Shown here in pieces: positions 1-54,976 of a stretch of DNA of 54,976 nucleotides. This DNA comes from Pseudomonadota bacterium (GTDB taxonomy: Bacteria > Myxococcota > JACRCW01 > JAFGSX01): NCBI GenBank assembly GCA_043821645.1, contig JBDRCO010000005.1, positions 1 to 54,976 of the forward strand, given 5' to 3'. Both the position numbers and the translations under genes were made by a program. The notes under the pieces were generated by a model. That model was not told the origin of the DNA. It saw nothing but the letters and a program-made list of their open reading frames with translations, and searched no databases. How positions within the stretch are numbered: the stretch's first letter is position 1; every line of letters starts with the position of its first letter.

Positions 1-1
1 C

Positions 2-589
2 GGACGCACGCCCGTCGACGGCAGCCGCGTCGAGGTGGGCGACGCGGTGCTGGCCCTGCACAGCGTGGGCTTTCGCAGCAATGGCTTCTCGCTGGCGCGG
101 CGCATCCTGCAGCGCCAGTTCGGCGAGCGCTGGCACGAGGAAATTCTGCACGAGGGCGAGCGCGCGGGCCAGGCCCTGCTCACGCCCTGTCGCATCTACT
201 GCCGCGGCGTGTGCGAGGCTTTGGAGCAGGGGATCGACCTGCGCGGCATCGCCCACATCACGGGCGGCGGCATCCCTCACAAGTTCCGGCGCGTGCTGCG
301 GTTACGCGGACTCGGCGCCATGCTCGACGCCCTGCCCGCGCCCGCGCCCGCCATGGCCCGGGTGCAGGCCCTGGGCGGGGTGCCGGCGCGCCAGGCCTAC
401 ACCCTGTGGAACATGGGGACGGGCATGTTGCTGGTGCTGCCGCCGGCCCAGGTCGACGACGCTCTGGCCCTGCTCGCGGCGCAGGGCCTGCCAGGCCAGC
501 GCGCGGGCGAGATCGTGGCCGAGCCGGCCATCGTGCTTGAGGCGCGCGGCGCCGAGTCGGGGCGCCTGGAGTTTCTCGACGGCGCCTGA
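2..589 (+). CDS. purM: AIR synthetase (phosphoribosylformylglycinamidine cyclo-ligase), 5'-truncated by window edge
   Basis: Frame is open from base 2. PurM C-terminal motifs GDAVLALHSVGFRSNGFSLARR, LLTPCRIY, AHITGGG, WNMGTGM. Lies directly upstream of purL. Confidence 0.93.
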   Translation, partial: GRTPVDGSRVEVGDAVLALHSVGFRSNGFSLARRILQRQFGERWHEEILHEGERAGQALLTPCRIYCRGVCEALEQGIDLRGIAHITGGGIPHKFRRVLRLRGLGAMLDALPAPAPAMARVQALGGVPARQAYTLWNMGTGMLLVLPPAQVDDALALLAAQGLPGQRAGEIVAEPAIVLEARGAESGRLEFLDGA

Positions 590-641
590 TCGCGCTGGGT
601 TGTCATGGCCCGGCGCGCGCTGGGCCCCCGGGAGGTTCAGC

Positions 642-3641
642 GTGTCCGTGACAGCCACTCCCCTGCAGCTGGTGCAACTGGTCCCGCGCTCTGGCCACGA
701 CGACAGCTCCGGCGCGGCCGTGGTGCGCGCGGCGAAGCGCGACCTGGGCCTGGACCTGGGGCGGGTGCAGCACCACCGCCTGTACGCGGTCCATGGCGCC
801 ATCGAGGGCGCGCAGCTGCTGGCCGGCGCTCGCGCGGCCCTGGCCGATCCGCTGCTGCACGAGGTGCACCTGGGGGCACCCCACCTCGACACGGCCTACG
901 CGCGCTTTGCCCTGGTGGCGCGCCAGCCCGGCGTCACCGACGACGAGGGCGCCTCTGCTCGCACCGCGCTCGCCGATTACGCCGGCGTGGATCTCGACGG
1001 GGTGCAGGTCTTCGCCCAGGAGCTGTACCTGATCGAGCGCGCCCTCGACGACGCGGGCTTGCGCACGCTGGCACAGCAGGTCCTGGGCAATCCGCTGATT
1101 CACAAGTTCTTTCATGGCCCCCTGGCGGATTTCGCGCCCTACGCGCCAGTGGTGCAGCTCAGCGCCGACCCCACCGTGCACGGGGTGAGCCTGGAACGCG
1201 ACGATGCGCACCTGCTGCAGCTGTCGCAAGAACGCGTGCTGCACCTCGACCTGGCCGAGCTGCACGCCCTGCGCGCGCACTACCGGGAACCCGGGGTGCA
1301 GGCGCGGCGGCGCGAGGCGGACCTGCCTGTCGAGCCCACCGACGTCGAGCTCGAGGTCTTCGCCCAGACTTGGAGCGAGCACTGCAAGCACAAGGAGTTC
1401 AAGGCGCACATCGACGTGTACGACCGCGGCAGCGGCGAGCGCTTCGTGGTCGACGGCCTGTTCGACAGCTACATCCGCGCCACCACCCGCGAGGTGCAGC
1501 GCTTACTCGAAGCCGCGGGCCAGCGCTGGGTGATCAAGGTGTTCTCGGACAACGCGGGGGTGGTGCGCATCGACGACGAGCGCCTGTTCGTGTTCAAGGT
1601 CGAGACCCACAACACCCCCTCGGCCCTGGACCCCTACGGCGGCGCCATCACCGGCATCCTCGGCAACAACCGCGACCCCCTGGGCACGGGCGTCGGCGGC
1701 GCGCGCCTGCTGTTCAACACCGACGTGCTGTGCTTCGGGCCCCCCAACTGGAGCGAGCCCCTGCTGCCCGGGCAGCTGCACCCGGCACGGGTCATGCGCG
1801 GTGTGATCCAGGGCATAGCGGACGGCGGCAACAAAAGCGGCGTGCCCACGGTGCACGGTGCCCTGGTGTTCGACCCGCGCTATGCGGGCAAGCCCCTGGT
1901 CTACTGCGGCACCGGCGCCCTGCTCGACGCCGAGGTGGCCGGGCTGCCGTCGTGGGACAAGCGCATCGAACCCGGGGATCGCATCGTCATGGCCGGCGGC
2001 CGCGTGGGCCAGGACGGCATTCACGGGGCCACCTTCTCCAGCGCCGAGATCGACGAGAAGTCGCCGCGCAGCGCGGTGCAGGTGGGCTCGCCCTTCACCC
2101 AGAAGAAGCTCGGGGACTTTTTGCGCCGGGCCTGTGCGGCCGGGCTGGTGCGCTGCACCACGGACAACGGCGCCGGCGGGCTGTCGTCGTCGGTGGGCGA
2201 GCTGGCCCCCATCACCGGAGGCGCCCGTCTGCAGCTCGAGCAGGTGCCGCTCAAGTACCCGGGCCTGACCCCCTGGGAGATCCTGGTCAGCGAGTCCCAG
2301 GAGCGCATGACCCTGGCCGTGGACCCCGCCCACCTCGATGCCCTGCGCGCCTTCGCCGCCGAGGACGAGGTGGAGCTGAGCGACATCGGCGTGTTCGACA
2401 CCAGTGGCGTGCTCGAGGTGCGCCACGGCGCTCAGCGGGTAGCCCTGCTGGATCTGGCCTTCCTGCACGACGGAGTGCCGCGCAAGCACCTGGTGGCGGA
2501 GTGGACGCCACCGACGCTGCTGGCACCACAGCTGCCCGCGAACCTCGACCCGGGTCAGGTGCTGCTGGCACTGCTGGGCAGCCTCGACATCTGCTCGCGC
2601 GAGACGGTGATCCGGCGCTACGACCACGAGGTGCAGGGCCTCAGCGTGATCAAGCCACTCATGGGCTCGGCGGCGGGCTCACCCCAGGACGCCGCCGTGC
2701 TGCGCCTGGACCACGACGGTTACGCTGGCCTGGCCGTGAGCTGCGGCATCTGCCCGCGCTACGGCGATCTGGATCCCTACGCCATGAGCGCCCTGGCTTT
2801 TGACGAGGCCGTGCGCCAGATCATCGCGGTGGGTGGCCAGCTCCCGGACATCGAGCGGTCCGACGGCCCCTGGTGGTCGGCCTGCGACAACTTCTGCGTG
2901 CCGGACTCGGTGCAGCACCCCGAGCGTAACCCCGACGGCGCGCGCAAGCTCGCCGCCCTGGTGCAGATGTGCCAGGCCCTGTTCGACGTCGCCACCACCT
3001 ACCTGGTGCCGCTGACCTCGGGCAAGGACAGCATGAAGAACGACTTCACCGCGGGCGGGCGCAAGATCTCGGTGCCGCCCACGGTGCTGTACTCGGTGGT
3101 GGCTGGCATCCCGGACGTTCGGCGCACGGTGACCGCCGAGTTCAAGGCTGCCGGCGACCTGGTCTACCTTCTCGGCGAGACCCGCGACGAGCTCGGAGGC
3201 TCGGCCCTGCTGCGCCTGCACGACCAGCTCGGCGACCACGTGCCCGAGCTGCAGCCCCTGCTCGCGCGCAGCCTCTACGACAAGGTGGCCGCGGCCAACG
3301 CCGAGGGCCTGATCGCCTCGTGCCACGACCTGAGCGATGGCGGCCTGGCCGTGGCCCTGGCCGAATGCGGCTTCGGCCACCACCTGGGTGCTGACCTCGC
3401 GCTCGACGACGGGGGACTGGATGCCCTGCGCCAGCTGTTCAGCGAGAGCCCGGCCCGCTTCGTCGCCACGGTGCGGCCCGAGGACAGACGGCGCTTCGAG
3501 CAGGGCCTGGGCGACCGGGCAACTCTGTTGGGCAGGGTGACGGAAGAGCCGACGCTGCGCATCCGCCACCGCGGGGCTGTGGTGATCGAGCAGACCATCG
3601 ACGATCTCCACGCGGCCTGGTCGCGCGGCCTGGAGCTGTGA
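642..3641 (+). CDS. purL: FGAM synthase synthetase subunit with N-terminal PurS-like region (~999 aa)
   Basis: QTWSEHCKHK, KVETHNTPSALDPYGGAITG, DNGAGGLSSS, SESQERM, SGKDSMKND, HDLSDGGL. GTG start at 642 chosen after GGAGG (631-635). Confidence 0.95.
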   Translation: MSVTATPLQLVQLVPRSGHDDSSGAAVVRAAKRDLGLDLGRVQHHRLYAVHGAIEGAQLLAGARAALADPLLHEVHLGAPHLDTAYARFALVARQPGVTDDEGASARTALADYAGVDLDGVQVFAQELYLIERALDDAGLRTLAQQVLGNPLIHKFFHGPLADFAPYAPVVQLSADPTVHGVSLERDDAHLLQLSQERVLHLDLAELHALRAHYREPGVQARRREADLPVEPTDVELEVFAQTWSEHCKHKEFKAHIDVYDRGSGERFVVDGLFDSYIRATTREVQRLLEAAGQRWVIKVFSDNAGVVRIDDERLFVFKVETHNTPSALDPYGGAITGILGNNRDPLGTGVGGARLLFNTDVLCFGPPNWSEPLLPGQLHPARVMRGVIQGIADGGNKSGVPTVHGALVFDPRYAGKPLVYCGTGALLDAEVAGLPSWDKRIEPGDRIVMAGGRVGQDGIHGATFSSAEIDEKSPRSAVQVGSPFTQKKLGDFLRRACAAGLVRCTTDNGAGGLSSSVGELAPITGGARLQLEQVPLKYPGLTPWEILVSESQERMTLAVDPAHLDALRAFAAEDEVELSDIGVFDTSGVLEVRHGAQRVALLDLAFLHDGVPRKHLVAEWTPPTLLAPQLPANLDPGQVLLALLGSLDICSRETVIRRYDHEVQGLSVIKPLMGSAAGSPQDAAVLRLDHDGYAGLAVSCGICPRYGDLDPYAMSALAFDEAVRQIIAVGGQLPDIERSDGPWWSACDNFCVPDSVQHPERNPDGARKLAALVQMCQALFDVATTYLVPLTSGKDSMKNDFTAGGRKISVPPTVLYSVVAGIPDVRRTVTAEFKAAGDLVYLLGETRDELGGSALLRLHDQLGDHVPELQPLLARSLYDKVAAANAEGLIASCHDLSDGGLAVALAECGFGHHLGADLALDDGGLDALRQLFSESPARFVATVRPEDRRRFEQGLGDRATLLGRVTEEPTLRIRHRGAVVIEQTIDDLHAAWSRGLEL

Positions 3642-3642
3642 C

Positions 3643-4511
<869 letters not shown>

Positions 4512-4518
<7 letters not shown>

Positions 4519-6125
4519 TCCCCGTTCGCCGTGCCCTGCTCAGCGTCTCGGACAAGACCGGCCTCGAGCCCCTGGCGCGTGCCTTGGTCCAGCGCGGGGT
4601 CGAGCTCATCTCGACCGGCGGCACCCGCGCCGCGTTGACCGAGATGGGCCTCAAGACCCTCGAGATCTCCGAAGTGACGGGCAAACCCGAGGCCTTTGGC
4701 GGGCGCATGAAGACCCTGAGCTTCGAGGTGTGCAGCGCCCTGCTGTTCCACCGCGAGCGCGACGCTGACGAGGCCAGGGCCCTGAACATCGCGCCCATCG
4801 ATCTGGTGGTGGTCAACCTCTACCCCTTCGAGAAGAAGCGCGACCAGGGCGTGGACGACGAGACCCTGGTCGAGAACATCGACATCGGCGGCCCGACCCT
4901 GATCCGCGCCGCGGCCAAGAACCACCGCTTCGTGACCGTGCTCACCGATCCGGCCCAGTACCCCGCCGTGATCGAGGAGCTGGCCGCCCACGACGGAGCC
5001 CTGAGCCTGGAGACCCGGACCCGCCTGGCGCGCCAGGCCTACAACCGCACCGCTGACTACGACGCAGCCATCGCGGTCGAGCTCGACAGGCGCGCGGCTC
5101 AGCCATCGCTGCGCCTCGCCTTCGACGGCGGCCAGGTCCTGCGCTACGGCGAGAACAGCCATCAGCAGGCCACCCTGTATCGGCAGCGCGGAGCCAGCAC
5201 CTCGCTGTGCGACATGAAGATCCTGGGCGGCAAGCCCCTGAGCTTCAACAACCTGGTCGACCTGCAAGGCGCCCTGGACGCGGTGCGCGACCTCGGCCGC
5301 CCGGGCGTGGCCATCATCAAGCACACCAACCCGTGCGGTCTGGCCGTCGCCGACAGCTTGCGCGCCGCCTTCGAGGCGGCCTGGGCCGGGGACCCGGTGA
5401 GCGCCTTTGGCAGCGTCATCGCCTTCAACCGGCCGCTGGACGTCGAGACCGCGCGTTTTTTGAACCTGGACGCCGAGCCCAAGAGCGCGCGCAAGTTCGT
5501 CGAGATCGTCGCCGCGCCAGTCTTCTCGGACGAGGCCGTGGCCTACCTGCAGCAGCACAAGGACCTGCGCATCGTCGAGCTGGACCCGGCGCAGGCAGCC
5601 CTGAAGCGCGATGTGCGCGTGCTGCCGGGCGCCGCCCTGGAGCAGGACCCCGACGTCGAGCTGCTGGCCAAGCAGGACGTGGTCACCCAGGCCCAGCCCC
5701 CCGCCCTCGACGACGATCTGCTGCGCTTTGGCCTGGTCGCCACGCGCCAGGTCAAGAGCAACGCCATTGTGCTGGTGCGACGCAGGGGCGACGGCGTGGT
5801 GCAGCTGCTGGGCATGGGCGCTGGCCAGCCCAACCGCCTGAACTCGGTCAAGCTGGCGGTGGCCCGGGCGCGGGAGAACCTGGCCGCCGAGTACCAGGGT
5901 GGCTCTTCGGGCCTCGAGGCCCACATCGCGGCGCAGCTGGGCCTGGCCGTGCTGGTCAGTGACGCCTTCTTCCCCTTCCCCGACGGAGTCGAGGCCGCCG
6001 CCGCTGCGGGCGTGCGTTGCGTGTTCCAGCCGGGAGGTTCGATCCGGGACAAGGCCGTGATCAAGAAGTGTGATGAGCTGGGCGTGGCCATGGTGTTCAC
6101 GGGCCTGCGGCACTTCAGGCACTAG
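4512..6125 (+). CDS. purH: Bifunctional AICAR transformylase / IMP cyclohydrolase
   Basis: [78 protein letters not shown] 4512 follows GGAGG. Confidence 0.96.
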
Positions 6126-6216
6126 GAGGCGTCCTGCACGCCGCCACGACGTCGGGCCCGGTGCCGACACACGCACCCCTGGCCGCACGAGGCAGGATCA
6201 GGGATGAGGATCGCCG

Positions 6217-7611
6217 ATGAACAGCCTGTCCCGCGTCGAGACCCCCCAGCTGCGCACACTGCACCGCGGCAAGGTGCGCGATAGCTTTCGCGTCGACGAG
6301 CGAACCCGGCTCATCGTGGTGACCGACCGTCTGAGCGCGTTCGACCGCGTGCTCGATTCACCCATTCCGGGCAAGGGCGAGGTCCTCAACCAGCTCAGCG
6401 CCTGGTGGTTCGAGCAGACCCGCGATCTGGTGGGCAATCACCTCGTGCGCACGGTGGGACCGTCGGCGTCGCTGGTCCGCGAGGCCACTCCCATCAAGAT
6501 CGAAATGGTGGTTCGCGGCTACATCACGGGATCCATGTGGCGCGGCTACCTGCAAGGCGAGCGCAGCTTCTCCGGCACGCAGGTGCCCGACGGCCTGACC
6601 GAGAACCAGCAGCTTCCCGTCCCCATCGTCACGCCGACCACCAAGGAAAAGAACGACCGTCCCGTCACCCCGGCCCAGATCGTCGCCGAGGGCTGGGCCA
6701 GTGCTGCGCACTACGCCGCCATGCAGGACATCGCGCTCGCACTGTTCGAGCGTGGCCGCGAGCTGCTCGCCCAGCGCGGTATTCTGCTGGTCGACACCAA
6801 GTACGAGTTCGGACTCGTCGCGGGCGAGCTGGTGCTCATCGATGAGATCCACACCCCGGACTCGTCCCGCTTCTGGGACGCCGAGGCACATGCCCGTGAC
6901 CCTGGCGGCGTCGACTCCCTGGACAAGGAATTCGTGCGGCGCTGGCTCCTCGACCACCCCCAGGTGCTACAAGGTGAGCGGGTCGTGCTCCCCAACGACG
7001 TCATCGCCGGAACGGTGCAACGTTACCGGGACCTGTACCGGCGCATCACCGGTGCTGCACTGGTAGACAGCGACGAGCCGCCAGCCCCGCGCTTGCTGCG
7101 CGCTCTGGTGCGAGAGGGCCTGCTCCAGGACGGCTATGTGGCGGTGATCATGGGCTCTCCCGTCGACAGACCGCACTGCGACAAGATCCGCGAGGTGGTC
7201 GAACGCTACGCCATCTTCTGCGACCTGCGGGTGATGTCCGCCCACAAGAATGGTGAACGGGTTCTCGAGGCTGCCGACGAGTATAACGGGTGCATCGAAC
7301 CTGGGGCGGTGATCGCCGTGGCGGGCCGCTCCAACGGTCTGGGCGGAGCTCTTGCGGCCAACCTCAATCTGCCCGTGATCAACTCCCCGCCCTTCAAGGA
7401 CCAGCTCGACATGCTGACCAACATCAACTCGTCGCTGATGATGCCCAGCCGCACCCCTGCGGCCTCCGTCGTCGGCGCCGAGACCGCTGCCATCGCGGCC
7501 CTGCGCAGCCTCAACCTGCCCCGGCTCAAGCGGATGTTCGACGACGAGATCACCCGCACCAAGGCCGAATTGCTGGCCGCCGATGCCGAGGTCCGGGGGC
7601 GCGCGCCATGA
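6217..7611 (+). CDS. purC: Fused SAICAR synthetase (PurC) + class II AIR carboxylase (PurE); PAICS-like bifunctional enzyme
   Basis: N-terminal GKVRD, TDRLSAFD, PGKG, DTKYEFG, DEIHTPDSSRFW, DKEFVR. From ~7132: VAVIMGS..D, SAHK, AVAGRSNGLG, PVINSPP, SSLMMPS. One continuous frame. Confidence 0.93.
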   Translation: MNSLSRVETPQLRTLHRGKVRDSFRVDERTRLIVVTDRLSAFDRVLDSPIPGKGEVLNQLSAWWFEQTRDLVGNHLVRTVGPSASLVREATPIKIEMVVRGYITGSMWRGYLQGERSFSGTQVPDGLTENQQLPVPIVTPTTKEKNDRPVTPAQIVAEGWASAAHYAAMQDIALALFERGRELLAQRGILLVDTKYEFGLVAGELVLIDEIHTPDSSRFWDAEAHARDPGGVDSLDKEFVRRWLLDHPQVLQGERVVLPNDVIAGTVQRYRDLYRRITGAALVDSDEPPAPRLLRALVREGLLQDGYVAVIMGSPVDRPHCDKIREVVERYAIFCDLRVMSAHKNGERVLEAADEYNGCIEPGAVIAVAGRSNGLGGALAANLNLPVINSPPFKDQLDMLTNINSSLMMPSRTPAASVVGAETAAIAALRSLNLPRLKRMFDDEITRTKAELLAADAEVRGRAP

Positions 7612-7720
7612 TGTGTTGGCTGTTTCTACAAACAGGGAGGTCCACGCCGGCCTTGTCCCGGATGACGGGTCTGGTGAGGAGCTCGCGGGGTGCAGGCCTG
7701 GCCATGCCCGGAGAGACCTC

Positions 7721-9133
7721 ATGAGTGGGGATCGCATGTTTCAGGAGATCTCGCCCCTGGACGGGCGCTATCGCGAACGCGTCGGACACCTCGGTCGCTA
7801 CTTCTCGGAATACGGCCTGATGGCGGCGCGCCTGCGCGTCGAGCTCGACTACCTGCTGGCCCTCGATCGGACCGGTCTGTGGGAGCCCCTCAGCGCCGAG
7901 GAGCACGAGCGCGTGGACCGCGTGATGCGGGACTTCGGGCCCACGGACTTCCGGCTGATCAAGGAGATCGAGTCCATCACCCACCACGACGTCAAGGCCT
8001 GCGAACGCTTCCTGCGCGACAGCCTTAAGCTGCGCGACCCACACCGTGTGCACTTCGGTCTGACCAGCGAGGATGTCAACAACCTCGCCTACAACCTGCT
8101 GCTGCGCGCCTTCGTCGACGAGCAACTGCTGCCCAGACTCCGGTCCTTGATGGGGCTGCTGTGCGACCGTGCGGAGGAATGGGCCAGCGAGCCCTTTCCG
8201 ACCCGCACCCACGGCCAGCGCGCCACGCCCTCGACCGCGGGAAAGGAGCTGTCCGTCTTTTTGTCACGCCTGCTGCGCCAGAGCCAGCAGCTCGCGAGCT
8301 TTCGTTTCTCGGGCAAGCTCGGAGGCGCCACCGGCACCTACGCCGCCATGCTGTCGGCCTTTCCAGGCTACGACTGGATCCGCTTCGCCGAGGAATTCGT
8401 GCACGCGCTGGGCTTCGAACCCAACCCCGTGACCACCCAGATCGACGACCATGATCGCTGGGCCGAGCTGTTCGACCTGCTACGGCGCATCGCCAACGTC
8501 GTCATCGATCTGGACCGCGATCTGTGGAGCTATCTCTCGCTGGGTTGGTTGCGCGAGAGACCGGTCTCTGGCCAGGTCGGCTCCTCCACCATGCCGCACA
8601 AGGTGAACCCCATCCGCTTCGAGAACAGCGAGGGCAACCTGGAGCTGGCGGTGACTCTTCTCGGCGCCCTCGCCAACAAGCTCACGCGCTCGCGCATGCA
8701 GCGCGATCTGTCCGACAGCACAGTCTCCCGCAACATCGGCGTGGCCCTGAGCCACCTCTGGCTGGGGCTCGACGAGACCTGGCACGGACTGCAGCGGCTG
8801 GAACTCGACCGGGAACGCTGCCGGGCAGAACTCGACGACAGCCCGGAGCTGCTGGCAGAACCCATCCAGAGCATCTTGCGTGCGACGGGCCTGGGGCAGG
8901 ATCCCTACGAGCTGCTCCGCGAGCGCACCCGCGGGCAGCGTGTGACACGCGAAGCACTGATGGCCCTGGTCGACAGCCTGGCCGTGGGCGACAGGACCAA
9001 GCAGCGCATCCACGAGCTTCAGGTCCACGAGTATCTGGGCGTGGCGCCAGCGCTGTGCATGCGGGTCGTGCATCGGGCTCGACGCGAGCTTGGGGACGCG
9101 ACACCGCGGATCGACGACGGGGGGACGGGATGA
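7721..9133 (+). CDS. purB: Adenylosuccinate lyase
   Basis: ISPLDGRY, HDVKACE, HFGLTSEDVNN, RTHGQ, GSSTMPHKVNPIRFENSEGN, SRMQRDLSDS. ATG 7721 follows GGAGAG. Confidence 0.95.
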   Translation: MSGDRMFQEISPLDGRYRERVGHLGRYFSEYGLMAARLRVELDYLLALDRTGLWEPLSAEEHERVDRVMRDFGPTDFRLIKEIESITHHDVKACERFLRDSLKLRDPHRVHFGLTSEDVNNLAYNLLLRAFVDEQLLPRLRSLMGLLCDRAEEWASEPFPTRTHGQRATPSTAGKELSVFLSRLLRQSQQLASFRFSGKLGGATGTYAAMLSAFPGYDWIRFAEEFVHALGFEPNPVTTQIDDHDRWAELFDLLRRIANVVIDLDRDLWSYLSLGWLRERPVSGQVGSSTMPHKVNPIRFENSEGNLELAVTLLGALANKLTRSRMQRDLSDSTVSRNIGVALSHLWLGLDETWHGLQRLELDRERCRAELDDSPELLAEPIQSILRATGLGQDPYELLRERTRGQRVTREALMALVDSLAVGDRTKQRIHELQVHEYLGVAPALCMRVVHRARRELGDATPRIDDGGTG

Positions 9134-10380
9134 AGATCGTCATCGTGGGCTCGGGCGGCCGCGAACATGCCCTGGCCTGGAAGATTCATCACAGCCCGGA
9201 CCCGCACGAGGTGCTGGTTCTGCCCGGGAACGGAGGAACCCCGACGACCAGGTCTCTTCGAGCCGACGACGTCGACGGCATCCGTCGCTTCTGCGACGAG
9301 GTCGGAGCGGACCTGGTGGTGGTCGGTCCCGAGGTCTCTTTGGCCGCCGGGCTGGTCGACACCTTGCAGGCACACCAGCTGCGCGCCTTTGGACCCATCC
9401 GCGCCGCCACGCGCCTCGAGAGCAGCAAGGTCTGGGCACGTCTGTTCATGCGCCACCACGGCGTGGCCTGCCCCGAGTTCTGGAGCTTTGGCGACGTGGA
9501 TCAGGCGTCTGCCCACCTCGAACGTCTCGGTGGCGACGCGGTGCTCAAGTACGACGGTCTGGCCGCAGGCAAGGGAGTGTGGGTGTGCCGCGATCGCAGT
9601 GAGGCCCACCGCGCCCTGGTCGAGTTCACGCAGCGGCATGGCCACGATGCAGCCGGTGTGGTGGAGCGGCGCCTCGTGGGCAAGGAAGTGTCCCTGATAG
9701 GCCTGTGCGACGGAATGACCCTCGCCTTGCTCGCACCGTCACGCGATCACAAGCGCCTGCTCGACGACGACAAAGGCCCCAACACCGGCGGCATGGGCGC
9801 CTGCACGCCCGTGGCAGACCTTTCGCCTGCGCTGCTCAAGACAATACAGCGCGAGATCATCGCGCCCACCCTCGACGGCTTGCGTGCCGAGGGATTGCCC
9901 TACTGTGGCTTTTTGTACTTCGGCATCCTTCTCAGCGACGAAGGTCCGCGATTGCTGGAATACAATGCGCGCCTCGGCGATCCCGAGGCCGAGGTGGTGC
10001 TTCCCGCGCTCGACAGCGACCTGGTCGAGCTCATGCTGGCGAGTCTCGAAACACGTCTCGGGGACATGAAGGTCGCACTCTCCAGCGACGCCTTTATCGA
10101 CGTGGTCCTGGCGAGCAAGGGCTATCCCGGCGCCATGACTGCGGGGCACCCCATCCAGGGACTGGACACGCTACAGCCCGACACCCTGGTGTTCCACGCG
10201 GGCACCGCGCGCAGCAGCGAGGGCACGCTGGTCACGGCGGGCGGGCGGGTCCTCAACGTGGTTGCGCGCGGCGCGACGGTCGAACAGGCCCGCGAGCGGG
10301 TGTACGCCGAGGTCGAGAAGCTGAGCTTCGAGGGTATGACCTACCGGCGCGACATCGGCCGTGGCACAAAACGGACATGA
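9130..10380 (+). CDS. purD: Phosphoribosylamine-glycine ligase
   Basis: MKIVIVGSGGREHAL, LESSK, DGLAAGKGV, DHKR..GPNTGGMG, EYNARLGDPE. ATGA overlap with purB. Confidence 0.96.
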   Translation: MKIVIVGSGGREHALAWKIHHSPDPHEVLVLPGNGGTPTTRSLRADDVDGIRRFCDEVGADLVVVGPEVSLAAGLVDTLQAHQLRAFGPIRAATRLESSKVWARLFMRHHGVACPEFWSFGDVDQASAHLERLGGDAVLKYDGLAAGKGVWVCRDRSEAHRALVEFTQRHGHDAAGVVERRLVGKEVSLIGLCDGMTLALLAPSRDHKRLLDDDKGPNTGGMGACTPVADLSPALLKTIQREIIAPTLDGLRAEGLPYCGFLYFGILLSDEGPRLLEYNARLGDPEAEVVLPALDSDLVELMLASLETRLGDMKVALSSDAFIDVVLASKGYPGAMTAGHPIQGLDTLQPDTLVFHAGTARSSEGTLVTAGGRVLNVVARGATVEQARERVYAEVEKLSFEGMTYRRDIGRGTKRT

Positions 10381-11000
10381 AGGCCCGCCTCGCCATCCTG
10401 ATCTCGGGCCGTGGCTCCAACATGCGAGCCATCGTCGAAGCTTGTCAGGAGGGTATCCTGACGCCCCTGGCCGAAGCTGTGATCGTGCTGTGCAACAAGC
10501 CGGGCGCGGCAGGGCTCGAGGTGGCGCGGCAGGCCGGTGTGCCTGCGGTCGTGGTGCCAAGCAAGGGCAAGAGTCGAGAAGCCTTCGAACAGCAACTGCT
10601 GGCGACGCTGCAGCCACTCCGTATCGACCTCGTGGTGCTGGCCGGCTTCATGCGTGTGCTCACGCCGCTATTCGTACACGCCTACCCGCAGCGCATCATC
10701 AACATCCATCCCGCCGACACCCGCGCCTACCAGGGCGCACATGCCTACACCTGGGCTCACGAGAACAAGCTGACCACGACCTGGATCACGGTGCACCGGG
10801 TGGACGATGGCGTGGATACCGGCGAGGTGCTGGGGCGCGCCGAGGTCGACCTGCGAGGGGCGGTGGATCTCGAGGAGATCCAGCGGCGCGGGCTCGAGGT
10901 GGAACACCGGCTCTACCCCGAGGTCCTGCGCCAGCTGCTGTCGGGCGGGAGGATGACGCGAGCCACGGCGTTGGCGACCGAATCGCTGCGGACGAGGTGA
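10377..11000 (+). CDS. purN: GAR formyltransferase
   Basis: LISGRGSN, LAGFMRVL, INIHP, VHRVDDGVDTG. ATGA overlap with purD. Confidence 0.93.
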   Translation: MKARLAILISGRGSNMRAIVEACQEGILTPLAEAVIVLCNKPGAAGLEVARQAGVPAVVVPSKGKSREAFEQQLLATLQPLRIDLVVLAGFMRVLTPLFVHAYPQRIINIHPADTRAYQGAHAYTWAHENKLTTTWITVHRVDDGVDTGEVLGRAEVDLRGAVDLEEIQRRGLEVEHRLYPEVLRQLLSGGRMTRATALATESLRTR

Positions 11001-11062
11001 GGCCCGGGCGAGTTTCACTGTGACGGGGAGGGGGCGCCCAAGGGCTCCTTGAGAGGACGCGC

Positions 11063-12502
11063 ATGTGTGGGATCATCGGCCTGTTCGGTCACGACGACGT
11101 GGTGCCCGAGCTGGTATTCGGACTCACGGCTTTGCAGCACCGCGGCCAGGATGCGGCGGGCATCGTCACCTTTCGTAATGCCTTCAGGACCAAGAAGGGG
11201 CTCGGTCTGGTGGCCGACGTCATCGATGACGCGGACGTGGCACGCCTGGCCGCCCCCGTGGGCATTGGCCACGTGCGCTACTCCACGGTGGGTAAGAACG
11301 AGGTGCTGGACGCCCAGCCCGTCGCCATCAGCTACCCTCTGGGTATCGCCATGGCGCACAACGGCAACGTCACCAACTACGATGCCCTGCGCCGGCACCT
11401 GTACCAGGAGCACCACCGCCTCCTCGAGACCAGCTGTGATCTCGAGCTGATCCTGTACGCCTTCGCCAGCGAACTGCAGCAGAAGAACCTCAAGGCCCTG
11501 TCCGTTGACGACATCTTCAGCGCGGTGCAGGCGACCCAGCGCCGGGTCGAGGGCGCCTACTCGGCCATCACCCACATCGCGCACCACGGCTTTTTAGCTT
11601 TCGCGGATCCCTACGGACTGCGTCCCCTGGTCCTGGGTCAGCGCGACACGCCCGCGGGGCGGGTCTATGCCTTCGCCTCGGAGTCGACCTGCCTGGATCA
11701 CCTGGGCTTCGCCTACGTGCGCGATCTCCAGGCGGGCGAGGCTCTCTACATCGACGAGCAACGGGTCTTACACAGTCGTATCTGCCATCGTGAGCGGCCA
11801 GCCTTCTGCGTGTTCGAGTACATTTACTTTGCGCGCGAGGATTCGCGCTTGCATCACAAGCTTGTCGCCGGTGAGCGGGTGAAGATGGGCCGGGCACTGG
11901 CCAAGCCCTTTCGTGCCACCGGGCTCAAGCCGGACATCGTCATCGACGTACCCAGCTCTGCCTACTTCTTTGCCTCGGGTCTGGCCGAGGAGCTCGGCGT
12001 GCCCTACCGCCGTGGCTTCTCGAAGAACCGCCACATAGGACGCAGCTTCATCTCCCCCACCCAGATCCTTCGCGAGCGCATGGTTCGCGCCAAGCTCAAC
12101 CCGATCCGGGAGGTCATCGAGGGCAAGAAGGTTGCGGTGGTCGACGACAGCATCGTGCGCGGCACCACCTCGCGCCACCTGGTCAAGCTGCTGCGCGAGG
12201 CCGGTGCGAGCGAGATCTACTTCGTGTCCGCCTCGCCGCCGGTGGTATCTCCCTGCGTGTATGGCATCGACATGTCGATCCGGCGCGAGATGATCGCGGC
12301 CAACGCCACGGTGCAGGAGATCCAGGCCGATCTCGGCGCTGATGCCCTGATCTACCAGCGCCTCGAGGATCTCCGTGGCCTCGCCGACGGCCAGGGCTGG
12401 TGCGATGCCTGCTTCTCGGGTGAGTATCCCACCGGAGTCAGCGTACAGGTCCTCGACGCCATCGAGAACGAGCGCAGCGTCGCCAAGCAGGAGAGAGGCT
12501 GA
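11063..12502 (+). CDS. purF: Amidophosphoribosyltransferase
   Basis: MCGIIG Ntn nucleophile, LQHRGQD, GHVRYST, HNGN, CVFEYIYFAR, VDDSIVRGTT, CDACFSGEYP. Confidence 0.97.
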   Translation: MCGIIGLFGHDDVVPELVFGLTALQHRGQDAAGIVTFRNAFRTKKGLGLVADVIDDADVARLAAPVGIGHVRYSTVGKNEVLDAQPVAISYPLGIAMAHNGNVTNYDALRRHLYQEHHRLLETSCDLELILYAFASELQQKNLKALSVDDIFSAVQATQRRVEGAYSAITHIAHHGFLAFADPYGLRPLVLGQRDTPAGRVYAFASESTCLDHLGFAYVRDLQAGEALYIDEQRVLHSRICHRERPAFCVFEYIYFAREDSRLHHKLVAGERVKMGRALAKPFRATGLKPDIVIDVPSSAYFFASGLAEELGVPYRRGFSKNRHIGRSFISPTQILRERMVRAKLNPIREVIEGKKVAVVDDSIVRGTTSRHLVKLLREAGASEIYFVSASPPVVSPCVYGIDMSIRREMIAANATVQEIQADLGADALIYQRLEDLRGLADGQGWCDACFSGEYPTGVSVQVLDAIENERSVAKQERG

Positions 12503-12508
12503 GGGCAC

Positions 12509-13774
12509 ATGTTCCTGCGCGACCTGCAGTGGCTTGATGAAGACGGCGCCTGGCAGCGCGGCGATGTGCGGGTACACGCGGGTCGCATCGTGGAGCTCGG
12601 CCCTGCGCTCGACCATCGTGGCGACGAGGTCCTCGCGGGCGACGGCATGAAGCTCGTACCCGGTGCCATCGATCCCCACACCCACCTGCGGGCGCCTGGC
12701 AAGAGCCGCGCCGAGGGCGTCGCCCGGGGCAGCCGCGCGGCCCTGGCCGGCGGTGTGACGACACTCCTGGACATGCCCAACAACCGCCCACCGACGTCGA
12801 CAGCGGGACGCCTGGAGCAGAAGAGGCAGATCTTCAGACGGCAGTGCCGCACCCACTGGGGGCTGCACGGACATGCTTCTGCCAGTGGCTCCTTCCTCGA
12901 TCCCCGAGGCATCCCGGCCATCAAGATCTACATGGCTAAGAGCTCGGAGCTTCCGGCGCTGGTTGACGTCGACGCGTTGAGCCGGGTGTTCATGCACTAC
13001 CCCGTGGTGGCTGTTCACGCCGAAGACGAGCGGTGCTTTGGCAGTGGGCCACGACATGGTGCGCGACGGCCACGTTCGGCCGTGGTGCGAGCCCTGGACA
13101 GCCTGGAACGCGCCCTGCTGCGGCTTCCGGAAGATCGGCGGCCTCGCCTGGTGCTGTGTCACGCCACCACCGTCGAGGAGATCAGCTGGTTGCGCAGGCT
13201 CAAGGTCCAGGGCTTCGATGTGTGGGGCGAGACCTGCCCTCACTACCTCGCCTTCACCGAGGACGACGTGGAGCGGTCGAGCGCACGCCTGCAGGTCAAC
13301 CCGCCCATTCGTCTGGCCGAGGATCGTGCGGCCCTTCGCGCGGCCCTGGTCGACGGCACCCTGGATTTCATCGCCACCGATCATGCACCACATCTTCCGG
13401 GCGAGAAGCTGGGCCCGAATCCGCCCTCGGGTATCGCCAGCATCGAGTGGCTGCTCCCCTTTGCGACCCAGCTGGTGGAGCAGGGCCTGATCGGCTGGCG
13501 CCGCCTGACCGAGCTGTGTACGCGCAACGCAGCGGCGTGCTACCGCATCCCGGGTCGAGGTGCCATTGCCCCCGGGCAGGTGGCGGACCTGGTAGTGCTG
13601 GCTCCGCGCGATCGCGTCGAGCCTCGCCACACCGTGGTCACCGGCGCGGGCTGGACGCCCTACTGCTTCGAGCAGTTCGACCACGCGGTGTACGCGACTC
13701 TCGTCGCGGGTCGCGTGGCCTATCTCGACGGGACCTGGCCGCCTGGCGTACTGGGAGAGGAGTTGTACACATGA
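12509..13774 (+). CDS. pyrC: Dihydroorotase
   Basis: PGAIDPHTHLR, GGVTTLLDMPN, KIYM, HAED, ETCPHYL, VNPPIR, IATDHAPH, plus pyr operon context. Confidence 0.88.
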   Translation: MFLRDLQWLDEDGAWQRGDVRVHAGRIVELGPALDHRGDEVLAGDGMKLVPGAIDPHTHLRAPGKSRAEGVARGSRAALAGGVTTLLDMPNNRPPTSTAGRLEQKRQIFRRQCRTHWGLHGHASASGSFLDPRGIPAIKIYMAKSSELPALVDVDALSRVFMHYPVVAVHAEDERCFGSGPRHGARRPRSAVVRALDSLERALLRLPEDRRPRLVLCHATTVEEISWLRRLKVQGFDVWGETCPHYLAFTEDDVERSSARLQVNPPIRLAEDRAALRAALVDGTLDFIATDHAPHLPGEKLGPNPPSGIASIEWLLPFATQLVEQGLIGWRRLTELCTRNAAACYRIPGRGAIAPGQVADLVVLAPRDRVEPRHTVVTGAGWTPYCFEQFDHAVYATLVAGRVAYLDGTWPPGVLGEELYT

Positions 13775-14397
13775 CAGATCTTGCGCGCGAACTGGTGAAG
13801 CTGTTCAGCGAGGCAGGAGCCCTCCGCTTCGGCCTGTTCACTCTCAAGTCGGGCGCGCGTTCGCCCTTCTTCTTCAACCTCGGAGATGTGGCGCGCGGTC
13901 CACACCTGCAACGCATGGGTGCCCTGCTCGCCGATGGGGTGCAGCAGCTCTTCCCCGACGCCACCCTGCTGTTTGGCCCCGCCTACAAGGGTATCGCCCT
14001 GGTGGCTCTCGCCGCGGCCGAGCTCAGTCGTCGCCACGGCCGCGACGTGGGTACCTGCTACAACCGCAAGGAGCACAAGGCACATGGCGAGGGCGGTTCC
14101 CTGGTCGGTTGCACCCCCGGCCCCGCGGACCGCCTGTTGCTGGTCGACGACGTCGTCACCTCGGGACAGACCAAGCGCGAGGCCATCGAGCTGCTGCAGC
14201 GCGAGGTGACCGTCGAACCCGCGGGCATGCTGGTGTTCGTGGACCGTCGCCTCGAAGGTGATGCCGAGCAGAGCATCGCCGGGGTTCCCCTGCGCGCCCT
14301 CGCCACGCTACCCAGCATCGCGGATGCCCTGGAGGAGAGCGGCGACGCCCGGGCGCGGGTGTTGCGCAATTACTACGAACGCAAGCCCTGGGAATGA
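13771..14397 (+). CDS. pyrE: Orotate phosphoribosyltransferase
   Basis: FGLFTLKSGARSPFFFN, FGPAYKGI, NRKEHKAHGEGG, LVDDVVTSG. ATGA overlap with pyrC. Confidence 0.95.
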   Translation: MTDLARELVKLFSEAGALRFGLFTLKSGARSPFFFNLGDVARGPHLQRMGALLADGVQQLFPDATLLFGPAYKGIALVALAAAELSRRHGRDVGTCYNRKEHKAHGEGGSLVGCTPGPADRLLLVDDVVTSGQTKREAIELLQREVTVEPAGMLVFVDRRLEGDAEQSIAGVPLRALATLPSIADALEESGDARARVLRNYYERKPWE

Positions 14398-14419
14398 GCC
14401 CGAGACGACGGAGAAGACA

Positions 14420-15112
14420 GTGAATCAGCGCCAGATCATCCCCGCCCTCGACGTCACCGATCTGACCGTGGCCACCGCAGTGGTCGAGGCCGTGGGCCAG
14501 CATCCCGGCATCTACGGCTTCAAGCTCGGCTTCAGCCTGGGTCTATCCCATGGCCTGCCGCGCGTGGTCGAAACCATCCGTCGCCACTCAAACAAACCCG
14601 TGATCTATGATCACCAGAAGGCCGCCACGGATATCCCGGACACCGGTGCCCTATTCGCGCGCGTGCTCAAGCAGGCCGGCGTTGACGAAGCCATCCTGTT
14701 TCCACAGGCCGGTCCCGAGACCCTGCGCGCCTGGGCCTCGGCCCTTGTCGACGAAGGTCTGACCACCATCGTGGGCGGCGCCATGACCCACCGCGCCTAT
14801 CTGCACAGCGAGGGCGGCTTTCTGGTCGACAGCGCGGCCACCGACATCTACCGGCTGGCCTATGCCGCCGGGGTGCGTCGCTTCGTCATGCCCCTGACCA
14901 AACCCGACCTGGTGCGTCGTTTGTGGCAGCAGGCGGGCCTCGACGACAGCTGCATCCTGTACTCGCCGGGCTACGGCGCGCAGAAGGGACAGCTGGCGCC
15001 TTTCTCCTGGGTGCCTGCACACCTTGTCATCGTGGGCCGCGCCCTGCTCCAGGCTGCGGATCCGGTGGCCTACATCGACGGCGTCCTCGACGAGTGGAAG
15101 GGGCAGCCATGA
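14420..15112 (+). CDS. pyrF: Orotidine-5'-phosphate decarboxylase (variant active-site motif)
   Basis: IIPALDV, GFKLG, YDHQKAATDIPDT, SPGYGAQKG, IVGRAL. GTG start follows GGAGA. Located between pyrE and pyrB. Confidence 0.85.
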   Translation: MNQRQIIPALDVTDLTVATAVVEAVGQHPGIYGFKLGFSLGLSHGLPRVVETIRRHSNKPVIYDHQKAATDIPDTGALFARVLKQAGVDEAILFPQAGPETLRAWASALVDEGLTTIVGGAMTHRAYLHSEGGFLVDSAATDIYRLAYAAGVRRFVMPLTKPDLVRRLWQQAGLDDSCILYSPGYGAQKGQLAPFSWVPAHLVIVGRALLQAADPVAYIDGVLDEWKGQP

Positions 15113-16029
15113 AGCGCGACCTGGTCTCCATCGATGACCTGAGCCTGGAACAGATCGAGCGCTACCTGCTGCTCGCCGGCACCGTCGAGAACACCCCCGA
15201 GCGCGACAAGGCGCAGCTGCTGCTGGGGCGCCTGCTCATGGTGCTGTTCTTCGAGCCCTCGACGCGCACGCGCCTGTCCTTCGAGGCCGCCATGAAGAAG
15301 CTCGGCGGCTCGGTGGCGGGCTTCTCGGAGACCGCGGCCACCTCGGTGTCCAAGGGCGAGAGCTTTTTGGACACCATACGCACCGTCGAGCAGTACGCGG
15401 ATGCCCTGGTCATCCGCCACCCCAAGGAGGGGGCAGCGCGCCTGGCCTCGGAGAACTGCCAGCTGCCCATCATCAACGCCGGCGACGGCGCCAACCAGCA
15501 CCCGTCGCAGACACTGCTCGACCTGTACACCATTCAGAAATTCTTCGGCCGCCTCAACGGCCTCAAGATCGCCCTGGTCGGAGACCTACGCTACTCGCGT
15601 ACCGTGTACTCACTTCAGAATGCGCTGCGTCGCTACTCGGACAACCGCTTCGTGCTGGTATCGCCGCCAAGCCTGCGCCTGGCCGAGCACCTGCAGGTCG
15701 TCCACCCCGGCGAGAGCATCAGGTTCCGCGAGACCGTGGATCTGCGCGAGGCCGTGCGCGACTGCGACCTGCTGTACATGACGCGCATCCAGAAGGAGCG
15801 CTTCGTCGACCTGCTCGAGTACGAGAAGGTCAAGGATGCCTACGTCCTCGACGCGGCCATGCTGCGCGAGGCCCAGACCCACCTCCGCGTCATGCATCCC
15901 CTGCCCCGGGTCAACGAGATCTCTCCCGACGTGGACGCGACACCGCACGCGGGCTACTTCGAGCAGGTGCGCAATGGCCTGTTCATGCGCCAGGCCATCC
16001 TGCTCAACCTGCTGGGGGTGATGCTGTGA
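15109..16029 (+). CDS. pyrB: Aspartate carbamoyltransferase catalytic subunit
   Basis: FFEPSTRTRLSF, SKGES, NAGDGANQHPSQTLLD, GDLRYSRT, YMTRIQKER, MHPLPRVNEI. Confidence 0.97.
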   Translation: MKRDLVSIDDLSLEQIERYLLLAGTVENTPERDKAQLLLGRLLMVLFFEPSTRTRLSFEAAMKKLGGSVAGFSETAATSVSKGESFLDTIRTVEQYADALVIRHPKEGAARLASENCQLPIINAGDGANQHPSQTLLDLYTIQKFFGRLNGLKIALVGDLRYSRTVYSLQNALRRYSDNRFVLVSPPSLRLAEHLQVVHPGESIRFRETVDLREAVRDCDLLYMTRIQKERFVDLLEYEKVKDAYVLDAAMLREAQTHLRVMHPLPRVNEISPDVDATPHAGYFEQVRNGLFMRQAILLNLLGVML

Positions 16030-16535
16030 GCTACGACGCCAAGCACCTCTTGATCCCGAAGATCGAGAACGGCACCGTCATCGACCACATCCCGGCCGGG
16101 CTGGGTGTGGCGATCCTGGAGATCTTGCAGGCCCACGACGATCTCAACGAGATCACCACGGCGGTGGGACTCAACCTGTCGTCCAGCAAGATGGGCCGCA
16201 AGGACATGATCAAGCTGTGGCAGGCCGAGCTCAGCGAGCACCTGGTGCAGCACCTGTCGCTCATCGCTCCCGGCGCCACCATCAAGCGCGTGCGCGACTT
16301 TCAGGTCGACAAGCGATACGTGGTGTCCTTGCCGGCTCTGCTCGACAACCTCGTGCGCTGCCTCAATCCCAACTGCATGACCAATGTCGAGAAGGCCGTG
16401 CGCACGCGCTTCTGTCGCGTTGACGAGGAACGACGGCTGTATCGCTGCGCGTATTGCGAGCGCGTGTTCAGGCTGCAGCACCTGGAGCCCATCTTGCCTG
16501 CTCCGCGGCCATCCGCCGTGACGGAGCTCGCATGA
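16026..16535 (+). CDS. pyrI: Aspartate carbamoyltransferase regulatory subunit
   Basis: IENGTVIDHIPAG, SKMGRKD, Zn ligands CLNPNC and CAYC. GTGA overlap with pyrB. Confidence 0.94.
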   Translation: MSYDAKHLLIPKIENGTVIDHIPAGLGVAILEILQAHDDLNEITTAVGLNLSSSKMGRKDMIKLWQAELSEHLVQHLSLIAPGATIKRVRDFQVDKRYVVSLPALLDNLVRCLNPNCMTNVEKAVRTRFCRVDEERRLYRCAYCERVFRLQHLEPILPAPRPSAVTELA

Positions 16536-17485
16536 GTTCGACCGGCCGGCCCACTCACACGCTCGATCCGAGGCTCGCCGTGGACCTGGCTGGGATGCGA
16601 CTGCGGACGCCTCTGGTGCTGGCCTCGGGGATCCTGGGAACCACCGCCTCGTCGCTGCGCCGCGTCGCGATGGCCGGTGCCGGCGCTGTCACCGCCAAGA
16701 GCGTGAGCAAGACGCCACGCAAGGGCCACCCCAACCCCACCGTGGTACCCCTGCCCCATGGCATGCTCAATGCCGTCGGGTTGAGCAACCCCGGTGCCGA
16801 GGCCTTCGTCGAGGAGCTTCTGGCCTACCAGATGGACGCTCCTGCGCCTCTGATCGCATCCATCTTCGCCGCCAGTGTCGAGGAGTTCAGCGAGGTTGCG
16901 GGCATCGTGGCCAGAGCTCGCCCCGACCTCATCGAAGTCAATGTGTCCTGCCCCAACGTGCACAGTGAATTCGGCCAGCCCTTTGGCGCGGATCCCGTGG
17001 CCTGCGGGGAGATCACGGCGGCGGTCAAGCAGGCCGCTGGCACCATCCCGGTAGCCATCAAGCTCACCGTGCAATGCCCCTCGATAGCGGCCGTGGCCAG
17101 GGCCTGCGAGAAGGCAGGCGCCGACGTCATCACGGCCATCAACACCGTGGGCCCGGGCATGCACATCGACGTCAACCTGCGACGTCCGGAGCTGAGCAAC
17201 AAGGTCGGCGGCCTGTCCGGGCCTGCCATCCTGCCCGTCGCGGTGCGCGCGGTGTACGAGATCGCCGCAGCGGTGAACATCCCCATCATCGGCACTGGTG
17301 GCGTGAGCAGCGCAGAAGATGCTCTGCAACTCATCCTGGCCGGAGCCCGCGCCGTGGGCCTGGGCACGGCCGTGTGGTCCGCGGGCCTCGAAGTGTTTGA
17401 CGACATCTGCTGCGGGCTGTCCGCGTACCTGGACGCCCACGACCAGAATAGCCTGGCTGGGCTGGTGGGAGCCGCCCATGCGTGA
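16532..17485 (+). CDS. pyrD: Dihydroorotate dehydrogenase family 1B catalytic subunit
   Basis: LASG, GMLNAVGLSNPG, EVNVSCPNV, AINT, GGLSGPAILP, IIGTGG. ATGA overlap with pyrI. Confidence 0.95.
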   Translation: MSSTGRPTHTLDPRLAVDLAGMRLRTPLVLASGILGTTASSLRRVAMAGAGAVTAKSVSKTPRKGHPNPTVVPLPHGMLNAVGLSNPGAEAFVEELLAYQMDAPAPLIASIFAASVEEFSEVAGIVARARPDLIEVNVSCPNVHSEFGQPFGADPVACGEITAAVKQAAGTIPVAIKLTVQCPSIAAVARACEKAGADVITAINTVGPGMHIDVNLRRPELSNKVGGLSGPAILPVAVRAVYEIAAAVNIPIIGTGGVSSAEDALQLILAGARAVGLGTAVWSAGLEVFDDICCGLSAYLDAHDQNSLAGLVGAAHA

Positions 17486-18296
17486 CCAGGTCTGGTCGTC
17501 ACCCGTGCGCCGCATGGTCGAGCACAGTGCCGAGCTCAAGAGCTTCTACGTCGACGACGCGGCGGGCGGCGAACCCGGTCAGTTCGTCATGCTGTGGCTC
17601 CCCGGTGTCGACCAGAAGCCCATCTCCATCTCGGATCGCTGTGACGGCTTGCTGGAGCTCACGGTCAAGGCGGTGGGTCACTTCAGCCGGGCACTCATGG
17701 GCTGCGGCGAGGGCACGCTGCTCGGGCTGCGCGGGCCCTACGGCCACGGCTTCGAGTTGCTCGATAATGCCCTGCTCGTCGGCGGAGGCTGCGGTGTGGC
17801 CCCCCTTCGCTTTCTGCACCGCCGACTGGTCGAGAACAACCTGAATCCGACCTTGCTCATGGCCGGACGTACACGCCGCGACGTGCTCTTCATCGACGAC
17901 CTCGCGGCCTCGGCCGAGCTCGACGCTGCCGTGCAGCTGTGCACCAACGATGGCTCGGGCGGGCGCCGGGGTCTGGTGACGGAGGCCCTGGACCAGGTCA
18001 TCGAGGCCCGCAGGCCCGCCGCGGTGTGCGCCGCCGGGCCCGAACCCATGATGGTGCGTGTGCTCGAGATCGCCCGCCGCCACAAGAAACCCATACAGCT
18101 CAGCATCGAGCGCTACATGAAGTGCGGCCTGGGTCTGTGCGGCAGCTGCTGTCTAGATCCCGAAGGTCTGCGGGTCTGCGTCGAGGGCCCTGTGTTCGAT
18201 GACGCGGGGCTGGCGCGCATTGGCGAGCTGGGCCAGCACCACCGCGATGCCACTGGCGCGCGACGGGCGCAGCCGATCACGGCTTGCGAGCGCTGA
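17478..18296 (+). CDS. pyrK: Dihydroorotate dehydrogenase electron-transfer subunit
   Basis: PGQFVMLW, RGPYGHGF, VGGGCGVAP, GPEPMM, 2Fe-2S motif ERYMKCGLGLCGSC...VCVEGPVF. Confidence 0.93.
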   Translation: MRDQVWSSPVRRMVEHSAELKSFYVDDAAGGEPGQFVMLWLPGVDQKPISISDRCDGLLELTVKAVGHFSRALMGCGEGTLLGLRGPYGHGFELLDNALLVGGGCGVAPLRFLHRRLVENNLNPTLLMAGRTRRDVLFIDDLAASAELDAAVQLCTNDGSGGRRGLVTEALDQVIEARRPAAVCAAGPEPMMVRVLEIARRHKKPIQLSIERYMKCGLGLCGSCCLDPEGLRVCVEGPVFDDAGLARIGELGQHHRDATGARRAQPITACER

Positions 18297-18324
18297 GCAC
18301 GTCGTTCCCCTCTGTGACGCACTT

Positions 18325-18382
18325 GCCAGGAAAGACGTACGGCTTCACCTCCTCGTCGGCGAACCAGTACGTCTTGCCTGGC
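18325..18382. other. Long inverted repeat (stem-loop) after the superoperon
   Basis: GCCAGGAAAGACGTAC (18325-18340) pairs with GTACGTCTTGCCTGGC (18367-18382) at 15/16. Inner pairing extends the stem. No strong U-tract. Confidence 0.6.
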
Positions 18383-18525
18383 TTTGAACCGTTGCTCACT
18401 TCAAACGGTCTTGGAGGGCGTTCCCATGGAGACTCCCCACCCGGACATTGCCAGCCCGCACAGAATAAGCTCTCATCCCCGACGTCACCCGGGCCAGCCA
18501 GGTCCGGCCACGTTGCGGAGCATGC

Positions 18526-20004
18526 ATGAAGATCATCGACCACATCGACGACAAGGTTCTGCACAAGACCGTCAAGCGCTGCCAGGAGCGCGGCATCGTC
18601 ATCCCCACCTTCGCCGAGCAGAAGGATCCCTCGCGCGTCCCCGACGTCATCCAGAGCAAGCTCAAGGGCATCGGGATACAGGATACCAACCCGCTCAACC
18701 TGTTCCGCATCACCTGGAAGAACCAGCCGGTCGACAAGGGTGGGCTGTACAACCGCGGCAACTGGGTCGAGTTCCCCTCGGCGCTGACAGGTGTTTCCGC
18801 TCGCTTGATCGGCATCGTGGGCAAGCACTTCCCCATCGGCGCACACAAGGTGGGGGCCGCCTTCGCGTGTCTGGTGCCGCGCCTGGTCAGCGGAACCTTT
18901 GATCCAACCCGCCAGATGGCTGTGTGGCCATCGACGGGCAACTACTGCCGCGGCGGTGCCTTCGACTGTGCGCTGCTCGCCTGTGACGCCGTGGCTATCT
19001 TGCCCGAGGGCATGAGCCAGGAGCGCTTCGAGTGGCTCAAGGGCATTGGCACCAAGGAGATCATCGGCACGCCCGGCACGGAATCCAACGTCAAGGAGAT
19101 CTACGACAAGTGCTGGGAGCTGCGAAAGACCCGCGGTGACGACATCGTCATCTTCAACCAGTTCGACGAGTTCGGTAATGCCATCTGGCACTACTCCGTC
19201 ACCGGCGACGCCGTGCAGACCGTGTTCGAGCAGCTCGCGGGACCGAACGACAGGCTGGCGGCCTGGGTCTCGGCCACGGGCTCGGCGGGCACCATCTCGG
19301 CCGGGGACTTCCTGCGCACGTGCCACCCCCACCTCAAGGTGGTGGCCACCGAGGCCCTGCAGTGCCCGACCCTGCTACGCAACGGCTTCGGCGCGCACCG
19401 CATCGAGGGCATCGGCGACAAGCACGTGCCCTGGGTGCACAACGTACGAAACACCGACGTGGTCGCCGCCATTGACGACGAGCAGACCATGCAGCTCATG
19501 CGTCTGTTCAACGAGCCCGAGGGTCAGTCCTACCTGGCCAGGCAGGGCCTCGACGACAAACTCATCGCGCAACTCCCGCTCGCAGGCATCTCGAGTCTGT
19601 GCAACATGGTGGCCGCCATCAAGACGGCCAAGCACTTCGAGATGGACAGCCGCGACCTGCTGTTCTTCCCGCTCACCGACTCCATGGACCTCTATGCTTC
19701 CCGACTGCAGGAGATGGCCGACGAGCACGGTCCCTACACCACTGAGCTCGCCGCCGCACACCATGCCCGCTACCTGCACGGCACCGGCATCGACCACCTG
19801 CGCGAGCTGGGCTACTGGGATCGCAAGGCCATCCACAACTTCAAGTACTTCACCTGGGTCGAGCAGCAGGGCAAGACCAGCGAAGAGCTCAACGCGCTGT
19901 GGGAGCCGGACTTCTGGACCGAGACCTTTGCCCAGGTCGAAGACTGGGACCGGATGATCACCGAGTTCAACCAGCGCACCGGCGTGCTGGCCGCGATGCG
20001 CTGA
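18526..20004 (+). CDS. Fold-type II PLP-dependent enzyme, uncharacterised family (492 aa)
   Basis: PLP lysine motif GAHKVG, PSTGNY, NQF, phosphate loop ATGSAGT, HRIEGIG. Confidence 0.85.
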   Translation: MKIIDHIDDKVLHKTVKRCQERGIVIPTFAEQKDPSRVPDVIQSKLKGIGIQDTNPLNLFRITWKNQPVDKGGLYNRGNWVEFPSALTGVSARLIGIVGKHFPIGAHKVGAAFACLVPRLVSGTFDPTRQMAVWPSTGNYCRGGAFDCALLACDAVAILPEGMSQERFEWLKGIGTKEIIGTPGTESNVKEIYDKCWELRKTRGDDIVIFNQFDEFGNAIWHYSVTGDAVQTVFEQLAGPNDRLAAWVSATGSAGTISAGDFLRTCHPHLKVVATEALQCPTLLRNGFGAHRIEGIGDKHVPWVHNVRNTDVVAAIDDEQTMQLMRLFNEPEGQSYLARQGLDDKLIAQLPLAGISSLCNMVAAIKTAKHFEMDSRDLLFFPLTDSMDLYASRLQEMADEHGPYTTELAAAHHARYLHGTGIDHLRELGYWDRKAIHNFKYFTWVEQQGKTSEELNALWEPDFWTETFAQVEDWDRMITEFNQRTGVLAAMR

Positions 20005-20025
20005 GCGCGCGCCCGTCGTCGCCGG

Positions 20026-23000
20026 TCACGAACCCTCGCGCTCCTCTGGCTCTTCGAAGTCCACGGCTCCAGCATCCGTCGGGGTACCTTCGACCGCATC
20101 GGGTCCGAACAGCACCTCGACGTCATGTTCGCGCTGATCGTTGATGAGCTTCAGACCTCCATCCGGCAACACCTTCGCGTCAAGGGTCAGCCGCACCGGG
20201 CCACGGTGGGTCGGCACCTGGGTGAACTCCAGGTGGTAGAAGGTCTGGTAGTAGCGGTAGTGCAGCTTGAACCGTGTCCACGCAGCAGGCACCCGCGGCC
20301 GGAAGCGCAGTGTGTCAACCTTTCGATCGATCCCGAACAGCACCTCGTGGATGAGCCGATACAGCCAGGCTGCGGATCCCGTGTACCAGGTCCATCCTCC
20401 TCGACCGGCGTGCGGGGCCTGGCTGTAGATGTCCGCCGCGAGCACGTAGGGCTCGACCCGATAGCGCTCGACCGCCTCAGGGTCCAGCGCGTGGTTGATG
20501 GGATTGAGCATCGCCACCACCGCTGCAGCCTGCTCGTTGCGTCCTGCCAGCGCCAGCGCCTGGGCCGCCCACACCGCGGCGTGGGTGTACTGCCCGGCGT
20601 TCTCTCGCACCCCTGGCGGGTAGCCCTTGATGTAGCCGGGCTCCAGGGCGGAGTCCGCGAAGGGCGGGTCGAACAGCTGGACCAGCTGGAGATCCTGACG
20701 CACCAGCCTATCCCACAGCGAATCCAGTGCCCGTCGTCGGTGCTCCGGATCACCAACGCCGGTGATGGTGGCCCAGCTCTGGGGCAGCGAGTCGATCTGA
20801 CACTCGCTGTTTTGTGCCGAGCCCAGAGGCTCGCCGCTGTCGAAGTAGGCGCGCCGGAACCACTGGCCATCCCAGGCGTGCCGGTCAATCTGTGTCGCGA
20901 GCTCGCTGGCGCTGAGCACATACCGCGCCGCACCCGCCTCGTCTCCTCGTCGCTGCGCCAACACTGCGAACGTCGTCAACACCTCGTGAAGGAAGAACCC
21001 GAGCCACACACTCTCTCCCTGCCCGAGATGACCGACCCTGTTCATCCCGTCGTTCCAGTCCCCGCTGCCCATCAGTGGCAGATTGTGTGCGCCGAGCCTC
21101 AACCCGTGCTGCACGGCCCGCGTGCAGTGCTCGTAGAGCGTCCCGGTCTGGTCAGAGCGGCCGGGCAGATCGTAGTAGCTCTCCTCGCCATCGTTGAGCA
21201 CGCGGCCGGTCAGATAGGGGATCTGCACGTCCAGCACGCCGGTGTCGCCGGTGAAGGCCACATACCGAGCCACCGCGTACGGCAACCACAGGTAGTCGTC
21301 CGAGCAGTGGGTGCGCACCCCGCGCCCGCCGGGCGGGTGCCACCAGTGCTGCACGTCTCCCTCGACAAACTGGTGCTCGGCGCAGCGCAGGAGGTGCTGC
21401 CGGGACTGGTCCGGCACTTCGTGCAACAGCGCCAGGCAATCCTGAAGCTGATCGCGAAAGCCGTACGCGCCACCCGACTGGTAGAAGCCGCTCCGGCCCC
21501 ACAACCGGCACGCCAGCACCTGATAGGGCAGCCATCCGTTCGCCAGCACGTTGAGGGCAGCGTCGGGAGTCTCGACGTAGAGAACGCCCAGGGTGTCTTT
21601 CCAGAACTTCCAGACCTGCTCCAGGGCGACGCGCGCGGCCGCTACGCTGCGGTGGCCCTTGACCAGTGCGACGGCCTCGGCGGTGCTGTCCGCTGCGCCA
21701 AGAACAAACACGATCTCCCGCTCGGCCCCCTCGGCCAGCTCGACCTGGACCTGCATCGCGGCACAGGGATCCAGGCCCGGCCCTAGCCTCCCGGACAGCT
21801 GTCGCAAGCGAAGCAACGCCGGGTTCGCCGGGTCGCCGTTGCGTCCCAGGATCTCCGCGCGATCGCCGCTGACACTGCGCACCGTTTCGCTGCAGTCCAG
21901 GAAGGCAACAGAGTTGGCGAAGGCGCCGTTGTAGGGGTTGCGCGCGAGGACCGCACCGGTCAGCGGCTCGAGCTCAGTGACGACGTGCATGGCCTGTCGC
22001 GGACGGAGATCGCCCAGCACCAGATCGACGGAGACGAAGACGCTGAGTGTGCGGCGACGCGTGCTGTTGTTCTTGATCTTCAGCGCCAGGATCTTCACCG
22101 GGGCGGCCACCGCCACGTAGGTCGTCAGCTCCGTCGCCAGCCCGTCCTCGCTGTGTTCGAAGACGCTGTAGCCGAAGCCATGGCGACAGGCATACGCGGT
22201 GTCGCTCGATCGTGGCCAGGGCATGGGGCTGAAGAACCGTCCGCTGGGCTCGTCGCGAAGGTACAGGACCTCGCCGCTGGGATCGCTGACCGGGTCGTTG
22301 TTCCATGGCGTCAGGCGGCCCAGCTGGGCATTGCCGTACCAGGTGTATGCGCTGCCGCTCTCGCTGACGACCGTGCCGAGTCGTGGGTTGGCGATGACGT
22401 TCACCCAGGGCGCGGGCGGATGACGGCCTGGTGGCAGGTCGACGATGTACTCGCGGCCGTCCCGCGTGAACCCACCGCTGCCGTTGGCGAAGATCAGATC
22501 CTCGCGACGAGATCGTGGGGCAGGGTCCGCCTCGGCCGCGAGCGTCTGACGCCGCGGCGCCAGTAATGAGGTCCGTGCGGGTACCATGGCTCGCTGCCAG
22601 CGTTCGAGTTGCGACTCGAGTGGACCGTCGGTATCGCGCATCACGATCCGGGCCACGGCCTGCAGCAACACCCGGTCCTCCTCGGGGAAGCTGTCGATGT
22701 GCCGCACGAACACACCCCCAGGCCGGTCCACCAGCTGCGCGTCCGCACTGGCAGCTACAAGTCCGAGAAGCTGGTCGTTGAGCACGCGCCGGTAGCCCGA
22801 GGCGTCCTCGTTCCAGATCACCAGATCGGCCGCCAGGCCCCGCATGCGCCAGTAGGCATGCGCCCGCAGCAGGTCGCGCACCAGCGGCAGGTGGTCGGCG
22901 TCGCTGACCCGCAGCAGCACGATGGGGAGATCGCCCGAGATCGCGTAGCTCCACAGCCCGGACTGACCCTTGCGGTTGCGACGCAGGATGTTGCCCGAGG

Positions 23001-26000
23001 CGCGGCATGCGCGAACCGGGAAGATCACTGCCGACGCCAGCTGCTCGTAGTGCAGGGCATCGGTTTCACTGGCGCCCAGATGACCCAGCACGGCCCTGCT
23101 ATGGGTCGCCGCGACCTCGAACACGCGATCGGCCATGCGGCGATCCTGGTACTTCGCGACAAGCAGCATCGCTGCCTCGCGGGTCGGCGCAGCACCGATG
23201 ATCAGGTCGAGCTGCGCGCTGCCGTCGACCGCCAACTCGACTGTCCGCCGGAGCGCGGCACAAGGATCCAGCACCGCGCCCGCGGTTCCCGTCAGTGGAC
23301 CCCAGTCCTCGAGGCCTGCGGGTTGATGCGCGCTGCGCCCCCTGCCGATGAAGCGCCCGCGGTCTGTCTCGTAGCTGCAGGGACCCGCCTCCTCGCCGGA
23401 GGCCAACAGCAGGCAGAACATCCAGGGAGGATGCTCTTCGCTCGAGTGTGGGCGACGCGTCATCAGGATGGCGCTGTGCTCCGGCACCCACTCCGCGACC
23501 ACGAACAGATTGCTGAACACCCGGTGCATCGCATCGCTCACGCCAGGTGCGAGCACGATCTCGGTGTAGCTGGTGAGCAGCAGCGTGCGGGCGGTCAACG
23601 AGCGATTGGTCAGCTTGACGCGACGGATCTCGAGATCGTCCTCGGTCGCGACTGCGATCTCGGTATGTGTCTCGACGTGATCATCCTGGCGGCGAAACTC
23701 CGCGCGCCCGGGGGTGAACACCGCCTCGAAGCGTCGGCCCGCGCGCAGTGTCGGCTGGAAAGCACTCGACCAGTGGCGACGAGAGCCGACATCGCCGATG
23801 AAGCAGAACACCCCCAGCGACTCGGCGGTGGGGTCCTCCTGCCAGCGGGTGAGCGCCAGGTCGTTCCAGCGGCTGTAGCCGCCGCCGGCGGCGGAGACCA
23901 TCACGTGGTAGTGCCCGTTCGACAGCAGGTGCACCTCGGGCACGGCTGTGTTCGGGTTGGTGCACCGACGCAGCACCGGGTTCGCCGCCCGACCCGGGAC
24001 CCGCCGCGAGGCCTGGGCCTCCCGCGCGTGCGGATGAATCAGCGCGCTCGCCTTGGGAATCCGCTCCTGCAGCAGCAGGCTCGCCGCCCGGAGATCGGGA
24101 TTGCTCTGGAACCGGGCCTGCATGCGTGGACCCAGCACGGTCTGGCCCAGCGCCAGCAGACTCATGCCGTGGTGGTGCGCCATGAACGCCTGCACCACCG
24201 TGGCGCGCTCGCCCTTGTCGACCCGGACGGGGGTGAAGTCGATCGCCTCGTAAAATCCGTAGGGGCCCAGGTAGTCCGCGTCGGCCAGGCGATGCAGGTT
24301 GGCGACCGCGCGCGGCGCGTCGACCAGCAGGGCCAGCACCGAGGCGTAGGGCGCCACCACCACGTCGTCGCTGAGCCCGCGCTGCAGGCCGAGCCCCGGC
24401 ACCCCGAAAGCACGGTACTGGTAGGTGCCCTCAGCGTCGGTGACGTTGTAGCAGGACTCGGAGATCCCCCACGGCACCCCGCGCTGCCGTCCGTACTCCA
24501 CCTGGCGCGCCACCGCCGCGTCGCAGGTCTGGTCCAGCAGCGTGCCCTTGAAACCAGGCATCACAAGCAGCGGCATCAGGTACTCGAACATCGAGCCGCT
24601 CCAGCTGAGCAGTACCTGCCTGCCGCGCGCCGTCGTCAGGCGGCGACCCAGCGCGAACCAGTGGTCGAAGGAGATCTGGCCCGAGGCGATGGCCAGGAAG
24701 CTCGCCAGCCGCGCCTCCGACGCCAGCAGGTCGTAGAAACTGTTGTCCAGTCGACGCTCCGTGGCCCAGTAGCCGATGGCCAGCAGCTTGCGCCTGGGGT
24801 CATACAGAAACGTGAACTCCGCATCTGTCAGGCCCAGGCAACGCTGCGCCAGCGCCTCGATCTGGCGCAACCGCGACGCGATGCGCTGCGCACCGAGCTC
24901 GACCGCAGCGGTCAGGTCCGGTGCAGCACTGCCGGAGGGCATCGTGCGGAGAGACTCCGCCGCGTTCTGTGACAGCTCGCCGAGCCGCTGCAGACTGCGT
25001 GCCCTGTCCAGCTCGACCACCAGGTGCCCGGGGGCTCCCTCGAGCAGCCCGGACACGCACTCCAGCCACGGCGCCATCTCGAGCAGATCGGCCCGCAGGG
25101 CCTGCACCTGGCGCTCGAAGGCATTCGCCCACCAGGAGGCCTCGGGCTGCTGCTCATGGTCATAAGCGGCGACCAACCGTGAGGCCGCAGACGCGAGCTC
25201 TGCCAGCCAGATCCCGGTGGCTGACAGCGTGTCGGCCGGCTCTCGCAAGAGCTGCTGCACCGACTCCAGACTGTTGCTCGGGCCACCTTGCACGGTCAGG
25301 ACCTGCAGGGTGTCGCGCAGCCCCTCCAGGGCTCCTGCCGGCAGCAGGGGACTCTCCACCAGCTCAAGCAGACCACTGCGCAACACCCGCGCGTGCCCGA
25401 CCAGATTGCCGCTGTCGACGGTGGAAATGTAGAAAGGCCGCAGCGCCTTGCGCGTGCCGGTGTCGTACCAGTTGAAGAAGTGCCCGCGATGGCGTTCCAG
25501 CTGCTCCATCGATTCGAGGGCGCGGCTGGTGCGCTCGAGCACCTGGCCCGTGCTGAGGTATCCCAGGTCGTGCGCGGCCAGGTTGGACAGCAACGCCAGC
25601 CCCATGTCCGTCGGGCTGGTGCGATGGGCGATGCGGGGACCGTCGGGATCCTGAAAATTATCCGGCGGTAGCCAGTTCTCCTGCGGCCCGGCAAAGACCT
25701 CGAAGTAGCGCCAGGTCAGCCTGGCGATCCGGCGCAGGAAACGCACATCGTCCGCGCCAAGGTCTGAGGTGATCGAAGGCCGCGGTCGACTGACCCACCA
25801 GGCCACCAGCGGCGACACCAGCCACAGCAGCAGCACCGGACCTGCCGCAACTCTGGCCTGCGGCACACCCGTCGCGAGCAGCATCGCTCCGAGCGAGATG
25901 GCCAGGGCGGGGCCCACCCACATCCGCCGCAGCACGCGGCCGAGGCCCGCAGTCACCACGCTCTCCACCGCCGCGGCAGTTTGCCACTCGAGCAGGTGCT

Positions 26001-28782
26001 GGCGGCTGAACAGCATGCGCCACAGCGAGCGCCCGGCGGCATCGAACGCCACCACCGCCTCGAAGGGGAGGAAGGTCAGCCACAGGGTGAGCTTGGTCAG
26101 CCGTCGTGCGGTCGCTCGGGCCACGCTGGTCAACTGTCGCCACAGCTGTAGCTTGTGTGGACGCTGCCAGAACTCGGCGAGCCCGGGCAGCATCTCGGGG
26201 ACGAACAGCAGCGACAGCACTCCCAGCGTCCAGGGGAGGGGGGCGGGTAGCACGATCCACCCCACCACCAGCAGGACGGTGAAGGCAGGCGCCACCAGGG
26301 CCCGGCGCAGGTTGTCGAAGATCTTCCACCACCCCAGCAGGGCGATGGTTGACCGACCCCGCTGACCCGCGGCATCGCGAACCCAGGGCCCCAGCCACGG
26401 AACGATCTGCCAGTCGCCGCGCATCCAGCGGTGACGGCGGCTGACGTCAGCCAGATATCCCGAGGGTGCGTCCTCGAGCAGCTCGACGTCGCTGCACTGG
26501 CCCGAGCGCGCGTAGCAGGACTCCAGCAGATCGTGGCTCAATACCGTGTTGTCCGGGAACCTCCCGTCCAGCAGCTCGCGAAAGGCACTCACGTCGTACA
26601 GACCCTTGCCGATGAACGACGTCTCGGCGAAGAGGTCCTGGTACAGATCCGAGACCAGGCGAGTGTAGGGGTCGAGGCCCACCTCTCCCGCCAGCAGCCT
26701 TGCGTAGGTACTCTGGGCAGCACTGCGCAGCGTGATGCTGACGCGCGGCTGCAGGATCGCGTAGCCGCGGACCAGGCGCTGGCGCTTCGAATCCATCAGC
26801 GGTCGATTCAGGGGGTGGGCGGCGGCCCCCACCAGTCGCCAGCCTGCGCCCCACGGCAGGTCGGTGTCCGTGTCCAGGGTGATGACATAGCGGATCGAGG
26901 TGAGCTGCGAGGTGTCCCCCACGATGCGGCTGAAGCGCGCCCCGTCGTCGGCGCACAGCAGCGCGTTGAAGTCCTCGAGCTTGCCCCGCTTGCGCTCGCG
27001 ACCCATCCAGCATCCCTGCTTCGGGTTGTGCTGCCGCGGCCGGTGAAACAGGAAGAAGCGGCCACCCGCCCCGTTGACGTACCTGCGATTGAGCGCCTCG
27101 ATGCCGTTTGCCGCCAGCGCCAGCAGCGCGGCGTCGTCATCGAGGTGCTCCCGAGGCGCGTCGACCAGATCAGTGAGCAGCCCGAACCACAGGTTCGGAT
27201 CGCGGTTGGCCAGGTGGCGAAGCTCCAGGCCCTCGAGCATCCCGGCGATGTGCTCGGGGGTCGAGAGCATGGTGGGGACGGCGACGATGGTGCGGCTATC
27301 GTCGGGGATGCCGTGCTCGAAGTCCATCCGGGGCAAGGCCCGGGGGCGTCGCAGGACAGCGGCGAACCAGTTCACCATGGCGATGGCGCACTGGGATGCC
27401 GCCACCGCCGCACAGAACATCAGCAGGGGCCAGGCGATCGTGGTGGACCACGACGACAGCCGGGCCAGCCCCACGACGACGGCGGTCGAGAACAGCGTGA
27501 TCAGTCCGAGATAGGCCGCCAGCTTCAGTCCCCGAGGCAGCCAGCGCGGCGCCAGCGACGTCGCGCGCCGCCCACGCAGTGCGCGTGCGAGATGCAGCAT
27601 CCCGTCATCGATCAGCAGATAGCCGACGTGCCCTGCCACATCGTCGCGCTGCGCCGCATGGTGAACCGCGGCAAGCTCCACCGCGGTCCGGGCCACCGCC
27701 TCCTCATCCAGATGAAACCGCCGCGCCAGGCCCTCGACCACATGCCGGTAGGTATCCCGGGTCGTGAAATCCATCTGCCCGTACACGCCCGCGGGATCGC
27801 CCCTCAGGATCTCCTCGGTGGCGCTGTGCGCCTCGACAAAACGGTGCCACTCGGTGGCATTGACCAGCCTGAGACTGGCGATGCTATTTGCCATCGAGGA
27901 CTGGCTGGCGGCCTGGCTCTGGCTCTCGGCGCGCACCACCGCCTCGATGGTCTGACCTTGCTCGGTGAGCCGCTGCTCCAGCCACGCCAGCACGAAGGTG
28001 GTGGTGGCGCCGCGTCCCTGCAGCGCCTCGGTGAACTGGGCGACGAAGGCCGTCGACAGGGGCGGACCGGCGCGCACCATGTCCGCGAGGACCATCAGTG
28101 CACTTTCGTGCTTGTCCGAGGGCGCATCGATTCGCTTCGCCCAGTCCAGGGCGTGGTCGCGATGGGTTCGCCGCCAGCTCATGTTCACCGCGGCCCGGCG
28201 CAGGTTCTCGATCAGGGCCAGCCGCAACATGATGGGCACCGACCACAGCTCTCCCAGCGTCAGATGGGTGACCGACTGGTAGGCCGCCACGTACCGGGAC
28301 AGGGCCTCGTCATCCACCCGCCCATCGACGTGCGCGATGAAATCCTGGATCAGGGCATAGACCCGGGGCAGGCCCGCCTGGTTCCCGTTTGCCAGCCGCG
28401 GCAGCTGACGACTGTAACCACGCGGAAGATGTGTACGCGCCAGAGAGATCTGCTCTTCGATGAGATAGTGATTGTCGAGCAGCCACTCTGCGGCGGGGGT
28501 CAAACGGCTCCCGGCCGAATGCGCCCTGGACATCAGGTCGTGGCAGCGAGAGATCACCCGCTGTGTGTCGGCAAGGCGCCCGAGAAGCCGGTCGCGTCCA
28601 CGACGGTGTCCAGGTTTCTGGCTGACCCCGAGCGCCCGGGCGTGCAGCTCCAGCTGCTCGATGGCGAACACCGCCTCACCGTTCAGCGGCTCCGCCTCAC
28701 TCTCGTGGTACAGACCTTCGGCCCAGCGGACGAGGCCTGCCGAGGGAATCAGCTCTGGCGTCAGCGACGATCGAAAGATCAT
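20026..28782 (-). CDS. ndvB: Cyclic beta-1,2-glucan synthase (Cgs/NdvB/ChvB type) with C-terminal GH94 phosphorylase region, 2918 aa
   Basis: AAEWLLDNHYLI, ERKRGKL, VITLDTDT, SHDLLE, RRHRWMRGDWQ, LPPDNFQ, YDLLASEARL, WSGSMFEYLMP, WGISES, RSGFYQSGGAYGFRDQLQD, GDWNDGMN, ENAGQYTH, GGWTWYTGS. Confidence 0.93.
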   Translation of the reverse strand: MIFRSSLTPELIPSAGLVRWAEGLYHESEAEPLNGEAVFAIEQLELHARALGVSQKPGHRRGRDRLLGRLADTQRVISRCHDLMSRAHSAGSRLTPAAEWLLDNHYLIEEQISLARTHLPRGYSRQLPRLANGNQAGLPRVYALIQDFIAHVDGRVDDEALSRYVAAYQSVTHLTLGELWSVPIMLRLALIENLRRAAVNMSWRRTHRDHALDWAKRIDAPSDKHESALMVLADMVRAGPPLSTAFVAQFTEALQGRGATTTFVLAWLEQRLTEQGQTIEAVVRAESQSQAASQSSMANSIASLRLVNATEWHRFVEAHSATEEILRGDPAGVYGQMDFTTRDTYRHVVEGLARRFHLDEEAVARTAVELAAVHHAAQRDDVAGHVGYLLIDDGMLHLARALRGRRATSLAPRWLPRGLKLAAYLGLITLFSTAVVVGLARLSSWSTTIAWPLLMFCAAVAASQCAIAMVNWFAAVLRRPRALPRMDFEHGIPDDSRTIVAVPTMLSTPEHIAGMLEGLELRHLANRDPNLWFGLLTDLVDAPREHLDDDAALLALAANGIEALNRRYVNGAGGRFFLFHRPRQHNPKQGCWMGRERKRGKLEDFNALLCADDGARFSRIVGDTSQLTSIRYVITLDTDTDLPWGAGWRLVGAAAHPLNRPLMDSKRQRLVRGYAILQPRVSITLRSAAQSTYARLLAGEVGLDPYTRLVSDLYQDLFAETSFIGKGLYDVSAFRELLDGRFPDNTVLSHDLLESCYARSGQCSDVELLEDAPSGYLADVSRRHRWMRGDWQIVPWLGPWVRDAAGQRGRSTIALLGWWKIFDNLRRALVAPAFTVLLVVGWIVLPAPLPWTLGVLSLLFVPEMLPGLAEFWQRPHKLQLWRQLTSVARATARRLTKLTLWLTFLPFEAVVAFDAAGRSLWRMLFSRQHLLEWQTAAAVESVVTAGLGRVLRRMWVGPALAISLGAMLLATGVPQARVAAGPVLLLWLVSPLVAWWVSRPRPSITSDLGADDVRFLRRIARLTWRYFEVFAGPQENWLPPDNFQDPDGPRIAHRTSPTDMGLALLSNLAAHDLGYLSTGQVLERTSRALESMEQLERHRGHFFNWYDTGTRKALRPFYISTVDSGNLVGHARVLRSGLLELVESPLLPAGALEGLRDTLQVLTVQGGPSNSLESVQQLLREPADTLSATGIWLAELASAASRLVAAYDHEQQPEASWWANAFERQVQALRADLLEMAPWLECVSGLLEGAPGHLVVELDRARSLQRLGELSQNAAESLRTMPSGSAAPDLTAAVELGAQRIASRLRQIEALAQRCLGLTDAEFTFLYDPRRKLLAIGYWATERRLDNSFYDLLASEARLASFLAIASGQISFDHWFALGRRLTTARGRQVLLSWSGSMFEYLMPLLVMPGFKGTLLDQTCDAAVARQVEYGRQRGVPWGISESCYNVTDAEGTYQYRAFGVPGLGLQRGLSDDVVVAPYASVLALLVDAPRAVANLHRLADADYLGPYGFYEAIDFTPVRVDKGERATVVQAFMAHHHGMSLLALGQTVLGPRMQARFQSNPDLRAASLLLQERIPKASALIHPHAREAQASRRVPGRAANPVLRRCTNPNTAVPEVHLLSNGHYHVMVSAAGGGYSRWNDLALTRWQEDPTAESLGVFCFIGDVGSRRHWSSAFQPTLRAGRRFEAVFTPGRAEFRRQDDHVETHTEIAVATEDDLEIRRVKLTNRSLTARTLLLTSYTEIVLAPGVSDAMHRVFSNLFVVAEWVPEHSAILMTRRPHSSEEHPPWMFCLLLASGEEAGPCSYETDRGRFIGRGRSAHQPAGLEDWGPLTGTAGAVLDPCAALRRTVELAVDGSAQLDLIIGAAPTREAAMLLVAKYQDRRMADRVFEVAATHSRAVLGHLGASETDALHYEQLASAVIFPVRACRASGNILRRNRKGQSGLWSYAISGDLPIVLLRVSDADHLPLVRDLLRAHAYWRMRGLAADLVIWNEDASGYRRVLNDQLLGLVAASADAQLVDRPGGVFVRHIDSFPEEDRVLLQAVARIVMRDTDGPLESQLERWQRAMVPARTSLLAPRRQTLAAEADPAPRSRREDLIFANGSGGFTRDGREYIVDLPPGRHPPAPWVNVIANPRLGTVVSESGSAYTWYGNAQLGRLTPWNNDPVSDPSGEVLYLRDEPSGRFFSPMPWPRSSDTAYACRHGFGYSVFEHSEDGLATELTTYVAVAAPVKILALKIKNNSTRRRTLSVFVSVDLVLGDLRPRQAMHVVTELEPLTGAVLARNPYNGAFANSVAFLDCSETVRSVSGDRAEILGRNGDPANPALLRLRQLSGRLGPGLDPCAAMQVQVELAEGAEREIVFVLGAADSTAEAVALVKGHRSVAAARVALEQVWKFWKDTLGVLYVETPDAALNVLANGWLPYQVLACRLWGRSGFYQSGGAYGFRDQLQDCLALLHEVPDQSRQHLLRCAEHQFVEGDVQHWWHPPGGRGVRTHCSDDYLWLPYAVARYVAFTGDTGVLDVQIPYLTGRVLNDGEESYYDLPGRSDQTGTLYEHCTRAVQHGLRLGAHNLPLMGSGDWNDGMNRVGHLGQGESVWLGFFLHEVLTTFAVLAQRRGDEAGAARYVLSASELATQIDRHAWDGQWFRRAYFDSGEPLGSAQNSECQIDSLPQSWATITGVGDPEHRRRALDSLWDRLVRQDLQLVQLFDPPFADSALEPGYIKGYPPGVRENAGQYTHAAVWAAQALALAGRNEQAAAVVAMLNPINHALDPEAVERYRVEPYVLAADIYSQAPHAGRGGWTWYTGSAAWLYRLIHEVLFGIDRKVDTLRFRPRVPAAWTRFKLHYRYYQTFYHLEFTQVPTHRGPVRLTLDAKVLPDGGLKLINDQREHDVEVLFGPDAVEGTPTDAGAVDFEEPEEREGS

Positions 28783-28846
28783 GGCCTGAAATCGGGGCTG
28801 TTGCTGCCACCGCTTCCCGCCTGCAGCCTGTGACCCGTTCGCGGAC

Positions 28847-30076
28847 TCATGCCTGGTGCTCCCCCCGAGAGGCGGTCGAAGGCGGGTCCTGGTTCTGCTG
28901 CGTCAGGGACTGGTCCTGCGACGCCAGGCGCTGGTCGCGGCTGGCGAGCACGCGGCCGATGGCATCGGCCAGGCGCGCCACCAGGCGCCCGAGAGGGTCG
29001 AGCAGCCAGCGGTGGATGCGCGAACTCGCCTCTACCGACGTCATCACCCGCGAGCGCGTGAAATGATCCTGTATCCAGGCCTCGCCCTGCGCGACGATGC
29101 GCGCGTCCGCGACCTCCACCAGCACCTCCAGGTTGGCGAGGGAGAACGGGTCCAGGTTGAAGCTGCCCACCAGCAGCCGGCGCCCATCGACGGTCGCCAC
29201 CTTGGCGTGCAGCACCGAGCCGCTCCACTCGTGGATGTGGACACCTGCCGCCAGCAGCCGGCGGTACAGACTCCTGGTAGCCGCGCGGGCAAAGGGCACG
29301 TCGCTGCGACCGGCGAGCAGCAGGCGAACCTCGACGCCACGTCGCGCCGCCGCGGTGATGGCCCGCACCACGCCGCGGTCCGGCAAGAAGTAGCCATGCG
29401 CCACGTGGATGCGCTGCTGCGCGCTGGCGAAGGCCTGGATGTAGCGCCGCCGCAGGCGCCAGCCCCCACCCAGGCCTGACAGATCGATGCGCAACAAACT
29501 CGAGATCGGGCGCTGCCGCTCCCGCCGAATCATCTGGCCCAGGTGCACGCACTGCGGGCCGCGGATCTCCAGTGCCAGGTCCGCCCAGCCCGGCCGCAGT
29601 CCCTTGTGGAGGTTCTCGTCACCGATGTTGATGCCACCGAGAAACGCCACCTCGTCGTCGACCAGCAAGATCTTGCGATGGTTGCGACCGAAGCGGCCGA
29701 TGAGCATGGCGCGCAGGCGGTTGTAGATCCGCACCGTGCACCCGGCCTGGCGCAGGCTCGCCGCGACGCTGCGTCCACCACGAGCAGAGCCCCAGCCGTC
29801 GATGAGCACCAGCACGGTCACGCCACGACGAGCCGCCTGTCCCAGGTCCTCGATGAAGCGAGCGCCCATCCCCGTGGGCGAGAAGGAGTACACCTCCAGG
29901 TGCACGCTGTGCCGTGCTCCCGCGATGGCCTGCAACATGCGAGGGTAGGCCTGTTCTCCCCCGTCGAGCAGGTCCACGGCCTCGATGGCCGGTCCCTGGG
30001 ACAGGCTGAACACCTGCCGCTCGCGCCCACCAGAGCGCCGGTGCAGGATGGTTGCGCGGAGTTCACGCATGTTCAT
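28847..30076 (-). CDS. Cardiolipin synthase ClsB-like phospholipase D
   Basis: Two HKD motifs: NHRKILLVDD..GGINIG and LHAKVATVDG..GSFNLD. No N-terminal TM helices. Start uncertain (30076 or 30070). Confidence 0.85.
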   Translation of the reverse strand: MNMRELRATILHRRSGGRERQVFSLSQGPAIEAVDLLDGGEQAYPRMLQAIAGARHSVHLEVYSFSPTGMGARFIEDLGQAARRGVTVLVLIDGWGSARGGRSVAASLRQAGCTVRIYNRLRAMLIGRFGRNHRKILLVDDEVAFLGGINIGDENLHKGLRPGWADLALEIRGPQCVHLGQMIRRERQRPISSLLRIDLSGLGGGWRLRRRYIQAFASAQQRIHVAHGYFLPDRGVVRAITAAARRGVEVRLLLAGRSDVPFARAATRSLYRRLLAAGVHIHEWSGSVLHAKVATVDGRRLLVGSFNLDPFSLANLEVLVEVADARIVAQGEAWIQDHFTRSRVMTSVEASSRIHRWLLDPLGRLVARLADAIGRVLASRDQRLASQDQSLTQQNQDPPSTASRGEHQA

Positions 30077-30161
30077 GGCACCGCGAAAGGGAGTGCACAG
30101 ATCTCGATCACCCTGCCGAGGCGGCAACATGCCGCGAGCCCGGTCCAGATGCGCAGCCAGC

Positions 30162-30908
30162 TCATGCGGCCTCTTCCTGCGAAGGCCCGGCCGCATCACC
30201 TCCCAGGTCGACGAGCAAGACCTCCGTCTCCTCGCGGGCGGTGATGGACACCGAGGGCTCCGCCACCACACCAATCCCATCCCCTGTGACGAGAACAAGA
30301 TCGCCGAAGGTCAGCTCGCCGTGGACCACGTGCAACCAGGCGCTCCGGCCGGGCAACAACTCGTGGACCACGTGCAGTCCAGGCTCCATGAGGGCCGAGT
30401 AGGCCAGGGCATCCAGGTGCAGCCGCAGCGAACCGCTCCGGTTGTCTGGAGAAGAGATGATGCGCAGTCCTTTTCGACGGTCCGCGACGCTGAACCGATT
30501 CTGTTGCTGGCCTGGCTCGCGCCAGGATTGCTGCAGCTGCAACCAGATCTGGAAGAAATGCACCTCGTCGCTGCGCGACGCGTTGGTCTCCCTGTGACGG
30601 ACGCTGCGTCCCCCTGTCCGCTGCTGAAACTCACCGGCATGCAGGACCCCTGAGCTCCCCGTCGAGTCCTCGAAGGCGAGAGAGCCCTCGACGACATAGG
30701 TCAGAACCTCGGTGGCCACCTGGGGCGGCTGTTCAAGGGAACCACCCGGTGGCAGGCGGCACTCGGTGAACCGGCGCAGGGCGCCAAAGCCATCTGCGCT
30801 CGGTGCCGCGCCGAGCTCTGGCGCGAAGCTGAGCCAGGACTCCGACCTGCGGCGGCGCGTCGGGATGCGTTCGTGGTGTCGCTCGGAGGCCCTGCGCAGC
30901 GTGATCAT
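30162..30908 (-). CDS. Pirin-family bicupin lacking the N-terminal metal-binding His pair
   Basis: MITLRRASER start, EVLTYVVEGSL..DSTG, VRHRETN, FFQIW, SAWLHVVHG, EVLLVDL. Confidence 0.85.
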   Translation of the reverse strand: MITLRRASERHHERIPTRRRRSESWLSFAPELGAAPSADGFGALRRFTECRLPPGGSLEQPPQVATEVLTYVVEGSLAFEDSTGSSGVLHAGEFQQRTGGRSVRHRETNASRSDEVHFFQIWLQLQQSWREPGQQQNRFSVADRRKGLRIISSPDNRSGSLRLHLDALAYSALMEPGLHVVHELLPGRSAWLHVVHGELTFGDLVLVTGDGIGVVAEPSVSITAREETEVLLVDLGGDAAGPSQEEAA

Positions 30909-30999
30909 TGAATCACGGCGAGCGTGCGCTCACCTTCTCGTAGGACGCGCCATCCTTGTCGAGGTGGACGTTCACAAGCTGCGCTGGAGTGCATGACAT

Positions 31000-31254
31000 T
31001 CATCGCGCTCGCTTCGCGGCTCGTGGCTGCGCGGTGGAGGTGATCACACCCCGAGTGTCAAGCGCGGCGGTGGCGCGACTCTCGGCTTCAACCCAGCGCC
31101 GTTCGAGACTTTCCTGCGTCTCTCGCAACACCACCCGGATCGCCATCAAGGCTTTGCGCGATATCTGCCTCGGGTTCGAGCTCAAGCGCGAGGCCCTGTC
31201 AAAGGCCGCCGCGATGAGATCGCCCAGCGAGGCCGTCCTGAGTCGCTCCTTCAT
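31000..31254 (-). CDS. Small hypothetical protein (84 aa)
   Basis: ATG 31254 follows AGGAGA. MKERLRTASLGDLIAAAFD. First gene downstream of a sigma54-type promoter. Confidence 0.6.
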   Translation of the reverse strand: MKERLRTASLGDLIAAAFDRASRLSSNPRQISRKALMAIRVVLRETQESLERRWVEAESRATAALDTRGVITSTAQPRAAKRAR

Positions 31255-31344
31255 GCCGTCTCCTGCCACAGGCTCGTGTGCTCGACGATGCTGACGAGGC
31301 CCACCACCCTGTCGTGGGCAGGCACACTGCGCCTCCATCGGTGC

Positions 31345-31360
31345 AGCACTATTCGCGCCA
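31345..31360 (-). promoter_or_regulatory. sigma54 -24/-12 promoter
   Basis: Minus strand TGGCGCGAATAGTGCT (GG-N10-GC). IHF-like AATCAAGGGGTTC at 31368-31380. Activator-site palindrome CATCAAATTGAAC at 31427-31439. Confidence 0.65.
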
Positions 31361-31485
31361 TCGAGGCGAACCCCTTGATTTGTTTCGCGCGAGATCCCAC
31401 AACAAGCCGACCCGGAGCGTCGACTCCATCAAATTGAACCCCAGTTCCTGGAGCGTTTCGCGCAGGGAGCGACAGGGCTGCAGAC

Positions 31486-31830
31486 CTAGCGCATGCAATA
31501 GGTCGAGCGCTGGTCGCTGTTGTCCTTGGTGACGGTCGCCGGCACGCCGTCGACCTGCTGGCAGGAGTAGCCCTCTTCACACTTCGGGTGATTTTCCCCG
31601 CAGGGGCGCGTGCAGTACTTCTGCTTCTTCAGGCAGATCCAGCCGTCATAGCGGTTGACTCCGCAATCGGCGTCGCAGGCCGTTCCCATGCTGTACTCGG
31701 ACCGATCCGTGCCGCTCATCAGCCAGGCAGTGAGGCCAGCACCGGCCACCGCTGCGACGAGCACGGCGATGATGAGAGTGCGCTTCTTGGATTGTGCGGA
31801 TTGCAGTTCGTTGACTTCCTGGCCTGCCAT
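31486..31830 (-). CDS. Small single-TM protein with an 8-Cys exported domain
   Basis: RBS AGGAGG. KKR followed by hydrophobic TLIIAVLVAAVAGAGLTAWL. Eight Cys in the C-terminal ~65 aa. Confidence 0.75.
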   Translation of the reverse strand: MAGQEVNELQSAQSKKRTLIIAVLVAAVAGAGLTAWLMSGTDRSEYSMGTACDADCGVNRYDGWICLKKQKYCTRPCGENHPKCEEGYSCQQVDGVPATVTKDNSDQRSTYCMR

Positions 31831-32053
31831 GTCAGTCCCCTCCTGCGCAGTGAGCCTTCACGTGCTGCGCGTGGCTGCTGTCTTCTTCTCTCGGCCTGGC
31901 CGGCTCCCCCTTAGTGAGAGGCTCCGCGGCCATCACCTCCAGCGTCCGTGTGCGTTTGACGTCCGTCCATCCCACGCTCCTGCCGGCCGTCTCATGCTGG
32001 GTGTTTCCTGTGCTGGCACGGACCAGCGTTGGGAACTCCCCCCCCGTCTGTGA

Positions 32054-32069
32054 AGCAGCTTTCGAGCCA
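32054..32069 (-). promoter_or_regulatory. sigma54 -24/-12 promoter
   Basis: Minus strand TGGCTCGAAAGCTGCT. Confidence 0.65.
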
Positions 32070-32145
32070 TGGCTGAAAACCCAGTAAAGATGGGACCTCG
32101 AGTTCGAGCGAACGTCACCACGGTCAGTTCGAAGCGCGCAATGTC

Positions 32146-32179
32146 CATCAATATGAACTGTCCACCCATCATAGTGAGT
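32146..32179. promoter_or_regulatory. Tandem activator-binding palindromes (putative UAS)
   Basis: CATCAATATGAAC (32146) and CATCATAGTGAGT (32167), 21 bp apart. Confidence 0.6.
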
Positions 32180-32359
32180 GGTCTGCAGTGGCTCATCCCG
32201 GATCCGCACGAACGGGATGGATCCGGCGAGGTCCGGACGCAGGGGGGCATCCCGCTGTCGAAAAAGCAGGGCGCCACAGAGCGGTCTTGGTCCCGATGAC
32301 CCTTGCGGTTGAGTCCAGGCGGGCCGCAACCGGAACCCATCAATACAGCCCGGCGCTTT

Positions 32360-33163
32360 TCAATATCCCACGCTATCTCGGCTGGGCTTCGAGGTCGCCG
32401 TCCCTTCCGACGGCTCGGGGTTGTCCCAGTACACCTGGCGCCCGTAGTACTCATACAGGCGTCCCTCGTACTCGCGGTTGATGGTTGCGGTCGCGTTCCA
32501 CCGGGGACTGCTCTTGATCGCCTGTCGCGACATCGCGACGAAGACTTTCTTCTCCTTCCGGCTGATGACGCTCGCCCAATGCGGGGCCACCAGCACCTTC
32601 TGGCCAAACCACCAGTTGCGGGTGTCGATCACCAGGTAGCGGATCTCCCAGGTCGCGTCGTCGACGATGAAGTCCGAGACATGCCCGATGGGCTCGTCTT
32701 CACCCTGGATGTGATAGCCGCGGACCTCGGCCGCACTGCGCACGCGGGAGCTGCTCGCCGAACTGTCGAGACGCTGGAGGACCGTCTGCCTGGCAGCCGG
32801 CGGGCGCGGACGAGGCCCGAGGCTGTAGCGATTCGAATCCTTCCAGTATGGCGAATAGCCGTAGTAGCTGAGGTATTCCAACTCGGCTGGCCGCGAGAGG
32901 GAATCGGCAAGGTCGACGGGCGGGCTGTGCTGGACCCTGTCCATGGTCAAGTCCACATGAAAGCGCTGGGTCTGCCACTCGACCGAGCCGAAGGAGATGG
33001 GCGAGATCAGGACTCGCTGCCCGTTGAGAAAAACGCCGGTCTCGACGACCAGGTAGCGAACGACCCAGCGCTCGTCGTCGAGTAAGAAGTTCACCACGGT
33101 TCCCATGTCGCCGTCTGTCGCGCTCACCGTGTAGCCCTCGAGATCTTTCAGGCATCGCAACAT
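32360..33163 (-). CDS. Tandem PRC-barrel domain protein
   Basis: Two repeats: GYTVSATDGDMGTVVNFLLDDERWVVRYLVVETG and GYHIQGEDEPIGHVSDFIVDDATWEIRYLVIDT. ATG 33163 follows GAGGA. Confidence 0.88.
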   Translation of the reverse strand: MLRCLKDLEGYTVSATDGDMGTVVNFLLDDERWVVRYLVVETGVFLNGQRVLISPISFGSVEWQTQRFHVDLTMDRVQHSPPVDLADSLSRPAELEYLSYYGYSPYWKDSNRYSLGPRPRPPAARQTVLQRLDSSASSSRVRSAAEVRGYHIQGEDEPIGHVSDFIVDDATWEIRYLVIDTRNWWFGQKVLVAPHWASVISRKEKKVFVAMSRQAIKSSPRWNATATINREYEGRLYEYYGRQVYWDNPEPSEGTATSKPSRDSVGY

Positions 33164-33218
33164 GGGCTGTTTCCTCGCTCCTCCCCGGCGAGAGGGACGC
33201 CCAAGCAGCCTCGCGAAG

Positions 33219-33234
33219 TGCACGAACAATGCCG
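33219..33234 (-). promoter_or_regulatory. sigma54 -24/-12 promoter
   Basis: Minus strand CGGCATTGTTCGTGCA, ~55 bp upstream of the PRC-barrel start. Confidence 0.55.
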
Positions 33235-33306
33235 CTGGGTTTGAAGCGAGAGGCGTCCCAAAAAACCCTGGTGTCCTTGTTTTCAGAATCGGCGGGCGCG
33301 GCGCTC

Positions 33307-33341
33307 CACCATTTTGATGCATGAACACAGTCATTTTGATG
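33307..33341. promoter_or_regulatory. Tandem activator-binding palindromes (putative UAS)
   Basis: CACCATTTTGATG (33307) and AGTCATTTTGATG (33329), 22 bp apart. Confidence 0.6.
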
Positions 33342-33699
33342 CCGCTGGACGGATGACACTTCGCTGGCCGCGGCAAGGCCTGACGGCCGTCGCGATGATC
33401 ACTGGACTTCCTGGCCGAGGTCGAGCCTGGCGCGGCAGTTGCTTGATTCACGTCCACCGCAGGGGGGATCGCTCATGCTGCTTGAAAACGCACCACGCGA
33501 CGGGTGCCAGGTCGAAGCAGACTCTCTGTGCGCGGCACCGAGCCTCATCGGGCATGCGCAGGCTGGCGACGTCAAGCCACCCGGCGACCGCCCGCTGCAG
33601 CCCTGTGATGTCCGCCATCTCGGTGGCACGGCGGCCTATCTGCACGGTCTGGATTCTCCAGCCGTGAACTGGATGCAACTCAGAGAAAGGACCGTCGTC

Positions 33700-33855
33700 A
33701 TGAGGCAAGCAGAAGCGGGCAAGGGCGGCTGGCTGGGTACCGGGGTGTGGGCCTGGACGGTCATCAGCCAGCTGGTGATGGTGATGCTGGTCGTGGTCTC
33801 CGCCAAGCTGCTCGACGACGGAAGCAGTGGTTCGCAAGCACTCCGCGAGGAATAA
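33700..33855 (+). CDS. Putative small membrane protein (51 aa)
   Basis: ATG follows GAAAGGA. One hydrophobic segment VWAWTVISQLVMVMLVVVSA. Ends 22 bp before the DUF302 gene. Confidence 0.4.
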   Translation: MRQAEAGKGGWLGTGVWAWTVISQLVMVMLVVVSAKLLDDGSSGSQALREE

Positions 33856-33877
33856 GCCCGGTCGAAAAGGGAGCCGC

Positions 33878-34264
33878 ATGTTGATCAAGGTATCCACGGA
33901 CAAGACAGTCAGTGAGACTGCCACGGCCTTGCATGAGGCCGTGCTCGCCAATCACTTCGGGGTATTGCAGATCCACAACCTGCAGCACACCCTGGCCAGC
34001 AATGGCGTCGACTTCACCCGTGAGTGCCTCATCTTCGAGGTCTGCCAGCCACAGCAGACCAAGCGGGTCCTCGACGAGGACATGGCTGTCTCCGCCGCAC
34101 TGCCAAGCCGCATCTCCATCTACGAGCAGGGTGGCGCAACAGTCCTGGCCACCCTGCAACCAACCACCTTGATGGCAATGTTCAACACACCACCTCCGCT
34201 CGAACTGATGCAGGACGTCGAGGACAGGGTGGTGAGAATTCTCAAGCAAGCGGCGGCCGCCTGA
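33878..34264 (+). CDS. DUF302 domain protein
   Basis: FGVLQIHNLQHTL, IFEVCQPQQ, AALPSRISIYE. RBS AAGGGAG. Confidence 0.85.
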   Translation: MLIKVSTDKTVSETATALHEAVLANHFGVLQIHNLQHTLASNGVDFTRECLIFEVCQPQQTKRVLDEDMAVSAALPSRISIYEQGGATVLATLQPTTLMAMFNTPPPLELMQDVEDRVVRILKQAAAA

Positions 34265-34343
34265 AGACTGAATGCGTCTCCGACCGAATCGCTTTGAGTG
34301 AGCTCGTGGTTGCTGGCAGGGGGCGCACAAGGCGCTTTTCTCC

Positions 34344-35051
34344 TCAAGCTTCGTTGAAATCGAGATCGACCATCAGCGGCAGATGGTCCGACAGGTCCTG
34401 CCAGGGCGCTCCGAACAACCGCTCGGCGCGACGCATCGCCAGATGGTGCAGGTAGACGCGATCCAGGTTGAACACGGGTCGGCGCGCATGCCAGGACCTC
34501 ACCTCGCGGGCACGGTGCGCGGCAAAAGCATTGCGGAACCCGAGCTGACCGGAGATGACCTGATCCAGGCTTCGCCGCCAGTCGTTGAAGTCCCCGGCGA
34601 GGATCACCGGCTCTCCCACAGGCACCGTCGCGGCGAGCAGCTCGGCAATCCGGCGCACCTGCTTCACGCGCTGCAGGTGGTTGAGCCCCAGGTGCACGTT
34701 CAGCACGTGCAGCGCACGACCGTCGACATCGAGACGGGTGTACAGCACGCCGCGCCGTTCGAGGCTGTTGGTGGACACGTCGTGGTTCTGGGATGCCAGC
34801 ACCGGGTAGCGGGTGAAGGTGGCATTGCCATGGTGGCCCAGCTTGCGCAGGCGATTGGCGCCGTAGCATGCGGGGAGACCGACCAGCGCGGCCAGCTCGT
34901 CGCTCTGCGCCACCCCCCGCCGGGTGTCGTGAAACACTTCCTGGCACAGCAGCAGGTCCACGTCGTGCACGGCCAGGGCAGTACCCAGGTCCGCAACCTG
35001 AAACGGGGCGCGGCCGCTGGCGCCCTTTCCCTTGCGGATGTTGTAGGTCAT
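34344..35051 (-). CDS. Endonuclease/exonuclease/phosphatase family protein (YbhP-like)
   Basis: TYNIRKG, LCQEV, HHGNA, ERRGVL, NVHLGL, AGDFNDW, LDRVY, LSDHLPL. A CTG start at 35060 is possible. Confidence 0.88.
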   Translation of the reverse strand: MTYNIRKGKGASGRAPFQVADLGTALAVHDVDLLLCQEVFHDTRRGVAQSDELAALVGLPACYGANRLRKLGHHGNATFTRYPVLASQNHDVSTNSLERRGVLYTRLDVDGRALHVLNVHLGLNHLQRVKQVRRIAELLAATVPVGEPVILAGDFNDWRRSLDQVISGQLGFRNAFAAHRAREVRSWHARRPVFNLDRVYLHHLAMRRAERLFGAPWQDLSDHLPLMVDLDFNEA

Positions 35052-35313
35052 GACGCGCAGCGGTTTTCTCTCCGTGGCGAGCGCAGCCGCCGGGCTGTCA
35101 TTTCAGGATGACTTGCCCACTTTTTCTCGGACCGCGTCCTTGCCGAAGCCGAGCGTCTGTTGAACAAGAGCGTAGAGTTTTTAGCTCGAATCCTCGGTCA
35201 ACTCCGGGCGGTCGCGTGCGATCGCGCCACGGGCCGAGCTTGCCTGGGCCTTGGCCATATCGTTCTTTGTCCCGGCCTGACGCTGGTACATGTCCCCCCG
35301 TCCTTCTGAACCT

Positions 35314-35484
35314 TCAGCGCTTCATGGCTTCCGCAGGCCTGCGCCAGGAGCCCTTGACGATGCGCACGAGGAGCAAGGCCACCGCAGCGGCGATCAGCAC
35401 GTGGATGTATCCGCCCAGGGTGTAGGCCGTGACCATTCCGATGACCCAGAGCAAGAGGAGAATGATGGCGATGGACCACAGCAT
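35314..35484 (-). CDS. lmo0937/DUF5670-family small membrane protein (56 aa; absent from the ORF track)
   Basis: Manual translation: MLWSIAIILLLLWVIGMVTAYTLGGYIHVLIAAAVALLLVRIVKGSWRRPAEAMKR. Confidence 0.85.
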   Translation of the reverse strand: MLWSIAIILLLLWVIGMVTAYTLGGYIHVLIAAAVALLLVRIVKGSWRRPAEAMKR

Positions 35485-35502
35485 GATCGCAGTTCCGTGA
35501 TG

Positions 35503-35778
35503 CTAGTTCTTCATGTCCTTGAAGGCGTGCTCGAGATCCTTCCATGCGCTGTCGACGCCGCCCCTCAAGGTTTGCCACTTCTCGCTGCCGGCGGCCTTGA
35601 GCTCGTCGATCTTCAATTGAGCCGAGTGGTACTTGGCCTGTAAATCACTGACGTGCCTGCGCCGAACAAACGTGGCATCGGCGCCGGCCGCATCCACCTT
35701 GGCCACGAGCGCATCGAGGGTCTCGCCCCAGTGCTTGAGCTGGGTCTCCAACCTGTCGATGTGGGCTTGCATATTCAT
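35503..35778 (-). CDS. Small coiled-coil protein (sll1863-like stress protein)
   Basis: IDRLETQLKHW...KIDELKAAGSEKWQTLRGGVDSAWKDLEHAF. RBS GAGGA. Confidence 0.8.
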   Translation of the reverse strand: MNMQAHIDRLETQLKHWGETLDALVAKVDAAGADATFVRRRHVSDLQAKYHSAQLKIDELKAAGSEKWQTLRGGVDSAWKDLEHAFKDMKN

Positions 35779-35855
35779 GAGCGTCCTCGTTGCGTTCTGG
35801 CCCGGCGGGCCGACGTGCACGGGTCCAGGACCGGCCACACGTCAGGGTCTGCAAG

Positions 35856-35871
35856 AGCAGCTTCCGGGCCA
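35856..35871 (-). promoter_or_regulatory. sigma54 -24/-12 promoter
   Basis: Minus strand TGGCCCGGAAGCTGCT. IHF-like AATCGAACAGTTG at 35889-35901. Confidence 0.7.
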
Positions 35872-35933
35872 GGGATGCGACTGAAAGAAATCGAACAGTT
35901 GCGTCCCGGACTGGCAGGTGTGCGGGCCCGGTC

Positions 35934-35968
35934 CATCAGGATGACGCCCTGTCGCCATCAGATCGACG
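35934..35968. promoter_or_regulatory. Tandem activator-binding palindromes (putative UAS)
   Basis: CATCAGGATGACG (35934) and CATCAGATCGACG (35956), 22 bp apart. Confidence 0.6.
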
Positions 35969-36086
35969 CAGAATGGGCGCCGGGGGATGGCTGGCGAGAA
36001 GGCACAGCGGCCCGGGTCGCGGGAGTCCAGAAACGCCAGCCTCGCGTCCGCCGGTGTGCGCCGTACCGTGCGCCGCCTGGGTCTGT

Positions 36087-36848
36087 TCACGCGTACAGCT
36101 CGCGGCGCTCGCAAGGCTCGGCCCCGCCATCATAGATGATTCGCATCTTCTTGATGAGCCGCAGCTCGAGCAGGCGAGCGCCCTCGCGACTCATATCGAG
36201 CTCGTCTCCGATCTCGCTCAGGGTTGCGGGATCGTCCCGGAGCAGGCGCTTGTGGATCACCACCTCGGCACGCGCGTCTCCAAGCTCGTCGAGGGACTTG
36301 AGGATCACCTGCCGCAACTGCCTGCGAACCTGCCGCTGCGACACCAGCGCTTCAGGTGTGCCGACCTCACTGGCCAGGTTGTTGCCGAGCGTCTGGTCCG
36401 AGTCCTCACCGATGGGTGCGTCGATCGAGACGGTGCGCAGGAGTGTCCGCCGCTCGGCGTGACCCCGACTCTGGCCCCCGGAATAGGCGACCGAGGCGGG
36501 TGCCGCGTACTGGTGCGAGCGCAACCAGGCCATGTGACGCTGCATGTGAGACCGTATCCAGAAGGCCGCGTAGGTCGAGAAGCGGACCTTGCGCTCCGGC
36601 TCAAAGGTCTGCGCCGCGCGCATCAGGGCCAGGCTGCCTTCCTGGATCAGATCGTCATAGCTGCCGCCGCGACGGGCATACGTGCGTGCGATGCGCTTGA
36701 CCAGGCCCAGGTGGCTCTCGACCAGAGCGTTGCGTGCGTCGACGTCGTCGAGTTCGCGGGCGCGGTAGCCGAGTTCAGCCTCGAGCTGCGAGTCCAGGCC
36801 ATGCGTCGCGCTGGCTCGTGCCGCGTTCTGTGTTCTGTGCCACAACAT
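36087..36848 (-). CDS. Alternative sigma-70 family factor, RpoH/sigma32-like, shortened
   Basis: Region 2 RNALVESHLGLVKRIA..DLIQEG..RFSTYAAFWIR. VSIDAPIGED. Region 4 TLSEIGDELDMSRE. ATG 36848 follows GGAG. Confidence 0.88.
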   Translation of the reverse strand: MLWHRTQNAARASATHGLDSQLEAELGYRARELDDVDARNALVESHLGLVKRIARTYARRGGSYDDLIQEGSLALMRAAQTFEPERKVRFSTYAAFWIRSHMQRHMAWLRSHQYAAPASVAYSGGQSRGHAERRTLLRTVSIDAPIGEDSDQTLGNNLASEVGTPEALVSQRQVRRQLRQVILKSLDELGDARAEVVIHKRLLRDDPATLSEIGDELDMSREGARLLELRLIKKMRIIYDGGAEPCERRELYA

Positions 36849-36899
36849 GAAAAGCTCCACACCGGCTGAGTTGATGAGCGGTTTGGACAGACCTGTCGA

Positions 36900-36915
36900 A
36901 GCAACAGTCGGGCCA
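36900..36915 (-). promoter_or_regulatory. sigma54 -24/-12 promoter of the sigma-factor gene
   Basis: Minus strand TGGCCCGACTGTTGCT, one mismatch to the consensus TGGCACG-N4-TTGCW. Confidence 0.8.
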
Positions 36916-37022
36916 GGGGTGCGAAACGGCGCGAAGACCGGCATGACAGCTTCTCTGCCCCCTGCGCGGGCCGAGTACTCACCCGCAATGGCGGTTCGCG
37001 GTCAGTTGGGGCTTGCGTATCC

Positions 37023-37056
37023 AATCAAATTGGAGTGCGGTGCAATCAGTTTGATG
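37023..37056. promoter_or_regulatory. Tandem activator-binding palindromes (putative UAS and autoregulatory operator)
   Basis: AATCAAATTGGAG (37023) and AATCAGTTTGATG (37044), 21 bp apart, ending 11 bp before the activator start codon. Confidence 0.65.
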
Positions 37057-37067
37057 GGGGGTGAGCG

Positions 37068-38714
<1,647 letters not shown>

Positions 38715-38889
38715 CAAGAAGCCTCCACACCGGCGCCGGGCCCATCCGGCCAGGCGTGTCCCCACCCTCCCCGAGAGGGTTCGACGGCTCCGGTTGCGGG
38801 CTGTGCCCCCGCGACAGCACCGGCCTGTTGTGGCATGCTGCGCCGGATCGCGCGACGCCCATGCCCCGTCGCCACCCGAGGACACAGCC

Positions 38890-40086
38890 ATGGCACACGA
38901 CACGATTCACTCCCTGATCGACACCCTCGCGGGCAAGAAGGCCCCCCTGTACGAGCAGGACTTCCTGCTGACCTGGGACAAGAGCCGCGACGAGCTCGAC
39001 GCGGTGCTGCTCACTGCCGAGATCCTCGAAGAGATGTGGAAGGCCAACATCTCGGCCCGGGTGTTCGACGGCGGCCTGGCCGTGAGCATCTTCCGCGACC
39101 AGTCCACCCGCACCCGCTTCAGCTTCGCCTCGGCCGCCAGCCTGCTGGGCCTGTCGGGCATGGACCTCGACGAGAAAAAGAGCCAGATCGCCCATGGCGA
39201 GACCGTGCGCGAGACCGCCAACATGATCTCGTTTCTCACCGAGGTGGTCGGCATCCGCGACGACATGTTCATCGGCCAGGGTCACGAGTACATGAAGGAG
39301 GTCGGCGACTCGATCACCGAGGGCCACCGCGCCGGCGTGCTGCCCCAGCGCACCACCCTGGTCAACCTGCAGTGCGACCGCGACCACCCGACCCAGAGCA
39401 TGGCCGACCTGCTGCACCTGCAAAAACACTTCGGCTCGCTGGACGCCCTGAAGGGCAAGAAGATCGCCATGACTTGGGCCTACTCGCCCAGCTACGGCAA
39501 GCCCCTGAGCGTGCCCCAGGGCATCATCACCCTGATGACCCGTTTCGGTATGAAGGTCTCGCTGGCCTACCCCAAAGGCTACGACCTGATGCCCGACCTG
39601 GTCGAGAAGTCCGGGCAGCACGCAAAGCACAGCGGCGGATCCTTCGAGGTCGTCGACAGCATGGCCGCGGCCTTTGACGGCGCCGACGTGGTGTATCCCA
39701 AGAGCTGGGCACCCTTCGAGGTGATGAAGGAGCGCACCGAGCTGCTGACCACGGGGCGTGGCAAGGAACTCGACGCCCTCGAGAAGAAGTGCCTGGAGCA
39801 GAACGCGGCGTTCAAAGGCTGGGAGTGCACCGACGCGCTGATGAAGAAGACCCAGGGCGGCAAGGCGCTGTACATGCATTGCCTGCCCGCGGACATCACC
39901 GACGTCAGCTGCAAGGCGGGCGAGGTCAGCAAGGATGTGTTCGAACGCTACCGGCTGCCCACGTACCACGAGGCGGGCCACAAGCCCTACGTGATCGCGG
40001 CCATGATGCTGACCAGCCGCTTCCAGGATCCCGCGGCGGTGCTGAAGAGCCTGGTCGAGCGCGGGCGGCCGCGACGTCTGGGCTGA
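38890..40086 (+). CDS. ygeW: Knotted carbamoyltransferase YgeW
   Basis: DFLLTW, FRDQSTRTRFS, SQIAHGETVRETANMISF, NLQCDRDHPTQSMADL, MTWAYSPSYGKPLSVPQG, YPKSWAP, YMHCLPADI match E. coli YgeW as recalled. Confidence 0.93.
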   Translation: MAHDTIHSLIDTLAGKKAPLYEQDFLLTWDKSRDELDAVLLTAEILEEMWKANISARVFDGGLAVSIFRDQSTRTRFSFASAASLLGLSGMDLDEKKSQIAHGETVRETANMISFLTEVVGIRDDMFIGQGHEYMKEVGDSITEGHRAGVLPQRTTLVNLQCDRDHPTQSMADLLHLQKHFGSLDALKGKKIAMTWAYSPSYGKPLSVPQGIITLMTRFGMKVSLAYPKGYDLMPDLVEKSGQHAKHSGGSFEVVDSMAAAFDGADVVYPKSWAPFEVMKERTELLTTGRGKELDALEKKCLEQNAAFKGWECTDALMKKTQGGKALYMHCLPADITDVSCKAGEVSKDVFERYRLPTYHEAGHKPYVIAAMMLTSRFQDPAAVLKSLVERGRPRRLG

Positions 40087-40096
40087 GGCCGCCCCG

Positions 40097-42016
40097 GTGC
40101 GACGATCGGCACCTTCCTGTGTCACCTTCCTGATCTGCTCTGTGGTCGCACAGTCGGGTTGCGACTGCGGTGGCACTCCTATCGCAGATGCTTCCCGCAA
40201 CGACCTGGGCATCCTGCTCGATGCCGCGAGCAGTGACGTCCTGGTCAGCGACGCACCGGCCACAGACCGCGGCGGTGACGCGGCGACGTGGGTGGACAGC
40301 GCGGCACCCGGGGACGCCTCCATACCGGACCTGTCCGCGGCAGATCGTTCTGCGCCGGACGCGGCCAGCCCGGTGGATGGCCACGCAGGCCTTGACACCC
40401 CGGCACCAGATTCTGCCATCGCAGACGCAGGTAGCACGGACCTCGCTGCAGCGGATGTCACGGCCCGCGATGCAGCCCCCTCTTCCGACGCCACTTCAGA
40501 CGCCGGAACCTGTGCGACCTGCTGGCGCAGCGCGCTCTACCCCGGGGACTGGACCCCAGCCTTCACCGACAACGAGGGGCGCTTTCTGCACGATTTTTCA
40601 TACGCGGGCTATCGCAACGGCGAGCCGCCTCCCGACGTGAGCGGACCCGTGGTCGACGTGGTGGCAGATCACGGCGTGGATGCCACGGGACAGAGCGATG
40701 CCACGGCCGCCATCCAGGCCGCCATTGCCGCGGTGCAGGGCGCGGGCGGCGGCGTGGTGTGGTTCCCGACGGGGCTGTATCGCATCGACGGCACCCTGGA
40801 AGTCACATCCTCCAACGTGGTGCTGCGGGGTGCGGGTGCCGACGACAGCACACTGCACTTCACCCTCGCCGTGGGAATGAGCAACCGCGCCCACCTGACC
40901 CTGCGCGGCAACGTCCAGCAAGGCGCCGACCTGCTGCTGACCAGCGACGGCCAGAACCGGGGCTTCACCGTGCAGGTGGCAGACGCCAGCTCATTGGCGC
41001 CAGGTGACGACGTGAGCCTGGGCTGGGTGATCACGCCCGCGTTCATCAACGACCACGCCATGACCGGCACCTGGACCGCCTTCAACGGCACCTGGCGCCC
41101 CTTTTTCCGGCGCCAGGTGGTGGCGGTGGACACCAGCAGCACACCCCACGTCGTCACCCTGGACGTGCCCCTGCGCTACAACGCCCTGGTGCGCGACCAG
41201 GCCAGCCTGCGCCGGGAGACGGGCTACCTGCACGAGGTCGGCGTCGAGCACCTGGGCGTGAGCAACGCCGTGACCTGGGACGACGCCTGGACCAACACCC
41301 GCGTGCACGCCATCGACCTCAACGGCGTGGCCGACGGCTGGCTGCGCGACGTGCATTCTGTTGCCTCACCCGGCATCAGCGGCGGCTACCACCTGCAGAG
41401 CGGCGGCTTCTACCTGCTGCAGAGCAAGCGCATCACGGTGGACCACTGCCAGCTCGCCAGGGCGCAGAATCGCGGCGGCGGCGGCAACGGCTACCTGTTC
41501 GAGATCTCCAAATCCAGCGAGGTCCTCGTCGTCGACAGCACGGGCCTGGACGGCCGCCACAACTTCATCCAGAACTGGGACTTTGGCACCACGGGCTGCG
41601 TTTTTTTGCGCGTCAGCTCGAGCGGCTCGCGCACCTTTGGCGGCACCTGGGACCCCATCGGCCTGCCCGCCTACTGCGAGTACCACCACTCGCTGGCCAC
41701 GGCCAACCTCGTCGACAGCAGCTCGTTCGCTGACGGCTGGTACGGCGGCAATCGAGGCACAGAGAGCACGGGCGCCGGCCACACCGCGACCCAGAATGCC
41801 TACTGGAACAACGACGGCGCCGGCCGCATCCGCAGCTACGCCTTTGGCTGGGGCTACATCATCGGCCACGGTGGCCTCACCGTGGACAGCTCGCTGCTCT
41901 CGCTCAGCGGCGCCGGTACCTCGCCCGAGGACTGGATAGAGACCGCACCCGCGGGCAAGCAGCTGCAGCCCGCCTCTCTGTACGAGGATCAGCGTCGGCG
42001 TAGGCTCGGACACTGA
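40097..42016 (+). CDS. Secreted right-handed beta-helix (pectate-lyase superfamily) protein with D/A-rich linker
   Basis: Signal-like N-terminus with GCDC, low-complexity DA linker, DFSYAGY, DATAAIQAAI..GGVVWFPTGLY, SNVVLRGAG. Confidence 0.75.
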   Translation: MRRSAPSCVTFLICSVVAQSGCDCGGTPIADASRNDLGILLDAASSDVLVSDAPATDRGGDAATWVDSAAPGDASIPDLSAADRSAPDAASPVDGHAGLDTPAPDSAIADAGSTDLAAADVTARDAAPSSDATSDAGTCATCWRSALYPGDWTPAFTDNEGRFLHDFSYAGYRNGEPPPDVSGPVVDVVADHGVDATGQSDATAAIQAAIAAVQGAGGGVVWFPTGLYRIDGTLEVTSSNVVLRGAGADDSTLHFTLAVGMSNRAHLTLRGNVQQGADLLLTSDGQNRGFTVQVADASSLAPGDDVSLGWVITPAFINDHAMTGTWTAFNGTWRPFFRRQVVAVDTSSTPHVVTLDVPLRYNALVRDQASLRRETGYLHEVGVEHLGVSNAVTWDDAWTNTRVHAIDLNGVADGWLRDVHSVASPGISGGYHLQSGGFYLLQSKRITVDHCQLARAQNRGGGGNGYLFEISKSSEVLVVDSTGLDGRHNFIQNWDFGTTGCVFLRVSSSGSRTFGGTWDPIGLPAYCEYHHSLATANLVDSSSFADGWYGGNRGTESTGAGHTATQNAYWNNDGAGRIRSYAFGWGYIIGHGGLTVDSSLLSLSGAGTSPEDWIETAPAGKQLQPASLYEDQRRRRLGH

Positions 42017-42107
42017 TCCCGGGACCCGCGCCGGCAGCGCCTGCACCTGGCCATCCCATTCATGACGACGGAATCGCGCGAAGGACGAGGCGAGCCTGCC
42101 GCCCTGA

Positions 42108-43421
42108 TCACGGTGCCAGCCAGATGGGTGCCGAGGTCAACACGTCACCGTCGAGCTCGATGGCGCGGGCGATCATGTAGACGGGTTGCGACACCGGCAG
42201 GTCGAAGTCGCCGCTGCAGCTGAGCTGTCCGCCGCACGCAAAGGTCGCAAGCAGGGCCTGCATGGGGCCGTACAGCTCGATGCGATCGAAGCCGTCGTCC
42301 GCGTCCGCCGCCTCGGCATGAAGCTGCACCTCGCTCACCCCGGCAACGATGGAGCCCATCCAGCAGGTGTCTGCACGCAGGGCGATGGACGCGTTGGCGT
42401 CGCCGCTGGCGAAGCTCCGTCGCTGGCGCAAGGCCTGGGCCAGCTCGTCACGGGTCAAGGCCGCCAGGTATAGCCCTGTGCGGTGGGCGTTGGCAGTGCC
42501 CCAGTTGGCGCTGTGGTTGTCCTGGTTCCAAGTGGGCGCCACATGCCAGCCCTCCTCGAGCGCCTCGTTGAGCACGGCCCAGGCATCGGCACCGGTGTTG
42601 AACTCGAGCAGGTTCATCTTCTCGTCGACAGCCGCGTCGTAGGCAAAGTTGTTGAAGCTCTGCGAGGTGGCGTCGCGCGGGTGGTTGAACTGGGTGACGC
42701 AGGTGGCGCAGGCCTTGACCGAGTCGTAGTAGTCCGACAGCCGCAGCTGTATCGCCGGGAACAGATCGTCATTGAGGAACACGTTGGAGTGGCCGGCGGG
42801 TCCAATGATGGACAGGGCCGCGCCGTATTCGTAGCCGCACATCGCCAGGTAGCTGCCGTTGACGGTGACCGCGTCCGCCTCGCTGCGGCACTCGTCATAC
42901 TCCCCCGAGGGGTCGCCGGTGAGCCGGTACAGCTGCTCCACGTGATCGGTGGGCATGAAGAAGTCCAGACCGCCCTGATCGCGGGCGTAAGCAAAGGCCT
43001 CGGCATAGCTCCCCTCGCCGTCCGAGGCGCTGGTGTGGGCATGGATATTGCCCCAGTACGGGACGAAGTGTCCCTCGACGCAGCCGGTGACAGGACCGAG
43101 TGCAGCGTCGGCAGCGCTGGCGGCGTCGGGGCCCTGCGCCGCATCCTGGGTCTGCCCCTGATCGGCAGCGCCGCTGTCAGACCTCCCCTCGTCGGGTGCC
43201 GTGGCATCCGGTCGCGCGACATCGAGCTGCGCCGAATCAGGGACAGCAGCGTCCACCAGGGGCCCATTGTCCACGCTGCCGACGTCTGCGGGGCTGCTGG
43301 CGTCGGCGCTGGCATCCACGACCAGCACAGTGCTGTCCTTGCCGCCCAGCAGCACCTCGTTGTCGGGGCAGGCTCCCAGCAGACTGGACAGCCAGAGGAT
43401 GCAAACAGCTCTCGAATTCAT
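42108..43421 (-). CDS. Lipoprotein, PHP-like (CehA/McbA-type) metallohydrolase
   Basis: Lipobox LGAC. WGNIHAHTSASDG, TDH, GYE, GHSNV, FNHP, QDNH. Only the 3' part of ORF 42108..45587 is taken as coding. Confidence 0.8.
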   Translation of the reverse strand: MNSRAVCILWLSSLLGACPDNEVLLGGKDSTVLVVDASADASSPADVGSVDNGPLVDAAVPDSAQLDVARPDATAPDEGRSDSGAADQGQTQDAAQGPDAASAADAALGPVTGCVEGHFVPYWGNIHAHTSASDGEGSYAEAFAYARDQGGLDFFMPTDHVEQLYRLTGDPSGEYDECRSEADAVTVNGSYLAMCGYEYGAALSIIGPAGHSNVFLNDDLFPAIQLRLSDYYDSVKACATCVTQFNHPRDATSQSFNNFAYDAAVDEKMNLLEFNTGADAWAVLNEALEEGWHVAPTWNQDNHSANWGTANAHRTGLYLAALTRDELAQALRQRRSFASGDANASIALRADTCWMGSIVAGVSEVQLHAEAADADDGFDRIELYGPMQALLATFACGGQLSCSGDFDLPVSQPVYMIARAIELDGDVLTSAPIWLAP

Positions 43422-43724
43422 GCGCACCACCGCGATCTCGAACACAGGGATCCCACATTCATGGTCGCCACGGAGGAATTGGGGAAGTTCTTTTTCGCCC
43501 CGGCGCGCGTCCGTCATCGGGCTCGCACGCTGCGCGTCCATGAAAAATGGCCGTCCCCGGCAGCATACCGCAGCGCGGCAGATCCTCCCTGGTCTCGCGA
43601 CCCTGCGCGACAACGTGAAATTTCGCACAGTTAATTCTTGCGCGACTGCGCCATTGGTCTGGCATCCCTGATAAAGCAAAGCGGCGGTCGGGGTCCTCCC
43701 GGCAAGGCCAAGGAGGGAGACATC

Positions 43725-45311
43725 ATGCGTCGTTACGGAATGCTGGCGGTCGTGCTCGGGAGCTGGAGCTTGATGGGTGCGCTGTGCAACCTCACACCAG
43801 ATCAGCAGGAGAAGATCTGCGACCTCGGCCACGGCGTGATCTGCGATGGCCTGGACCGCACCGAGGTGGACCTGTGCGCAGGCACCAACACCAAGCTCGA
43901 GCGCTGCGAGCACGCGTGCAGCATGGGTGAGTGCGTGGCCTGCGCGCCCGAGGCCGGACTCACCTGCGACGGCAACACGGTGTACGAGATCGATAGCTGC
44001 GGAACCCTGGGCAGCCAGGTCGAGACCTGCACGGGGGGTTGCAGCCGGGGCGCCTGCATAGGCTCGAGCTGCAACGCCGGCGGCCAGCGCGTGTGCGTGG
44101 GCAACAACGTGTACCGGGCCGACTCCTGCGGCAACATCGAGGGCTTTGACCAGGCCTGCCCCCAGGGCTGCGAGAACGGCGCCTGCCTGGACTGCACGCC
44201 CAACAGCTACATCACCTGCTACGACGGCGACGTGTACAACCTGGACTCCTGCTTCGGGCTGGGCGAGAAGTCGCAGGACTGTGGCGCGGATCTGTGCCAG
44301 GCAACGGCCACCTCGGTGGCCTGCGCCTCGGGTCTGAACTGCACGCTCAATGACACCATCACCTGCTTCGACGACAACATGCACTGGGTCGACAGCTGTG
44401 GCAACGTGCAGACCGCCGTGCAGGAAGCGTGTGGCAGTGGCTGCGATCAGAGCGGCTGCCGCGCCTGCTCGCGGGTGCCGGTGGGTACCACCTGCGTCGG
44501 CAACGAGCGCCACGTGATGATGGGTGGCTGCTCCGGCCAGACCAACATCGTCGGCGATCTCCTCGAGACCTGCGCCCATGGCTGCTCGCGCGGCGCCTGT
44601 CTGCCCGAGGGCTGCAACCCGGTGGGCCGGGTGTGCCAGGGCGACAACGTGCACGTGCTGGACTCGTGCAACAACGTCGGCGCGAGCCTCGAGACCTGCC
44701 CGGACGTGTGCGAGAACGGCTTCTGCGCCCAGTCCTGCACTCCGAGAGCGAGCGCGGCCTGCGACAGCGCGCAGGGCGACCTGTACTGGTACGACTCCTG
44801 TGGCAACAAGGGCGACCTCAAACAGGACTGCGACATCGAGATGGGCTGTGACGTCGAGCTCAACGCCTGCTGGAGCAGCTCGTGCACGCCCAACGTCTAC
44901 ACCACCTGCGTCGACAACAACGTGTACTGGATGGACTCCTGCTACGTGACCGGCGAGCTCAAGGAAGTGTGCTCCGGTGGCAGCTGCGTCCAGGGCAGTG
45001 GCACGGCCTCGTGCAGCACCTCGACCGGCAAGACCTGCACCTGTACCTCGGGCTGCTCGCTGTACGACGGCAGCAGCTATCTGGGTGAGTGCGACGCCTG
45101 CATCGTCCCGCACTACGACGGCAGCTGCGACACCATGATCATGAGCGACTGCCAGAGCCTGTGCTCGCCCAGCTTCACCTGCAGCAGCAACATGCTGGTG
45201 TACCAGGGCTACATGACCCTGGGCTCGTGCAGCGACTGCTCGAGCTGCACCAGCCCGCCCTGCTCGACCTGCTACGATCCGTCGCTGTGCTCCGAGTACT
45301 GCGCGCCGTAA
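43725..45311 (+). CDS. Exported Cys-rich tandem-repeat protein (~9 six-Cys repeats)
   Basis: RBS AGGAGG, signal peptide, repeats of C-x7-C-x-(G/D)N-x-Y-xx-DSCG-x8-C-xx-GC-xx-GAC. Confidence 0.85.
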   Translation: MRRYGMLAVVLGSWSLMGALCNLTPDQQEKICDLGHGVICDGLDRTEVDLCAGTNTKLERCEHACSMGECVACAPEAGLTCDGNTVYEIDSCGTLGSQVETCTGGCSRGACIGSSCNAGGQRVCVGNNVYRADSCGNIEGFDQACPQGCENGACLDCTPNSYITCYDGDVYNLDSCFGLGEKSQDCGADLCQATATSVACASGLNCTLNDTITCFDDNMHWVDSCGNVQTAVQEACGSGCDQSGCRACSRVPVGTTCVGNERHVMMGGCSGQTNIVGDLLETCAHGCSRGACLPEGCNPVGRVCQGDNVHVLDSCNNVGASLETCPDVCENGFCAQSCTPRASAACDSAQGDLYWYDSCGNKGDLKQDCDIEMGCDVELNACWSSSCTPNVYTTCVDNNVYWMDSCYVTGELKEVCSGGSCVQGSGTASCSTSTGKTCTCTSGCSLYDGSSYLGECDACIVPHYDGSCDTMIMSDCQSLCSPSFTCSSNMLVYQGYMTLGSCSDCSSCTSPPCSTCYDPSLCSEYCAP

Positions 45312-45317
45312 TTTCTT

Positions 45318-45585
45318 AGGGGGCGGTCGGCCCGCCCCCTCTGCCGACGGAGTGAATCCGTCGGCATTCACCCCTGGCAGCGCTGACAAGGACACCTCGC
45401 TGCGCTGACGCTCGCTCGGTGACGTCGATGAATCGGGCGTCCAGCTTGGAGATTGGCGGTCGGCCCGCCCCCTCTGCCGACGTGCTGGTTGGGTGAATGG
45501 CGGCCGGACCTGCGCCGGCCGACAGAGGGGCTGCCCGACAGTCCCTCGAGAAATGCAGCATCCGTCGGCATTCACCCCTGGCAGC
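45318..45585. repeat. Cluster of REP-like hairpins and direct repeats
   Basis: 28-bp repeat at 45322 and 45455. 26-bp repeat at 45356 and 45560. Stems AGGGGGCGG/CCGCCCCCT and TGCCGACGGA/TCCGTCGGCA. Confidence 0.75.
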
Positions 45586-45614
45586 ATCGATATTTCCTAA
45601 CAGAGGGGAACAGA

Positions 45615-45750
45615 GGGGACTGGCACTTACTATTACATTTTTTTGTGCTGCAATAACAATTAATTATGTCATTAATTGTATAGTGTAAAAGTGAGGCATG
45701 GACGTAGAAATCCACTGCGCAAGAAATAGTAATGGTAAGTGCCAGTCCCC
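45615..45750. mobile_element. 136-bp AT-rich MITE/REPIN-like element, copy 1
   Basis: 22-bp terminal inverted repeats GGGGACTGGCACTTAC(T/C)ATTAC (21/22). Differs from copy 2 at two positions. Confidence 0.75.
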
Positions 45751-45943
45751 TGTTCCCAGTCCCCTGTTCCCCTGCTCTTGGGGGGTACTTGCTCTCACAC
45801 ATTGTTCTTCATTAGTTAGGAAATATGACCTGACATACAGGAGAGCCATTCGCCTCGGATTGTGACCTCAGCGAAGCCTTCCGGAAGTGGTCAGGGTACG
45901 GGCCTGTCCGCTCCCTCGAGGACCGAATGAATGCCACCGGGCT

Positions 45944-46489
45944 CTAGAAGTAATAGCGGATGCCTATGATGCCATGCCAGGCGAAGCCCAGGCCGGGGAG
46001 CACTGCCAGACCAGGGGCGACCTCGAGAAAGACATCCAGGGGCAGGTTGGTGATGTTCCAGCCCAACCCACCGGTGAAATGCAGGTCAGCCCACACCGGT
46101 ATGTTGGTATAGGGATGGCCGAAGCCATAGCCAAGACCACCCAGAAACCCCAGGCCGATGCCGCCGCCCACATAGGGGTAGAGAGAGCCCGCCTCACCCA
46201 GGGAGAAGTTGGCCACCGAGAGAACGTAGTCCAGGTGCGTACTCAGCCAGCCGTGGCCGCCGAAGCCAACGCCGAAGGACAGGCCCGAGGAGTCGGAGAG
46301 GTAGTACTTGCCGGTCAGCCCGGTGGGGCCACCCAGCGACAGGCCCAGACCCAGCGGGCCGCCAGAGCTGCGAGACCCGGCGCGCGGCAGGCCATTTCCG
46401 GGAGCCTTGTCTCCTTCGTTCTGGGCGAGAGCGCCGGTGGAGACCAGCAAGCCGGTCACCAGCAGCGAGAGGATCGTGTAGTTCTTCAT
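45944..46489 (-). CDS. Small outer-membrane beta-barrel protein (DUF3996-like)
   Basis: Signal peptide, GLGLSLGGPTGLTGKYYL, amphipathic strands, C-terminal GIRYYF. Confidence 0.8.
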   Translation of the reverse strand: MKNYTILSLLVTGLLVSTGALAQNEGDKAPGNGLPRAGSRSSGGPLGLGLSLGGPTGLTGKYYLSDSSGLSFGVGFGGHGWLSTHLDYVLSVANFSLGEAGSLYPYVGGGIGLGFLGGLGYGFGHPYTNIPVWADLHFTGGLGWNITNLPLDVFLEVAPGLAVLPGLGFAWHGIIGIRYYF

Positions 46490-46628
46490 GCGGGATTCCT
46501 TTTTTCCTGGGCTGCCCTGGGCAGCGTGCGACGAGGTGGGAGCGTGAGCCCGTAGCTATCCGGGCCGGTACAGAGAACGCAGAATGTTTTTTCCACCGGC
46601 TCGACATCGTTTGCAGCGAGCCATGGGA

Positions 46629-47408
46629 TCAATCGCGCCTGGCGACCTGGACAGTCATGTTGTTCTCCATGCTCGTCACACCACGAATGTCGTTGACGAG
46701 CTTGCTGACCAGGGCCTTCTCGGCCGCATTCTTAGCGGGCCCTGACACGGTCACCTTGCCGCTGCGGGTGTCGACCATGGTTTTCAACATGCTGGTCGAG
46801 CGATGGATCAACAGGGCGGCCCTGACCTGCGCGGTGATGGAAGCGTCATCGATCGTCTGCGCCGCAGTGCGGTCCACGGGGAGGTGCGTCGTGGCCACCT
46901 TCATGTTGTTCTTCAACCCGGTCACTCCGTCGACATCGCGGGCGTATTCACCGGTCAGCTCCTTCTGTGCCAGGCTCGACGCTTCGCCAGACAGGGTCAC
47001 CACCCCGCGCGACACCGCGACGTGGGCCGCTTCGGCGTCGACCTTGCGATGAAACGTGAGGACCAGCGCGACCTTTCGTCGCAGCTTCTCGTCAGCGGTG
47101 AGGGTGGCGACCTCGGCCTTGGTGAGCAGTCGATTGTCGACGCTGGTGACACCCGGCAGCCCTGCCGCCGTATCCTGGGCCAGGTCCTTGTGTGATTCCT
47201 CGCTCACGCTCCCCTTCAGGGTCACCACGCCGCTGCTGGACTCGATCTGGATCGCGTCGTCATTGAGATAGGTTGTGTAGACAAAGCTTTTTTTGAACGA
47301 GGACTCGATCCTGTCGTCATTCTGTGATGCCTGCAGCGGCGCGCTGGAGAGCATCATGGCGGCCGTGGCAGCCCCGACCGCGAATCCGGGCATGAGCTTC
47401 CTTTTCAT
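46629..47408 (-). CDS. Periplasmic triple-BON domain protein (OsmY-like)
   Basis: Signal peptide and three repeats (GVVTLKG..GVTSVDNRL; GVVTLSG..GVTGLKNNM; DDASITAQV..GKVTVSG..GVTSMENNM). Confidence 0.9.
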   Translation of the reverse strand: MKRKLMPGFAVGAATAAMMLSSAPLQASQNDDRIESSFKKSFVYTTYLNDDAIQIESSSGVVTLKGSVSEESHKDLAQDTAAGLPGVTSVDNRLLTKAEVATLTADEKLRRKVALVLTFHRKVDAEAAHVAVSRGVVTLSGEASSLAQKELTGEYARDVDGVTGLKNNMKVATTHLPVDRTAAQTIDDASITAQVRAALLIHRSTSMLKTMVDTRSGKVTVSGPAKNAAEKALVSKLVNDIRGVTSMENNMTVQVARRD

Positions 47409-47457
47409 TGTGTGACCTCTTCTTGGTTGTTGATGCCAGAGTGTATCGACGCCATGC

Positions 47458-47473
47458 AGCGGCTCATGCGCCA
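47458..47473 (-). promoter_or_regulatory. Possible sigma54 promoter (proximal, BON gene)
   Basis: Minus strand TGGCGCATGAGCCGCT (GG-N10-GC, weak -12). Confidence 0.45.
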
Positions 47474-47593
47474 GCTGTGACCGGACTACCTCTGGGCTCG
47501 AGAGCGCAACTCTACCCGTTCAGGTCGCTGGCTCCTGAAAGCGCGCATGACCAGGCTCAGGTCGGGGACCTGCAGCTCCGAGCGGAGTGATAT

Positions 47594-47609
47594 TGCAGCT
47601 TCCAGGCCA
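47594..47609 (-). promoter_or_regulatory. sigma54 promoter (distal, BON side)
   Basis: Minus strand TGGCCTGGAAGCTGCA, 14/16 identical to the 35856 promoter. Confidence 0.65.
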
Positions 47610-47826
47610 TGAGCGAGGTGCGAGCACATTCGAACATCGGCACCGTGGGCAGCTTTCGTCCGGCCGTCACACCGACGACGTGACGGCCGCCTCGCAACCG
47701 ACCTCGCTACTCGGCCCCACAGGCAGCTCGCGATCCACACACCTGACCCGTTGAGAGATGAGCACCTTGCTGCTCGGGGAGGTCGACGGGCAGGAGCCCT
47801 GTCGCGTTCCACGAGGCAGGCTCTCC

Positions 47827-47860
47827 AACCAGATTGATTGCGTGCCGCATCAGATCGATG
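47827..47860. promoter_or_regulatory. Tandem activator-binding palindromes (putative UAS)
   Basis: AACCAGATTGATT (47827) and CATCAGATCGATG (47848), 21 bp apart, between divergent genes. Confidence 0.6.
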
Positions 47861-48017
47861 GGTTCGTCGACCGGGCCGGGCCTCGTCGGCGAAGAGAGCA
47901 CTTCGCCACAGACCCATTCGCTTCAGCTCGATGCAGAGGCGCTTGCTCTTGCTGCAACGCACGTTGCGGAGGCAATGGTTGCGCTGCATCCAGCTGAAAC
48001 GAGGTGCCTGGGCGAGG

Positions 48018-48033
48018 TGGTCCGGAATGTGCT
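48018..48033 (+). promoter_or_regulatory. Possible sigma54 promoter of the ice-binding protein gene
   Basis: TGGTCCGGAATGTGCT (GG-N10-GC), ~90 bp upstream of the start. Confidence 0.5.
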
Positions 48034-48122
48034 TGGTCATGGCCGAGGGTCCGCCTGCCTCTGGCGAGCCGCACAGCCCGTAGCCCGTGCCACACAGAAC
48101 AAGAAGAACGAGGAGTGACAGC

Positions 48123-49538
48123 ATGATGAGGAAGATGCTCATACCGATGCGGGGCTGCGCCCTCCTGGCGCTGCTCTCGTTTGCCGCCTGCGGAGACTCC
48201 AGCAACAGCGGGGACACGACACCCCCGACGGTTCTCTCCAGCACGCCCATCGAGGGCGCCATTGGCGTGCCCGTGAATGCGACGGTCAGCGCCACCTTCA
48301 GCGAGGCCATGGACCCGCTGAGCATCACCACCGAGAGCCTGATCCTGAGAGCGGGGATGGCCTCCGTCGCGGGAACGGTGAGCTTCGCCCAGGACACCGC
48401 GAGGTTCACGCCTGGGTCGGCTCTTGCGCCGAACACTTCCTACAGCGCTTTGGTCACGACCGGGGCCCACGACCTGGCGAACAACGCCCTCGCGGCTGAG
48501 CACACGTGGAGCTTCACGACCGGTTCGACGACGGACACCACGGCACCCACGGTTCTCTCCACCATCCCCGCCAGCGGTGCCCAGAACGCGGCCCCTAACC
48601 GAAGCATCCGTGTAACGTTCTCCGAGGCGATGAACCCGAGCACGCTGACCGCGGACTCCTTCTCGGTCCTCGGACCCGGCGCCGCTCGTGTCGCCGGAAC
48701 CGTCACCTGTTCTGGCGCCCACGCGACCTTCAGCCCACTCGCAGGCCTCGCCCTCGACTCTCTGTACAGCGCTTCCATCACGACAGCGGTTGAGGATCTG
48801 GCCGGCAATCATCTGGCGGGTGCGTTCAGCTGGAGCTTCACGACAAGTGCGACACAGGCACGGGGGCCAGATCCTGTCCTGCTCGGCCGCGCCGGAGACT
48901 ACGCGATCCTGGCGAAGTCGGGAGTTGATACTGTTCCGACCTCCTCCATCACCGGCGATGTTGGTGTGAGTCCGATCGATTCGACCGCCCTCACAGGCTT
49001 TGCACTCACCTTGGACGCGAGCATTGAATTTGCGACCTCTGTTCAGGTCATCGGGCATTTGCGGGCGGCCGACTACTCGCCTCCAACTCCTGCGGGCCTG
49101 ACGACCGCCGTGAGCGACATGGAAACCGCATACACCGACGCGGCGGGACGGCCGACACCTGACTTCACCAATCTGGGCGCCGGAGAGGTTGGCGGACTGA
49201 CCCTTGCCCCCGGCCTGTACAAGTGGGGCACCGGTGTTGCGATGTCAGCGGATGTGACTCTTGACGGTGGTCCCAACGATGTCTGGATCTTCCAGATCGC
49301 AGGAGATGTGACCCAGGCCAGCGGTACCCGTGTGATCCTGAGCGGAGGAGCCTTGCCCGAAAACATCTTCTGGCAAACCTTTGGTCAGACCATGATAGGG
49401 ACGAACGCGCACCTCGAAGGAATCGTGCTGTGTAAAACCGCGATCATTCTTGGGACCGGCGCATCGGTGAACGGCAGGCTCCTGGCTCAAACCGCGGTCA
49501 CGCTCGATCAGAGCGTGGTTCGCCAACCTCCGATCTAG
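48123..49538 (+). CDS. Lipoprotein with two Ig-like (Big_5) domains and a C-terminal DUF3494 ice-binding-like domain
   Basis: Lipobox FAAC. Two DTT.PTVLS..TFSEAM.P..WSFTT repeats. AILAKSGV..ITGDVGVSP, AYTDAAGR, TLAPGLYKW, VWIFQIAG, NIFWQ, NGRLLAQTAVTL. Confidence 0.9.
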   Translation: MMRKMLIPMRGCALLALLSFAACGDSSNSGDTTPPTVLSSTPIEGAIGVPVNATVSATFSEAMDPLSITTESLILRAGMASVAGTVSFAQDTARFTPGSALAPNTSYSALVTTGAHDLANNALAAEHTWSFTTGSTTDTTAPTVLSTIPASGAQNAAPNRSIRVTFSEAMNPSTLTADSFSVLGPGAARVAGTVTCSGAHATFSPLAGLALDSLYSASITTAVEDLAGNHLAGAFSWSFTTSATQARGPDPVLLGRAGDYAILAKSGVDTVPTSSITGDVGVSPIDSTALTGFALTLDASIEFATSVQVIGHLRAADYSPPTPAGLTTAVSDMETAYTDAAGRPTPDFTNLGAGEVGGLTLAPGLYKWGTGVAMSADVTLDGGPNDVWIFQIAGDVTQASGTRVILSGGALPENIFWQTFGQTMIGTNAHLEGIVLCKTAIILGTGASVNGRLLAQTAVTLDQSVVRQPPI

Positions 49539-49845
49539 TCGTCCTTTCCACCGATCCCAAGCAACCGAAAAGGCATTCATTTTTAGCGGACAACCGCGCC
49601 GAGAAGCCCTGAAACCCACTGGGAATGTACTTCGTGCCAGATCCAGGGGAACCTTGCGGGGATTGAATGGTCATGCCGGCCGGAGGGGTGCGCCCGGCGC
49701 ATGGCCTCCCTGTCGCTGGCCTTCGCCAAAGCAACGTCACACCCAGGGCGACCCCGGTGGAGGTTGCCAGCCACCTGTCTCGAGGGAGGGGGTCTGGCAC
49801 TTACTATTACCATTCCTGGCAGCCGTGCTGACAGAGACTGACAGA

Positions 49846-49981
49846 GGGGACTGGCACTTACTATTACATTTTATTGTGCTGCAATAACAATTAATTATGT
49901 TATTAATTGTATAGTGTAAAAGTGAGGCATGGACGTAGAAATCCACTGCGCAAGAAATAGTAATGGTAAGTGCCAGTCCCC
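49846..49981. mobile_element. 136-bp AT-rich MITE/REPIN-like element, copy 2
   Basis: Direct copy of 45615-45750 with two substitutions. An extra lone end GGGGTCTGGCACTTACTATTAC lies at 49789-49810. Confidence 0.75.
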
Positions 49982-50171
49982 CGGTCTCCTTCGGGCAGCA
50001 CCGCGTCCACCTCGGCGAGACCGATGTCCGTGCTGCCGTCGTCGCGGCCCGCGGGTGCTCCCGCGCACTCTCAACGCGCGTACGACAGCACCGTTGCTAG
50101 CGCGACCAGCCCAGCGCGCAGCTGGACACCTAGGCGATCGGACATGCGCAGGGCCTCCTCGACGGTGTATC

Positions 50172-50765
50172 TCATGTGCCCCCCGACGCGGCTGCCGGTG
50201 CACTGCCCTGCTGCAGGGTCTTCTGCAAGCGGTCGAGCAGGTAGCCCTTGGCGCGCAGGCGTTCGAGGATGCCCATGTAGACCGTGTCCTCGAGGGTCGG
50301 CGTGCGACTCAGGATCCACAGGTAGTCTCGACCAGGATGCCCGACCACGGCGTACTCGTAGTCGCCTCCCAAATCGATGATCCAGTAGTCACCCCAGAAG
50401 GGCCTGAAGAAGCTCACCTCGAGCTTGGCGCCGGTGCTGCTGTCGACGACGCGCGCGCGACCCTCGGCCGTATCCTCAGCTCCCTGCAGAGATCCCTTGC
50501 GACAGCGGTTGAGCACGTCGATCTCGCCGTCATCTCGAAGCGTGTAGGTGGCCGTGGTCGCGGTGCAGCCCTCCTGGAAGCGCTGCGGAAAGCTGGCGAT
50601 CTCGTACCAGGTGCCGGTGTAGCGGCTCAGCTCCACCTGCGCCACGGTCTCGAGCGGTGGCAGCTGCAGGCGCTCGGTGCTGCTCGTGGCACAGGCACCC
50701 ATCGCCCAGACCACGCAGCTGCACAACAACAAGGACTTGCACAACCTCGATCGCGGATGACTCAT
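50172..50765 (-). CDS. blc: Bacterial lipocalin (Blc-like lipoprotein)
   Basis: RYTGTWYEIA, AKLEVSFFRPFWGDYWII, DYEYAVVG, YLWILSRTP. Lipobox-like MGAC. Confidence 0.9.
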   Translation of the reverse strand: MSHPRSRLCKSLLLCSCVVWAMGACATSSTERLQLPPLETVAQVELSRYTGTWYEIASFPQRFQEGCTATTATYTLRDDGEIDVLNRCRKGSLQGAEDTAEGRARVVDSSTGAKLEVSFFRPFWGDYWIIDLGGDYEYAVVGHPGRDYLWILSRTPTLEDTVYMGILERLRAKGYLLDRLQKTLQQGSAPAAASGGT

Positions 50766-50785
50766 CACCAGCCTCCAGGGGACCG

Positions 50786-51730
50786 TCAGCTGCCGCCGCA
50801 GATCTGGGCCGCGCCGGGGTAGTTGAAACAGGTGGGATCGTGTAGCCACCACGCAGCCGCGAGCACGACGAGCACCACGACGACATAGACCCAGCTGTCG
50901 GGGCGCTCGAGTCGCAGCAACCGTTGCAGCGGCCAGGCGGATCGACCGAAGAAGCCGCGCGGAAAAGCATCGACGCCGGCGAAGCCGATGCGGGCAGGTG
51001 GGGTGTCAGGCAGCTTGGCGGTGCCGAAGATCCAGTCCCACAGGCTGAAGATGATGCCGAAGTTCACCGTGGTGGAGGCGGTCGACTCGAAGTCGTGGTG
51101 CCACAGGTGCATGCGGGGGCTGTTGAGCAGGTAGCGCAGCGGGCCGTAGCTGAGGTTGAGGTTGGCGTGGTTGAGGTGGCCGATGGCGGTGCCGAAGATG
51201 GCGTGGAACATGACCGCGCGCGGGTCGAATCCGAGGTAGGCGAGGGGGAGATACTGCACGGCGCGGTACAGGATCACCTCGGTCCACTGGAAGCGAAACG
51301 AGACGATCCAGTCCATCTCGCCGTCCACCACGCTGTGGTGGGTCTGGTGGAAGTGCCACAGGAAGCCGACCCGGTGCAGCAGGTTGTGCACGCACCACTG
51401 GATGAAGTCGATCGCGAGCAGGGCGACGACGATCTGCAGCCACAGCGGCCACCCGGCCGCGACCTTGCGGTAGAGCGCGTCGTGAAGTCCGAGCCGCAGC
51501 AGCCAGGCGTCGAAGGGCGGGGCCAGGAAGCGCAGCGACAGCCCATACACGATCACACCCAGGAAGTGGCCGTTGAAGACAAGGAAGAGCAGGTCGGACC
51601 ACAGGCTAGGACGCAGCTGTCGCTGCTGCCCGCGCCAGGGAACCAGACGCTCTGCCAGCGCCACAGCAGCGGAGATGATGGCGAGGGAGATAGGGTAGAG
51701 GTAGTCCATCGGGAGGATCGGTTCCTGCAC
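50786..51730 (-). CDS. Sterol desaturase / fatty acid hydroxylase superfamily membrane protein
   Basis: His boxes HNLLH, HQTHH, HLNH, HLWHH and NFGIIFSLWDWIFGT. Start is GTG 51730 or ATG 51709. Confidence 0.88.
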   Translation of the reverse strand: MQEPILPMDYLYPISLAIISAAVALAERLVPWRGQQRQLRPSLWSDLLFLVFNGHFLGVIVYGLSLRFLAPPFDAWLLRLGLHDALYRKVAAGWPLWLQIVVALLAIDFIQWCVHNLLHRVGFLWHFHQTHHSVVDGEMDWIVSFRFQWTEVILYRAVQYLPLAYLGFDPRAVMFHAIFGTAIGHLNHANLNLSYGPLRYLLNSPRMHLWHHDFESTASTTVNFGIIFSLWDWIFGTAKLPDTPPARIGFAGVDAFPRGFFGRSAWPLQRLLRLERPDSWVYVVVVLVVLAAAWWLHDPTCFNYPGAAQICGGS

Positions 51731-51731
51731 G

Positions 51732-51779
51732 TCACAGCACGTGCTGTGAAATTCGATATATCACGACAGCGCGCGCTGT
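51732..51779. promoter_or_regulatory. Double palindromic operator ACAGC-N4-GCTGT
   Basis: Perfect palindromes TCACAGCACGTGCTGTGA (51732-51749) and ACAGCGCGCGCTGT (51766-51779) flank an AT-rich spacer. Confidence 0.65.
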
Positions 51780-52018
51780 GAATCGCGCGAGCGCAGGAGC
51801 TCAGCTGCACCAGGGCCCAGCTCTGCACCTTGCGTCGCCGGTTGGTGAAGCCGACACACGTGCCCAATACCTCTCGCTGTAGCCGATTCGCACAGGAGCC
51901 AGGACGACACCAAGCTGTGGCCGATGCTGGGCCTGCCCTGGCTGGCGCTGGCCGTGCTGCAGCTCCCCGGCCCCTGGGCCCGCGGCGCCGCCCCCGGGCG
52001 CTCGCCGTCCTGGCGCGC

Positions 52019-52348
52019 CCGCGCAGTATCCCCTGGGCCGAGCTACTGCGCCGGGTGTTTCGCAGCGAGGTCGACAAGTGCGCCTGCAGCGGGCCCCGCC
52101 TCCTCGCGAAGCGGGAGCGGTGGGAGAAACATCGCGCTGGCCGGCTGCCGCGCAGCGGCTGCTGGCTCAAGCTGTTCGCGTTCGTGACCGACCCTGCCGA
52201 GGCCCGGCGCTGCTGTATCGTCCAAGGTCTTTCGGGAAGACCTTCGTCCGTCCGGCGCAGGTCCGGACGGACTTCATCCAACCAGCACCACGCCGGCTTG
52301 CCCGCCGAGACTCTGGCGATCGCCCCGGCGCGAGCACCTCCTCAAGCC
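52019..52348 (+). pseudogene. C-terminal remnant of an IS91-like (Y2) transposase with hairpin insertions
   Basis: PWAELLRRVF..VDKCAC.G / LKLFAFVTDP..ARR / GLP....IAPARAPPQ is the recognisable tail of this family. The catalytic part is absent. Confidence 0.7.
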
Positions 52349-52795
52349 GAGCCGGATGCCGAGCCGGGCATAGCCGGGGTGGTCGATCGCGAGACAGTTC
52401 ATGCTTCCAACGGCCACAATTCCCCAAAATGCTTGGGTATTTTGAGCCCAGCGGCTGATGCGTCCTGCAACAGACGATGCGGATTGCAGCAGGTGGTTCC
52501 GACAGGCTCTGTCCCCGGCCTCCGCGGGCTGGAGGGGGAATTCTGCCTGCCAGATCGCGGACGATGCGTCGCGGTGGCAAGGTGGCTGGATCCGGCGTGT
52601 GAGCCCGGGGGCGCGCCTCCGCGATCGGGGTTCCCTCAAGGCTGTTGCCGACTTCCGTGACGAACCTGCGGAAATGATCGCAAGCAAGATCTAAAAAATG
52701 GCAGGACACTGCCCCACTTCGCCAGCGTGGTTCGCTGCCCCTGCGCTCCAAGATCGCTGCTGCGTCGCTCACAGGGCAGGCGAGCCGGCTCAGGA

Positions 52796-53575
52796 TCAGC
52801 TCGCCGACCATCCGCCGTCGACGGCGAGGACCTGGCCGGTCAGGTAGCGCGCGGCGTCGCTGGCCAGAAACAGCGCGGCGCCCGAGATGTCGTCGGGTTG
52901 ACCGATGCGACCGAGCGGCGTGCGGTCGAGCACGATCTTGCGGATCTCGGGGCTATGGACCAGGGTGGAGGCGAGCCGGGTGTCGACCAGGCCAGGCGCG
53001 ATGGCGTTGACCCGTATGCCCTCGCCACCCAGCTCGATCGCCAGCGTCTGGGTCATCGAGATCATCGCCGCCTTGGTCATGGCGTAGATGCCCTGCAGCG
53101 GGCTGCCGCGCAGGCCGGCGATGCTGGAGATGTTGATGACGCTGCCGGGTGCCTTGCGCGCCATCAGGTGCTGCGCCAGCTCGCGGGTCAGCGCAAAGGC
53201 CCCTCTCAGGTTGACCTCGAAGATCTTGTCCCAGACCGGCCACTCGAGCCCCATCATGGGACCGAAGTGGAGGTTGGTGCCGGCGTTGTTGACCAGCACG
53301 TCGACCTGCCCGTAAGCGGTGATCGCGCGCTTCACCAGCTCCGGGATCTCGTCCAGCTTGCCGACGTGGCAGGCGTGCGCCACGGCCTGACCGCCAGCGG
53401 CCTCGATCTGTGCCACCACGGCCTGCAAGGGCTCGAGCTTGCGCGAGGCCAGCACCACCCGTGCGCCGTGCGCGGCGAAGCTCAGCGCGATGGCCTCACC
53501 GATGCCGCGGCTGGCGCCGGTGACGATGGCGACCTTGCCGTCCAGCCTGCAGTCTGTTGCCTGTGGCGTGCTCAT
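52796..53575 (-). CDS. Classical short-chain dehydrogenase/reductase
   Basis: TGASRGIG, LVNNAG, YAMTK, IRVNAIAPG, VDGG. RBS AGGAGG. Confidence 0.93.
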   Translation of the reverse strand: MSTPQATDCRLDGKVAIVTGASRGIGEAIALSFAAHGARVVLASRKLEPLQAVVAQIEAAGGQAVAHACHVGKLDEIPELVKRAITAYGQVDVLVNNAGTNLHFGPMMGLEWPVWDKIFEVNLRGAFALTRELAQHLMARKAPGSVINISSIAGLRGSPLQGIYAMTKAAMISMTQTLAIELGGEGIRVNAIAPGLVDTRLASTLVHSPEIRKIVLDRTPLGRIGQPDDISGAALFLASDAARYLTGQVLAVDGGWSAS

Positions 53576-53728
53576 CGGGACCTCCTGCGGCATGAGTGCC
53601 CGACATCCCATCAGACATCGGAGGTGGAGGGGAGGGGCAACGCTCCGGGCTCCCTTGACCTGGCGCAAAGTGGTGATGGATGGTGTGGCGATCGGCGTGT
53701 TGCGGGCCGATGAGGGGGTTGGAGTGCC

Positions 53729-54676
53729 ATGGTGGGATGCGCCATTCGCGAGCGCGACGTCGTCGTCAACGGGGTGCGGCTGCACCTCGCCGAGGCCGGT
53801 TCCGAGGGCGCGCCGCCGGTGGTGCTGGTGCCCGGTCAATCCATGCCGTGGCAGAGCTACCAGAAGGTCATCCCATGGCTCACCCCTCGCTTCCGGGTGC
53901 TGGCGATCGATGTCCGCGGCCATGGGCGGTCCGAGCACACGCCAGGCCAGTACACCCTGCGCACCTGCGGCGACGACCTGATCGCGCTGTTGCACGAGGT
54001 CGTGCAGGCCCCGGCCATCTGCTGCGGTAACTCCTCGGGTGGTCTGATCGCGATGGACGCGGCTGCGCGTGCCCCCGATCTGGTGTGCGGTCTGCTGATG
54101 GAGGACCCACCTCTGTTCAGCGCCGAGTGGCCGCGCATGCGCGACGATACCTGGGTCTGGCAGTTCTTCGGCCATGTCGTCGAGACCATGCCCGACCTGG
54201 CGGGTTTCTTCTCGACCTTGCGGGTCCCGACTCGACCCGGCAAGGAGCTCATGCACTTTCCCCGTCCGCTGGCCTGGGTGCTGGGCGGCGCCATCCGTCG
54301 GCGGCAGCGGCGCCACCCAGGGCGGCCTGTCGACATCGCCTGGCTGCCCCTGCACGTGCGCTTGTTCGTGCGTGGGCTGTCCGAGTACGACGTGGACTTC
54401 ACGCGCGCCTGCGTCGACGGACGCCTGTGCGACCTGGATCACGAGGCCGCGCTGGCGGCCCTGCAATGCTCAAGCCTGCTGGTTCAGGCGGCGTCTTTCC
54501 GAGATGAGAAGCTGGGTCTGGTGGGCGCGATGGATGACGACGACGTGGCCCGGGCCCGGCGGGTGCTGCCAACGCTGCAGGTGGAGCGGCTCAACACGCC
54601 GCACGTCGTGCACATCGCGCGGCCGCGCACTTACGTACGTTGGGTCGAGCGGCTCCATGTGGGAATGCGCGCCTGA
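53729..54676 (+). CDS. Alpha/beta hydrolase
   Basis: VVLVPG, IDVRGHGRS, nucleophile elbow GNSSGG, EDPP, C-terminal PHVVH. Confidence 0.88.
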   Translation: MVGCAIRERDVVVNGVRLHLAEAGSEGAPPVVLVPGQSMPWQSYQKVIPWLTPRFRVLAIDVRGHGRSEHTPGQYTLRTCGDDLIALLHEVVQAPAICCGNSSGGLIAMDAAARAPDLVCGLLMEDPPLFSAEWPRMRDDTWVWQFFGHVVETMPDLAGFFSTLRVPTRPGKELMHFPRPLAWVLGGAIRRRQRRHPGRPVDIAWLPLHVRLFVRGLSEYDVDFTRACVDGRLCDLDHEAALAALQCSSLLVQAASFRDEKLGLVGAMDDDDVARARRVLPTLQVERLNTPHVVHIARPRTYVRWVERLHVGMRA

Positions 54677-54724
54677 GGCCTTTCCGCCGTGGAACGCCCC
54701 CAAAAAAGGGGTCCCAAAAAAAGG

Positions 54725-54976
54725 TGCCTGATGGAGTAAAGCGGCCGGCTCCAATCCGACGCTATCGTGGTTGTGGGAAACAGCCCGTAGCAACGTGCTC
54801 GAGGCACAGCGGAAAGGAGCCGACCGTGAACTATTGTGGACTGGACATGGGCAAGAGGTCGAGTCACTTCTGTATCGTCGACGAGAAGCGCGAGATCCAG
54901 CGCGAGGGAAAGGTCAGCAACAAGCCGAGCGCACTGAAGAAGGTGTTCGGCAAGCGCGATCGCATGCGCATCGTCG
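54725..54976 (+). mobile_element. Left part of an IS110/IS1111-type element (left boundary approximate)
   Basis: About 100 nt of non-coding leader precedes the transposase. Inverted repeat 54743-54752 / 54816-54825 covers the RBS. Confidence 0.6.
54826..54976 (+). CDS. IS110-family transposase/recombinase, 3'-truncated by window edge
   Basis: Manual translation MNYCGLDMGKRSSHFCIVDEKREIQREGKVSNKPSALKKVFGKRDRMRIV fits the DEDD N-terminus (GxD.K). RBS AAGGAG. Confidence 0.85.
   Translation, partial: MNYCGLDMGKRSSHFCIVDEKREIQREGKVSNKPSALKKVFGKRDRMRIV

Follow-up and report, generated by a model that had tools for sequence, protein, structure and literature searches.

Does a bacterial genome encode the two-domain enzyme of animal purine biosynthesis, and, if so, where did the fusion come from? 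According to three papers, bacteria employ PurK together with a class I PurE, whereas animals employ PAICS (PMC3261824, PMC10484210, PMC9376930), and PMC3261824 describes fused PurCE as 'common in eukaryotes'. Here we analyzed a window of 54,976 nucleotides, the whole stretch of DNA considered, in which one gene carries both domains. Taken together, our results indicate that this gene very probably encodes a bifunctional enzyme, predicted from its sequence to combine a class II PurE with a long-type PurC, and support an origin independent of animal PAICS.

A single reading frame encodes PurC and PurE

Based on the ORF listing, positions 6217..7611 of the plus strand form a single open reading frame of 464 amino acids with no internal stop. 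The gene and its two halves are as follows.

6217..7611, plus strand: purC-purE fusion gene, 464 amino acids, ATG start (ORF list and domain searches)
6217..7101, plus strand: PurC half, long-type SAICAR synthetase, residues 1-295, with the C-terminal helices as linker
7132..7608, plus strand: predicted class II PurE half, AIR carboxylase, residues 306-464 (motifs, trees, Pfam, model)

Pfam SAICAR_synt matched residues 15-249 (E 5e-70) and Pfam AIRC matched residues 308-434 (E 1e-29), and the PurE/AIRC fold is present. An earlier reading of the sequence alone (hereafter the sequence-only reading) had described one frame joining SAICAR synthetase to an AIR carboxylase domain that begins around nucleotide 7132. 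The ORF and the Pfam matches bear this out, the Pfam limits placing the start of the PurE domain near nucleotide 7138. The motifs quoted in that reading are present in the translation, and the human PAICS strings that it gave agree with the 2h31 alignment. Key residues of the PurE half are M312-G313-S314..D317, S341-A342-H343-K344 and, in the 70s loop, V368-A369-G370-R371-S372-N373-G374-L375; a C-terminal helix lies at 435-461.

The fusion protein belongs to a large family

All 120 of the homologues listed carry both domains in colinear order, at lengths of 459-500 amino acids and identities of 55-100%. Among 80 named genome loci, 12 are truly fused, and the record titles cover about nine phyla. 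Seven further loci of lower identity had appeared as fused by tblastn (L020, L022, L024, L025, L026, L037 and L039) and were rejected; their ORFs are adjacent, separate purC and class II-like purE genes. An alignment of 21 family sequences has a mean column identity of 70%, and the conserved family motifs MGS..D, SAHKNGE, AG.SNGLGGAL and PPF are all found in the protein studied here. The family forms a clade of 21 rows with a support of 97 in a PurC tree, and a clade supported at 99/95 in the PurE tree. Pur genes flank 10 of the 12 fused loci in the order purL-purQ-purH-purCE-(purB)-purD-purF (L004-L006, L008-L011, L013 and L019, as well as L012, which is without purH); at L007 and L021, no flanking pur genes were found within the locus DNA examined.

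NCBIfam recognizes only the PurC half, with TIGR01162 at 87 bits and thus below its cut-off of 150, and pathway reconstructions can therefore score such genomes as purE/purK-deficient. In the source records, homologues are named either 'SAICAR synthase' or 'AIR carboxylase family protein'. It is well supported that the protein joins a known but under-annotated prokaryotic family of long-PurC/class II PurE fusions that is common in uncultured microbes, and the find is in this sense ordinary. The rarity implied by the sequence-only reading did not hold up in the face of this large multi-phylum family. A literature search, limited in coverage and terms, returned no published description or name of a bacterial PurC-PurE fusion, and we found no biochemistry for any family member in the literature searched.

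The PurC half is of the long type and argues for an independent origin

The PurC half scored 257.8 bits with NCBIfam NF010568 (cut-off 251). Its best matches in the PDB were yeast Ade1 (E 1e-49) and Mycobacterium abscessus PurC (E 2e-45), and a Foldseek comparison with these two proteins gave TM scores of 0.81-0.84 at 33-38% identity. In the PurC tree with added short-type rows (see below), it falls within a long-type set of 45 rows, which a branch with a support of 100 separates from the short type. The PurC half is thus of the long bacterial/yeast type, whereas animal PAICS has the short type; the likeness to yeast Ade1 proposed in the sequence-only reading agrees with both the best structures and the tree.

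Animal PAICS PurC halves scored 20-40 bits against the family PurC profile, compared with 272-538 bits for long PurCs derived from the loci. A search for stand-alone PurCs of the PAICS type by way of L035 ('Methanosarcinales'), whose genome is a member of a class with genomes of 0.5-1.3 Mb, gave a strong match in 1 of 81 genomes. This match is L112, a PurC of archaeal type that is not fused; it shares 39% identity with the PurC half of sponge PAICS and was used as a seed for collecting short-type PurCs, 16 of which were added in a second PurC tree. There, the animal PAICS PurC halves are embedded among short-type sequences (SH-aLRT 99 and 97), separated from the long type by a branch of 1.66+2.54. 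A joint clade of the fusion family and animal PAICS was 237 lnL worse and was rejected by the AU test (p-AU 3.65e-57). An earlier AU test on PurC had come out in favor of a joint clade, by 11.1 lnL (p-AU 0.69); we reject this result as an artefact because the data set was without short-type rows.

The PurE half behaves differently in the same test, in that the joint clade was 24.4 lnL worse and is disfavored, but is not rejected by the AU test (p-AU 0.079). In the free PurE trees, the fusion family (99/95) and the animal clade (97/95) are apart; the latter stands beside stand-alone class II PurEs, outside the 77-row clade that contains the fusion PurE. Of the separate domain phylogenies that the sequence-only reading had suggested as a check, the PurC tree thus speaks for independence, whereas the PurE tree alone leaves the matter undecided. 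The case for independence therefore rests on the PurC half.

We consider it very unlikely that both fusions go back to one origin, animal PAICS descending from the prokaryotic fusion or the reverse, with PurC diverged or swapped later. The identical domain order, PurC then PurE, would fit such a history, as would the joint PurE clade that the AU test leaves standing and the joint clade favored by the PurC data set without short-type rows. With short-type PurCs included, however, the joint PurC clade is rejected, and the animal PurC halves branch among short PurCs that occur as separate proteins, of which L112 resembles the sponge PAICS half; the placement of the animal PurE clade beside stand-alone class II PurEs points in the same direction. 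It is still conceivable, in the strict sense, that a single ancient fusion later had its PurC domain replaced. Overall, these comparisons support the view that the prokaryotic fusion arose independently of animal PAICS, in line with the convergent fusion that had been suspected from the sequence.

The PurE half is predicted to be of class II

Two loops, the 40s and the 70s loop, discriminate between the classes of PurE, with SAHK and AG(R)SN(G/A)L in class II and SAHR and AGGAAHL in class I. The PurE half contains SAHKNGER and AGRSNGLGGA, whereas the purK-adjacent PurEs of relatives contain SAHR.P and AGGAAHLPGM in 8 of 8 cases; the discriminating value of the loops agrees with the data here. 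The lack of the class I AG.AAHL loop noticed in the sequence-only reading is accounted for by AGRSNGL at this position.

In a ranking of PDB chains, the PurE half matched insect PAICS (4ja0, 1.8e-22) and human PAICS (2h31, 2.5e-20) best, followed by the class II PurE of Treponema denticola (3rg8, 8.7e-15), whereas chains titled N5-CAIR mutase scored 1.3e-8 or worse. Generic PurE-named chains ranked between these (1o4v, 2.7e-12; 3lp6, 7.4e-10; 2ywx, 1e-9), with SAHR in the 1o4v alignment. Based on the 2h31 alignment and the residue list in PMC9376930, 16 of the 18 active-site residues of human AIRc are identical in the PurE half. The general base His303 of the human enzyme corresponds to His343 and human Lys304 to Lys344, and the two residues that differ from human PAICS are in the phosphate-binding loop (Thr275 to Pro315 and Ser276 to Val316). 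The ranking and the active site thus corroborate the earlier observation that the domain tracks human PAICS.

In a PurE tree of 143 rows, which is without the T. denticola sequence, a branch of 1.09 with an SH-aLRT support of 100 splits 127 SAHK-type rows from class I, and both the fusion PurE half and animal PAICS are among the 127. Grouping of the domain with class I, which would have spoken against the sequence-only reading, is therefore not seen. An AF2 model has a pLDDT of 89.6, and the PurE half superimposes on T. denticola PurE in Foldseek with TM scores of 0.79-0.83.

The fusion gene is the only candidate for the AIR-to-CAIR step

The gene is part of a near-complete operon in the order purM-purL-purQ-purH-purCE-purB-purD-purN-purF.

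14..589, plus strand: purM 3' part, AIR synthetase; gene cut by the contig end, 5' part at the end of contig C20
606..3641, plus strand: purL, FGAM synthase, AIRS-type (FGAR-AT_linker, AIRS, AIRS_C); start approximate
3586..4518, plus strand: purQ, FGAM synthase glutaminase (GATase_5, E 3.5e-70); start approximate
4503..6125, plus strand: purH, AICAR formyltransferase / IMP cyclohydrolase (AICARFT_IMPCHas, E 3.7e-91, and MGS); start taken as the Met preceding the MGS domain
7721..9133, plus strand: purB, adenylosuccinate lyase (Lyase_1 and ASL_C); start approximate
9130..10380, plus strand: purD, GAR synthetase (GARS_N, GARS_A, GARS_C)
10383..10946, plus strand: purN, GAR formyltransferase (TIGR00639, 168.3 bits, above the cut-off of 150.1)
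11024..12502, plus strand: purF, amidophosphoribosyltransferase (GATase_6/7 and Pribosyltran)

The two parts of purM overlap on TIGR00878: C5:14-520 covers model positions 164-331, whereas C20:60319-60918 covers 6-198. The ORF of the fragment in the window (2-589) has a GC3 of 0.92. The open frame of purL is 3-3641, and tblastn matches in other loci start at about its residue 202. Based on Pfam coordinates, the purD ATG and the purB stop overlap by 4 nucleotides.

The genome comprises 7.07 Mb in 140 contigs and is 94.7% complete, with an estimated contamination of 3.95%. The sequence-only reading had seen no purK in the visible pur cluster, and a search of this 94.7%-complete genome extends the absence genome-wide: the best match to TIGR01161 reached 40.5 bits, where the cut-off is 318.4. 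We rejected this match as purK; it is a biotin carboxylase gene, accC, adjoining efp. A purK may lie in an assembly gap, because the genome is 94.7% complete and in 140 contigs. An AIRC search of the same genome returned two matches, the fusion PurE half and one other, and we found no second purE, class I included. We discounted the other match as a PurE, since AGMEGAL occupies its loops in place of either PurE motif; it is adjoined by a gene for a PP-loop protein and is presumably LarB-like. For the AIR-to-CAIR step, the fusion gene is the one candidate that this genome offers.

On the combined basis of sequence, phylogeny and gene content, the PurE half is predicted to be a class II, CO2-using and PurK-independent enzyme. 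It is highly improbable that it is instead a functional class I N5-CAIR mutase, which would use spontaneously formed N5-CAIR or the product of an unrecognized or unassembled PurK. The incompleteness of the genome leaves some room for this, and Brown et al. (PMC3261824) report that certain PurEs are difficult to assign to either class and that, when bicarbonate is high, E. coli PurE is able to function in the absence of PurK. These points are opposed by the replacement of AGGAAHL by AGRSNGL in the 70s loop and of SAHR by SAHK, by the fully supported branch that places the domain with class II, by the matching human AIRc residues, and by the failure to find purK. There is only a minimal chance that the PurE half lacks catalytic activity and serves only to oligomerize PurC, with AIR carboxylation occurring elsewhere or the organism being a purine auxotroph. 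Although the PurE domain was lost in related Hymenobacter genes, the catalytic and binding residues are invariant in the 21 aligned family members, the remaining pathway is encoded around the fusion gene, and no other candidate enzyme was found in the genome.

Integrity of the junction and history of the operon

Public contigs bridge the junction between the two domains gap-free, and the frame has no internal stop; reads with a stop or frameshift between the domains would have counted against the sequence-only reading. One 1,798-nucleotide contig of run X1, possibly the source sample itself, spans positions 6109-7800, and a 151-nucleotide contig of X4, from another study and with a word depth of 1.98, spans 7027-7177. 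Across the four runs compared, no insertions or deletions in the gene relative to public contigs were listed, and no RNA run was among those listed as carrying the sequence. The sole difference in the gene body common to X1 and X4 is C>A at position 7131, a third codon position, which we worked out to be Asp305Glu. In X2-X4 the gene is partly uncovered; the contigs are fragmentary and of low depth, and the holes are not evidence. That assembly or binning created the single frame artificially, by joining two genes or organisms, has a practically negligible probability despite the 140 contigs and the estimated contamination of the genome, given that contigs from two studies cross the junction, the same fused frame occurs in 12 independent assemblies, the listed homologues are colinear throughout, and the composition of the contig is typical for the genome.

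The GC content of the contig is 0.667, compared with a genome mean of 0.671. By tetranucleotide distance, the contig ranks 12 of 70, and the operon chunk is at the 62nd percentile of 261 chunks. GC and tetranucleotide tests thus gave no compositional sign of recent transfer or mis-binning. The fused form was found in none of 40 relatives (1 of the same family, 2 of the same class and 37 of the same phylum). Because it is absent from all of these sampled phylum relatives, the fusion gene and operon were likely gained long ago by horizontal transfer. The purH protein shares 44-52% identity with full-length matches in the 40 relatives and 51-60% with purH of fused operons from other phyla, percentages that cannot stand in for a phylogenetic analysis of transfer. 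The two relatives nearest to this genome give no information on this point: G001 is 82% complete and also without a purH match, and G002 has purH but neither a purC nor a purE match.

Discussion

In the function that we propose, the C-terminal class II PurE would carboxylate AIR with CO2 to CAIR, without ATP, PurK or N5-CAIR, and the N-terminal long-type PurC would then ligate CAIR and aspartate, using ATP, to yield SAICAR. One polypeptide would thus carry out two consecutive steps of the de novo purine pathway. We infer the CO2-dependent chemistry of the PurE half from its sequence; by the same reasoning, the fusion protein may form a PurE-type octamer, and CAIR may be channelled between the domains.

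The fusion family constitutes a widespread prokaryotic exception to the rule of PurK and class I PurE in bacteria. If this holds, many uncultured lineages may have been wrongly scored as lacking purE/purK, given that annotation names the PurC half only. According to PMC10484210, the absence of PurK and class I PurE from humans has made both of them targets in antibacterial research. Bacteria with the fusion enzyme would be expected to escape inhibitors of PurK or class I PurE.

Considering long PurC-PurE together with PurN-PurC-PurE and PurE-PurC, we think there is a good probability that prokaryotes invented the PAICS design themselves, presumably more than once. The joining of AIR carboxylation to SAICAR synthesis would then have been selected repeatedly, most plausibly for the hand-over of CAIR, as CAIR can decarboxylate. 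The question of CAIR channelling has been raised for human PAICS (PMC8988938). An independent fusion provides a comparative system for this question, and the family would serve as a natural replicate in which channelling and quaternary architecture could be compared with those of human PAICS.

Comparison with known systems

Animal PAICS (human 2H31/6YB8; Bombyx mori 4JA0) has the same two activities as predicted here and the same order of PurC followed by class II PurE; it is the best PDB sequence match of the PurE half, and the bacterial fusion, like animal PAICS, is predicted not to need PurK. The two differ in the type of PurC, which is short in animal PAICS and of the long yeast/bacterial type in the bacterial fusion, in length (425 and 464 amino acids, respectively), and in the class II sub-clade to which their PurE belongs in free trees. 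The modelled domain arrangement also differs, with a whole-chain Foldseek rmsd of 22-23 Å for what is a monomer model only. Unlike animal PAICS, the bacterial fusion gene sits in an operon.

The PurE of T. denticola (PDB 3RG8/3RGG) is reportedly a bacterial class II AIR carboxylase, said to have been characterized by Tranchimand et al. in 2011. It shares SAHK, AGRSN.L and a bacterial origin with the fusion PurE half, but is a stand-alone protein of 159 amino acids, whereas PurC is attached in the bacterial fusion. Stand-alone class II PurEs mostly fall into another class II group of the PurE tree than the fusion PurE half. Yeast Ade1 (1A48, 1OBG, 2CNQ) and M. abscessus PurC (3R9R, 6YVQ), the best matches to residues 1-295, are monofunctional and without a PurE domain. 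Prokaryotic PurN-PurC-PurE and PurE-PurC proteins likewise combine a class II-type PurE with a long-type PurC, but have extra or reordered domains and occupy other parts of both domain trees.

Structure of the fusion gene and its probable role in the purine pathway

The purine genes of the window, together with the pyrimidine genes that follow them, are arranged in this way:

purM, upstream of the fusion gene, truncated where the contig ends; the remainder lies at the end of another contig of the genome (C20)
purL, purQ and purH, in that order, between purM and the fusion gene
6217..7611, + strand, purC-purE fusion gene, a single ORF of 464 aa with an ATG start
purB, purD, purN and purF, in that order, downstream of the fusion gene
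12503-18296, same strand as purF and directly after it: pyrC-like (amidohydrolase), pyrF, pyrB, pyrD and pyrK-like genes

This combined purine-pyrimidine supercluster covers ~18 kb, and a pyrC-like gene likewise follows purF at a Calditrichota locus. Elsewhere in the window, a very long open frame of ~2,959 aa (20026-28902, minus strand) has a coding-like GC3 of 0.85.

The stop-to-stop frame of the fusion ORF begins just 9 nt upstream of the ATG. Pfam assigns SAICAR_synt to residues 15-249 (E 5e-70) and AIRC to residues 308-434 (E 1e-29), so that a single frame joins SAICAR synthetase to an AIR carboxylase domain, as the sequence-only reading had it. Among NCBIfam models, the PurC equivalog NF010568 scores 257.8 bits, above its cut-off of 251, and the PurE model TIGR01162 scores 87.4 bits, below its cut-off of 149.6, which is why the source names of such proteins mention PurC alone. 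Public contigs gave no sign of a stop codon or frameshift separating the domains, the outcome named at the outset as contradicting a fusion. Upon placement of public contigs from four sequencing runs on window positions 6000-7800, no insertions or deletions were listed in any of the four. Contigs of two runs bridge the junction gap-free: one of 1,798 nt spans 6109-7800 (X1, possibly the source sample), and a low-depth contig of 151 nt spans 7027-7177 (X4). The sole difference shared by these runs, which are from different studies, is a C>A change in the third position of a codon, at 7131. Worked out as Asp305Glu and located at the domain boundary, it is probably a strain variant.

No purK was found in the genome, an assembly of 7.07 Mb in 140 contigs that is 94.7% complete. 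The best match, at 40.5 bits (cut-off 318.4), was rejected as PurK, being the biotin carboxylase gene accC beside efp; the lack of purK noted for the pur cluster thus extends to the whole assembled genome. There are only two AIRC-family matches, the fusion and a gene on contig C23. With no purK and no other PurE found, the fusion is, on gene content, the sole candidate for converting AIR to CAIR; the remainder of the pathway is complete and clustered around it.

The C23 gene (locus 121087-124467) has an N-terminal extension and loops of the AGMEGAL kind, matching neither PurE motif. Its neighbors are metK and a PP-loop protein for which Asn_synthase is the only Pfam match. We take the C23 gene to be LarB-like and the PP-loop protein to be LarE-like, and the region may be a nickel-pincer cofactor locus rather than encode a PurE.

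Class of the PurE half

Four lines of evidence agree on the class of the PurE half: PDB ranking, motifs, active site and phylogeny. When PDB sequences were ranked against residues 296-464, insect PAICS (4ja0, 1.8e-22) and human PAICS (2h31, 2.5e-20) were followed by Treponema denticola class II PurE (3rg8, 8.7e-15), and chains titled N5-CAIR mutase were found at 1.3e-8 or worse. Three generically named PurE chains were intermediate (1o4v, 2.7e-12; 3lp6, 7.4e-10; 2ywx, 1e-9), and 1o4v aligns with SAHR. As class I references we used eight PurEs encoded in same-phylum genomes, considered bona fide because each purE lies directly beside purK. All eight contain SAHR.P and AGGAAHLPGM. The corresponding motifs are SAHKNGER and AGRSNGLGGA in the window PurE, and SAHKGPDE and AGRSNGLGPV in animal PAICS-type sequences.

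The human AIRc site model, as listed in PMC9376930, comprises 18 residues. Where the alignment with 2h31 is ungapped, 16 of these are identical in the window PurE (M312, G313, S314, D317, S341, A342, H343, K344 and V368 through L375), and H343 corresponds to the general base His303 of human PAICS. The two differences, Thr275 to Pro315 and Ser276 to Val316 (human to window), are both in the phosphate loop.

An exhaustive PurE-domain search gave 1,183 matches at E<=1e-3. A tree of 143 sequences was built from the window, the filtered top 150 matches (at least 115 profile positions matched, length at least 128 aa) and 20 PurEs from relatives. In this separate PurE phylogeny, 127 SAHK-type sequences including the window split from the class I sequences on a branch of 1.09 (SH-aLRT 100). 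The proposal of a class II PurE resembling human PAICS and devoid of the class I loop is thus upheld.

A widespread family and its variants

A word-indexed search found 7,999 relatives. All 120 of those listed contain both domains (459-500 aa, 55-100% identity), the closest non-self relatives among them being 72, 69 and 68% identical, and named sources include Deltaproteobacteria, Caldithrix and Cloacimonetes MAGs. Among 80 loci kept from named species genomes and checked at the ORF level, 12 are truly fused. Their titles include Cloacimonadota, Verrucomicrobiota, Chlorobiota, Deltaproteobacteria, Atribacteria, Bacteroidetes/Hymenobacter, Bipolaricaulota, Calditrichota and one "Enterobacterales" MAG. 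The order purL-purQ-purH-purCE-(purB)-purD-purF flanks 10 of the 12 (~45-60% identity per gene); no flanking pur genes are present in the available DNA around the other two (L007, L021). At seven further loci, purC and a class II-like purE are separate but adjacent, which looks like the unfused state. The MAG titled "uncultured Enterobacterales bacterium" has the same operon, with the purH (60%) and PurC (59-60%) most similar to those of the window; its title may reflect mis-binning or mislabeling.

Pfam was run on 132 of the top 150 PurE-domain matches, leaving out 16 shorter than 140 aa and two very long ones. Most are PurC-PurE, one (P0260, 525 aa) has the reverse order PurE-PurC, and 17 are PurN-PurC-PurE triple fusions of about 600-690 aa:

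P0148, P0160, P0163, P0175, P0182, P0194, P0201, P0202, P0206
P0213, P0218, P0219, P0222, P0239, P0241, P0259, P0270

The source name of P0160 is only "viral metagenome". A DPANN archaeon (Candidatus Tiddalikarchaeum by source name) also has a PurC-PurE fusion (P0186), with an animal-type PurE loop (GLGPV), yet it is placed among the prokaryotic sequences of the PurE tree.

In Hymenobacter, the PurE domain appears, from sequence comparison, to be undergoing loss. The fusion is intact in one MAG (L012), and the PurCs of five other loci (L014-L018) all nest with it (support 99). In Hymenobacter sp. BT190 (L014, 6001-7315), a 309-aa purC ends exactly at the expected PurE start, and the next ORF, of 127 aa, is unrelated. 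At L015, L016 (H. glacieicola) and L018, only the PurC half is matched. L017 (6058-7363) still has remains of PurE, in a different frame and with changed motifs; there are masked bases close to its junction.

Fused PurCE is described as "common in eukaryotes" in PMC3261824. We found no description of a bacterial PurC-PurE fusion in the literature searched, including passages of PMC3261824, PMC10484210 and PMC9376930. The fusion gene is typical of a large family that is visible in the databases, under-annotated and biochemically uncharacterized.

Origin of the operon in this genome

None of 40 relatives (one of the same family, two of the same class, 37 of the same phylum) has the fused form. 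Their long PurCs are separate genes, and their PurEs are of two kinds: class I-like ones, frequently adjacent to purK, and, in a single family, class II-like ones that stand alone; purK exceeds the cut-off in 14 of 41 genomes. In that family, of ~3-Mb genomes without a purK over the cut-off, purE adjoins a purC that matches weakly (80-87 bits in Pfam), so that the phylum also contains class II PurE in unfused form:

genome G009, contig C20, 6444-7683, stand-alone class II-like purE and purC
genome G018, contig C63, 29730-30948, stand-alone class II-like purE and purC

Against full-length purH matches in the 40 relatives, the window purH shows 44-52% identity, and against purH in fused operons of other phyla, 51-60%, which suggests that the operon entered the lineage from outside. 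The contig is typical of the genome in GC content (0.667; genome mean 0.671), tetranucleotide distance (rank 12 of 70 contigs of at least 20 kb) and composition of the operon chunk (62nd percentile of 261 genome chunks), so that any transfer was not recent and the contig is not mis-binned. The two closest relatives were uninformative on origin. On balance, we somewhat favor an old horizontal acquisition of the operon.

Relationship to animal PAICS

Animal PAICS has a short-type PurC half, whereas the window family has a long-type PurC half. The best structures for the PurC half of the window's fusion are yeast Ade1 (E 1e-49; TM 0.82-0.84) and Mycobacterium abscessus PurC, and a window-family PurC profile gives animal PAICS PurC halves 20-40 bits, compared with 272-538 for locus-derived long PurCs. 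A first AU test, since superseded, favored a joint PurC clade with animal PAICS (11.1 lnL better, p 0.69), because its data set held only long-type PurCs and left the divergent animal branch without a proper place of attachment. The short-type family was then sampled (658 matches) starting from L112, a stand-alone PurC of 245 aa with 39% identity to the sponge PAICS PurC half, and 16 short-type sequences were added. In the resulting tree, a branch of 1.66+2.54 (support 100) parts the short type (16 stand-alone and eight animal sequences) from the long type (20 stand-alone, 13 window-family and 12 other prokaryotic fusion sequences). The long, Ade1-like nature initially ascribed to the PurC half is thereby borne out. 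Animal PurC halves are nested within the short type (supports 99 and 97), and a joint clade of window family and animals is rejected (237 lnL worse, p-AU 3.65e-57). These two results indicate, at the level of sequence, that window-family and animal fusions drew on different PurC subfamilies, in agreement with the convergent fusion suggested earlier.

The PurE half is less decisive. In the quick 143-sequence tree, the window falls in a clade of 77 prokaryotic fusions (support 98), and sequences with PAICS-like motifs, including a UniRef PAICS entry (P0174) and the cluster of a sponge ADE2-like protein (P0271), fall in another group of 47 with stand-alone class II PurEs (support 83). A more careful tree of 62 sequences recovers a window family (99/95) and an animal clade (97/95), but their joint clade, 24.4 lnL worse, is not rejected (AU test, p 0.079). 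Separate AU tests of the domains therefore reject a joint clade for PurC and not for PurE. A single ancient fusion behind both enzymes, followed by a swap of PurC, would be much less economical than independent fusions.

An AlphaFold2 monomer model of the fusion, built on a 21-sequence alignment, was confident, with a pLDDT of 89.6 and a pTM of 0.86. The modeled halves superpose on yeast Ade1 (PurC) and T. denticola PurE (PurE). The whole chain of this monomer model superposes poorly on human or insect PAICS (rmsd 22-23 Å), which hints that the domain arrangement differs from that of PAICS.

Follow-up and report, generated by a model that had tools for sequence, protein, structure and literature searches.

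A predicted sigma-54 stress and envelope regulon associated with a XylR-type activator in an uncultured bacterium of the Myxococcota

The window analyzed here is a stretch of 54,976 nt (positions 1 to 54,976, forward strand) of contig JBDRCO010000005.1 in assembly GCA_043821645.1. It is deposited as Pseudomonadota bacterium and comes from an uncultured bacterium of the GTDB lineage Bacteria; Myxococcota; JACRCW01; JAFGSX01. The features of interest are a gene for a one-component sigma-54 activator (designated 37068), paired palindromic sites, -24/-12 promoters, and the genes behind them (Table 1). Genes for RpoN and IHF/HU were found in the assembly, which also has ~38 matches to activator-type ATPases, with 37068 the sole XylR_N protein among them.

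Table 1. Features of the window (promoter scores are from the ortholog-trained matrix)
Feature	Positions	Strand	Remarks
GH94/glucoamylase protein, 2918 aa	20026..28782	-	domain profiles; operon link inferred
Cardiolipin synthase-like phospholipase D	28847..30076	-	best match ClsB, below cut-off; operon link inferred
Pirin-family protein	30162..30908	-	profile match
84-aa protein, no known family	31000..31254	-	recurrent first gene behind these promoters
-24/-12 promoter	31345..31361	-	65 bp from single site 31427; score 18.0
IHF-like 13-mer, one mismatch	31368..31380	-	orientation opposite to conserved spacer element
Single site	31427..31439		20.0 bits
Cys-rich 114-aa protein, no known family	31486..31830	-	N-terminal segment hydrophobic
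-24/-12 promoter	32054..32070	-	75 bp from 32146 pair; score 21.8, best in window
Site pair, 21 bp apart	32146..32179		motif match, genome ranking
PRC-barrel protein	32360..33163	-	profile match
Weak -24/-12 element, uncertain	33219..33235	-	72 bp from 33307 pair; score 5.6
Site pair, 22 bp apart	33307..33341		possibly serves both directions
-24/-12 promoter	33427..33443	+	85 bp from 33307 pair; score 16.2; new here
126-aa ORF, no known family	33475..33855	+	behind 33427 promoter
DUF302 protein	33878..34264	+	profile match
Endonuclease/exonuclease/phosphatase protein	34344..35051	-	possibly end of 35856 transcript; operon link inferred
lmo0937-family (DUF5670) membrane peptide	35314..35484	-	probably co-transcribed
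sll1863-family stress response protein	35503..35778	-	NCBIfam NF052504 above cut-off
-24/-12 promoter	35856..35872	-	61 bp from 35934 pair; score 19.9
IHF-like site	35889..35901	+	position conserved in orthologous units; 8.7 bits, ortholog-trained matrix
Site pair, 22 bp apart	35934..35968		motif matches, leave-one-out, genome ranking
RpoH-like sigma-70-family factor	36087..36848	-	best matches RpoH/sigma-32, below cut-off
-24/-12 promoter	36900..36916	-	106 bp from 37023 pair; score 16.7
Site pair, 21 bp apart	37023..37056		just 5' of activator start; enhancer for promoter 36900; top pair genome-wide
One-component sigma-54 activator, 548 aa, intact frame	37068..38714	+	XylR_N + V4R sensor, AAA+, Fis-type HTH
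159-nt repeat, inverted ends (REPIN-like)	45597..45755	+	left of second (47827) module
Signal-peptide protein, 181 aa, ends YYF	45944..46489	-	downstream of BON; probable outer-membrane barrel; no family
Triple-BON (OsmY-like) protein	46629..47408	-	profile match
Weak GG-N10-GC element, probably chance	47458..47474	-	score 4.9
-24/-12 promoter	47594..47610	-	216 bp from 47827 pair, atypical distance; score 20.1
Site pair, 21 bp apart	47827..47860		between divergent BON and ice-binding genes
-24/-12 promoter	48017..48033	+	156 bp from 47827 pair; score 14.9
Ice-binding-like lipoprotein with Big_5 domains	48123..49538	+	profile match
Second copy of 159-nt repeat	49828..49986	+	94% identical, same orientation, right of second module

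All 11 palindromic sites and all eight GG-N10-GC elements described in a first-pass annotation were found at the positions given there, and all 11 sites lie between annotated genes, as it had claimed. The palindrome is real, but the proposed consensus CATCA-N3-TGATG is matched exactly by none of the 11 sites, which are closer to WTCA-WWW-TGAW; its sole exact match, at 39525, is inside the ygeW gene. The literal 13-mer with up to two mismatches gave 42 matches, as compared with 19.3 ± 4.8 in shuffled sequence, and none of 100 shuffles scored as high. In leave-one-pair-out scans, the held-out pair was reached by just two to six pairs in the assembly, itself and the training pairs included. With matrices trained out of sample on 71 units, all from other genomes, the five window pairs rank 1, 2, 3, 5, and 8 in the 7.07-Mb assembly, and the seven site-plus-promoter units of the window occupy ranks 1–7 (scores of 37.9–53.9 versus 30.3 for the next best). 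The single site at 31427 has no partner at 20–23 bp, where the score is negative.

By itself, the -24/-12 pattern shows no enrichment in the window (80 matches versus 70.9 ± 8.6 expected). The matrix used for scoring has its 5th percentile of training promoters at 12.1, and two of the elements listed earlier, 33219 (5.6) and 47458 (4.9), fall below it and are weak. The gaps between site and promoter in the seven units are 61, 65, 75, 85, 106, 156, and 216 bp. The 33307/33329 pair does have the promoter element assigned to it, but the stronger promoter, which had been overlooked, is 33427 on the plus strand (16.2 versus 5.6 for 33219 on the minus strand). The IHF-like sites reported for two units are present as 13-mers at 31368–31380 and 35889–35901, each with one mismatch to the IHF consensus.

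The comparison covered 80 orthologous loci, which are related to one another rather than independent. A pair lies just 5' of the activator start codon in 67 of the 78 loci with enough upstream DNA, a set spanning eight phyla or more, and is missing there in 11, and this association across phyla supports the assignment of 37068 as the cognate activator. In the motif-matrix scan of genome and loci that had been proposed as a check, pairs exceed the shuffled background and are conserved at orthologous activators: 141 matches occur in 77 of the 80 loci, as compared with 1–6 in ten shuffles, and the spacing peaks at 21–22 bp. Among 135 cases, a promoter scoring ≥9 faces outward from the pair in 80 and towards it in four (random positions, 5%); 72 promoters are 61–65 bp from a pair. 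An IHF-like element is conserved within the otherwise variable spacer (41 of 71, versus 19.6 in shuffles). When 61 genomes were searched with a strict pair-plus-promoter pattern, two matched; these have the closest activators, and each match is within ~1.7 kb of the activator start. The source genome itself gave no match to this pattern. A looser pair-only pattern was matched in 116 of 301 genomes, and many of these have no close activator.

In the orthologs, 45 of the 67 activator pairs, as compared with four of 44 other pairs, have TAnnnT in their spacer. The activator pairs thus cover a sigma-70 -10-like hexamer, which suggests autorepression. The corresponding position in the window is degenerate (TGCGGT), and a sigma-70 promoter scan found no site; the 37023 pair may be an autorepression site.

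Of 85 first genes scanned, 54 could be assigned to a family and 31 could not. By our own classification, 38 of the 54 are of stress or envelope type; some first genes encode signaling proteins (kinases, CheB/R, other activators). No ring-hydroxylating or ring-cleavage pathway enzyme is among the 54, and neither they nor the window targets include an aromatic catabolic operon, consistent with the non-catabolic stress and envelope targets first proposed. Targets elsewhere include pirin, chaperones, SOD, USP, SPFH, BON, PRC-barrel, lmo0937, ice-binding, YflT, and mechanosensitive-channel-type proteins. Among the window genes, homologs in the 80 loci were found for pirin (37, the commonest neighbor), the ice-binding-like protein (10), the 84-aa protein (eight, in several as first ORF), the GH94 protein (eight), the sll1863-family protein (six), and the cardiolipin synthase-like protein (three). 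The ORF at 33475..33855 has none in the 80 loci and therefore may not be a gene. From its domain set, the GH94 protein is presumably of the cyclic beta-1,2-glucan synthase type. This gene, pirin, and the cardiolipin synthase gene had been listed as targets; none of the three has its own enhancer, and as presumed operon members they depend on read-through from the single-site 31345 unit. The sigma-factor gene does not hold up as a conserved target: a sigma-70 match occurs in one of the 80 loci (33% identity), and a 61% identical paralog lies on contig C1 of the same genome, so that it looks like a local capture rather than a conserved member. A literature search found no description of such a regulon.

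The activator combines a XylR_N domain (E = 6.5e-28, with no other match in the assembly), a V4R domain just below the Pfam cut-off (30.4 bits versus 31), an AAA+ domain (PF00158, E = 9e-70), and a Fis-type HTH (PF02954, residues 499–539). Its loop reads GSFTGA, as compared with GAFTGA in 70 of 81 aligned rows. At E ≤ 1e-20 the sensor matches 3068 proteins, sister groups included. The sensor model (pLDDT 89) has PoxR, MopR, and DmpR as its best structural matches (TM 0.7–0.8), and the ligands C135, E158, C161, and C169 form a predicted Cys-Glu-Cys-Cys zinc site, every residue of which is conserved in 79 of 80 orthologs. In the available text of bioRxiv 2021.01.17.427014, seven pocket residues are common to XylR, PoxR, MopR, and DmpR (G96, P97, V108, W128, Y155, A156, and Y159). 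Sequence alignment with DmpR indicates that G96, P97, V108, and Y159 are kept in 37068, whereas W128, Y155, and A156 are replaced by L114, L141, and M142; the Trp128 equivalent is Trp in none of the 80 orthologs and the Tyr155 equivalent is Leu in 79.

We consider it about 75% probable that a compact regulon of stress and envelope genes under sigma-54 has 37068 as its cognate enhancer-binding activator. Conservation implies that its dimers would bind the 13-bp palindromes, paired 21–22 bp apart on the same face of the DNA, and an IHF-type bend would bring them to sigma-54 polymerase at the -24/-12 element, typically 61–65 bp away. Such looping is established sigma-54 biology; the geometry alone comes from this analysis. 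By analogy with the family, a signal at the zinc-containing XylR_N-V4R domain would release the ATPase, and the seven promoters would then drive ~14 genes that protect the envelope and guard against osmotic stress and protein damage. To judge from the orthologs, the pair 5' of the activator would also cover its sigma-70 promoter, giving XylR-like autorepression. The cassette appears to move between phyla, swapping the gene opposite the activator, a slot that would be taken here by the RpoH-like sigma paralog. Because the sensor pocket is remodeled, a signal other than a simple phenol is expected, and we would give even odds to a small hydrophobic, membrane-perturbing compound, the likeliest candidate, with thiol or redox sensing next at clearly lower odds. 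An aromatic link remains conceivable because pirin carries a quercetinase-type domain.

The wiring could be right and the trigger nevertheless a specific aromatic or xenobiotic compound, with tolerance to that class as the output instead of a general stress response. We regard this as possible but doubtful: the sensor fold shared with PoxR, MopR, and DmpR, the presence of pirin next to the activator in 37 of the 80 loci, and sister activators that face LigB, YceI, or P450 genes speak for it, as does a Tyr at the His100 position, which is the XylR state in the available text of PMC7264223. Group-wide replacement of three of the seven pocket residues compiled in the accessible part of bioRxiv 2021.01.17.427014 argues against it, together with targets such as chaperones, SOD, USP, YflT, BON, and the mechanosensitive-channel-type protein. 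Slightly less probable is a sensor whose cysteines and zinc site respond to the redox or thiol state, a role reported for the V4R domain of archaeal MsvR in the available text of PMC3729527. Beyond the zinc ligands, Cys139 and Cys198 are kept in 67 and 69 of 80 orthologs, and the targets include SOD, pirin, and chaperones, but Ser replaces these cysteines in 12 and seven orthologs, respectively, and the rest of the pocket is tightly conserved, as a ligand site would be.

The window units depart from the conserved arrangement, with gaps of 106, 156, and 216 bp outside the range of 61–65 bp and just one of seven promoters scoring strongly for an IHF-like element where it is conserved (1.8 bits at the canonical position of the 31345 unit), which suggests that they have drifted. 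It is unlikely that this extends to a partly decayed import, in which the sites are real relics and several promoters unresponsive. In its favor are the atypical spacings and weak IHF scores, the single site at 31427, the weak 33219 element, the degenerate -10, a small ORF near 35100–35260 that is apparently interrupted, the G+C content of 62–65% over most of 30–36 kb and 44–50 kb (genome, 67%) and the repeats flanking the second module. However, the 548-aa activator frame is intact, six of the seven strong promoters score 16–22 bits, and the gaps of 75, 85, 106, and 156 bp fit 63 bp plus whole helical turns. Two RNA-library contigs match 30935–31138 and 31730–31985 without differences, which is weak evidence because DNA in the library is possible. 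Binding of the palindrome by another factor (FNR/CRP-type or another activator), with a coincidental tie to 37068, is very improbable: the half-site resembles FNR-box halves and the genome has ~38 activator-type ATPases, but the pair is fixed at the activator start across phyla although the opposite gene varies, and sister activators with an altered recognition-helix residue carry related, shifted pairs (judged by eye).

The cognate-activator reading places 37068 beside several known systems. XylR (Pu, Ps/Pr, TOL plasmid), DmpR/CapR (Po), PoxR, MopR, MphR, and EtpR have the same XylR_N-V4R-AAA+-HTH architecture, sensor fold, and zinc ligands. In contrast, the 37068 sensor is 26–30% identical to theirs, with the Trp128, Tyr155, and Ala156 equivalents replaced, and they serve one or two promoters of catabolic operons, whereas 37068 is predicted to serve seven, with stress and envelope genes. 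The two-turn spacing first given for XylR/DmpR sites found no confirmation in the literature consulted; it is probably about three helical turns. The layout of two upstream sites, IHF, and a -24/-12 element, given for XylR/DmpR-type systems in the available text of PMC3900584, matches the window units, and the divergent layout in that of PMC3253710 resembles the 37068 locus, which may share the self-repression described with it. Trp-retaining sister activators of the same phylum (loci L109, L110, L112, L114, and L141) are ~50–59% identical, have the same architecture, and also carry related TCA-N3-TGA pairs before the start. They form one side of a well-supported branch (SH-aLRT 99, quick tree), none of their pairs passes the window matrix, and the opposite genes, where scanned, are LigB or YceI. 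Because a relative at locus L108 has the same pocket Leu yet faces a cytochrome P450 gene, this Leu alone is no marker of stress targets.

OsmY/BON, ClsB-like, YflT, lmo0937, and PRC-barrel proteins are under general stress control of the RpoS, SigB, or EcfG/PhyR type. The outputs of those regulons are thus similar, but they use an alternative sigma-70-family factor, whereas the 37068 units are predicted to use sigma-54 and a one-component activator. Small local sigma-54 stress regulons are also known from Desulfovibrio vulgaris, among them that of OrpR and those of DVU3305, DVU1419, DVU3381, and PspF type (PMC4641369, available text, for the latter); unlike 37068, the regulators listed in that paper are two-component or PspF proteins, and V4R/XylR is absent from the main text.

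As a tentative extension, the system might be a portable, additional general stress route shared by hosts from eight or more phyla, in which one V4R-type sensor would directly read membrane or thiol damage and drive chaperones, osmoprotection, and envelope proteins via sigma-54. The enhancer-promoter unit would be copied before new genes, and capture of the RpoH-like factor here would create a cascade from sigma-54 to a sigma-32-type factor. Activators of the XylR/DmpR type are known for sensing aromatic pollutants and controlling catabolic operons. A large branch across many uncultured phyla appears to turn this machinery to a stress regulon, and since this arrangement is found again in many bacteria that are only distantly related, it resembles a stress-response switch yet to be studied. 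Stress regulons are usually run by alternative sigma-70 factors; here sigma-54 apparently does so. With site, spacing, and promoter distance so sharply defined, genome sequence suffices to recognize the regulon, and one gene plus a 120-bp fragment could be used to reconstruct it in E. coli, which would make the signal directly testable and may yield a new biosensor part.

Comparative sequence evidence strongly supports the predicted sigma-54 stress regulon, with its activator of the XylR/DmpR type, as real. The 11 sites and eight GG-N10-GC elements of the first-pass annotation were all recovered in place, whereas its consensus, CATCA-N3-TGATG, equals none of the 11 sites; logos from orthologs give about WTCA-WWW-TGAW. 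A matrix built from the 11 window sites places the five pairs (two 13-bp palindromes 21–22 bp apart) at ranks 1–5 across the assembly. Because this ranking is circular, each pair was held out in turn, and the pairs still stood out in the genome scan, only two to six pairs genome-wide (the pair itself and the training pairs included) matching the held-out score. In a stricter test, with matrices from 71 enhancer-promoter units, all of other genomes, the window pairs rank 1, 2, 3, 5 and 8 in the assembly, and the seven window units of site(s) plus promoter rank 1–7 with scores of 37.9–53.9; no unit on the other contigs of this 94.7%-complete assembly exceeds 30.3, the next best score. The revised promoter list retains seven strong units, including one at 33427 that had been overlooked; two elements formerly listed score poorly, 33219 with 5.6 bits and 47458 with 4.9 bits. 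The -24/-12 pattern by itself is not enriched. Four single high-scoring sites were rejected as regulon members: those at 39525, 36144 and 34162 are all inside genes, and that at 34287 looks like a terminal part of a dispersed repeat family. This family (about 130 nt, inverted ends) is represented by positions 24871–25030 of another contig, C20, and at least 30 blastn hits in the assembly, and in the window a degenerate end of it separates the DUF302 gene from the EEP gene. Several near-miss -24/-12 words, at 47600–47820 and 47953, occur between the 47827 pair and its far promoters and are possibly decayed promoter copies.

Features of the window, with predicted promoters
Feature	Position	Strand
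Purine/pyrimidine genes and PLP enzyme	1–20 kb	
PurC-PurE fusion	6217–7611	
PLP enzyme	18526–20004	
Block of mostly minus-strand genes	20026–36848	mostly minus
Linking ORF, 23 aa	28779–28850	minus
Linking ORF, 30 aa	30076–30165	minus
Predicted promoters	31345, 32054, 35856, 36900, 47594	minus
Predicted promoters	33427, 48017	plus
Degenerate repeat end	34281–34300	
Short frame with internal stop	about 35100–35260	minus
RpoH-like sigma factor	36087–36848	
Activator	37068–38714	plus
YgeW carbamoyltransferase	38890–40086	
Probable lipoprotein	42108–about 43650	minus
Cysteine-rich repeat protein, 528 aa	43725–45311	plus
159-nt repeats	45597–45755, 49828–49986	
Second module (BON/ice-binding)	45944–49538	

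Of 554 confirmed loci, the best 80 made up the ortholog sample; they belong to Myxococcota, Acidobacteriota, Planctomycetota, Methylomirabilota, Thermodesulfobacteriota, Gemmatimonadota, Eiseniibacteriota and Schekmaniibacteriota. Activator identity across these 80 is mostly 70–80%, which over so many phyla points to horizontal spread. The expected conservation near orthologous activators is borne out: the window-trained matrix gives 141 pair matches in 77 of the best 80 loci as compared with 1–6 in ten shuffles, although the loci are kin and such counts overstate independence. Spacing in the 138 non-redundant pairs of this sample is 22 bp in 64, 21 in 52, 20 in 15 and 23 in 7. Among the 78 loci whose upstream DNA is long enough, 67 have a pair 30–65 nt ahead of the activator start codon, and in 55 of the 67 a divergent -24/-12 element (by the consensus given in PMC3063778) accompanies it, an arrangement that favors the proposed wiring of a cognate activator to sigma-54; the window activator very likely binds the paired sites. 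Across the same 80 loci, the promoter is directed away from the pair in 80 of 135 cases and faces the pair in 4. In all, 72 promoters are 61–65 bp from the pair, and smaller clusters occur at about 53 and about 97 bp. Apart from an IHF-like element (41 of 71, versus 19.6 in shuffles), the sequence between pair and promoter is variable. A strict pair-plus-promoter pattern matched 2 of 61 genomes, those with the closest activators, and misses the window's own genome, where the spacings have drifted; a pair-only IUPAC pattern was rejected as a presence test because it was too noisy (116 of 301 genomes matched).

The activator contains XylR_N, V4R (slightly below the Pfam cut-off), sigma-54 ATPase and HTH domains and is alone in carrying XylR_N among about 38 activator-type ATPases of the assembly; the genome also carries rpoN and seven IHF/HU-family matches. 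The predicted sensor structure (pLDDT 89) matches PoxR, MopR and DmpR at 26–30% identity, and the zinc ligands are retained in 79 of the best 80 of 554 orthologs. Seven pocket residues are described as common to XylR, PoxR, MopR and DmpR in the available portion of bioRxiv 2021.01.17.427014, and by sequence alignment three of them, the equivalents of Trp128, Tyr155 and Ala156, are replaced in the window activator. In the best 80 orthologs, Trp is never found at the first position, Leu occupies the second in 79, and Ala is not among the common states of the third. The His100 position aligns with Tyr in the window activator, the XylR state according to the accessible text of PMC7264223; in the same 80, His occurs in 45 and Tyr in 24. 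Two additional cysteines are frequent (67/80 and 69/80). In working mode the system would resemble XylR/DmpR, but it differs from them in pocket and targets. The odds are about even that the signal is a hydrophobic non-phenol ligand; thiol or redox state, for which the abstract of PMC3729527 gives MsvR as a precedent, is a less likely candidate.

Sister activators that retain Trp128 served as a control. A branch with SH-aLRT 99, in a quick tree of 48 selected rows, sets the five Trp-retaining activators apart, and their recognition helix has Leu or Val as compared with mostly Ser, Ala or Thr in the window's group. None of the pairs near the four sisters scanned passes with the window's matrix, nor does any unit; by eye, these sisters have related pairs with shifted flanks, and the opposite genes are LigB or YceI. 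Several of the Trp-pocket loci L109, L112, L113, L141, L110 and L111 apparently lack, by eye, GG-N10-GC at the usual place. One relative that has the pocket Leu, L108, has a P450 gene opposite, and the pocket change alone is therefore insufficient to define the stress group. On these comparisons, the motif tracks activator family rather than target genes.

The first ORF was called behind 106 promoters, and 85 were scanned after near-duplicates were dropped. A Pfam family was assigned to 54 of the 85: pirin (8), the chaperones GroES, GroEL, GrpE and Hsp20 (6), SPFH (5), ice-binding (4), DUF5670/lmo0937 (3), DUF4398 (3), YflT (2), PRC-barrel (2) and, once each, BON, USP, SOD, DUF3309 and DUF2934. 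The claim of noncatabolic stress and envelope targets holds, with 38 of the 54 annotated first genes of such type and no aromatic ring-hydroxylating or ring-cleavage pathway enzyme among the 54, though pirin has a quercetinase-type domain. Signalling proteins are found among the remaining 16, as are one glycosyltransferase and one radical SAM enzyme. In the fetched stretches of one near-complete genome (G032), about ten units across about 165 kb, with none in shuffles, occur with genes for Hsp20, OmpA/DUF4398, SpoIIAA-like, GGDEF and mechanosensitive-channel-type proteins; one stretch, L130, duplicates units counted before. Scanned out to 10 kb, the neighbourhoods of the best 80 of 554 activators contain pirin (37), ice-binding (10), glucan synthase (8), an 84-aa protein (8), an sll1863-type protein (6), cardiolipin synthase (3) and a sigma-70 protein (1).

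This single occurrence speaks against the sigma factor as a conserved regulon target. The gene opposite the activator varies freely among loci; in the window it encodes a short RpoH-like sigma factor (the window copy, the only one scanned, is under family cut-offs), 61% identical to a similarly short RpoH-like protein on contig C1 (84291–84992). The variable slot and this paralog lead us to read the gene as a local capture. No separate enhancer serves the pirin, cardiolipin synthase and glucan synthase genes, which lie on the same strand downstream of the single-site promoter 31345 and are joined by two short ORFs, each with a four-base overlap with the preceding stop and with the next start. 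In a simple scan of the minus strand from 31345 to 20026, terminator-like sites were all inside genes and none was intergenic, and a sigma-70 promoter scan of 19800–39000 and 45500–50100 gave no sites. The three genes likely belong to the regulon, judged by operon structure. RNA evidence came from three runs of one study, with short contigs only, mostly of other organisms; two contigs identical to 30935–31138 and 31730–31985, both within predicted transcripts, are a weak hint of transcription.

In the spacer of the activator-proximal pair, TAnnnT occurs in 45 of 67 orthologs, compared with 4 of the 44 remaining pairs and with 11 of 67 when the opposite strand is read, and the second site of this pair adjoins the ribosome-binding site; together these suggest a candidate sigma-70 promoter blocked by the activator. 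The hexamer is degenerate in the window. At Pr/Ps, a sigma-70 promoter is blocked by bound XylR, as stated in the excerpt of PMC3253710 available, and the arrangement here would fit a similar autorepression. No self-activating sigma-54 promoter of the activator was found, the best plus-strand element upstream of the pair having scored 0.

The window is all of contig C5 of a 7.07-Mb assembly (67% G+C, 140 contigs). The PLP enzyme and YgeW genes, on one strand at either side of the 18.7-kb block, may once have been neighbours, with the insertion point between them. Within the block, the interrupted frame may be a CsbD-type remnant. The 159-nt AT-rich repeats, with inverted ends and 94% identity, are direct repeats that bracket the BON/ice-binding module; the same ends bracket one gene on contig C32, which by eye we take to be a REP-associated tyrosine transposase look-alike. 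Recombination at a REP-type repeat element may have brought in the module. The cysteine-rich protein has no Pfam family and is divergent from the probable lipoprotein, which has a PHP-like motif by eye.

The literature search found no such regulon, in agreement with the first-pass annotation, most subscription papers being outside its scope. The sigma-54 regulon survey has, in its accessible part, a single mention of V4R, in general terms (PMC12316311), and stress regulons of the Desulfovibrio regulome are, by contrast, under two-component regulators in the portion available (PMC4641369). For XylR/DmpR sites, the literature text yielded neither a sequence nor a spacing; figures or supplements may give them. 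What the DNA supports directly are the sites, their geometry, domain content and target families. As is general for sigma-54 activators, the bound protein would loop to sigma-54 polymerase, helped by IHF bending, and would drive promoter opening with ATP. The predicted output of the regulon is likely stress protection.
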